Below are positions 1-64,000 of a stretch of DNA of 64,000 nt, one piece after another. Source of the DNA: Diadema antillarum (taxonomy: Eukaryota); contig NW_027271785.1 in assembly GCF_040938485.1 (NCBI RefSeq), positions 1 to 64,000 of the forward strand. The letters are read 5' to 3'. The position numbers and the translations under genes were made by a program. The notes under the pieces were generated by a model. It saw nothing but the letters and a program-made list of their open reading frames with translations, ran no database searches and was not told where the DNA came from. Numbering within the stretch: the stretch's first letter is position 1; the number at the start of each line of letters is the position of its first letter.

Positions 1-235
1 AAAGGTATGTTCGCGTCGTTCAAACTCAAAGGTATGTTCGCGTCGTTCAAACTCAAAGGTATGTTCGCGTCGTTCAAACTCAAAGGTATGTTCGCGTCGT
101 TCAAACTCAAAGGTATATTCGCGCCGTGCAAACTCAAAGGTATTGTATGTTCGCGCCGTGCAAACTCAAAGGTATGTTCGCGCCGTGCAAACTCAAAGGT
201 ATGTTCGCGCCGCGCAAACTCAAAGGTATGTTCGC
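1..235. repeat. 27-bp minisatellite (AAAGGTATGTTCGCGTCGTTCAAACTC)n, about 8 copies, cut by the window edge
   Basis: Four identical 27-mers at 1-108, then variant copies (GCGCCGTG), one with a 5-bp insertion. This array produces the spurious MFASFKLKG ORF. Confidence 0.95.
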
Positions 236-1479
236 TGAGGCAGTATCCGTTGTTCTCTCTCACTGCCGCACAGATCCTTAGAGAAGACCTCCGGATGATT
301 TTCAGATTTACAACTATAAATTAGTTCTACTGAGGACAGAGTTTCAGAATTTGTGATGATTGGGATGAAGAATAAGAATATTTTCAAAATTTAGAACAAA
401 TTGCAATGAGCAAGGATGATGACATGGCAGAGTCACCATAACAATGCATGAGTTGGGGCTCAAGGAAGCAGAACAAAAGAAGAAGGCATGCATAGATTAT
501 ACACAGGTGAACCCGAAAGCAAGCGGTATTGTAATGAAATTACACTGCTACATTTCTGAAATATGTGAACCTCCTATGTCATCATCCTTGTTCAGTGTGA
601 TTTGTTTAAGGTTTTTCAAAGTATTGTTTCTCTGCTCACGAACCACAATAAATTCCATAAATCTATACATGGAGTTGTCGATTTATGTACTACATGATGT
701 GAAATTATGAAAATCGTCTAGAATATCCCTTTAAAAGAAACTCCACAATGTAAATGCATTGACCTGAGTGGATTCATTATACGTTCAGCATTACTGAGGT
801 AGCAAGTTAAGTATCTTTATATTGTTGCATATTTTATGATACTTTTTCAACTATTTTTCTTCAAGTTACTTGGATACACCCACAAAAAAAAACTCCCATA
901 ATCCAATCTCAGTCTCTTTATTCATTTAAACATAAACTTAAACTAGTTTTTCTGAATTCATATCTATAGCTATTCTTCAATCCTCCTCGATATTCTCTGT
1001 TCATACTTCACATTACTGACATTATCGATTATGTAACATGTGCCTCGCTCGTGATTTCTATATTATCTCCTGAACTTCCTTTGTACACATTTGGTATCTC
1101 TGCTATTGTACACTGCATCTGACTTGTACCTCGCTCGGGTGATCACGCAACTCTCAAGAAGTCTGTGCCGCGGACATTGTTTTCTTTGTTTTTTTTTTTC
1201 TTTTTCTTTTTACTTTTTGGCGTTTATATTTCTCCAATTCACAAATTGTCATTCCTTTAATTACATAACCAAGTAAGAAATAATCTCACACCCGCATCTG
1301 GGAATCTACACCCTACAAGCAATGCTTTTATGTAGATTCCTCATATTTCACATGTTTTATTGTCTTATAAGCTGTACTTGACAATTCATCCAGGCTTTTG
1401 TATTATGATGTTTATGTTTTATGTATTTGTTGAAATGTGGAATATGGAACAATAAAAACAAAACAAAACAAACAATAGC

Positions 1480-1744
1480 AAGATTCTGCCAGTGACATCC
1501 GTAAATCACTTCGAAAATACTAATATGACTTACAAAAGACATTGGAATGAACCTTTCCCTTGATTGAGCATAATAATAGCTTGCATGATTCCATGCTACT
1601 AACACTATTTACAAAATATAGTGCAGGGAAACATGCAAGTTATATCTATGGGAAGATGCATTCCAACAGTAACGTCTTTTGTAAATCATTATTAAAAGAC
1701 CTAATCTTGCAATGATTGAAAGATGATGTCACTGGCAGAATCTT
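1480..1744. mobile_element. MITE-like element with 20-bp perfect terminal inverted repeats
   Basis: AAGATTCTGCCAGTGACATC (1480-1499) is the exact reverse complement of GATGTCACTGGCAGAATCTT (1725-1744). No clear TSD. Confidence 0.5.
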
Positions 1745-1837
1745 ATTTGGAAGTTTTTTATGGGTGTACCCAAATATTCAGAAGAAAAATGTCATAAATA
1801 TTACTAAGCACGGATATTTCTTTGGCCACATATGTGA

Positions 1838-1960
1838 TGATTCAATTCAATTCAATTCAATTCAATGTGGTTTATTGTGCAAATAAAAAAAAATAACAAT
1901 CCAGCAGCTCGTTATAAAGGCTGATACGGTTGTTTTACATCAGACTCATAAAAATGAAAT
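1838..1960 (-). mobile_element. LINE (CR1/L2-like) 3' end remnant
   Basis: On the - strand, AATAAA is directly followed by a (TTGAA)n tail, the usual form of CR1/L2-type 3' ends. No ORF is left. Confidence 0.4.
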
Positions 1961-3086
1961 TAAAATGACACTGATAGTATAAGCAGACGTGAAAATTAGA
2001 AAAAGAAGAAGAAGATATTATACACATCAGACCTGAGCATCAAAAAATGGGATAGGTGAGAATATTGCACAACAGGTTTTTAAGAAGATATGTACGTGTA
2101 TAGAGAATAACAAATATGGCAAGATTGAGAAGAGAAGGGCAAGGAAGTAAAAATGTAGAAGTGGGCAAATAATTTCAATGCCTAAAAACATGATCAGGGT
2201 TTTATGAATTAATACGCGTCAACATGCACTTGCATTGCTTAGTACCTTTAAGGCTAGTACGTTTTACAGCACTTTTCGATATCATCGCATTCAACTGTTC
2301 TGACTCCATCGTCAGAACAGTTGATTTGTTGGTTAAATAGCGCCATCAGCCGGACGATTGGGCAAACTACTTTACATTCGACGCTGAGCAGCTTCCTTTC
2401 TTATGAGCTCAAAGCTCATTTCAAACCCCAATGCTGAGAAAGAGTGTTTAAATCGCAAGTGATTCTTTAAATTCTACCTTTTTGATAGAACTCAGTTGAT
2501 CTGCTTTTGTATGTATAAAAAGACACAATTTTATTTTGCAGTATTTATTGTAACTCATGTATGTTTGTTTCTTTGTTGTTTTTTTAACACAAAGTAGAAG
2601 TAAATTAAAATCAATTAAATCAATCAATTCATGAGTTATTGCCAGACAAAGGTCGGACAAGTTTATAATTCCATTCAATTCAATTCGAATCAATTTCAAT
2701 TTAACAAAAGGTAATACATAATAGAAAGTGTTTGACAAATAATATTGCTTAGTTATAAAAAATACAAATACTTTGTACCCCCTCCCCCCCAAAAAAAGAA
2801 GAAATATCGCGAAGTAAAACAGTGATCTACTGAAAAGGAAACTTTTATGCAAATAACGTATTTATCCAAAATTGATCCGTGCAGAGCGAGAATTATTTGA
2901 TTAACGGTTTGATAGTACATGTATATAAAGCAAGGCTATATAAAACATATTGAAATTAACACTAATTTCAAATTACAGAAGAATACAAATAAGATATGAT
3001 ATCACTGTTACAGCACTGCAGGCACCCATTCATGGAGCCGTGTGTATTGGAGGAAATATGGTGACAAAAACAACAATATATACGCG

Positions 3087-3324
3087 NNNNNNNNNNNNNN
3101 NNNNNNNNNNNNNNNNNNNNNNNNNNNNNNNNNNNNNNNNNNNNNNNNNNNNNNNNNNNNNNNNNNNNNNNNNNNNNNNNNNNNNNNNNNNNNNNNNNNN
3201 NNNNNNNNNNNNNNNNNNNNNNNNNNNNNNNNNNNNNNNNNNNNNNNNNNNNNNNNNNNNNNNNNNNNNNNNNNNNNNNNNNNNNNNNNNNNNNNNNNNN
3301 NNNNNNNNNNNNNNNNNNNNNNNN
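3087..3324. other. assembly gap (N run)
   Basis: Run of N; it could hide an upstream SLC5 exon. Confidence 1.
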
Positions 3325-3706
3325 TTATATTGCGCAGCTCCTATGATACTATACTGCGCATACAAATTATATACAAATGACGCGATATTGTAGCAAGACC
3401 AAAGAAGGCTATGACATATTCATCTATGCATCACAAAGAAAAATGAGAAAATGAGAACAAGCAGAAAAAGAAGAGAACTCAGTGAATACGCCACTCCATC
3501 GTCAGGACAGCTGGAAGTACGAAAGCTATTACATATACATATAGGCAACTCAACTATCTAATATTTTATAGATAAAACAATATTTTCTAAGTTCATATTG
3601 AATTGTAATGAACTTATGAGTTTGTTTTTTTATAAACTAATTGCCGACGATAATGTGGGTAAGAAAAGTATACGATACTAGTATGTATGTAATTGTGTAT
3701 TATCAG

Positions 3707-3822
3707 CATGTATGTCTGTTCGTGTATGTGTTTGTGTGTGTGTTTGTTTGTGTTTGTTTGTGTGTTTGTGTGTGTGTGTTTGTTTGTGTGTGTATGTGTG
3801 TGCGTGTGTGTGTGTTTGTGTG
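3707..3822. repeat. (TG)n/(TTTG)n compound microsatellite
   Basis: Direct reading. Confidence 0.9.
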
Positions 3823-4344
3823 AACTAGTTCAGGAGCAGCTGGGAAGCCACAATGACCCTACTTGAGACCCAGCTGTTGTCTCATTGTGCCTGACCTATG
3901 GACAGATAAAAATTGTAATAGATATTCAAATGAACGCACGGGCTCAAAATGTTGTTACAAAAGTAAAGGAGAGGGGGTCTATTGGGTAGAAATCATTTTT
4001 GGCGTCAAGGGGTTATGCTCCATCCCTCCCCCGCCCACCACTCATCCCAAACCTTTCCTTCTGAAGAACTCATGTATGGGAACCTCCTGAAAATCGAGTT
4101 ATTTTTGTTTTGTTTTGTTTTGTTTTGCTTTGCTTTGCTTTGCTTTGTTTCAGTGTTTTCTGAAAGAACGAAAGTGGGTGTGTGTATTTATGTGTGTATG
4201 GGGGAGGTTGCAGTCTTGTATGAAATTATGAATTAAAATTTTATTTTAAAAAAAAGAGAAAAAAGTGTAAACTAAACGAAATTATTATTACAAGGGAGAT
4301 TCCTAATGGCAGCTTATATTAATATCTCAATGTTTGCTGTGCAG

Positions 4345-4571
4345 GGAGCTCTGTCCGGTCTGGTGTCAAGTGTCCTGTTTGTTGGCTGGATCAGGATTGG
4401 GGCGATGGTATACCCGTCTGTCACAGGAAAAAACGTCCTCTCCGTAGATGGCTGTCCGGTCTACAATACATCTGAGACTGCGATGATCAACAGCACAACT
4501 ATATTCTATGCCTCGGACACATCCCCCCTTTACACTACTACACAATCAGTGGCGATGGAACAAAGCGAGGA
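4345..4571 (+). CDS. SLC5 sodium:solute symporter (SLC5A8/SLC5A6-like), internal exon
   Basis: Acceptor tgtgcag|, donor |gtaggt, phase 0 to 2. Translates GALSGLVSSVLFVGWIRIGAMVYP...DGCP..NTS, typical of the late TM helix and Cys-containing extracellular loop of SLC5A8/A6. Confidence 0.85.
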
Positions 4572-5611
4572 GTAGGTCGTAGTTGTTAACATGATGAAAC
4601 AAAAAAGTTGAGAGAGTAGTTTAATCAATTCATGCTATAGCATTATGAGCAATTACTTAGTGGTACTTTACATAGAATACACACGTGCAAAAAGAAAACT
4701 AGCCGAAAACAAATTCACATGAATGTGTGTGTGTGTGTGCGTTATATCAGGTGAAATTTTGATGAAACGTGTTTGAATATACTCTACAGTTGCAAAATGC
4801 ACTTGTGGTATAGCGTGAGATCGTGTAACGAATGTTCTACGAAAACGTTCAAAGAACCAAGCATTTTAATCCTTTTTTTCTTTGGGGGTGGTTAGTTTTG
4901 GTGATATTTCTAATGTAGCAGCAAAGCTCCATTATTATAAGAATCGTGAACATCATATTGGCAAGAATGTTTGGTGTAAATGGGCATAGAGAGCACTTGT
5001 GCCTTTTTGCAGCAAATGGGGAGATGATGTAATATATCTTGTGAGGGAAACTTGTCCCAACTTTTAGGACGCAATGTGCATCACCTCATTCTAAGGCTGA
5101 TGATTTTGTAAATGTAATGTGAGGATTTTTTTTTTTTTTTTTTTGGGGGGGGCGGTAAAATCTTTAGCTATCTTTCACTGCTTATGGTCTTCCACATGGC
5201 CACATAACGCGTTGAAGACGAGTCCCGAGTATACTCGGGCAGGTTTTTCTATGATAAATGTGGGTTGTATAGCAAAATCAGCCCGTCCTCAATGGGCCTA
5301 CGGCCTGCGGGCTTCAAAGGACCTAGTGGACAACTATAAGACCTTAGCAGAGATAACCACAAGGAGAAAATGCAGGCAAAAGAAAATATGCAGAATGGGG
5401 AGATAATGCAGGTAAAAGAAGAAAGGAGATTAAAATGTCAGCAAAAGAAAAAAAGAAGAATATCATGTGTGATTATTAATGAGAAAAAAATATCGAGAAT
5501 TAGAATTATCATTTGAAAATTTGACCTTAAAATCTTCAGTCAGTTTCACTGGTATATGAAGCAATATTCACATCATAGCTTCTGTTTACTTTTGTTTTAT
5601 CTTCTCGAAAG

Positions 5612-5712
5612 TCCACCGGTGGCTGAGCTTTACCACATATCATTTCTCTACTATGCACCAATCGGGGCCATCATAAGTGTCCTCGTTGGAACGATAGTCA
5701 GCACCATCACTG
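5612..5712 (+). CDS. SLC5 symporter exon (last TM helix)
   Basis: Acceptor ctcgaaag|, donor |gtatag, phase 2 to 1. Translates PPVAELYHISFLYYAPIGAIISVLVGTIVSTITG, matching the LYxISYLYY..IG..VS.ITG motif of SLC5A8/A6. Confidence 0.9.
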
Positions 5713-6612
5713 GTATAGTTCACATTCCATTATAATCAACGCCAATATTTATGAAACAAGCACTATCATTGGCCGCTAATTAAACCAAGCAGAAGTCATA
5801 AAAAATCACGTTTAAGATTCGCACGTTCTTAACAGCCATAGAGATATATCGTAGTTTTAAAAATTATATCTCAAATGAGATATCTCCGATGATCATTACC
5901 TTTGATGAGAAAATGTCAGTGATTCTTTAAAGGCATAATTCCCCATTTGCAGATGAAACAAAAATCCAGCTTTAGTGCTGCAAAATAGTTCTAAAATGTG
6001 TGTTAGGGATAGAAACAACCAATGTAAAAATTTGAATCAGTATGAATAATGTTAAGTATTCTTAAATGTAACAAAAATGTGAACAATACTTACGATAAAA
6101 ATGTTTCTCGACTTAAATGTCTACAGTTATGGTTTACTGAGAAAAATGGTGATACCTCCTTTTATTTTAGGCTTTATTGCAAAATGTTTACATGGTAGGA
6201 TGTTTTGTGATGCAACTGACCTACACTTTTATGCTAACTGCAATGATTATAATAACAGCAGGTGAATACAAGTCCTCATTATATTGAAGTCGCATGTTCA
6301 ACACTAACGAAAATAGAAAAGAGTGTAAGCCAGTGTTACTAATGTTCCTGTGCCAAAGACGCAATGTGGTTTCGATTCAAAATAAATTCTGGTATATGCT
6401 CAAAAATGCTCGGTAAAATTCAAATACAAATACGCGCATTGGAATATTTGCGATCTAGACTAATCCGCTGTTGCCGTCGTTATTATATTGCATTAATGAC
6501 ATTGAATACATAAGATTAGTGACAGAAGTTTTTGAGCATTATTCATGCCATCGTAACCCATCGATGAGTCTAACTAAGCATTGTATGTTATACATCATGA
6601 TATCCCACTCAG

Positions 6613-6740
6613 GTTCCGTCGAGACAGACAAGAGAGATATGAAGTTAATGTCGGACTTTCCTGATGCTGTCTGCTGTTGTTTCTCGGAGCCGATCAAACA
6701 AACACTGAGATGCGGAAATGAGAGGATAGTGGATGTCGGG
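6613..6740 (+). CDS. SLC5 symporter exon (cytoplasmic tail)
   Basis: Acceptor cactcag|, donor |gtgaga, phase 1 to 0. Translates GSVETDKRDMKLMSDFPDAVCCCFSEPIKQTLRCG, like the D.KL...CCC.P..K..LRCG tail of invertebrate SLC5A8-like proteins. Confidence 0.8.
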
Positions 6741-7264
6741 GTGAGAATCATAAGATTGCCCTCTCTCATCTTCTGTGTTTCATCAAATCAAATCAAATCA
6801 AGTCAAGTGCATCATCACAAATTATCATCTTTAGGATGAAGTTTTTGAAATATAAAAAAGTCTTCCTTATTAATGCCATAACCATATAATCACAAGAGGC
6901 AAAATATTATCTGCGTTTTGTTTTACCTCAATGCGAATGCACATATAAGCTGCATGATTTAAATAGACTCAAATTTCGTTATCAGCCATGATTTTCTATT
7001 ATGAGAAAAGTGCTGTTATATCATCAAGCATCACTTTGTATGTTCATTGTGACGGCCCTTGCCACATGGAACATTTCATGGAAGAGAAAATTCAGTAATG
7101 TACTGTATTTTGTATCTTAATGATTTATTAAATTTCTTTCTGAAACGTGATTTTTTTGTAGAAAATCTATGATTTTACCAAAGTATTTGTATCAAGTCGT
7201 GTTATTTTCGTTTGTAGATAAATTGCATTATTGAAAAATATGAATTCAAATTGAATTGACATAT

Positions 7265-7594
7265 TGGCCCGAATTCACGAAGGTGGTACAAATGAAACCA
7301 TGGTTTAAACCATGGACAAAAACCATGGAGCGCCAAGTGTCGCACGGAATATTTCGTTACGAAATTGGTCATTTCGTCGAAAAAATGACCGTTTCGTTAA
7401 TAAAATTATCATTTCGTGGACGAAATTTTCATTTAGTTACAAAATGTTGTCATTTCGTTACAAAATAATCATTTCATCGACGAAATGACTGATTTCGTAA
7501 GGAAATATTCCATAATGACACTTGGCGCTCCATGGTTTTTGTCCATGGTTCTAAACCATGGTTTCATTTGTACCACCTTCGTGAATTCGGGCCA
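7265..7594. mobile_element. foldback/MITE element with long inverted arms (intronic in SLC5)
   Basis: The first ~78 bp (TGGCCCGAATTCACGAAGGTGG...) are an almost perfect inverted copy of the right end. Imperfect symmetry continues to ~145 bp, with internal CATTTCGT subrepeats. Confidence 0.85.
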
Positions 7595-7815
7595 TAGTGT
7601 TTGATTATAGCGATTGCGATTAATCGTTAGTTTACAAGCAACGAGTCGAGATATGGAAATTTGTTTATAATTATTATCTTTAACAGGATATCTGACTGGC
7701 AACATATTTCTTTTTTTTTGCAACACTATTTAGCAATCTTCTAATATCTTTAAAAGGCCTGCCACCGTTTCTGCAGTTATACTTTGACTTGTACATCTCA
7801 ATTTTTCAACAACAG

Positions 7816-7989
7816 GAGGACGAAATCGATGTTGCAGGCGACACCGATGACGAGGAAGAGATCGTGACCGACATGAAGTACATCAAGATGTCGGAGAAAG
7901 GCTTTGCAAACGGTGATACGGCGAGCCACGAGAGAATGCTTCCAAAGAAAGAACCGGATGTGTGGATCTATAGAGGAACGGACGTATAG
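7816..7989 (+). CDS. SLC5 symporter terminal coding exon
   Basis: Acceptor tttttcaacaacag|, phase 0. Acidic tail EDEIDVAGDTDDEEE...IYRGTDV ends in TAG. Confidence 0.7.
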   Translation, partial: EDEIDVAGDTDDEEEIVTDMKYIKMSEKGFANGDTASHERMLPKKEPDVWIYRGTDV

Positions 7990-8949
7990 GACTCTTTGCA
8001 CAGCCCGTCATCTCCCAGCAACTTGTAATGTGCGTGAAATGCACCGTTGACCATGTGCCTTTCCACGACTTAAGTTGGATTTCAAAGTTCATATCTGAGC
8101 GGTATGCCAGCTCGAAGACTGGTGTTAGTTTCAAGGTGATTGCTGAATTGTTTGTATGTTTATTATGACCTGACATTCATCAGTTTAGTGGGTGAACATC
8201 AAGAGACTTTTATGCATGGTTATTGTGATCAACACCATTTTGGTGCTTGACCCTACATTCTCTCAACGTGCTTAAGAAGATCCATGGCTCAAAATGTATA
8301 GACTTTAAGTATCAAAGCACTATTTCATACAAAGAGTTGCTGATCTGACCATATATAGTTTACATCGAAATATGCCATTTGAAAATTCCAGTAAAGCTTA
8401 TGACCATTAACAGTAGGCCTAAAGTTGAAGTCAAGGAAAACACAGTGAATATTGACTGTGATGATATTTTGTATTGTGCAGTGATACAGTGTAATATCAA
8501 ACTGTAATAAAGCAAAATTCGATTCGTACAAATATTCATAAGAACTATTTTTGTACAAATATAAGCCAACTTATAGACCATCCCATTGTGTAATATTTGC
8601 AAGCCATTACTTAGTGTGAGTGAAAGCTGTTGGCTTCGTTTTGTTTACCTTAACGGTTTCTGATGTTACCCACAATAAACATCATAGCATGAAAATTGCG
8701 GAGAAGGGAACAATATTCTCAATTTGATATTTCTAAATATGGTAAAATAAGTCCTGAGCTCTCCATCCTGGCAGTATCCTTTATACATGGAGTCCTTGAT
8801 GGATCTTGAGATGCCCTCACCTTCTAGAGTAATTCACAAATTTTACAAGCTGTGCTTTTCTTGTGAATTCCTCTTTTCCGTGTAGAGTTATAAATTAAGA
8901 TTGTATTGCTTACTTGTTTATTTATCCAAACCAGAGTTGATATCATTAT

Positions 8950-9093
8950 AAAAATTGTATTCATGTTTTGTTGAAACGTACGTGATTCAAAGTTCCTTTA
9001 AATCTTATTATTATGTACTCATGTAAGCGTCATGTATGTTACTTTGTATTACTTTATATGGAAATAAAATCATTGAATTGAATTGAATTGAAT
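8950..9093 (+). mobile_element. LINE-like 3' end remnant
   Basis: TG/T-rich stretch ending AATAAAATCA(TTGAA)n. Confidence 0.35.
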
Positions 9094-12000
9094 CCTACTC
9101 GTCAGAGGTAAAATGACAGGTACCTAAAGCAAACATACATATATATTGACCACAGACACACAACAAGACAACATGCACCAACGAGGAGGGGCCAAGGATG
9201 TACTATGAACAGTGAGAACAAAAAGGGACAGGCTTGGCATTCATTTCACTCCGTTGGCTTGGCTTTTTAATATGCGATATGCAGTGTTAAACAGCTTTGT
9301 TCCTGCCTCTTTAACCAGAGTATGAATCGAGTTATAGATCAAACAAAGAGAACAGTGAGTGTCCATTTGCTATCGGATATAAAAAGCGAAAGAAATAAAC
9401 AACAACACTTGCTGACAATTTATTTTGTGGTATCATCATGTGTATTTCTGAGGCTATCATCCTCGTCAAGCATCTGCTTATGACAATGGTCTCTTGTATT
9501 TCTATTACGCTTAGATTTGCTTGATTTCTACCTTGACCGCATTTACGCGAATCAAAGTTTTGATATGCATAAAATAACACCTGCTCGTATTCATTTTGTA
9601 TTATCGAGAAAAGCAATGCTGTATATCAAGTCAACCTGCTTCCAAGTATTGCCACTGTTAGCTTAATATATTACTCAATAACTTTGTTCAGTACTAAAAA
9701 TTTCTTTACAAAATTTCAAATTTGTCATGAAAACATCTGTATAGAGCATGTCATTCTTGTTCATATAGTTAGAGTTTGGTGATGCTTATGTGTCAGGTCC
9801 TTTTCTCTTATTGTTTTATTTTGAAGTCTACATGGATGTTTTCATTTCTATAATGTGCAGAATACCAATTGCCATTTCCAATTAGATGTGTTTGTTCCAT
9901 GTGGATTTTGCTTTTCTTTGAAATCTTGTTCTACCAATGTCACTTTCGTATTACATCTTCACAAGCATTTTCGGACCATTAAGCCAATGAGGGTTTGTCT
10001 TAAAAATAGTCTTTGTAGTGGCTTAAAATAGGCTAGATGTTATAAGCACGGGCGCATGAGCAAATAAAGGTCATTTACACTAAACACCGCGATGTCATTG
10101 CAGAAATCCACTGAATTCAAAATGAGCTGCGCCTATGGAATCTCTGTGATTATCATTAATGCATGGAACCTTGGCAAATACCGTTAAATGCAGCTGGAAA
10201 CTTCCCTTTTCCAATGAGAACACAAAAGACGTACTCGAAACTCTGAAAAAAACACCAACAACTAGTAACATACGTGGATATCGTAAGCCCACCATGCTCA
10301 CTCGTGAGTTCATGATTCTATTTTGCTGCGAGCATGTCATGCAGAAGCCCCATATTTTTTTGTCTTTTTTTTTATTTAACAGCTGGTACCTTTGTACTGT
10401 ATTATGGCGACTGAATTGCCATGTTGACAGTGTTAGCGATGCTGATAAGTGTTCAATGTGAATAATATTATTTCGTTGATTAAGCAAGGATTATTTTATG
10501 TCTGTTGTGTGCGTTTATATTTCATGCCCTAGACGTTCCATGGCTTAACAAGACGCCGTTTTACAACTTAACCCAAATAGTCTATCAGGAGTTTGTAAGT
10601 TGTACCGGGTTGAAGCTTTGTAGGAAAAACATTTCAATGGTAGGCCTACTATTAGTGTTTGTGAAATGCAGCTATAGTGGTCTGTAGCGGTTTTTCACCA
10701 TTGTTCACGGTGAAATGATTTTTTTATTCTGTTAAAACTGATACTGTGACATGTTTTTGTACATACCTAATAAGCTGCTTACTACATTCAAGTGTGATTT
10801 CTAATTGCCAGTCACTTTCTCCCAGAAAAGGTTAAGATTAAGATTTCATGCAATACAAATACGGTTTGAAAAGTCAGTCTCATAAATCTGTATTCATAAT
10901 CTTCCAAATTACCATGGATTGATGTGAATGTCTGAGCTTCGGTAATAAGGCATACTGTATATGGATAAGAAAGAACGATAAATATGTATGGGTTGGTATG
11001 CTAGCATCATACACAGTTCTAAAAGATGTGGAAATAAAATTGTTTATTTTCCATATTTCTGTAAGTTTTGTTGTATAAGTATCAGTGTCTGTGTCTGTGT
11101 CTGTGTCTGTGTGTGTGTAAATGATTCGCAGGAAATGTGTGTGCGAACCATGTCAGAATTTAGACATTAAATTTGGCCATCAAGTCGTGAAACTATAACT
11201 ACTGCTTTTCCAAACTTCATATTGCGGAAGTTTCAAAGATTTTCAAAATGAGTACTTCATACAACGTTTCGTATTTTTTTTTAAGGGTCATATCATTTTG
11301 TCTAAGAAGAGCTTCCGATCACATCTACGATTTTGGGGAATTCAATTTATAAATCAGTTTCTAAGGTCAAGGACAGCTTAATCGAATATCCTAATGGATT
11401 ACACAATATTTTCCTCTTTATTATCATTCATTTCTTATTGACAATGACTTTAGTTTATAGATTTGCGAAATCAAATCAGAAAGTGCCGTTTTAAATGCTA
11501 TGCTGACAACAAGTCCAGAAATGCCATACATGAAATAAACCTGGCGAATCAGATCGACATTTATTGCGCTGCAAGCTTTTTTACCTTTACGTTATAACCT
11601 CCCGCGGAGCTGCGCAACCCTTTTCGATGGGTGTTGAACCGACATCTTTTTCAATAAGCGGGACTGCCTTTGTTGAACGCTAGGCAGGTGCACACGCGGC
11701 GAGAGGCCTTTTTGGAGGTGTAGAATACGACAACGTCACTGATAGTAGCTTCTCCTCTTCATCGATATGCTGTAATTGGCGAAGACGACACCAAATATCA
11801 CGTCCTTGCTGTCAGGAGATTCTAATGAAAGAATCATGACAGATTTTATTTATGGATATACTTAGGTGGAGAATGATCTCGATCTCCAAATCGACACCAT
11901 TCTACAGTTCAGACCATTCCCACGCATAGTTTAGACAATACCACAAAAAGGTGCATTTTCTGAGTTTTCCCGCCTTTATAATCAAAAGCCAGGAGCTATC

Positions 12001-12454
12001 CTTCCATTTTCTTTGGACATTAGAATATCATCGTGTGACGTTGTTCTTCGTGGTTCAATATCAGCTCGGCTAAAGATAGATAAAGTTAGGAACACATTTC
12101 TTGGCAAATACACAAGTTCACAACTGACGCGAAGTGTGTGATTATTGACTGGTCACCGTATATCAGTGGACAAAATGAATTCTAAGGAATTTTTAGGGCC
12201 TAAGTATCATCAAATCTAGATCAGTTCTAAATCCAAATTATGCAAACAAAATAACTTATATAGGTATAACTTCCTCTAACCACCCTTTACTTGGTATTAA
12301 TTGCCCCCTATTCTATGATAATTGAAGAGATGACGCAGTATCAAGTAAATAAAAGAAACCTGTACACAGACATATTATACAAGCATAAGTGAGACGTTTT
12401 TGATTGTTTGACCTTCTGACTGCTGGATATGTGACACATGTTATAGGTTCTCCG

Positions 12455-13170
12455 GGAGATGTTCATTATTCCGAAGGTTCGTTAATCCGAAAATGAACAG
12501 AACCTTATAATCTGCCAAACACAAGTCCTCCTCAGATGTCCCTGTTATATACCATTGTGTCTATTCTCTCCTTCTTTTATGTCCGCTCTTCTGCATTCTT
12601 ATGTGTACACAATATGTACACAATTCTTTGCAGTATATATTCAATCCAGGTTGCATCTTATCATTTAATTTTTACTCTTATATTCTGGAATCCGATTTGC
12701 TTGTGTTCGTGATGGCACGTGTTGTCGCTTCATTATTTTCTCTCTCTTTTTTCTTGTTTTTCCTCCTTTTTTCCTTCCTAATTTTATCCCGTGTCAGTTG
12801 ACATTGGTTCCTTAATTTGTTTTTATATCTGTGTGTCTGCTTGTTGTTCCATTAATTCATTATTCGTTCTCTTGTGTATTTTCTGAGGATCCCATTCCAT
12901 TCCTATCCTTATTTTATTCATTATGCATATATGAATACATGAAAAAATGCAATTGCGTTTTCTTCATTTTGTTACTCATTGTCACGTGTATTTTGTTTAT
13001 TTACGTTTTTTGCAATTATTACAAATATGTTTTGCTTATACATTGTATATAATTTTTTCTATTTATTTGATGGAAATGAAAATAAATCTAAACTTTGAAC
13101 TTCGAACCTTCGGAATTACGAACCCCCTTTTTTCATTTTCGGATTAAAGAACCTTGGAATAACCAACTGT
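12455..13170. mobile_element. non-autonomous element bounded by inverted GTTATTCCGAAGGTTCGTTAATCCGAAA arrays
   Basis: The motif is forward at ~12465-12498 and reverse at ~13100-13170. The same motif family recurs at 13420-13480 and 20290-20670. Confidence 0.55.
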
Positions 13171-13263
13171 AATCACTTCATTATGGCACACTCCCCCCCC
13201 CCCCCCCCCCGCATACATCGTCAGTCCATGTAATTTGGCAATACACAATGTATGCGTGTGTGC

Positions 13264-13298
<35 letters not shown>

Positions 13299-15306
13299 AC
13301 CTTTTCCTTCAAACCATATGGAAATGTGATCGATATATATTGCGTGACGTACTGACGGCACACAAGGCCAGCTGGATTCATATTGTTAATACCTGAAACC
13401 AGAGGTGATGTTTGTTATTTTCAAAGTTCGTCAATCCGAAAATGTAATCAAGGTTCCTTATTCCGAAGGTTCGTTAATATGTAGATGAAAAAAAAGTGTT
13501 TAACTATTGAACTCTAGGAATTGTAAACCTTACTTTGCATGTTACACAGCTACTCCTCAAAATTGTCTCTTCAAGCACTGGCTGATTATGATAAATCTTT
13601 AATTGTGGCGTGCTTTACGTTTTTATGTCAATTTCAGGTGCAAGGATTGTTTTGTTGTTTTTGTTTTCACGCGTACAGTGACAGATAATGAGAGTTTGCT
13701 TCCGCAGTTATAAAAATGACCACTGATTGTTGATCGTTTCCTGACATATTCCAATTTGTCTGTGTCATATATGTTCATGATGGAAGAAAAGAGAGCAGTT
13801 AGAAAGGAAGCGCGCAACTTGTAAGGTTTGATTGATAAGTATCTTGTATATGAGAGGCTATAATCACAAGCCCTCGGGTGATTAGTTAGTATGATTGAAG
13901 TATAGCGTCATTTGCCAACAATCATCAATTTAACGTGTCTAATAACCTACCAACACAAAGTACACACGACCTTTAATTTCAGCTGAAATACCATAAAAAC
14001 TTTAACGATGTTAATGACTTTAAACCTTGGAAAGGTAACTTCCTATCATTTTGTCGGGGGATTTTAAGTGTCTTTGCTAACATCAAAACAAAACTTTTTT
14101 TTTTTTACTTTAATCGTTATGGACTTTCATCGTTATAGGTCAAGGTGAACGTTTATTGAAAACATACAAACGTTGAAAACCTAGATCGAAGACAGGGTCC
14201 TTATGTATATTCTGAAGTTTTGTCCTTGATGATGCATTAATTTTCATCGTTGACCTTTTTAGGTATACACCAACTGTATGCAAAATAGATAAACTGGAAA
14301 CTGGCTTATATCTTTTGAGCAAAATAAAAGTTTCCTTTTTTAAGCAAAAACAAACACCAACAAGCAGCAAGCATCAGAAAAAAAGTAACGTACAAGCATA
14401 TTGGTAACCGGTAAAGAGTCAAACGAAATATTGAGTATTTGATATTTCGTGTGCTTGTATAAATTTGACGCTACGTGCCACTTTGAGATGTCAGAAATAT
14501 CGAGTTATTATAGAATTTCGTTTTCTCAGACATGATTGGCGTTTTGTGCGCAACTTAGTACATGTATTTCAAAATAAACATTTGATTTACAATATATACC
14601 ACATTGTCTTGTAGACGTCCGTGTCTATTCGATGATAACCAAGGTGACTCGAAATTTGATAATAGAAAATGTTTGGAACTAAAGGCGGCACGAAGGACAT
14701 TTTCTTAATTGCTAGGTAAAACTGAAATCGGAATGCATATTGTGCCGTTTTAATTCAAGCAGAATTAAGAAACCAAAATTTAGAGCTATTTTGTGAATAC
14801 ACTGAGTTCGTCGAATTTTCCACTGCTGTCAGTGGCTGTAACAGGTGCAATGGTGTTCCACTCCAAGCACTAGATATCACAGTTTGTTTCTTTGTCAGCT
14901 CTTACAACGTGAAGTGAAGGTAATAATAATGTGATGCAGGAAAAAGATAGAGTGAGAGAGAGAGAGATGGAGAGAGAGAAGGGAAGCCGTATGGAGGAGA
15001 AAGCATTTCCTGTCAGAGAAAGGTCCTTTGGCTGCCATCTTTTTCCTGCTCGCCTGTTAATTGGCGCGCTGGGCAGGTGATCCGGAAACTCGCGCTCGAG
15101 CTCTCGTACACGTACGGCATTGTGCGCCGAGGAATGCAGCCTCGCTTATTGCTCCGTCCTTCCCTTTGTGGTGGTATAAAGCTGTTTGATGACTCGGCCC
15201 ATGATTAATCAGAAAGACCTGTTTGAATCGCGTGTGTAAATATATTTATCTGTGCTCATTATAGGTTTGATCTTCAATTTTAAATGCGCATGAGTATATA
15301 TTTATA

Positions 15307-15344
<38 letters not shown>

Positions 15345-15599
15345 CGTTTGTGTGTGCGCGCGCACGTTTATCTGTGCAATTACGTGAGATTTCTCTGCTC
15401 TTTCAATGCACATTAAATGTCGTATTCTAATTTACAATCTTAATGTACGGGAAGAATTTGATTACCAGGTTCTAACCCGACCTTGAAACACGGCAAACCT
15501 TCACCAAACAGCTGAAGATATTATGGAGGTCCAATAGATTTAACGTCTGTATTCCATTTACACTGGACATGCAGAGTGTGAACTTCGTTTCATGAATTA

Positions 15600-15845
15600 T
15601 TCATATGTCGGGTGACCAATCAGATTTAGCTTTGAACAATAGTATCGCGACCAAACGCATTCATTCCGCCAATGAGAATGAAAGGGGGAAACTTGTCTCC
15701 GAGCAACCGGTTGTATGAAAATGAGATTGACAAAAGGGTGTGACATTAAAAAAGCTGGGGTAATCACAGGAATTAACGCACATCATCGTGAAGGAACGGA
15801 GGTTATATAATGAGAAGACTATTCAAGTCCGCTTAGTATTAGTTG
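15600..15845 (+). promoter_or_regulatory. candidate Pol II promoter (CCAAT x2, TATA, Inr), probably of the pri-miR-375 transcript
   Basis: CCAAT at 15616 and 15669, TATATAAT at 15804-15811, Inr-like TTAGTA/TTAGTT at 15833-15844 (A 31-37 bp after the TATA). Assignment to miR-375 is inference. Confidence 0.5.
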
Positions 15846-16055
15846 CCTCGGGGCCGACTGAGCCCATGGCAGTATCGTCTTGCATCGAAAGAAAGTCGTC
15901 TAAGTTTCTTTCTGACAAATCTGACGTCATTTTCAAGTTCGAAAATGGACTACCGCGGGCATTAAACACATTGGACAGAGAATAAGACCCGGGCGACATA
16001 GAGTGAAGACGTTCAGCATCGGAGAGGTCACCGAATCATGTGATTGCAAATGAGA
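15835..16055 (+). ncRNA. candidate non-coding first exon of the miR-375 host transcript
   Basis: CpG-richer block after the TATA/Inr, ending at a perfect GTAAGT donor (16056-16061). No convincing ORF. Confidence 0.4.
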
Positions 16056-16924
16056 GTAAGTAGGCTTACATGCCGAAAAACTTTTAGAACTAAACAACGG
16101 TTTGAATCCTTTTTTTTTTCTGTACTATGGTTTGTGTTATCTAAACATTATGTTTGAATATGACTATGAAATAGGACTAGAAAAAAACACATTTCAGATA
16201 TTGCATTCACTGCTTATAATGTTGATATCATTCAGTGTATATTATGATGAAATACGGTTTCGATGATATATCTTCTTTTTTTTTTGGTATTATCACGATT
16301 GTTTTATGTGTACACAATAATTGTTTATAATTTTTTTTTTTGAATATGGGCAATCCACCCGGGGTTTTTTTTATTATTTTTATACGGAAATAAATACCAT
16401 ACCATACCATAAATACTTGTGATAGTCTTGCATTCATTTAAAAAATAGAGCTGTGTCTCAAAGCAATCCAACTAGAAATAAGACAAAGATAAGACACCAT
16501 CTATGTAGAGAATATAGCAAGCAAGACCGTCATTTTTAGCTTTGTGATGTCATCATTGCGGGAAATGAAGACAGATGCCAACTGACTTAAATGACAAGCA
16601 CAACATAAAATTTCCCTAATCGCGTCATTTTCCAAAAGGAGAAGCTATGAAGACGTAGTGAGCTAAATCCTTTTACAGAGCAGACAAAAATGGCGCAAGA
16701 GTTATAGAAGTTCATTGCACAGTATCAAATGTTTAAGGAAACATAATTATGGCATAATCAATTTCATGGTGATTTTAAATCATCTTTGCTGGAAATAAGG
16801 TATCGACCTCTCATGTCGGCATTTTTTATTTGTCTTGCTGTCTTGTGATATTATGGTTGTGAATCTTATGTTTGTGTGCGTAAAATTATGTATATACACA
16901 TATATAGGCCTATATTATATATGT

Positions 16925-16962
<38 letters not shown>

Positions 16963-17287
16963 TGAGTGTGTCTTTCTTTGTGTGTATGCTGTTCACATAA
17001 TACTTTTTCTGTTTCCTACTTTGTTTTTATATCAAATATTAAAGTTGCTTCATAATTCCTCTAGGCATTATACAATACCATATAATCATACATAAATGTA
17101 TGTAGGTATATCAGCCTGGAGATAGGTCTAGTCTAATTGTTTTTAGAGGTTCGTACATTCACGCAAGTGCAGCAAAGTGACCTTAAAAAGAATATTTGGC
17201 TCAGTATTTTTTTACTCCATTTAGGTGTTATTCAGTAAATACAATGGGTGTCATTAACTTGACGAGTGGAAATTACAACGGTTTTCC

Positions 17288-17334
<47 letters not shown>

Positions 17335-19465
17335 CGGGGTTTTTTTTTCAAAAAGTAAGCCTCCACTGCCGCACCAAGAAGTTCAGGTGTCATGTTCTGT
17401 ACCTCAGGATACTGTGGCTAAAATCCTAGAAATAACATCTCAGACGACATGCCATGTACAACACGGATGATTGTCTTTACATCCCCTCCCCCCGCAAAAA
17501 AAAAAAAAAAAAAAAAGAACTCTCCTGGTTGGTTATGCGAATCAAACTGAAGATGATTAGGTACCGCCTCCGATATATTTATTGCCGAATTCACATTAAT
17601 ATAGACTTGAAGGGAAAAATCGAGCTTGTCCCTTTAAGCAGGTTAATCAAATCACAAAAAGATAGACTTTATATTATGTATATTGCGAAATGGAATAATA
17701 GTTTATTGTGTTCGATTCATCTGTTTATTTTGATTCATGATGAAAAATTTGATTGGCTTCACTTTTTTGCAAAAAGAAAAGAAAAAGAAAAGAATTGATA
17801 GGATATCTAAGGTTTCTAAAGCTTTTACAATGGGGAGAGTTGCCCTGCTTTTCATTTTGGTTACGAAGGAGATTGTTTGTTTGTTTGTTGTTTGTTGCAT
17901 TTTCTTCTGTGTATCATTTACTCTTTGTTCTCTTCTGTTTTATTCGTTTCTCTTTTATCTTTACCTTAGGTTGCTTTACACTTTATATTGCTATTGCTTT
18001 CTGAAACGTCTGCATTTTGTTAATATATTTTCACGTGGGAATTCTTGCTGTTTACTGAAGATAATAGATGATTACACAATAGTTATTACCAATAATTTAA
18101 TGTAACCTCGCATGGAAAAGAACGGTGTAAGAAGTACATAGACATCATATTCAGATCCAGCCATATTTCAAAGCGCCCATTCACGTTCATGATTTGGCAG
18201 GTGCGTGCATTCAGACAACGTATTGCCATGGTCGCAAACTAACAGGGCGTGCTTCATTTCACCGTCCACGTCCGATGTCTCGCGCCGGTGCAGGCCCCTG
18301 GCAAATCTCTCTGAGAACCTGGTGCGCGATCTCACTTACTTCAAGCATGCCTCGGGCTGAACCTTAGGGTGTCGTAGCGTACATGCAAAGACAAAAATAG
18401 TCATTATTATCAATGCTCATTTGACAAGCGTTCATCACAGAAACAGTCTTCGTTACTGTTGATTGAATGTATAGGAGTAAGCATCCAGCATAGTGAAGGG
18501 ACTTCCAACTAAGAGTTCATGCGAAAGGCGTTGCAGTGACGGGATTTAGAATGTACGTCAAAGAACCGCGAAGTTCAAGAAGATAGAAAGGTTTCCTGTA
18601 AAATAAAACAATATGAGACATATTGATATTAAAAATAATCTAACTTTTCCTAGTTCTATCAAAATAACATGAATCATACCATTCCCAATTAGATATAACA
18701 GTGGCAGTGTTATTTGCAACTAAAATTGTTTCTGTCATTGGTGTTGTCCATATGTCATTGACATTATTTTCACCGTCAATTTCATCATCATCGTCAGCTA
18801 AATGCAGTAGATCTCGACTTGTACACTGAAAATTATCGATACGTACCTGTACATGTATTTTTGTTTTACCCAAAAGCTGTTGTTTGGGCATTTGATTCGA
18901 AAGAAATTGAGCCTAAGAAAGACCATGAGCTTTGGAGAATATATAAAAGTGCATCACCATTGTGAAAGTGCATCTTTTAAATCTTTGATGTGCATCCTTA
19001 ATAAAAAGCTGTCAAACTCTTTCCCTCGGCAGGTGGATTGGCTGACGGATCCTTTATTACCGCTGAAAAGACGCAGAGACCAGACGATAAATGGTGCCAA
19101 TGAATCGAGCGCCAGCATTCTCTCTACATCGCCATCGAATTAGCTGAAGAAGACACTAACCTCGGAGTCCCAGTCTACGGGGTAAGGCGGGGATATCTCT
19201 CTATGGCTCTACGTACGTCGAACCTCTGACGATGCATAGAGCAAAGGCACGAAGGTGGATTGATAAAATTATAGATAAACTGGCTGCACTCAAGAGGCAT
19301 CGACTAAATTCTAGGTCTCAATACTCTTCAAACTTTGACTTTGGTCATATTGACAGGAAGTGATGGCTTTTCATATACCAGGAAGAATACCAGTGTCTAG
19401 ACATAGTTTAGTGACCTCCAGGTTTCCGTTAACGACCGCCTTCAAGTCGCTTGGTCAGCCAGTCA

Positions 19466-19578
19466 CGTGGCGTCGTGTGGCACGAGCTCAACGTGCAAAA
19501 CTTGATAATGATCGCCCTCTCGCGGGCATGTCATCCAAAGTCGTTTTGTTCGTTCGGCTCGCGTCACATTGCGCTCAC
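19466..19578 (+). ncRNA. mir-375: microRNA precursor mir-375 (mature 3p arm 19545-19566)
   Basis: TTTGTTCGTTCGGCTCGCGTCA differs from vertebrate miR-375-3p (…GCGUGA) only at position 21. The 5p arm TGGCACGAGCTCAACGTGCAAAAC (19478-19501) pairs with it, the lower stem extends, and a CNNC (CATC 19583-19586) sits 17 nt past the 3p end. Confidence 0.95.
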
Positions 19579-20285
19579 ATTCCATCGATCTACCGCGTCG
19601 TAGACCGCTGCCAACTTGGACGCGTCGCGTCGTGACGTCCACAGCACTGTAATCTGCGAATGTGCGTGTGTTCACGTCCTACTGCGGTAGGCCCTTATTG
19701 TAACCTGCACCAGCGGTCCTGCCATGACGTAAAGATTTGTGGGGTGTCGTGGATAGGTGCTCGCCGGACTGAAATGTAGGATGTAGGGGTGTGTATAGTA
19801 ATTATGTAGGGCCTATGTTTACTTCATATTTTGTGTATTTCAGAGGAGGAAATGGTACCCCCCCCCCAAAAAAAAAAGAGACACATAGAGGCTACATATA
19901 ATATGGTATACAGCTGTGTTGAGTCATGCTGGGCTCTCAAGGTTGCTGTATTAGGTATTAATGAATAGAGGCTGTTTATATTGTTTATAAAATCACGTTT
20001 GATGAATGTTCGCTTCTATGCAAGCAGAGATCGATTAACACATTGTTCAGTATCTCAGTTGCGTATTGTCTTCAATTCAGTGCAATGCAAATTTTAAAAG
20101 AGAACTTTAATCACGTAGTTTGAATGATAGACTTTTAGAAACTAATTTGCGACTCATCAATATCTGTTTTCTCCTCTGGGAAAACTATTCCTGCTAGTTC
20201 AGGAAAGAACAAAGTGTGCATTTGGGTGTGACCGTTGATTACCCACGCGACGGAAAAATACATCAAACTTGCATTCATTGCTATC

Positions 20286-20670
20286 AACCGGGTGATGCTC
20301 GTTATTCCGAAGGTTCGTTATTCCGAAACACACAAATTCCGTACAGACGATCGTTAATCCCAAACATTGCCAAGGTGAAAAGGGGTTTATTCACATCCGA
20401 ACATTTGTGGCGTCATTCTTACAGTTCGTCAGTCCGAAATAAAAGGAGTTTCGTTATTCCAAAGATTCGTTAATCCCAATAAGAAACAAGGTTAGTTATT
20501 CCGAACGTTCGTTATTCCCATGGTTCGTTATTCCGAAAGTGAAAAACAAAACGAAAACAAAACGGTGCGTACAAACGAACCATTGGAATAACGAACCTTT
20601 CTTTCGTTTTCGATTAACGAACCTTTTCTTCATTTCGGACTTACGAACATTCGAATAACGAACTGCAACC
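20286..20670. mobile_element. foldback-like element with arrays of GTTATTCCGAA subrepeats
   Basis: Many forward copies of GTT(A/C)TTCCGAA on the left and reverse copies (TTCGGAATAAC-like) on the right; same family as 12455-13170. Confidence 0.6.
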
Positions 20671-23600
20671 AATATATTAGTCTCTTGATGTCAGAATAAT
20701 ACCTGTAAAATCCGTTCAATAAAACTTACGACCGACTTGACAATGATGATTCAGAAATGAATTTCAACAGAATCACTACAGGACCAAATAGAGTTCGTTG
20801 AACTCGTAGGGAAGATATCAAATAGTCTAAGAAGTGTAGTTTTTATATTAGTATACGCGTTTTCAGCATGCTATATTTTTGTCATACCAGTCCTCCTATA
20901 AACTTCACAAACCTACGAGAATAAAAGTTATTTTTTGTCATGGGTTCACTGAAAACGAAGCTTCTCTTGAACAAATCATAGCGGTGATGGCCAAAGAAAG
21001 AAAGCTACAATTACTACGTTCCGACTGGTTTTACCGCGTGACAAGGCTATGGAAGAAAATCTGAAGAAAGTACAGAGAAGGTGGTGGCTTATCACCTTGC
21101 CAAGCTAACCATGCTTAACGTTAACCTTGCATATAGTTTACCCCAAATATTAAAGTCTAGTCTTTTCAGACATGTCAGAGTTGAGAAAATGATTTGATAC
21201 AACTCCCTGACATTTGTTTCTTACAAATGTCAAGGTACAGTTTCCGTTTAGAATATCTTGGCGTTTAGAAGACCCCCTTTTAAGTCATGTAACTTCGTTT
21301 GTAGGTGACATGAGATGGGCTTGACGTGAAATTAGTGGTTTGAAGCGATCAGTAGACTGGGTTTGTTTGTTTTGTTTTCTCTTTGCTATCTTTATTCGCT
21401 TGTTTGTTTCATCTCGTTTGTTTCAATTGCGCTAAGACGGAGTCTGTTTCTTGACATCCGAAGATATTTTCTCAAACCATTATTCTACTGTTACCATATC
21501 AGGACAAATTTTGCCCTTAATCAAGGAATACTGTCCGAACTTAAGTCACTCTGACAAACAAGACCCTCAGGCGTTATCTCTTCAATTTTATTTTGTCTCC
21601 TTTATTTATTCATATATTACTTTGTTCATTTTCGCAGACAGTTTGACCGTTTGGTGGTGATGTATCTGTAATTATTACATACAATTGTACATGCAAATGT
21701 GTTATCATGTTAATGTACATCAACATGACAATCTTGTAATATCTTTTAACGGTACTGTGGCACGATTCTGTCATACATTTTGTCTATGTCATGTGTCTCC
21801 TGCTTACTCCAGGTGACAGCCGTCATGTGCTACATTGCTACTGACATATTAAAGAATGTTGAACATAAACATAATTATATACGTCAGATATTAAGATATG
21901 AAATGTGAACAAAGTACATTTAAAACATAAAACCTTACGGCAGAAGTGGTGAATCTAATATCATTTCCTCGATACGTGTACATGCAAAACAAAGCTTTTT
22001 ATCTCCACTGAGCCGCCACTACACTTGTTTACACCATTCATACTGACAACCTCAGAAGTATAATAGTGAATATCATACGATGTTTTCAAAAGATCTCTAG
22101 TATACAAATAATGCACATTACGCTACAGAGGGCGTTAGTTAGAATTGTCCATCCCGATAGAAGCGTTGGAACAGTCGGAAACACACAAAGCTATAAGCCA
22201 AGTGTGTTTTAGACTGTTCGAAAGTTACACTTAAACCAAGACACTTGTACATAAATGTAAGAGGAAAACAGAAAAACATACAAACACACAAAATACCAGC
22301 GTAACGTACGTTCTAGTCGCAAGAAAAGACGACAATTTCCTGCTGCGAAAGAGCTTCTGTGTAAAATGTTTCTTACTGATTACCATTCATCTGTTTTCCC
22401 TATCTTTTTGTCCAAACAAGGTAGACAACAAGAAAAGTTGGTCTTTATTCATCAATAACTCTATTTATGAGCAAATGCGTTCATCATATACATAGATAAA
22501 TCTCCACAGAATAGCAATCTATTATTCAAAGTAGGTTATTTATATGGAATTCCTTTTCATGCTAACATTCAATTAAATACAGTAACTGAACGTCTCATGA
22601 ATTAACTTTTTACCTAGCTGCATATGAAACCTTATGCTAAAGCGCACCAAATCAAAGTTATTCTTCAGTTTCTTTTTTATCTTTAGTGAACAAAATCAAA
22701 TAATTCGCTAACCAGCTGATGATAAGATGTACGAGTCAATTCATTTGACTATTGGGATGGACATCTACTACGCTAGATAATGTCCACAGAAAATCTTTGC
22801 ATTTCCAATTCTTCAACTTCCACATCGCTTAGAATGCAGCCCTTCAACCTTATGACAGTAAATATTAATTGGAATGTTGGAAAAAAATGACACATTGTAG
22901 ATCATATCTTTCAGATTTTATTCCTGACAAATAATGAAAAAACAACAACAACACATTATATATGACTTATGAGGTTACAATTAATAATCTCCATTCCATG
23001 CATAGTAACAAAATGCATCTTACAAATCAGGGAAGTACATGTATGTACGGATATACGATGCTACGGGAGAACTAATCGGCTTTCCAATAAAATGGAGTCT
23101 GAAACGAATAACAGTTGAAAGGAACTGAAGCAGCAGACCTCTTAATGAATTATCTGGCACTTAAACAAGAAGCGTTTGTCAAAGTTTAATTGAGATCAAT
23201 TATTGCCTACAACAGTAACTAATCAAAACATATCTGTGAATTCTCTTCCACTTCCTTGATCGCAATTGGATTTTCCAACAGGGTTTTGAAATATTGATAA
23301 ATATTGATAATATTTGATAAATCATTGTAGCAGTATGACATATTAGTGTGACTATACAGTTATCACTAAAAGTTGCCTGCTTTAAACCTTGCTGCATACC
23401 TGGGGAAACGACCACAGAGTTTACCAAACTAGTGTCTTCTTAACTATCATTGGAAAGAGGACATTACATAAAAATAAACGCATTAAAGGTATATACAGGG
23501 AATACTTCAGTGAGAATTCAAGCAACCAGATTGCTGACACACTATGTTTAGAAAATAAATGTTAATTATTTTAATTGTATTTTCCAATATTATTCACAAC

Positions 23601-26024
23601 TTTCTAAATGAAAAGGATGGTTTGAGAAAGTTTTATCATTTTGCTGTAATTTTTTTTATTCCTCTAAACAATGAATATGATGATACATTTGACAAATTAT
23701 GACATAAACACACAAAAAATAGAATAAAATTTGTTTCAGATCCATTAGTTTTTTCATTGATTGGTAGGCAAACTCTATAGTTATCATGGGTAACATATTC
23801 TAGAATTTGAATACATTATTACACGATATGCTGGCATGTGGGTATGCCATGTGCAAATCATACTGATATGACATTAGAATCAATAATAAGATATGACAGC
23901 AAGTAATAGTCTCTGGATTCAAAGAAATTATTTCTGCCATGCATGATTAGGACCTACTTGTACACATATAGAAGCAAAATTCAATGTATTTAAATCTGAA
24001 ACAAAGGACATATGTTGGAAGTATGCTTCCCCACTGCACTTTCCATTCATGCAATACAGACAATAAAGTTGTAGCCAATTTGAAACAATAGATCTTGACA
24101 TCACATGTACTATCATTTTTTTGCTTAATAATTACAAGCTTTTCTCATGCCATCAGGTCTGAAATGACATTATTCCTGTGCAAATGTTAATGTCTGAGTA
24201 CTTGAATAGTTTCCACATACAATCTTCTAAATCATAATGTTGTCCTTTACAAACAAATATACATAATAGCAATTCCATGATGCATAATGGCTGAAGATAC
24301 CCATGATGCCTCACGTATCTTGCCTTTAACCCACTGAAGGCTAGTCCTGATTACACTCGGGCAGATGGGAAACATGTGTCATAGTGAAATCAGCTCACCC
24401 TCAACGAGTTAACTTCTTTGTTTGCCAAAGAGAATACTTGATAGATTTTCCTCTATTTACAAGAGTTCACATACATTAAGATAGGACACTATGGTACAGC
24501 ATACAGCTTCTTACATTCAAGAGTCACCAACATGCACTGCCCATTGGTCATTCTTTTTAACTGCACTGGACATAGTAAAGAAATACTGATCACTTTTGTG
24601 AAACATCTTTTTGAATATGTGTTTGTCACCTCTTGAAAAGAAAGCTTCTGTTGTTCCACAGCATCTCTAAAACGAGATTAGCATTCATCTTGTGTTAAGT
24701 TTTTAGCAGGTGTTATCAAACCTTGTCCTGCTATGCATTGGACAAGTTGATGAGTTTGAGGTACAGATCTGAGTAATATCAAGGCAAAACTATGATACCA
24801 ATAACTATATAAATAATAATGATAACAACAATTTATAGACATATCCACATGAATTAACTATACATTGATATCAAGATTAAGGGAAGAGCATCAGGTACAA
24901 TGCAATGATCAGAGTAATTCAAACGTTTATTAATTGAATGCAATTAGAATATTTGTTGCACAGTATCAATCAAATGATTATGATTGGTAAAAATGGTCTG
25001 TACTTTGATTCACCACATCAAGTCATAGTTTGAAGAATTGTGGGTGTGATCATCAAACTATCTGATCATTTTCATGATACATTTATTTGAATATGCATTT
25101 ACACCACTGTATCTCTTTCAATTTTGGAAGAGAAAGCTTCTGTTGTTCCAGAGTATCTCCAAAATGAGACCAGCATTCATCACTGATCAGTTCAATAGTT
25201 TGATTCATTGCATCAAGATATAAATTTTTAAGGATGGTGGGTGTGTGAGGTATGGCCAACTCCAGTGAAGCAGTAGAGTTTCACTCAGCAAAGACAAAGA
25301 CTCAATAAAACTACAAAATTAAATCAGACAGCTGTGTGGCTCTCTCATGTGTTATCTATCAAAGTTCCAATGTCTAGTAAAAATTATGGCTATGATGTAC
25401 AGTATGGATGGACGAAAAACACTCAAAAGTGGAGTGTGACGAAAGTGTGTATTTACTGACCCTGTGTTGGCGTATGTGACATTTATAACTCACTGCCAAG
25501 CAGAATCAAATAGCGTGATATCCAATTCTGCATGTCTATTTAACTGCTGCCACAAATGGTTGAAAGAATACAAACTTCAAGGTGCACACAATAAATGCAT
25601 GAAACAAAAAGCTCTTCAAAAATATTATTTGAGGTATACTTTGTCTAAACTACAGGTGCAAATCTCTTTGTGGATGTGTGTATGAAGGAGTTAGTGATTA
25701 AAAGACAAGATATTAGACATCTAAATGTACATACACACAGACTACACACTCTGGAGGCAATCACAGATTTAGCCTTTCATCACAGAATGCATGCATACAT
25801 GACCATCTTCTTAACTCCTAACAAAAAGTTCAAACTTTTTTTTTAAACCGCTAATCAGCATCTGCTTCCTGAATTCTTGCTAGATGGAGTGTTGCCCTTT
25901 AAATTCTCACAGTTGTTGTTGTTTTTATTAATTTGATAAGCTCTTCAAAGAGCATACACTGCTAACAACATAATGTCTGACTTGCATAAAGAACAACAAA
26001 AAGTCAACAGAAAAGATTTGCATA

Positions 26025-26056
<32 letters not shown>

Positions 26057-27154
26057 CGTGTGTGTGTGCTTGGGTTATGTTTGGAAAGAAGGGATTCAAA
26101 ACATTGAAATTATGAACAACTTGTAATCAACATAATTCTATGTATTACAAGCCAACTGTCACAAATGATAGCATATCCAAAACATTGGATATTGCATTTC
26201 AGAAAAGGGTTTCATGTGTACCATCTGACTTTTTGATGAGTGCTGTTCACATGATATAATGATTCCAAACCAATATGACGGGACATCCAATTATCCTGGA
26301 ATTTAGCATACACATCAAGTACATTCTATTCATTATCATATTGAAGTATTAATGGCATCCCTTGCTGTTTTGATAAAGCCTTGAACAGATTTCATGTACA
26401 CTTACATTGTCCATGTGTCTCGCGAGTGGAAAATAGGGAAAACGGCAAATGGAAGAATCATAGGTCCATATGACTCATCAAAGTTTTTCACTTAATTTCA
26501 TGCCTTAAAACTGCACATGTAGGAGTACTCTTTCAGGAAATATCAATAAACTGGAAATAAAAAATGTTGACACAAAATACAAATTGGCCCAGAAGAAATA
26601 CTTGTCTATACTGAACACAGACGTCCAGGAGGAGGATAGAAAAATTGTGTGCTATCAACTTCAGCAACGTTTATAATTGCACTATCCAAATATCAAACAG
26701 CATAATGATCAAATAAAGACAAGAAAGAAAAAAGGAATACTACTAAACTTGTGTGAAATCATTGAGGATTTTGGGAACCTAATGGAAGATGACTCATGAA
26801 ACGACTCATGAAGAGTGTTTCACTTTAATACACTTCTAAGAGGTATACTAGGCAGAGAAGGAGAGGAACAGAGAGAGAAACTTGGGTGTGAAAAACTCTT
26901 GAGCCTACCTTAACCTACAAACCTCTGCTTTATTGGCTCACATATCATGGTAACATCTAATGCTACACACCAAGCAACTAACAAAAAGCTCACATCTAAA
27001 TGGTCATTGCCAAGTTGTTGCCACAATGACTAAATTAACATATTAGTTGCAAGAAACGTTTCTGAAAACATGTCCTCTGTTACATTTGCAATATTTGGGG
27101 ACACTTAAAGTTCAGAGCATTGTCCTGGCTTAATCCAATAAACAAATGACCATG

Positions 27155-27313
27155 CCCTCTAGCCCTCCCTAGACCACGCCCTCTGGTCTTCTCTTGACCA
27201 CACCCTCTGGTCCTCCCTGGACCACACCCTCTGGCCTTCCCTGGACCACACCCTCTGGTCCTCCCTGGACCACGCCCTCTGGTCTTCTCTTGACCACACC
27301 CTCTGGTCTTCCC
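27155..27313. repeat. 24-bp minisatellite (CCCTCTGGTCYTCYCTKGACCACR)n, ~6.5 copies, at the start of the pseudokinase 3' UTR
   Basis: Direct reading; it abuts the TAG stop at 27313-27315. Confidence 0.9.
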
Positions 27314-27445
27314 TAAGTCATCTGATACTTCTGGTAGAGCTGCCATAACTGAAGGGGAGTAATATTCAGAATGTAATCTCTGCATAGAACCCAGTCCAGT
27401 CTGTCCTGTGCTTCACGGCATCCATGCATTCCAGGCATCGGCTTT
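27313..27445 (-). CDS. pseudokinase gene coding exon 9 (terminal; SHED-like C-terminal helices)
   Basis: Acceptor tttttcaatcttcag|, phase 2. Translates KPMPGMHGCREAQDRLDWVLCRDYILNITPLQLWQLYQKYQMT*, similar to the PEAK EDWLCxQYL helix. Confidence 0.8.
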
Positions 27446-30400
27446 CTGAAGATTGAAAAAGATGGGAACCACAAAATCAAACTTTATGTCTTTGATGGTA
27501 TATCTTCATACTTAATGGATAAGCTCAATAGTCTACTTGTTATGTGTGTTTACATGGAGCACACACATTACATTGACCTCTACCATGACAAGGGTCACCT
27601 GGTGGGAGAGCTAGTGGTATAGTTATTCACATGTTTTCTTTGGAATCTCATTCAAATCCTCACATAATTTGACAATTTCATCTCTACAAAGGTAACCCTT
27701 AGCCTTAAACAACAAGCTGGGAAAAAGCAACATATAAAACATTCTATTAGTGTATTATGCAAATTGTTCAAGACAACATAAATACAAACACTCCATCATT
27801 ATTGATTTCTGTAAAATGAGATGATCCTTCCATTTCTCCTATGAGGCAACCCATTTCTCTCTTTCATAAATCCTAACACCTACACTCTCTCTTCCTCCCT
27901 CTGGTAACCAAGGCAACAGGATGACAAAACTTACTCATGCTGGTCTGTTGGAGTAGATAGCAAGAGTCTCATTGCCTGTGAAGTTAGCCACATCTCACAG
28001 TCCAGCTGGCTTTTCATCTCATCCGGATGCGGGCCAAAGAGTAACATAGCAACCCTGGAGGCAGGATGCAAGTGAGAGATTAAATGTGATAATGAGCCCA
28101 TGAAACAAAGCTCAAATACAGAAATACTTTTTCTCTGGACTTTAAGGATTCTGATGATTACTCTTACACTAGTTCTTATCTAAAAACATATTTTTGCAGC
28201 AATACAATTATCTTATAAAAAGAAATTACATTGAATTGGTAACAATGAAAGTCACAGATGATAAAGCAGTAGCATGTACATGTAAGTGAAACTTCACAGT
28301 ATGAACAGAATTCAAAATGTCAACATTCTAATAAATGAATCGATATTGTTTATTATCAGTTATATCCTTTAGCAAATAAATTTGTCAGAACCACCAGGTA
28401 CATATCATCTCAAAGGGGAAGATGTAAGTAAAGCATATCACGTCAGATTTTTTGGATGGATGTGGTGTTTAATAATTGGTAGTCTGTGTGAAGTTGATGA
28501 CAAAGGGTCTTCACTCCACATCTCTCCTTCGTTTCCGTTCCCATGACTACAAGTATCTTTTATGTCTTCCACCTACAATACTGCTGATAGTATTGAATGT
28601 CAGCATGACACATTAGTAGACATGAATGTATTATCATGTCTCCTTCATCCCTATTTCCTCTGTCTCTTGTTTACTTCATATTCTGTCACTTGCTTTCATT
28701 TTCATGCAACACTGAAATATTCAGCTTCCTTCTCTTAAATCTTCTCTTTCCTGTTTTATAATCTCACACTTCTTCTTGTTTTTTTCTCTTTGTTTCTTTT
28801 ACAAACTCCACAGTTTCTTCCACCTGCCGCCCACCACACCAAAATACACAGTGTCTTTGTGTGACACAAGATTTCAATAAAATCAGAGAAACACTCACAC
28901 AATAAAGTGGTAAAGTGAACTTCAGTGGCTGTGTTTTTCTTGTCATTTGGCCACTAAATTTCCCCTTTTTCCTCCCAATCCCAAAAGACGATATGATGTC
29001 ATCTGTATTAACATCATCAGATGCAGTACTAATTATTTTTGTTTGTAGTTATTGTGAAGGGACTTGCTGTGACCCAGTTAATTGCAGTTTCATTTCGTTC
29101 ATTTATTTAAGCATGGCAACAAGATTCAGCCAATGCCTGTAGAAAGTAGTGTGCATTATAAGGTTTTTCTGGCGATCAAATTCTTGTTTGGGTGGAGAAG
29201 AAGTGACAGCCAGAAAGAAGAGCATTTGTCATCTTGTGTGCTGAGATTATTAAACAGTGTCTACCTGAGCAAGGCAGCACGGATTGGTGGTCTTTTCTCC
29301 GGGCTAGGATTCAGCATCTCTTTTAGGAGGGCAGAGAGAGCAGGAGATAGCCAGTCTGGTAGGCGGGACAGAAGCTCACTCGGGTCATCACCAATGGCCT
29401 GCTCTGATTGGCTGCTGGGTGTGACAAGGAGACTGCAGATCGTTGCTGCCACAGCGTACAGATCGGAGCTGGCGTAAACAGCTGACAAAGGAATCTATAA
29501 ATGGGGAGATTTTTTAAAGGAAGTGATCATTGCATGTAAGAGCTACATGCACCTGTCCTGGGTGCTAGCTCACATCAACAGGGGGAAACCACAAGAGGAC
29601 TGGCATCCTTTAATGAGGTGTTTTGACAAAACAGAAAGGCCAATCAGAATTCTTTGCACACATGAAATAATACGTAGCTGTATCTCTGGCTGACTACTGC
29701 AGAATGCAATTTGGGTGTAGATATCACTGGTATGATTGCACTTTTTATTTGAGTTGATGCATGGATAAGGAAGTATAGGCACCTAATCATATTACCAGTC
29801 ATTATTTATTGATGATGACCTTGTTCATCCTGCAGCTGGACTTACACCTAGTTATTGACCACACATCATACTAAGTTTGCCCACATCTAGATATTGCCTA
29901 AATCTCAATATTGCCCAGATCTCAATATTGCCTAGATGCCAATATTGCATGCCCACATCTCAAAACTACTTGTCTCAATGTTTCTCAGCTAAATGTACAC
30001 TATCAAATTTCTATTTATTTTCCATTCTCTCTTTTTCTCAACCTTTCTTTCATCCTCACTTTCTCTCAAAGGTACAATGTACATGTAGTGCTCCTCAATA
30101 AAAAGTAATCCTCGAACCCTGACAAATAATTACCAAAGCAGCTCTCACCAAGCTAAGAATGTACTGTGACAGTAGGTGACAATGCAGTTAACAATTTAGA
30201 CTTTCTAAACTGTGCTGGGCCCTCCATATCAACTAACCCTGTTGCTTTTTCAAACCTTGTGGGAAATTAAAGTATCTTGGAGGCAACTGATTAAGAGAGA
30301 ATGATACCCAAATATATAATCTATAAATATATGTATTTATGTACATGGTAATAGTGGAACAGATTAGTGAATTTGAGGAAAATTGACAATCTGTTCAAAA

Positions 30401-33400
30401 GTTATGAATTTTTAAAGACCTCAACAGTTGGTGACACCACTGCAGGACAACATACACAAAATTTAAAGAAAATTTAACATATTTCTATATTTCTAGTGTG
30501 TTGAAAGAGCATTTGACTTACCCTTTCAGCAAATAAAGAAAAAAAATAATGTTATCCTTGACACATATTGTACATGGGTATATCAGTAACAGTAACAAAA
30601 TGTGTCCTTTTCATTTAAACATTAAATCTTGTTGAATGCTCTTTAATACACTTGTATTTTCTTTCAAAACATTGGCCTGCAGTAATGTCACAACAGTTTT
30701 AGTTTTCTCAACTGGCGTTGGTGGGGCTGAACTTTAAAAAATTCATAACTTTCCAATTGATCGTTCAATCTTACTTGAACTTCACTGATGTGTTCTACTA
30801 ATATTGCTACAGTTATTCAATTCAAATACATATTTGGGTTTCATTAACCTTTAATTCTCTTTCCTTTTCCCTATACATAGTTTTCCCTGTATTCCCCACA
30901 ACCATGCGGTCTGTCTCAAGTTTCATTAGATGTAATATAAGGAAATATTTGTCTAACATTTCACGCCGGGTTTTTCCCTTCTGGTAGAAGGACCTATCTT
31001 TTCTGTCCATTCTGTCAGTTTCCATTTTTATTGCATTCATACATGTATGTACATATATTATTCACAAGGTGCACAAACTTAGAGTTGATTGATGAGGATT
31101 GAATGTTAGAGGTGCAGTACTGATTGATTTTTCCATCTCATACATTAGGTTCTAACTCACTGGGATTGCATCAAGTTTAATACATCATGAAAGAATTTCA
31201 TCCCACCACTCTTTTCCCATGGTTACATTAATTGTCTCTAAAGCTACATTTAACTTGGTGTCTGTATAGGCTTGTCTTTTGCTGTAAATATCATATAGAG
31301 CGGACTTCAACAGAAGAACAAATAGTAAATATGTGCCAATGTGACTCAGGAAAATGGTTTCATACAGGCATCATGTCAAAAAAAATATAATAAATAAAGG
31401 ATGGCCAATATTACTGCATGTCATTCATTATGGCAGCTGAATTGAAAACTGATAGCACTTAAAAAATTCTAATGGATATTGAGTTGTCATACTGGCAACA
31501 TTTGAATGACGTGTCTTAATGAGTATCAGACTCACCCTATGTTCCCAAATCTGGGGTGGTCCATGTATGGTGTGCTTGATTAGCTCAGGGGCCCTTGCTA
31601 AAGGGTTCCCTGCTCCAATTTGGGTGACATCATCAAATGGGCGAGGAGCCCCACCCTGGTCCAACATCAGAGCTGCATGTTCAAATCCACCGAGGGTGAC
31701 ACGCATGTCTGCTCCTACGTGAACATGTCGGGGTTGGATGTCACGATGCGCCACGCCCTGGGCTTGCAGGTGCTGCACCCCTAGGAGCAACTGAAGGAGA
31801 ATGCGCAGGAGGCAAGGTTCCCTCAACAAATCCTGTCCACCCTCCCCCACGACCGAATCAAACAGTTTCCTTATACTGATCTGAAAATCTGGGTACACAC
31901 TGAACACTAGTCTGCAGTCACTGTTCTGCTCTACGTTGATGCGGGCCAGTGTGGCCCTCGTGAGGTGATCATCTGACATTGCACATGTTTCCCATCTGGC
32001 AAGGGGCGGAGTCACATTGCGGTGGGGTGGTAGAGAGCGGAGTACATGAAGACATCTCTCATCACTCCAGACTGATGTATCTCCTTCACCTTGACAAGCA
32101 CTCACTTGGGATACCTAGGAACATATGAAATAAGTCAAAACATTTTTCTATATATTCTGACTGACTAATATTCCCTGTTTCACAATGTAAATGCCATGTT
32201 ACAGTCACACTCATGTGTGCATGAATGTATGGGTGTCACAAAACCAGGCTGAAAAAAAAAAAAAAAAAAAAACTTTCGCTTGTTCATCTTCTGTTGTATC
32301 ATACTGGTGTACCAGAAGCGAAATGAATTAACTCCACTCCATTAATAAGTTCTTTAATAGTTTAGCAAAGAAACAGATTTATTCTTTTTTATGACTGGCT
32401 GAATAAGCCATTTTCAAAATGTTCTTGATTGTGTGGAATGAAGAGATCAACACTCACAGAGGCTTGAGAATTTCACTTTGGAGCAATGATGAAGACAATG
32501 ACATGATTCATTTATACTTTGAATTTTTTACTCATTCCAACTAACTGACGAATTGCCCTACATCGACTTAAATAGACACTGAATTGATCAGTGTTTTAGT
32601 AGTAGCCATGACAAAAGAAGTTGTGGCCATATGTACTCCAGTAGGATTCAAAGCTACAACCTCCTGATTGCCAAACAGGCGTCTTTTCCACTAGACCACC
32701 GAGCTTCCGCCCGACAGCCTGTGCAGGTTCTTGCAGTGAGTACTGCATGCTTACCTCGACATCAGGCAATTTGTCTATCAGTTGCAATAAAATAGAATGG
32801 GAAAATTCACATTTTTGGACATTCAAAGCAAATTTTTCAAGTGGTGTTAAACCCCACTACCACTCTTTCCTTTTGCTAAAATTACCTAATTTTTTGTCAC
32901 CTGAGCAACATCACTCTCCACACTCCCCCCCCCCCCCCATTTTGGAACCCAAAGTTTCAGCTACTGCAAAACGAGGAATGTTCATGTGAATTTTAATTTT
33001 GCAAATTTCGCAAGAGCCAAGATTCACGAAATTAAAATTAAAATTTTTGTCTACACTATATGCATTGAATGTTAGAGGCAACTTGCGAAAATTTCCTGCT
33101 ACGAAAGAGGCCGTCGGTTCCAATTCGCGAAAATTTCATGCCGCGAAAATATCGTGTTTTACAGTAACATTTGCCAAATCATTCTGTCCTTGTCTGATCA
33201 ATATGTACCAGCACAATATTCAAGTCGAAGGGAATTGTGCATAGCATGGATTTCTTACCTCCAGGATGCGTCGTCTGCCAGACAGCGTACATCTAAATGT
33301 AGCAAACAGCTCATCATCTCTTCCCTCACACCGATGGATCCTCTCCTTTAGACAAATGTTGTCCTTTGCATCAGAAATGCTAACATCCAACGGGTACCAC

Positions 33401-36400
33401 TCGCTTGTGTCCATATCACGCAAAGACTCCATGGCAACACTATGCATGTTCATCACTGAATCCTTTGATCCGGGAGAAGATACATTGCCCACAGTGGCCT
33501 GCATAAATTGTAAGACTTGTGAGGGCGTCCTACTTGTATTGCATCTACTCAAGGAGTGCCAGCACTCCGAAGCGAAGCTTGATACTTTGGAACTTGGAGA
33601 AAGTTTGCTGTTAGAAGAAGAATTGGTCAGGAAGTGACTGTCTCTTCCCAGCGATGATTGTAAAGGGGAATGTCTGTCATTAGCCGATACGTGATCGGAA
33701 GGTGATGATTTTGACTCGTGCATACTGCCAGTAGAGGGAGCTCTCACTGAAACTTCTGAAGTGGTTGTCTCCAACCCTTGAATGTCACCGTTCACCTTTT
33801 GAACCACAGCTGTCTCATCCTCTTCCACAATGGTTTGACCTTGAGAGAGAGAAATGACCTGGGACTGTAGTTTGTGGTTGTCAGCCGCAAGGTCTCGGCA
33901 GGTTGCTTCCAGGAGCAGAATTCTCTGGTTGGCTTTTACGTCCAGCACAGTCGAGCCTCGCATCGTTCTATCTCCACATGACGTACAGCTTTGTTCTTGA
34001 CACGAGCTGTTGCTGCTGCTACTCCCCTCGGTGGTCATGGACAAATCCACGAGAGACTCGAGTGACTGAATTGTTTCCCGTAGATTTTGGTTTTCATTCA
34101 GGAGGGAAATCTTGTCCTTTTCAAGGTCTTCGATGATATTCAGCAACCTGTCGATTTCTGGAAAGGAGTCTGATTTGACACCGGGTCCATCGCATAGTTT
34201 CAAACACACATCACCATTGGTATTAGAGATCGTCGAACTTGATGCACAGGTCTGCCGTCCGTCTTTCGGTGACTGGAAAGAGCTGAATGACTGAGGCTTT
34301 GTTTCTCGGTCAAGTCTTTTACACTGATGATGACCACTGTGTCCATCAGCCTTACCAGAGGTCTCCTTTGGTCTGTTTTGAGTCTCTCCCTCCCTGTTGA
34401 CCGGTGGCTGCCGTAGGATGACGTGTGCAGGAGCTATTGGTGCCGTCTGAGCAACCAAATTTCTAGAAATAGCTGGAGGACTGTTCCGCCTCTTGGTCAA
34501 ATTGCCTGGATAATGATAATTAAAATTCTGGGAGATCCCCTGCAAGATTGGTGGTGATACCCTACCAAGGGTGGGGTATTGAACGAGTGGGCTGCTTGGG
34601 GACCTCCTGCCCTTGAAGTTAGCATCCCCAGCCTGGTTGGGGGGTGATAATCTCCCAACAGTCTGGAGTAGATTCGTTGAGTGACTTTTCACCAGCTCAC
34701 TATCATGCCTGTAAGATCATGAAATAAGTGGTGAAAATGATTCTTTGTTATGCTCTTAATACCGAAAACAATCATTTTACCATAAAATGTTTTAGGCTCT
34801 TCCTAAGCTTACATTTCACAAGCACCTGTAAATTNNNNNNNNNNNNNNNNNNNNNNNNNNNNNNNNNNNNNNNNNNNNNNNNNNNNNNNNNNNNNNNNNN
34901 NNNNNNNNNNNNNNNNNNNNNNNNNNNNNNNNNNNNNNNNNNNNNNNNNNNNNNNNNNNNNNNNNNNNNNNNNNNNNNNNNNNNNNNNNNNNNNNNNNNN
35001 NNNNNNNNNNNNNNNNNNNNNNNNNNNNNNNNNNNNNNNNNNNNNNNNNNNNNNNNNNNNNNNNNNNNNNNNNNNNNNNNNNNNNNNNNNNNNNNNNNNN
35101 NNNNNNNNNNNNNNNNNNNNNNNNNNNNNNNNNNNNNNNNNNNNNNNNNNNNNNNNNNNNNNNNNNNNNNTCTGGGTGCATGTGTGAGTGTGTAAGGGGA
35201 AGGGTCCTACTTTTATGGTGTCGGCTTGCAATAATCCCTCAGTAAAACAAGAGACATAATTTTATGCTCACAGTACGTCTGAAAACTGTAGAACTACCGT
35301 AAAACCAGGAACATGTGTGACATGAAACTTTCACAAATGGCAGCCGATGATCTTTTTGAAACTTTAATGAAACATGAAACGATTGGTCACTGGCATTCAA
35401 TACCTCACGTAGACAAAATCTTTTGTGTGCATGCTACTTTTGCAAATGTTTCATGCACGCAAAAATTTCCCATTTTACACTAAAGAATGTGAACAAATTG
35501 TCATACTGGGCCCTCCATATGCAAAGTCAGTAGTCCTGGACTGACTTCTTTTGGCTGACTGTGAATGTATTAAAGATGAAGCCCTGATCAGCAATACAAT
35601 AATAATGGCATTTGAGAGTGGACTCAATGTAACAGAAAAGTGAGAATAGCTATACAGAATTACTAATTCACTTTGAATAATCAAAATGAATGTACAAGAA
35701 CATACTAATTTTTACAAAAGTTTTAATCTTCTGATAATTTGCGCACTACATACTCTAAAACTGAAAATGCATGGTCACGTAATAGTAAGTTGTCTTAACA
35801 AGATGATTAAAAAGGTGGGGGGGGGGAATAGTTAAGGGATTGTTGGCGATATTGCATTATATGAGTGGCTCCTACAGAAAATTTAAGTTAATGGTATGAG
35901 TTACTCATTTCAAAGTGCTTCAACTGTTCTAAAGTTCTACATTGAGTGACAGATGAGGACTTAAGTCAAACCCAAAGAGATTTTTCTCCTCATCACCACT
36001 AGAGGGCAAACTATACAATTGTGTCTGAGATTTCATGGAGGCTGCCATTACTGAATTAGAAATGGCAGACTTTGCGTGCTAAAGTAACATTTTTACAGTG
36101 CATATTTGAACTTTTATGCGAGTATGCACTTCTTGATTTGGCTGATCTTCAGTTGCTCACATGCTAGCCCGTTAGCATGAGGGGTGAGCCTACAGCCGCA
36201 CATCTCTCAGCGCTCCCTGTGTGCTCACAAAGCAATTGTACAGGGTGTATGCATACTTTGCACTCTAGTACCTACTCGTTATAAGCTCTTTGGTCAAACC
36301 TCAGTGTTTGAAATGCAAAATCAGGGACTTAACATCCTTCTTCATTACCAAATCAAGCCCATCGCATGACTCATTTTGTATCATTCACTCCTATGCCAGT

Positions 36401-39400
36401 CATGATCTACTAGTACCAGGTATAATTATATCCAGTCATCTATCTCGTCACCTACTCTCAGAGGAACGAACCTAACCTGTGGACGGGAGAGGAGCAGTCA
36501 TTGTTCATGATCTGGCTCTGGCGCAGGAGTTGTCGTCGTAGACTGCCTCGCGGGCGGTTGCCTGATAACAGTGACTCATCACTCTCACTTGGTATCCTAG
36601 CAACGTTCTGGTAGGACAAGGGCAGGGAGGAGCTTCGGTATACTGCTGAGAAGAGAAACACCCAGGATGAGGTCAAGAATACAAATTTGGATGCTGCACT
36701 TCAAAATGACAAACTGAAAAACCAGACACATTCAAAATTTTCTCGAATCGAAGCCGATGGCCTTTATCTCACATGAAAATTTTGCACATTGCCGAACAAG
36801 AATGTGTTACTTTACATTGTCATGGATGGATGTTGTAAACACAACACTGTATGATTTGTGTGGAAACTTCATAAATGAAATGAAATGAAAATGAAAAATG
36901 ACAAATTTACAACTACACTGTATACGACATGCACATGTACTAGTAATACAGGGACGTGTTGAACACACACTGCTTGCTGGTTGATATAAAACACATAACA
37001 ATCTAAATGCACACTACTTAAACATACATAGTTTAAAAAAAACAACAACAAATGTGCACAACCAGGATGTGTACAAGTAGTTGACTTTGGAAGCACTCAG
37101 CATGACCTGAACTGTAATGTGCCCATGTGCATGCATACTAGATTAATTTGATCAATTACTTGGGAGGGGTAAAGTGTTCATTCCTCCTGAGCTTATATTA
37201 ATATCTAACACAAACTTCTGCATGCATTTTACTTTTTCTGAATCTTGGGTCCAAGCAAATTCGCAAGTGCATCCTAAAATTTCCGGTTTTACAGTATGCA
37301 AGTGAACTGTTCAGTACTTCTTAAGCTGCCATGTTAGACAAAAAATAGAGTTAAGATATTGTTATTATCATTTTATTATTTGCACTTTTATTAATGCCAC
37401 TCTCCAACCTCACTTTACATTAAAATCCAAGAGAAACATGGATGAGAATCACCTCTTTTTCAAGCTGAAAGTAAAACAGAAATCATAAAGACAGCTTATT
37501 GAAATAGAACTAGTGGGAGAAGTGTTACTGATGAGAATGAGTAGAACTACAGATGATATCATTTCTACAGGATTTCACTACTATGATGTCTAAAAAAATC
37601 ATTAAATATAGTTTCCTGTGGACTATCAAAATGAATATGTATGCTTACAATGTCAAATTTCGTGTCATCACTCACAAAGATGAGAAATTCTGGAGACTAA
37701 AGATTTAATGAAAGTATTGACATCGGCCATGTATGTATGACAAGTAAGAGCTGTACATTCTTGATTTTTAATGATTATTTCTTAATTTTATTTCTAACAT
37801 CTGTGAGAAAAGCAGAATCTACAAATCCAACCACAACCACAAATGTCAGATGCTATACATAGACTAAAGGCCATGTGGGTATTTGCACAGTAGAGGGGTT
37901 GCTATGGTAACAAGATGAGGACAAACACCTCTCTGATTGGTCTCTGGAGCCAGAAGCTTGGTGATGGCGGTGTGTCCCTCTCCCTCAGCCTCCTGCTGGG
38001 GTGTCTTGCCATTGTTGTTGAGGATGCCTGTCTGGGCGTGGTAGGAGAGGAGAAGCTGGCACAGGTGGATGGAACCCCGGAAGGCTGCCAGATGGAGGGG
38101 TGTGTCCCCCTTCTCACTCTGAACATTAACATTGGCCCCCCTGAAGGTGGAGAAAATTATAAATACATCATTTTATTCCTGTGGCACCATCTGGTATCAC
38201 ATGCTTTGTTCAGAACATTTTCCAGATATCATGAGTGACTCTTTCAACATGTTGAAAAGTACGAAAATTGAATGCAAGTTAATGCTTCTTCATGTATCTC
38301 TACTATTGTCTATCAGTAGCAAGATTACAAGGAAACCAAAGCCCAAATACAAATGTGGATTGACTGAAAGCAGCACTGTTAGTAAAACAAGTCAGTGAAA
38401 GTTTGAGGAAAATCAGACAAACAATTCAAAAGTTATAGGTTTTGGTGCCAATATCGTTGGATCAGGAGACTACTTCACTTCATAATATGAAGATAAACAA
38501 CAATATGAAGTAAATACAAGGGGAATTCCACAAAATTTCATTTTTCATGAAAAATATACATTCCATTGACTCGTTATTGACATATAGTAAGGTAATATTA
38601 TTTTCCCTGCTTTTTGAAAGAGGTAAGTCAAGTGCTCTTCCATTGTGCTACAGAACTGAAAACATGTTGACTTTTTTAAAAAATCAGCTAGGTTGACATA
38701 TACTGTAAAAGTTGTTATTTTCGCAACGGTTTAATTTTTTACTAATTTCATGAATCACTGTTGGGCTGCAGATTTAACAACATGCAAAATATCACAAATG
38801 GACAGGCACTTACGATAGCCTTGTTGTCAAATCGTGAAAAACAACATCACACAAAAACATATCTGTGACCTCCTATATCAAGAAAAAATCTGAATGCGCA
38901 AATAACATCTTTTACAATACTGCATGCTTAGGCATGATGGACTATCAGCCCCTGTGCCAAAACAATGAGCCCTAACATGAAGAAAGAAGCAATTTAACTG
39001 CCAGTAAGTCAACTAAAATGACATTCATTGGAATACCACAATAAAAAACTCATGACCACATGACAGTCATGTCATAAACAACATCCTCCTTAGTTGTTAC
39101 AAAATGACAATACTCCTGATATTATCTTACGAGATCTGTACGAGGTATATCAAGGACATTTATATATGTGACCCTGCACCTCAAAACAAACAAAAAGTCG
39201 CCAGACATGAATTTTCAATTAAGACCATATTCTGAAAGAGCAGACTTTAAGCTTTAAAATGATGCATAACTCAAATCAAATGGACTCTCCTAACCTATCT
39301 AAATATTGGAAAGAAAGCCCAAACTCAGGAAAAGTGTGAACTGAGAAAAGAGGCTCTGAAGTACAGAGACTATTCAAGCGCTTAATCTTTACCGAACCGT

Positions 39401-42400
39401 GCTGCCTGTGCGATGAATGGGACAAAAAACAGGAAGTAAACCACCAGAGTAACGACAATGAAGGGATTATCAAATTAAATTGATATTAAGCATGCCTCAT
39501 TAACACATTCTGTCCATAATTAATGCCAACTTTCAAAGCAGTAGCACTATCCTTTCAAAAGTTATTAGAGTTGAAAGTGAAGAGTGTGGACAAGGTTTTT
39601 CAGAAATGAAAAAGGGATTCTAAAGACACACCTAATCACACTATTCTACCAAAAATGTTCGAGATAAACTGCTAAAAAACACACTTTCCTGCCCGTTTTG
39701 TGATACCAAATTTTAGGATAATGTAAACGAAGACCCACTCTTTCAGAAAATATGAAAAAGTCAAGTTCAACTAGGTTGACCAATTTCACTTATTTTCAGT
39801 CCTCGCGCAAAATCAGTGTGTGCGACTTTATGTTCGTTTTGAGGTGCACGGTCACATATATCATTTTAATACCAGTTTTCAGCATTCTCAATCACATAAT
39901 AGAAAATATTTTTCTGACATTTTCTGACCCCCCCCCCCCCCGAAAAAAAAATACAAATAATCTTAATACAAAATATGCATCATCTGTTTGGGTAGATCAT
40001 GATATTGTTCCTTACCATTATAATCTTCTTCAATTCTGATATGAACTTCTCTTTCAAATAAATATTGCAATTTAAATTCACAACAGTATTTTCCTGTTTT
40101 AATTCATAAAAGTATACTTGTGACTGCACCAAAATGCAATTTTCGAAAGCAAATCTAATTCAATTTAGGGGGGGGGGGGGGCCTATAAGCTTTCAGCAAA
40201 TGCATTCCTGTTATTTGAAAATCAACATTATACAAGTTTGATTATTGTTGTCAAATAAAAGAACAAAATGTTTAAATCACACTCACTCTTATAAAGGCAA
40301 GTAAATCTTCATCTACACTGCAATGTAAACACCTTCCATCTGCTTCGACATGCCATCAACACATTTTTTTTTTCCCCTGGTGATAAATCTTAAATCATCT
40401 TTTAAAAGATTATGATTGGTTGAATTTGTTTTCTTTGCAATAACATAAGTTTTGTTGAATCATGTACACCCAATCAAATGGTGAGTAAATTAATTCTACC
40501 CAACATCTATAAATGTATATGGTCCATATAAACATAAAAGTCATTAAAAAAACTACTACATATCAAGACTGTAACTGTTAAGGACATGATGTTCATAAAT
40601 GTCATCCAAAAATGCCAATCTTTCATGAGCAAAGTAAAAAACTGTACATCATCTGTTACAGGTATCAATGTGCTTATCAAATTTACATGCATTTGTTTGC
40701 TAGATACCCATGTAAATGACATCTATACAAGTAATGAACAGCATACAGTGATGGAGGATTATCTAATGACATGGGCCCTACCTGTTGTATAAGAGATAAA
40801 CATATCAGAAAAGACATTTCTATGAAAAGGAATTACATATAGCATCCAACATACAGACAGTTAAAGGGAGTGTACAGTACTGGTTGAAGTAGGGATTCAT
40901 GTTTTGAACATTCCTAAGTGAGATAATGAAAAGCCTCTTATGAAATATGAAAGAGCATGTAATTTTAAGAAGGATTCAACGTTTATTTGATGAAAATTGG
41001 TTTTCAAATGGCTGAGATATCCCAAAAAGTGCTAATAATAAAAGGCGACATGCCCCAACTTTATTAGTATCTCTTTGTTTCTCCTTGTTTTTGGATATCT
41101 CAGCCATTTCAAAACCGATTTTCATCTAATAAACTTTTAATACCCCTTAGAACTGCATGCTCTTTGACATCTCATAGAGTGGTTTCTGAATATCTCACAA
41201 AACGTTAAAAGCTAAATCTTCACCTCGACCAGAACTGTACACACCCTTTAACCTTTAAATGTCACTTTGCTGCATAATCAGTAAATATACAGGAAATTCT
41301 CACAGTAGAGAAAACATATCCCTGTTGTGGGAGAAGCTTCATGAGTTAGGGAAAATCCCACGTTTATTTATTTATTAGGAGCGTGCGAGGTCCCGCAATT
41401 ACAGTTTAACTATCAGTCTACTGGGAAGCTACAAATTTGGCCAAACACTACAGCTGAGATGTCCATGGGTAAGCAAAATCCACATCACACAGTTTTGAAA
41501 TAACATGCCCTGGAGGTAACGAAGTCTAAATATATTAGCCTCATGACTTCACCAGCAATTAGACAGATCCCACTTTGGTTTCATATTCTAGAAAACATGC
41601 ACATTATAGAGATGTGAGGACCATACTCTCTTTCTATGCAGGGTATATATCACACATGGAAAATTCCAATATTTCAAATGACCTTGCTCTATATAAAAAT
41701 CTACTTTTCCAACAACAACAAAATTGTATGACAAAACAGAATTGCTTCTTTTTTTTAAACATCTGAAAATAAAACTGGTTTTCAAAGCCTTAACATCTAC
41801 TCCCCCCCCCTAAAAAAAAAAAAAAAAATGAATGTCACAGTAGAATTGCGTATTATTTGAAAATATCTGAAAATAAAACTGGTTTTCAAAGCCTTAAAAT
41901 CTCCTTTTCCAACAACAACAACAAAAATGAATATTAAAATTGAATTGCTTCTTATTTGAAAATATCTGAAAATAAAACTGGTTTTAACACCTTAAATCTA
42001 CTTTGTGCATGAATTCTTTATCCCAGAGACAAATATTCTTTTGATTGGATGAATGTTCTACTGACATAGCTCCTCTTCATCATCTATGCTCTAATAAGGT
42101 GAAGGATAGAGAAAGTCAAATACACAGAAATAATTAGAAATATCCATACCCAGTGAGCAGTGTCTTAGCGGTGTGATAATGCTTGCGGTCAACAGCGGCC
42201 AGGAGTGGGGTGAACTGCCACTTGACCGGTATCTCCACATCAGCACCATAATGTAGCAGGAGCTCAACTATTTCTTTATGACCACTGGAGGAATCAGAAG
42301 GAAAAAGGGAAACAAACAAAGAAAGAAAATTAATGACCACTATGAAGAGAAAATAAACTCAGGGTTTATAGTCAAAGACGGGAGAAATGGAAAGCCCTCC

Positions 42401-42489
42401 TTGATTCTAATATAATTTATGCATGCATGTGTACATGTATATATTTACGTATGTATAGGCCTATGTACCTGTGTGAGTATATATACATC

Positions 42490-42542
<53 letters not shown>

Positions 42543-45500
42543 CCTTGTGTGTGTGTGTGTTTGTGTGTACATATGTGACTGTGCACACAAAGCCAAAAAC
42601 AAGTCGAATGCCTAGATTTTACACGAGGACTCAAAATGGGTGAAATGGGTGAACCTACTCAATTTTAAGTTTTGGGTATTTTCTGAAAGAGCAATCCTTG
42701 TCTGATAGAAATTCTAAGTTTGAAATCATAAAACAAATCAGAAGCTGGGGTTTTTTTTCAGTTTTTCTGGTACAACTTTTTCTTTAGAAGTGTAATAGGT
42801 ATGTCTTGAGACTCCATATCAGTTCTTAGAAGCCCTTTACACTCTCTTCACTTTCAACTCCAATGACTTTTGAAAAGATAATGCTACTGCTTTGAAAGTT
42901 ACTATTGGTCATGAGTAGAATATATCTAAATAAGGTGAGCAAAATTTCAGCTCAAATCTGATTATCCCTTCATTGCCGTTGCCCTGGAATTTTACATCCT
43001 GTTTTCTGTTCCATTGATTGCACAGAGAACAGCCTGGTGAGATTAAGCCCTTGAATAGACTCCACAGCATCTTTTCTCAGTGAACACTTTTCTAAAGTGC
43101 GTACTCTCTTTGCATTATTTAGATGAGTTTTAAAAAAATCCATTTCTAAAGAATTATACAACATATTGAAACTTAGAGTGTGCTTTTTCATAATCTACTG
43201 ATAACTACAAATCAATCTGGCAACTTTTTGGTAGCTTTGTGATGAATTGTCATATATCGAAGCTTTTCAGGGAGGAGTTAAGTAGTTAAGATGGTTTTCA
43301 CATAGGAAAGAAATATACTCAAAAAGTGTATACATCAAGGACAGGGGAAACATTAAGACATTTAGGAAACTAGAAAAAACAATGAAAACTCAAAATGAAA
43401 CATTACATACATTTCAAAAAGTATGTAAATGGCAGTTAATGAACATTGTAGCTGTATTATGCATTATTTTTCTGAGTTGGGCTTTACTAGACCCTTCAGA
43501 CTCAGCTTTCAAAAGATATGCAGCCTGTCCAACTTCATTAAAAAAAAATCCTGCCACAGAAGGGGAAAGAAAGACTACCAACATCAAAAACACAGTTAGA
43601 AGAAAATTTACCTTGATGTTTAGATGCAATCAGGTATGGAGGGGATAAGACATTGAGACATCAAAGTTCAATGTAAAATGTCATGACAACATGATTCATA
43701 TACAGTACAACCTTTTTCATTCCTTTCTTTTTTTTTCCACCCGATGTACTTTAATCCTGGCAAACATTTAAGTTAAAAACAATATGAAATATGATAAAAA
43801 TCAACCAAATCAGGTACTAAGCTTTTTTTTTTAATTGGCTTTATGCATCTGAAAAATTGTGGCGATAGGTCACACGTGATCTTATGGAGCAAGATTATGA
43901 TTCACGGAGAGGAGAGAGAGGGGGGGGGATTTGAATTCAAGTTTTTGAATAATGATTCATTTGGTTTTTGTGTTTGCATGTGTTTGTATGCTCTTGTTTT
44001 GTTTTTGTTTGCTTTTCTTTTTGGGACGACTGGCATGTACATATGTCTCTCTATGATTCTGGCCCTTACATGTGAAGTGTGTGTGTGTGTGTGTGTATGT
44101 GTGTGTGGGTGGGTGTGTGTGTGTAAGTGTTTGCNNNNNNNNNNNNNNNNNNNNNNNNNNNNNNNNNNNNNNNNNNNNNNNNNNNNNNNNNNNNNNNNNN
44201 NNNNNNNNNNNNNNNNNNNNNNNNNNNNNNNNNNNNNNNNNNNNNNNNNNNNNNNNNNNNNNNNNNNNNNNGTTGTCGTCGGAGCACTCGGAACAACGCC
44301 AAAGCAGCTGCGATGGCACTTGGACGATGTGGGTGTGCCCGATCGAGTGCAAATGCTCCAAAAAGCAGCATTGCTGGGGACGGCGCGAATCCTGAGAAAA
44401 GTACCAGAAGTCTAAGGTTCCAGGATGGAACTTGATGTGATATTGGTCTCCAAGAGATATCTTGTGAAGATAGAGATGATAATGATAATGATAATAATAA
44501 TACAAATAATAATGATAATAGTAGTGTATACTTCTATAGCCCAACAATCCATCAAAAAGATGCTCGTGGCACTTTTAGTCTTTAAGGTTAGGAAAAGAAA
44601 GAAAGAAGAAGAAGAAGAAAAGGAAATGTATGGCATCTTCACTTTTTTTTCCTACAGCATATTAAACAGATTTTTTAGAGATGTTTTAAGTAATTCCACT
44701 GAGGATGACTGGTGTAGGTGGTTTCTGCAACTTTAGCATCATATTAGATTAACTGACTTCAATAGATGGTAGGCCCCTTCTGGGCTTTGTTGTTGTTATT
44801 GTAATTGTAAATGTCAGCCATAAAAAAGGTGGCATGTTGACAACCGCTATATGCAGATTGCTGTGTGAGCTTCTGAGTATAAATGTGATTATTGTCATGC
44901 AAATAACAAGCGTCCCCATTGGGAAAGGAGGACATTGTATGTGTGTTGCTGTTTTTTCTCTTCTTTTTGGCCTTCTTTAAGTAGTTTGGTTTTTGTTTTT
45001 TTTCACAGAGATTTGATAAGCATCTTGAAGCCTAGGATACAATCAAAACAAATCTGTAGGGGGAGGGGTAGAATTGGGAGAAACGCCAATGGCAGACAGT
45101 TAATTCAGCAGCAAAAGGGTGGTTAAGTCTCAAACAGTGACTATAAATGGGCAAAAAACTAGCTTTCTGCATAATTCATGGACATTTACTTCCTTATTTG
45201 AGGCGCTTTCATGGCTGACAACACATATACATGCCTGAAGTCACATAATGTTAGCTTTGACAATGATTATTAAGAACACATCCAGGGTATGTACGGGGTT
45301 CATAAAATCAAGGAGGATAAGAGCTTTTCTGGGTTACCAAATAAGGAAAGGTAGTTACAAAATTATACAGATTTTTTTTTCTCTCTCTGCAGTAGAGCAA
45401 ATAACTGCAGGGATAATGCACTTCTTTTTTTCCCCTGTAACTTCCTGATACGAAGAGCTTGAGCCAATGACTGAATTCAAAGCTGTCATATGCCCTGGGA

Positions 45501-46009
45501 ATTTATCAATGAGATACTCTAGAAGAGGGTTACATTGTTAATATGCTGTCATAATCTTTTGGTGGTTGTATAAATGGACCTGTTGGGTTAGGGTGCTGCT
45601 TTTTTTTTCTGCCAGAAGTTGAGGGCTTCAATATGCCCAAACAATAGTTGATTTTATATGCATCAACATAATAGCAATGCACCCAACTCATTGCATAACC
45701 TACTGAATCATCTTTTTGTCCTCATTTTGGAACCCCCATAGTTATGGCCAAAATAAGTACAGTGTTTCAAAAACAAATAGGTCTACATTGGAGTACTTCC
45801 TGCATGAATAAATGTGGATCCATGCAAACCAGATCAATTTCAAATTTATTCAATAGAAGTATTGTTTGTCAAGATCAGAAGAGATATTAGACTTGGTTTT
45901 TAGCAGTTCCAATAATATAATTTACATTCTGAAATTATAATCACAGCTTTTGTGTTCTGAAATCTCCAAGAACATTTTATTTTTTTATTTAAAGCAATAT
46001 AAACATATG

Positions 46010-46043
<34 letters not shown>

Positions 46044-49000
46044 ATCAAAAACATAATATTGCAATCTTAAACATCATCTGCTAATAACATAATAATGATA
46101 TATTCATTTTACTTTTAGTCTTTAATGGAGACTATCAAAAACAAAATCTGTAAGCTATTATTTCATCACACTTGGCATAAATACATATCAATGATAAATT
46201 ATCATGTTTTGATAATGTCTAAACATGATAAATTTCACATCAAAGTATCCAGAGGTATAAAGTTGAACACTGACATCTTGTTACTAAATGTTTAAAAATA
46301 AAGAAAAAACAAATGTATTTATGTGTGGATACTGTATCCAGTCATGACTTTTTCAGCACTCATTTGTATGCTAAAAATGACAAGTTTCCAATAATTACAG
46401 TGCAGTAGAGGCCAATGTCATACAAGACTTCTTACATATTAGTCACTATCTATATGACAAAAAAAAAAGATGTTTCATGCAGTATTCCATCTATAATTTT
46501 AATGCAATGAATTATGCCAATTTTGACTACATTCTTTAAATCGAAACTCATCAATATTGGCTTTTGCACACCATGTTCAAATTTTCAACAGTACACATGG
46601 TACTGACATTAGCATTAACAGACAGCCAGAAACAATAATAATAATGAACCAGAATACTGCCATATCTGAGGCAATCAGGCAACCTGGCAACGTTAGGGTA
46701 ATAATAATAGCAGGGCCCTCTGGTAGAGCAGTGGTAACACTGAAGAGGCTANNNNNNNNNNNNNNNNNNNNNNNNNNNNNNNNNNNNNNNNNNNNNNNNN
46801 NNNNNNNNNNNNNNNNNNNNNNNNNNNNNNNNNNNNNNNNNNNNNNNNNNNNNNNNNNNNNNNNNNNNNNNNNNNNNNNNNNNNNNNNNNNNNNNNNNNN
46901 NNNNNNNNNNNNNNNNTGTGAGATTGACTCCTATGGCAGATCATGAACCATGAGTTCATTACAGGGAGAACAATCATCGACCAAAATCTAGGATTTTTTC
47001 TTTCTCTTAAATTAGCTAATATGATTTGCTGTCAAAATCTGTAAGCATAATGATGAATGCCACTGAACAGGAACTGAGCAGCATTTCTGGTTACCTGGAT
47101 TAGCTCATATCCTGTAGTTAAACTCTTTGAAATGTCTTGAGGTGAGCCATACTATGCATCTCTGAATATCATCTTCAATTCAAGAATATTCCTGGTCATC
47201 CAGAAGCATGTGTCACATGGTCATAATTGTTGAGTAGTAGTCTTTTAAAGCTTTCATTCAGTGAGTTATATTGCGCTCAGCACGTCAACAGCAGCAGACC
47301 CGACGCATCTGCTCATCAAGATTCCCACTTTATCATTTTTTTTTCCTGTGCATTGTTTGATGAAGGCATGTATGTTAATCTGGAAGTATCACACCTGGTA
47401 ATGGGACACAAAGACTTTATAAGGCTATCTACACAGGCCTTTCCGGAAGTCCATGATTATATATATAAATATTTTTTTTTTCTACATGTGGTAGCATTTA
47501 TAGTTCATCATAATGGCATCTTTACACTGGCTCTCAGCTCTATAAGATGAATACAAGTGCACAGACATAAAGCAGCCCAGTCCAAAAATGGCAAAAAGTT
47601 AACCTCTCTTTTGAATGAAACCGTGCATGTGCACAAAGAGTTGTACATCAATGGCACTCTGCTAGAAGCTGGAAAAACCAAAGAATTTATTCACAGTATC
47701 ACTGGTGATATACCACCCAGCCTTCTTTCATAACAGCAATTTTAGAGCTCTACAATACATGCAGGTATTAAGTAATAGTTCATTGGGAAATGCTTCCTTG
47801 ATTGTGATGGCTATCAAGACAGATTACCTTGATGACTCATATACAGAACACACACCAGTTAACAGCAATTAGGGAATTTCCCTTTTTGCCCCTTTTAACT
47901 CTAAAGCAGAAATTAATACCTTATTATAAGCACAAATTTATTCATACATCATTGTAGTTACTGCAAACAGGTCCAGATGTTAAGAATGATTTGTAAGATG
48001 AGCATGACGAAAATGGAGATTTTCAACAAACAGCAATCTGATTAATATTGACCACATGACATCATACCATATTTCTTGTCCTCCCACGGGCAGAATATTC
48101 TGTCATATTTCCCATGGACAGGTATTTTTGTAATGTTTCCCACAGGAGAACATTACCGCGCAAACAACTGGCCACTGATACAAAATAATGGAACAATATC
48201 ATTAGTACAAGTGATAGAATAGATTTTTGTATTACAAACAATGCTAAACACTGAGCAACCAACAGTTTGACACACACACAGAGAAATGTGACTCACAAAA
48301 GCACCACAAAAGAATTGGGTACTATATTCATGAGGCAATGAAAAGCAGCATTTTACTGCTTGTGATGCTGTGAAATAGTTATACTAAAACTGAAAGTGGA
48401 GGTATTTGTAAGGTTCCCAAAGTACATTGACTAACCCCTTTAATATGATATAACAAATGATGAGTCTTGATGTTTGAAACATAATAGACTATTCTTTGCT
48501 CAGAATTTAGGATGCTATTTCAGGGAAGTTTGAGTCTCTCATCTTTATATCTAAACTTACAATAAATTAAGAAATTGTTAAATCAGTTATCTTTTGCACT
48601 CGGGCAGGTATAGATGAATTTGGCTTGTTTTTAATTCCTTGAAATAAAAACAAACATTATGACGTAGAATTAGCCAAAAAAAAATAAATGTGTGTCTTCA
48701 TTTTCAATATAGTTCATGTTGCACAAAAATGTCCACACTGCTAAACTGTTCTCTCTTCAAAAAGTCATTAAAAGCATTCAAACCCCTTCTGCTGGACATT
48801 CCGTATCTTCCCTCCCATGTCTGCTACTGTCTATTGTCCCAAGGTAACTGTAAATGCAACATCTGTTGATGCTTGAAATATCAAGGAATAGTGAAAGGGA
48901 CTACCAGCTCACCAGTTAGCAGCCCAAAAGAGGGCCGTACCCCCAGACTCCCTCTCTCGACAGTTGATGTCGGTACGACCCGTACGCAGCACCTGCTCCA

Positions 49001-49055
49001 CTGTATCGTAGTGCCCATTCTTGGCTGCCTCTATCAGGGTTGCCATGGTAACCAT
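27313..49055 (-). CDS. ankyrin-repeat / coiled-coil / PEAK1-Pragmin-like pseudokinase, full 9-exon CDS (1056 aa)
   Basis: complement(join(27313..27445,27935..28054,29265..29494,31536..32114,33259..34708,36477..36645,37929..38140,42150..42284,48913..49055)) = 3171 nt. All introns are GT-AG, phases match throughout and there is no internal stop. Confidence 0.85.
27935..28054 (-). CDS. pseudokinase gene coding exon 8
   Basis: Acceptor cctgcctccag|, donor |gtaagt, phase 2-2. Translates VAMLLFGPHPDEMKSQLDCEMWLTSQAMRLLL, matching the LLWGP...WL motif after the PEAK/PINK1 kinase domain. Confidence 0.88.
29265..29494 (-). CDS. pseudokinase gene coding exon 7 (C-lobe, alphaF-alphaI)
   Basis: Acceptor ccccatttatag|, donor |gtagac, phase 0 to 2. 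Translates IPLSAVYASSDLYAVAATICSLL...LLKEMLNPSPEKRP (subdomain IX Asp and XI Arg). Confidence 0.9.
31536..32114 (-). CDS. pseudokinase gene coding exon 6 (alphaC to activation segment)
   Basis: Acceptor gttcctag|, donor |gtgagt, phase 0-0. Contains LPPHRNV, LLQLLLGVQHLQAQGVAHRDIQPRH, LGGFE and GNPLARAPEL. Confidence 0.92.
32600..32745 (-). mobile_element. tRNA-derived SINE fragment
   Basis: A-box-like TGGTCTAGTGG (32688-32698) and a decayed B-box AGCTTTGAATCC (~32644-32655) at tRNA spacing; no intact cloverleaf. Confidence 0.6.
32962..33166. mobile_element. short MITE with TACTGYAAAA...TTTTACAGTA ends (TA-flanked, Tc1/mariner-like)
   Basis: Inverted termini. Related copies or fragments lie at ~35290-35480, 38701-38919, 51812-52010, 57590-57769, 61975-62180, 62900-63020 and 63939-64000. 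Confidence 0.7.
33259..34708 (-). CDS. pseudokinase gene coding exon 5 (1450 bp: Ser/Pro-rich linker, two coiled coils, start of the kinase N-lobe)
   Basis: Acceptor tcttacag|, donor |gtaaga, phase 2 to 0; long stop-free frame. Confidence 0.9.
34835..35170. other. assembly gap (N run) in a pseudokinase intron
   Basis: Run of N; the flanking exon phases join without it. Confidence 1.
36477..36645 (-). CDS. pseudokinase gene coding exon 4
   Basis: Acceptor ctcttctcag| (NAGNAG alternative at 36642), donor |gttagg. Phase 1 to 2 bridges exons 3 and 5. Confidence 0.8.
37929..38140 (-). CDS. pseudokinase gene coding exon 3 (ankyrin repeats 4-5)
   Basis: Acceptor ccaccttcag|, donor |gtgttt, phase 2 to 1. 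Translates GANVNVQSEKGDTPLHLAAFRGSIHLCQLLLSYHA...NGKTPQQEA, a frame missing from the supplied ORF track. Confidence 0.92.
38330..38700 (+). mobile_element. partial Kolobok-like MITE (family A)
   Basis: Colinear similarity to 60065-60385 and to the sequence resuming at 61344. Confidence 0.65.
39163..39860. mobile_element. TA-flanked MITE with ~40-bp TIRs (TATATGTGACCSTGCACCTCAAAAC)
   Basis: The left TIR at 39163 and right TIR ending at 39860 are near-perfect inverses. A related, partly inverted copy lies at ~42570-42990. Confidence 0.8.
40865..41247 (+). mobile_element. Kolobok-like MITE family B (383 bp, TTAA TSD)
   Basis: TTAA|AGGGAGTGTACAG...CTGTACACACCCT|TTAA; a near-identical 383-bp copy is at 60386-60768. 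Confidence 0.85.
41700..42000. repeat. degenerate ~100-bp tandem triplication
   Basis: The core ATCTGAAAATAAAACTGGTTTT recurs at ~41761, ~41864 and ~41964. Confidence 0.75.
42150..42284 (-). CDS. pseudokinase gene coding exon 2 (ankyrin repeats 2-3)
   Basis: Acceptor ttcctccag|, donor |gtatgg, phase 2-2. Translates GHKEIVELLLHYGADVEIPVKWQFTPLLAAVDRKHYHTAKTLLTG. Confidence 0.92.
44135..44271. other. assembly gap (N run)
   Basis: Run of N between a (TG)n tract and the retrotransposon fragment. Confidence 1.
44272..44520 (+). mobile_element. 3' end of a non-LTR retrotransposon with a restriction-like endonuclease (R4/Dong-like)
   Basis: 44272-44415 translates VVVGALGTTPKQLRWHLDDVGVPDRVQMLQKAALLGTARILRKVPEV*, the typical RLE C-terminus (GALG...LQKAALLGTARILR). 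A short UTR and an (ATA/ATG)n tail follow. Confidence 0.85.
46752..46916. other. assembly gap (N run)
   Basis: Run of N. Confidence 1.
48913..49055 (-). CDS. pseudokinase gene first coding exon (ankyrin repeats 1-2)
   Basis: Translates MVTMATLIEAAKNGHYDTVEQVLRTGRTDINCRERESGGTALFWAAN. There is an in-frame upstream TGA, and the second ATG (49046) has Kozak accATGg. Donor |gtgagc; an acceptor just before 49100 implies a further 5' UTR exon upstream. Confidence 0.88.
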
Positions 49056-49336
49056 CTGGACTGGCTCCCTCCGTCATTGGTCAGAGAAGGTCCATATTAG
49101 CTGTATGGGGGGTAAAAACAAACTTTATATTGTGAGCATGCGCGTTGCTTCTTGCTCCCACATACAATTTTACTTTGAAATGCAATACAAATACATATAC
49201 AAACTATTGTCTATTTTATAAACCTTATTACCATCACTCATTGATTTTTTTTAATGGTTTGCTTTCCATTGTAATGCATGCCTAACATGACCAGCAACAA
49301 TTGATATACTTCTAACAAATGGCAGAACTGTATAGG

Positions 49337-49374
<38 letters not shown>

Positions 49375-50310
49375 AAGATATCTATACTCACAAGCACAAA
49401 CTAGGTCTGTGAATGATAGAAATAATAATTTTTTATTATATGAAAGTTACATGGTTAGAAAATATTTTCAGTGTAAATGTATATTATCATAATTTATGTA
49501 CATGAAGATAGATATGAAGATGAAATGGAGGAATATTTTGCGCAAGTTCATGCACAATTATGCACAGTATATTCATGTACGTATATATACTATCTACTTG
49601 CACTCTTGAAAATATGTCAAATTACTGCAGCAGTGAACCTACCTGATAAGGCCACCTGTCTATAAACACATTTGATGTTTTCCTTTAGCCTTCTTTGTTA
49701 AGAAATTGAACAGTATAAGCATGTGAGTGTGTAAATATACAATACACACACATTAATATGCTTTCATGGTAAGAAAAATAGTATACATTTCATGACATTT
49801 GTGATGACTGTTATCACCATAGAGATGAAATAGGTATCTTATTTCAATTCTGGCAAACAAATGACAAAACACACAAGGTTATAAATAAATAATACTATAT
49901 CAACTTAGTGGTACATGCTGGCAAAAAAAAAAGTTTAGTGGGCACTCATTCAAAATATTCATGTGTCCTTTGTGAATATCTTATTAGAATCTGCTACAGC
50001 AATAGAGAGAAAGAACAATATATTTATATACTCAGCAAGAAAAAGAAAAATAAAGGGAAAGAGAGGGAGAGAAAAAGAAAGAGAGAGAAAGAGAGAGAAA
50101 GAGAGACGAAGAGAGAAGAGTGGTCCCAGGGTAGCTTGTTGCCAGGGTCTCATTTCAGCAAGGATCCTGGGGACAGACAGGGTGGACGATGGGGGAATTC
50201 CCTACCAAACTAGCAGCTGGCACTCCTGGCCAAAGCTGGTGAATAACAAGCAGCTCAAATAGCAGCACCATAGCTAGGCAACCAACCTTCCTCACCATAT
50301 CCCCCCCCCC

Positions 50311-50311
<1 letters not shown>

Positions 50312-50368
<57 letters not shown>

Positions 50369-50377
50369 CACACACAC
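50312..50377. repeat. (CA)n microsatellite
   Basis: Direct reading. Similar (TG)n, (TA)n or (GA)n tracts are at ~13266, 15309, 17290, 26024, 42502, 46013, 49339 and 62808. Confidence 0.95.
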
Positions 50378-50878
50378 AATAGGTGGACCTGGAAGACTGA
50401 ATAGGGTCAGTCAAAAGAATAATAAAGCTTGGTCAACTTTAATAGACAAAGTATCAGGCAAACAGGCCCCTAGGAGAAAAGTGTGTGCATTTTATGGACT
50501 ATTACAGTAACAGTTACACTCATATATTGTATTCTAGACAGACAGACAGATAGACAGATACACACACACACACACACACAGACACACATATACACACACT
50601 TGTAACAACATGCTTTCATTGATCTCCGTGCAAAGATACACAAGCCCAAACAGCTATCTTAATAATGTGGGGGGGGGGGGGGGAGGGAACTGATGCATCC
50701 TGCATACACAGTGTGCGCATGTCTGCGTGCAGACATACGGTGAGGTGATTATTAATCTGCAGTAGATATTACATTGCATGCTCGGGGCTGGTCTGGACGC
50801 TCGCCTCTAAACGTCTGCCAAGATCTATGTCAAGATGGAATACAGGCTTTGATGATTGGATGCCACTGGAGGTGGGAA

Positions 50879-50944
50879 ATATTGTAGGCTAGGACCTGAT
50901 GTAGACCTGGCATATTGTAGGCTAGGACCTGATATAGACCTGGT
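50879..50944. repeat. 33-bp tandem duplication
   Basis: ATATTGTAGGCTAGGACCTGATRTAGACCTGGY occurs twice. Confidence 0.9.

Positions 50945-64000: not shown

What the first reader, a model, noticed from the sequence alone, without database searches (positions are those of the whole stretch)
27313..49055. Ankyrin-repeat-fused PEAK1/Pragmin-like pseudokinase, an architecture I do not know from the literature
Seen: nine - strand exons join in phase into 1056 aa, comprising four ankyrin repeats plus a capping repeat (~aa 5-160), a ~530-aa low-complexity/coiled-coil linker, and a kinase fold with helical extensions on both sides. Established: vertebrate PEAK1, PRAG1 (SgK223) and PEAK3 are catalytically dead scaffolds with long disordered N-termini and no ankyrin repeats. 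The kinases I know with ANK repeats (ILK, TNNI3K, ANKK1/RIPK4, DAPK1, LRRK) belong to other families. Inference: this is either an invertebrate, possibly ancestral, PEAK-family scaffold with a folded ANK recruitment module, or a lineage-specific exon-shuffling product paralleling ILK (ANK + pseudokinase).
Basis: partly seen in the sequence, partly recalled or inferred. Interest (0 to 1): 0.8.

Follow-up and report, generated by a model that had tools for sequence, protein, structure and literature searches.

The report
Ankyrin-fused PINK1/PEAK-like sea-urchin pseudokinase
This is a real nine-exon sea-urchin gene for a protein with ankyrin repeats, a coiled-coil linker and a dead kinase domain; the kinase belongs to the PINK1/PEAK group, and the gene is one member of an unstudied animal family that still looks like a working kinase in sponges and molluscs.

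Summary
Nine minus-strand exons with canonical GT-AG sites join in phase into 1056 aa. All three N gaps lie in introns. The model is colinear with Diadema setosum XP_072179406.1 (1060 aa, 93% identity). This genome's own RefSeq record covers only the last 217 aa.

The layout is 4 ankyrin repeats plus a cap, a Ser-rich linker with two heptad segments, then an N-terminal helix, a kinase fold and a C-terminal helical extension.

The "PEAK1/Pragmin-like" label is only half right. A profile of the whole domain hits PINK1 first (E 4e-30, against 1e-17 for PRAG1). The C-lobe plus C-terminal helices alone hit PRAG1 slightly better than PINK1. In fold comparison PEAK1, PINK1 and Pragmin tie at Z 26-27.

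The architecture is not a lineage-specific shuffle. It occurs in crinoids, sea stars, urchins, molluscs and a sponge, always as "uncharacterized". Sponge and mollusc members keep all catalytic motifs. Every echinoderm lacks the catalytic-loop Asn and all but Lytechinus pictus lack the DFG Asp; Diadema also lacks the beta3 Lys.

dN/dS is 0.18 overall and about 0.06 on the ankyrin repeats and the C-terminal extension, so the gene is under constraint. My reading is a dimerising scaffold; that part is inferred. I found no paper on the family.

The parts
48913..49055 (-). Exon 1: start ATG, ANK repeat 1 and the first half of repeat 2 (aa 1-47 plus 2 nt)
   Evidence: Donor GTGAGC. Same N-terminus as D. 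setosum P0099.
42150..42284 (-). Exon 2: rest of ANK repeat 2 and most of repeat 3
   Evidence: Pfam Ank E 2.4e-8. The repeat is continuous across the E1/E2 junction.
37929..38140 (-). Exon 3: end of ANK repeat 3, ANK repeat 4 and the half-repeat cap (to about aa 160)
   Evidence: Pfam Ank_2 E 5.9e-11.
36477..36645 (-). Exon 4: linker with an acidic Ser/Leu-Leu motif followed by a basic SLRRQLL motif
   Evidence: The motif is shared with Lytechinus, Patiria and Acanthaster in the alignment.
33259..34708 (-). Exon 5: Ser-rich linker, two heptad segments, N-terminal helices and kinase strands beta1-beta3
   Evidence: Orthologous exon in L002 at 92% nt identity with one 12-nt indel.
34039..34155 (-). 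Heptad / leucine-zipper-like segment 1 (aa about 405-443)
   Evidence: Weak Pfam NET2A and bZIP matches in this segment. Heptad score peak. dN/dS 0.13 for aa 401-515.
33838..33939 (-). Heptad segment 2 (aa about 477-510)
   Evidence: Weak Pfam HALZ and DivIC matches in this segment; heptad score peak.
33418..33525 (-). Predicted helices N-terminal to the kinase fold (aa about 615-650), the counterpart of the PINK1 N-terminal helix and the PEAK alphaS/alphaN1 helix
   Evidence: Helices at residues 10-23 and 30-44 of the model, at low to moderate pLDDT. PINK1, PEAK1 and Pragmin alignments reach model residues 1-9.
33259..33261 (-). Codon at the beta3 (VAIK) lysine position; it is Glu here (RILEV)
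   Evidence: Motif table. Lys is kept in all other members, including crinoids, sea stars and camarodont urchins.
31536..32114 (-). Exon 6: alphaC to the activation segment of the kinase fold
   Evidence: Pkinase E 1.6e-4. This was the query of the exhaustive search.
31725..31748 (-). Catalytic loop HRDIQPRH: HRD is kept, the Lys is Gln and the Mg-binding Asn is His
31680..31688 (-). G-F-E in place of D-F-G (the metal-binding Asp is lost)
   Evidence: The Asp is lost in every sampled echinoderm except Lytechinus pictus (LGDLEDA), and kept in sponge and molluscs.
29265..29494 (-). Exon 7: C-lobe, alphaF to alphaI
   Evidence: Identical to the RefSeq fragment P0001.
27935..28054 (-). Exon 8: first helices of the C-terminal extension (LLFGP...W...). 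An in-frame TAA sits exactly at the donor.
   Evidence: Aligns with the C-terminal extensions of PINK1 and PRAG1.
27313..27445 (-). Exon 9: last helices of the C-terminal extension (DW.LC.DY...LWQL) and the TAG stop
   Evidence: This motif is conserved across the family and matches the PRAG1 C-terminus. dN/dS 0.057 for aa 973-1056.

Best explanation
The locus is the Diadema (most likely D. antillarum) single-copy member of an old, unnamed animal gene family. The family's layout is four ankyrin repeats plus a cap, a disordered Ser-rich linker with a coiled coil, then a kinase domain flanked by an N-terminal helix and a four-helix C-terminal extension.

That flanked kinase module is the kind found in PINK1 (N-terminal helix plus C-terminal extension) and in PEAK1, Pragmin and PEAK3 (the SHED module). 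This family appears to be a third branch of that group. It is neither PINK1 itself nor the known echinoderm PEAK.

In sponge and molluscs the domain keeps every catalytic residue and is probably an active Ser/Thr kinase. By the last common ancestor of echinoderms the catalytic-loop Asn, one of the two metal-binding residues, had been lost; the other, the DFG Asp, is gone from every sampled echinoderm except Lytechinus pictus. Diadema has also lost the beta3 Lys and the catalytic-loop Lys. The protein here most likely cannot transfer phosphate.

Inferred working model. The protein acts as a non-catalytic scaffold. It pairs through the coiled coil and the flanking helices, as PEAK and PINK1 do. 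It recruits partners through the ankyrin groove and through phospho-Ser motifs in the linker. The dead kinase fold serves as a docking or allosteric surface.

Shown: the gene model, the domains, the family range, the motif loss, the affinity to PINK1 and PEAK, and purifying selection. Inferred: dimerisation, the scaffold role and the partners.
For: Gene model.

Family with the same architecture.
- D. setosum, Lytechinus, S. purpuratus, Patiria, Acanthaster, Antedon, Anneissia, Mytilus, Patella, Haliotis, Argonauta, Sinanodonta and the sponge Oscarella pearsei.
- Uninterrupted ANK-plus-kinase reading frames on 3.5-4.4 kb Logan contigs.

Affinity to PINK1.
- Family profile against PDB: the 12 best hits are all PINK1, E 4e-30 to 4e-25, and the next is 4e-20.
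- The Mytilus domain alone gives the same picture.
- The Diadema domain aligns with human PINK1 into its C-terminal extension.
- Foldseek ranks 1-17 are PINK1.

Affinity to PEAK.
- C-lobe plus C-terminal-extension profile: PRAG1 1.8e-10, PINK1 6.5e-9, PEAK1 5.9e-8, then a gap to 1.5e-5.
- VIA-align: PEAK1 Z 26.9, PINK1 26.8, Pragmin 25.7. These are the only structures spanning model residues 1-451.

Literature. The PINK1 N-terminal helix and C-terminal extension resemble the PEAK SHED module (PMC8767193; bioRxiv 10.1101/2021.08.05.455304). PINK was used as the related outgroup of PEAK (PMC8699254).

Third lineage. The urchin PEAK and PINK1 in PMC8699254 Table S1 are proteins of 1663 and 355 aa. 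This family in S. purpuratus is LOC593232, 1176 aa.

Motif loss.

Constraint. dN/dS against D. setosum is 0.18 overall, 0.067 for ANK, 0.057 for the C-terminal extension, 0.13 for the coiled coil, 0.16 for the C-lobe, 0.27 for the N-lobe and 0.24-0.35 for the linkers.

Gene tree. It follows the echinoderm species tree, with 100/100 support for echinoderm monophyly.
Against: - There is no transcript evidence from this genome; none was listed.
- No tree containing PINK1 and PEAK sequences could be built, because none was obtainable as a tool sequence. The "third branch" reading therefore rests on score differences and on different protein lengths and loci in S. purpuratus.
- The profile search with echinoderm sequences alone put PLK3 and NEK2 slightly above PINK1. 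The PINK1 signal for the Diadema protein itself is thus modest and is carried mainly by its less decayed relatives.
- HRD is retained in Diadema. Kinases lacking canonical residues can still bind nucleotide or catalyse, so loss of activity is a prediction.
- Dimerisation and scaffold function are untested.
- The N-terminal helices are modelled with low confidence (pLDDT 30-67).
Confidence: 0.75

Rival explanations
1. It is the true invertebrate PEAK-family (NKF3) orthologue, showing that ancestral PEAK scaffolds carried an ankyrin module.
For: PRAG1 is the best solved match for the C-lobe plus C-terminal helices, with a shared DW.LC..Y(L/I) end motif. PEAK1 has the nominally highest fold Z (26.9). 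It is a pseudokinase in this species.
Against: The whole-domain profile prefers PINK1 by about 40 bits, and so does Foldseek. S. purpuratus has a separate 1663-aa protein used as its PEAK in a published tree, while this family there is LOC593232, 1176 aa. Sponge and mollusc members look catalytically intact. No EPIYA or Crk-type motifs are present.
Confidence: 0.12
2. It is a lineage-specific exon-shuffling product that parallels ILK (ankyrin repeats plus a pseudokinase).
For: The domain order resembles ILK. All echinoderm members are degenerate.
Against: The same architecture and co-linear sequence occur in crinoids, asteroids, echinoids, bivalves, gastropods, a cephalopod and a homoscleromorph sponge. 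The gene tree follows the species tree within echinoderms. ILK is not among the listed sequence or fold matches.
Confidence: 0.02
3. The Diadema domain is still an enzyme. It would use a non-canonical mechanism, with the retained HRD Asp and a substitute Lys or metal site as in WNK or CASK, or it would be a nucleotide-binding switch.
For: HRD and APE are retained, and the alphaC Glu appears to be retained by eye although the alignment column is gapped in Diadema. The C-lobe is under purifying selection (dN/dS 0.16).
Against: Four catalytic positions are hit at once: beta3 K to E, catalytic-loop K to Q, N to H, and DFG D to G. The N-lobe is the least constrained folded part (0.27). Camarodont urchins go further, with HGN and a deleted activation segment. 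That pattern fits decay of the active site rather than rewiring.
Confidence: 0.1
4. The ankyrin exons and the kinase exons belong to two neighbouring genes that were joined wrongly.
For: This genome's own RefSeq record holds only the C-terminal 217 aa. No RNA reads were available. There are gaps in introns 1 and 4.
Against: All junctions are in phase. The D. setosum RefSeq model uses the same nine exons. More than 20 orthologues have the fused form, including single contigs with one uninterrupted reading frame. No stop-free alternative start precedes E5.
Confidence: 0.02

Closest known systems
PINK1 (NKF2 family; structures 6eqi, 7t4k, 7mp9, 9eih)
   Same: It is the best sequence relative of the whole kinase domain (E 4e-30) and the best Foldseek match. 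It shares the N-terminal helix, kinase fold and C-terminal extension. In the printed alignments it shares motifs such as FLVM..Y..TL, HRD(I/L)K.DN, (G/A)GN...APE and the L(W/Y/F)GP start of the C-terminal extension.
   Different: This protein has no mitochondrial presequence or transmembrane segment. The N-terminus is ankyrin repeats, and the highest 19-aa hydropathy window lies inside the kinase. It has a 450-aa linker with a coiled coil. It is catalytically degenerate in echinoderms. Echinoderms have a separate PINK1.
PEAK1 / PRAG1 (Pragmin, SgK223) / PEAK3 (NKF3 family; structures 6bhc, 6ewx, 5ve6)
   Same: A pseudokinase flanked by helices that form the SHED dimerisation module. It is the best solved match for the C-lobe plus C-terminal helices. 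Fold Z 25-27 over the whole model. It has a long disordered region upstream of the kinase.
   Different: The N-lobe and catalytic core are much closer to PINK1. This protein has an ankyrin domain and a coiled coil. No EPIYA, Grb2 or Crk docking motifs were found. The wider family has intact catalytic motifs. The urchin PEAK in the literature is a different, 1663-aa protein.
ILK (integrin-linked kinase)
   Same: N-terminal ankyrin repeats followed by a pseudokinase that works as a scaffold. This is an analogy of architecture and of the proposed mode of action.
   Different: ILK belongs to an unrelated kinase subfamily (TKL-like; from my own knowledge). It has no coiled-coil linker and no flanking helical module. 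It is not among the listed sequence or fold matches.
RefSeq predictions: XP_072179406.1 (D. setosum), LOC593232 (S. purpuratus), XP_038044457.1 'ankyrin repeat domain-containing protein 31-like' (Patiria miniata), Mytilus LOC143065164
   Same: These are orthologues with the same architecture.
   Different: They are database predictions only, named 'uncharacterized' or after the ankyrin repeats. No function, family name or link to PINK1 or PEAK is recorded.

Membership tests
PEAK family (NKF3: PEAK1, PRAG1, PEAK3) | Pseudokinase fold flanked by an N-terminal helix and C-terminal helices alphaJ to alphaM (the SHED module) | tested here: met
   The model aligns with 6bhc over residues 8-449 (Z 26.9) and with 6ewx over 1-451 (Z 25.7). 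The C-lobe plus C-terminal-extension profile hits PRAG1 at E 1.8e-10 to its last helices. PINK1 shares this feature, so it is not exclusive to PEAK.
PEAK family (NKF3: PEAK1, PRAG1, PEAK3) | Groups with PEAK proteins, not with other kinases, by sequence over the whole domain (orthology) | tested here: not met
   Whole-domain profile: PINK1 92-108 bits, PRAG1 67, PEAK1 59. S. purpuratus holds this family as LOC593232 (1176 aa), next to a different 1663-aa PEAK. No joint tree could be made.
PEAK family (NKF3: PEAK1, PRAG1, PEAK3) | Catalytically dead across the family | tested here: not met
   It is dead-looking in echinoderms only. Sponge and mollusc members keep K, E, HRDxKxxN, DFG and APE.
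PEAK family (NKF3: PEAK1, PRAG1, PEAK3) | Disordered N-terminal region with SH2, SH3 or PTB docking motifs (Csk EPIYA, Crk PxxLPxK, Grb2 YxN) | tested here: not met
   A regex scan of aa 161-640 found no EPIYA, no PxxLPxK and one YxN. It found three R..[ST].P motifs instead. The motif list is from my own knowledge of the family.
PINK1 (NKF2) | Kinase core and C-terminal extension most similar to PINK1 | tested here: met
   For the Diadema sequence alone the signal is weaker (E 1e-6). In a profile of echinoderm sequences only, PLK3 and NEK2 score slightly higher.
PINK1 (NKF2) | N-terminal mitochondrial targeting sequence and transmembrane helix | tested here: not met
   The N-terminus is an ankyrin domain. 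No hydrophobic segment lies outside the kinase core.
PINK1 (NKF2) | Ubiquitin/Ubl Ser65 kinase activity using the insert-3 substrate site | not testable with these tools
   This needs biochemistry. The Diadema domain lacks the catalytic residues.
Pseudokinase (operational definition: loss of the beta3 Lys, the HRD Asp or the DFG Asp) | At least one of the three catalytic residues is missing | tested here: met
   The beta3 Lys is Glu and the DFG Asp is Gly. The catalytic-loop Lys is Gln and the Asn is His.
Ankyrin-repeat proteins | Tandem 33-residue ANK repeats recognised by profile | tested here: met
   On the D. setosum orthologue, Ank_2 E 4e-27 and Ank E 1.8e-23. Window exons score E 1e-4 to 6e-11.

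The most novel reading that the evidence does not exclude
The ANK-coiled-coil kinases are a third, previously unnamed branch of the PINK1/PEAK clade and its missing link. They have a PINK1-like active core joined to a Pragmin-like C-terminal helical module, and they date back at least to the sponge-bilaterian ancestor.

If they are sister to PEAKs, their sponge and mollusc members would be the closest catalytically competent relatives of the PEAK pseudokinases. Echinoderms would then show a second, independent, stepwise conversion of this module from enzyme to scaffold: crinoid, then sea star, then Diadema, then camarodont urchin. A bolder version is that active members phosphorylate ubiquitin-like substrates as PINK1 does.
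Probability: 0.3. Interest if true: 0.75.

Novelty: new variant of a known kind. Interest (0 to 1): 0.58.

Why it matters
PINK1 (Parkinson's disease) and the PEAK pseudokinases (cancer signalling) are each treated as small, isolated kinase families. Their likeness has so far been noted at the level of structure, and by using PINK as the outgroup in a PEAK tree.

A family that joins a PINK1-like core to a Pragmin-like C-terminal module at the sequence level would give a concrete handle on how the flanked kinase module arose. So would its presence from sponges to echinoderms.

The echinoderm series is also a natural, graded example of an enzyme turning into a pseudokinase. The ankyrin and C-terminal helical modules stay under strong constraint throughout, which says which surfaces carry the remaining function.

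On the practical side, this genome's annotation holds only a 217-aa fragment of the gene.

Tried and rejected
- A missing ANK exon between E2 and E3. I looked for one and dropped the idea: E2 joins E3 directly in phase and gives a regular repeat.
- Direct splicing of E3 to E5. It is out of frame, which led to E4.
- Exon 6 alone against PDB. It gave only generic kinases (OSR1, AMPK, CHK2), with neither PINK1 nor PEAK in the best 60. That query was too short and too decayed.
- ESM Atlas feature searches. They returned only generic kinase clusters (IRE1-like, STK40) and did not discriminate.
- Atlas fold search. The best match is an unnamed rotifer kinase cluster (TM 0.68 over residues 1-451), which could not be identified further.
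- Word-index searches. They found family members but never PINK1 or PEAK proteins, so no joint tree could be built.
- RNA evidence. No run was listed.
- Earlier findings of this scan near the locus: none.
- P0030, a metagenomic pseudokinase with an 'LWGP' C-terminal extension. It sits on an unidentified, apparently intron-poor (possibly eukaryotic) contig and was not informative.
- Literature searches for an ankyrin plus PINK1/PEAK-type kinase. They found no description. Subscription papers, such as Lecointre 2018 in Structure, could not be read.
- Gaps were neither filled nor compared with other genomes. The D. setosum locus was used for exon sequences only.

Full report
**Source and gene model**

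The window is eukaryotic, about 35% G+C, with four N runs. I rebuilt the minus-strand model by reading each boundary and assembling it in a script.

- The exons are E1 49055-48913, E2 42284-42150, E3 38140-37929, E4 36645-36477, E5 34708-33259, E6 32114-31536, E7 29494-29265, E8 28054-27935 and E9 27445-27313.
- All eight introns are GT...AG and the phases fit.

**Gaps**

- The gaps at 44135-44271 and 46752-46916 lie in intron 1. The gap at 34835-35170 lies in intron 4.
- Ankyrin repeat 2 is continuous across the E1/E2 junction.
- An exhaustive protein search with exon 6 returned a 217-aa protein 100% identical to the model's C-terminus. This is XP_071508251.1 from Diadema antillarum, so the window is most likely from that species. 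Its cluster mate is XP_072179406.1 from D. setosum, 1060 aa (P0099).
- The model aligns with P0099 from first to last residue at 93% identity. The single 4-aa indel lies inside E5.
- All nine exons have full-length counterparts in the same order in the D. setosum locus L002, at 92-97% nt identity. Joining those counterparts gives exactly P0099.
- No coding exon therefore needs to be hidden in a gap. I used exon sequence only from that locus, and I neither filled nor looked up any gap letters.
- No RNA run was listed for this genome, so there is no read-level proof here.

**Anatomy**

- *Ankyrin domain, aa 1-160.* It has four repeats and a half-repeat cap. On P0099, Pfam gives Ank_2 E 4e-27, and the window exons score E 1e-4 to 6e-11.
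- *Linker, aa 161 to about 612.* It is 17% Ser. It has three R..[ST].P motifs and no transmembrane segment. Heptad peaks lie at about 410-443 and 477-510.
- *Kinase module, aa about 613-1056.* This is a kinase fold with extensions. An AlphaFold2 model of P0099:610-1060, built on a 20-sequence family alignment, has pTM 0.80 and mean pLDDT 76.6. It shows two helices before strand beta1 at low to moderate confidence, and four helices after alphaI at pLDDT about 90.
- *Catalytic positions in Diadema.* The beta3 Lys is Glu (RILEV). The catalytic loop is HRDIQPRH, where Lys has become Gln and Asn has become His. DFG has become GFE. APE is kept.

**The family**

The same architecture occurs widely, always under the name "uncharacterized" or "ANKRD31-like".

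- Echinoids: Lytechinus (1172-1174 aa) and S. purpuratus (LOC593232, 1176 aa).
- Sea stars: Patiria (886 aa) and Acanthaster (875 aa).
- Crinoids: Antedon (858 aa) and Anneissia (866 aa).
- Molluscs: Mytilus, Haliotis, Patella, Argonauta and Sinanodonta. The Lottia model (599 aa) has the kinase module but no ANK.
- Sponge: Oscarella pearsei (858 aa).
- Two relatives of unknown taxon sit on Logan contigs of 4372 and 3474 nt as single uninterrupted ANK-plus-kinase reading frames. This suggests single mRNAs.

In a maximum-likelihood tree the echinoderm sequences form one clade with 100/100 support. Its internal order is crinoids, then asteroids plus echinoids. Stem branches are about 1 substitution per site. 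The pattern fits a single-copy orthologue that evolves fast.

**Motif history**

| Group | beta3 K | alphaC E | Catalytic loop | DFG position | APE |
|---|---|---|---|---|---|
| Sponge, molluscs | kept | kept | HRD(I/L)KxxN | DFG | kept |
| Unplaced Logan relatives | kept | kept | HRD(I/L)KxxN, except Logan833 (HRNIKSDN) | DFG | kept |
| Crinoids | kept | kept | HRDIKPDC, Asn lost | GGF | kept |
| Sea stars | kept | kept | HRDINAKA | GEF | kept |
| Diadema | Glu | retained by eye; column gapped | HRDIQPRH | GFE | kept |
| Camarodont urchins | kept | not clear | HGNIHPGC | GDL in Lytechinus pictus (Asp kept), GGL in S. purpuratus | lost with a shortened activation segment |

The loss of the catalytic-loop Asn is shared by every sampled echinoderm class and so predates their split. 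The DFG Asp is absent from all of them except Lytechinus pictus. Later decay is specific to each lineage.

**Selection**

Nei-Gojobori dN/dS between the window and D. setosum (dS about 0.18):

| Region | dN/dS |
|---|---|
| Whole gene | 0.18 |
| Ankyrin repeats | 0.067 |
| C-terminal extension | 0.057 |
| Coiled-coil region | 0.13 |
| C-lobe | 0.16 |
| N-lobe with N-terminal helices | 0.27 |
| Linkers | 0.24-0.35 |

The gene is maintained. The most constrained parts are the ankyrin module and the C-terminal helices, not the nucleotide-binding lobe.

**Which kinase family?**

- Exon 6 alone gave only generic hits.
- The Diadema C-terminal 421 aa hit AMPK and PINK1 about equally (E about 1e-6). 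Only the PINK1 alignment ran on into the C-terminal extension.
- A profile of five echinoderm sequences put PLK3 and NEK2 just above PINK1.
- With the intact Mytilus domain, the 12 best solved matches are all PINK1 (E 2e-16 to 2e-10). The next is 4e-9, and PEAK1 scores 9e-6.
- With the 20-sequence family profile, PINK1 takes ranks 1-12 (E 4e-30 to 4e-25, 92-108 bits). EGFR follows at 4e-20, NEK1 at 3e-18, PRAG1 at 1.1e-17 (C-lobe and C-terminal extension only) and PEAK1 at 3e-15.
- A profile of the C-lobe plus C-terminal extension alone reverses the order. PRAG1 scores 1.8e-10, aligned over 155 of 169 positions to the last helices and including the shared DW.LC..Y(L/I) motif. PINK1 scores 6.5e-9 and PEAK1 5.9e-8. 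The next hit is far behind, at 1.5e-5.
- Foldseek puts PINK1 at ranks 1-17 and PEAK1 at 18, with TM-score by query 0.53-0.60. Ordinary kinases reach about 0.42.
- VIA-align gives PEAK1 Z 26.9, PINK1 26.8 and Pragmin 25.7, which is a tie. These are the only structures aligned over model residues 1-451. WEE1 and the rest cover only 60-375.

**Literature**

- Two PINK1 structure papers state that the PINK1 N-terminal helix and C-terminal extension resemble the SHED module of PEAK1 and Pragmin (PMC8767193; bioRxiv 10.1101/2021.08.05.455304).
- A PEAK3 paper reports one PEAK gene from placozoans to amphioxus and roots the PEAK tree with "related" PINKs (PMC8699254).
- Its Table S1 lists, for S. purpuratus, PEAK1 as XP_030856156.1 (1663 aa) and PINK1 as XP_003724360.1 (355 aa). 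The S. purpuratus member of the present family is LOC593232, 1176 aa, so it is presumably a third gene.
- No paper describing an ankyrin-fused PINK1/PEAK-type kinase was found. The searched library lacks most subscription papers.

**Conclusion**

The flanking-helix module and the Pragmin-like C-terminus are real. The core is PINK1-like, however, and the family is distinct from the known urchin PEAK and PINK1. It is ancient, and it looks active outside echinoderms.
- "Lineage-specific exon shuffling" is excluded.
- The mechanism I commit to is a non-catalytic, probably dimeric scaffold. The coiled coil and the flanking helices would do the pairing. The ankyrin groove and the phospho-Ser linker motifs would recruit partners. 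This is inferred from anatomy, from the pattern of constraint and from analogy with PEAK, PINK1 and ILK. None of it was tested.
- The exact position of the family relative to PINK1 and PEAK needs a joint tree. I could not build one because no PINK1 or PEAK sequence was obtainable as a tool sequence.

Noticed in passing
window 27313-32000 (-): This genome's own RefSeq record for the gene (XP_071508251.1, D. antillarum) is a 217-aa fragment that starts at an internal Met in exon 6. The ankyrin and linker exons appear to be unannotated there, perhaps because of the assembly gaps.
   Followed up: partly
window 27148-27314: A 24-nt tandem repeat, 7 copies at 86% match, starts within the stop codon and fills the start of the 3' UTR. 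Read in another frame it gives a 'GRPEGVV'-like repeat.
   Followed up: partly
window 27931-27935: The donor of exon 8 (GA|GTAAGT) creates an in-frame TAA if intron 8 is retained. The protein would then end at ...TDQHE and lack the last, most conserved C-terminal helices. This could be a regulated short isoform; it is untested.
   Followed up: no
window 36540-36610 (exon 4): An acidic Ser cluster with Leu-Leu (SESDESLL) is followed by a basic SLRRQLL motif. It is conserved between Diadema, Lytechinus and the sea stars (SDSDDSLL...SLRKNLL) although it sits in the disordered linker. It could be a phospho-regulated sorting or binding motif.
   Followed up: no
P0121 and P0185 (Lytechinus, S. purpuratus): Camarodont urchin orthologues have decayed further: HRD has become HGN and part of the activation segment, including APE, is deleted. 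The two genera are only 60% identical in this domain, which is unusually fast evolution.
   Followed up: partly
P0129 (Logan, 833 aa): One mollusc-like transcript has HRNIKSDN (catalytic Asp replaced by Asn) while keeping the Lys, DFG and APE. This may be an independent step towards a pseudokinase outside echinoderms.
   Followed up: no
P0044, P0007, P0014, P0048, P0066: These are more distant relatives without ankyrin repeats. Some are Ala-rich and probably algal or protist; one is filed as a bacterial MAG (Hylemonella), probably through contamination. P0044 keeps the 'EW..G.(D/E)Y' motif before the N-lobe and P0048 and P0066 an 'LLFGP'-type C-terminal extension. P0044 and P0048 show their own loss of catalytic motifs.
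   Followed up: no
window 44272-44415 (+), 42419-42643, 44066-44134: Intron 1 holds a short open frame right after a gap (…GALGTTPKQLRWHL…ALLGTARILRKV) that looks to me like the tail of a retroelement ORF; Pfam gave no hit. (CA)n microsatellites lie in intron 1, one of them directly abutting the 44135 gap.
   Followed up: partly
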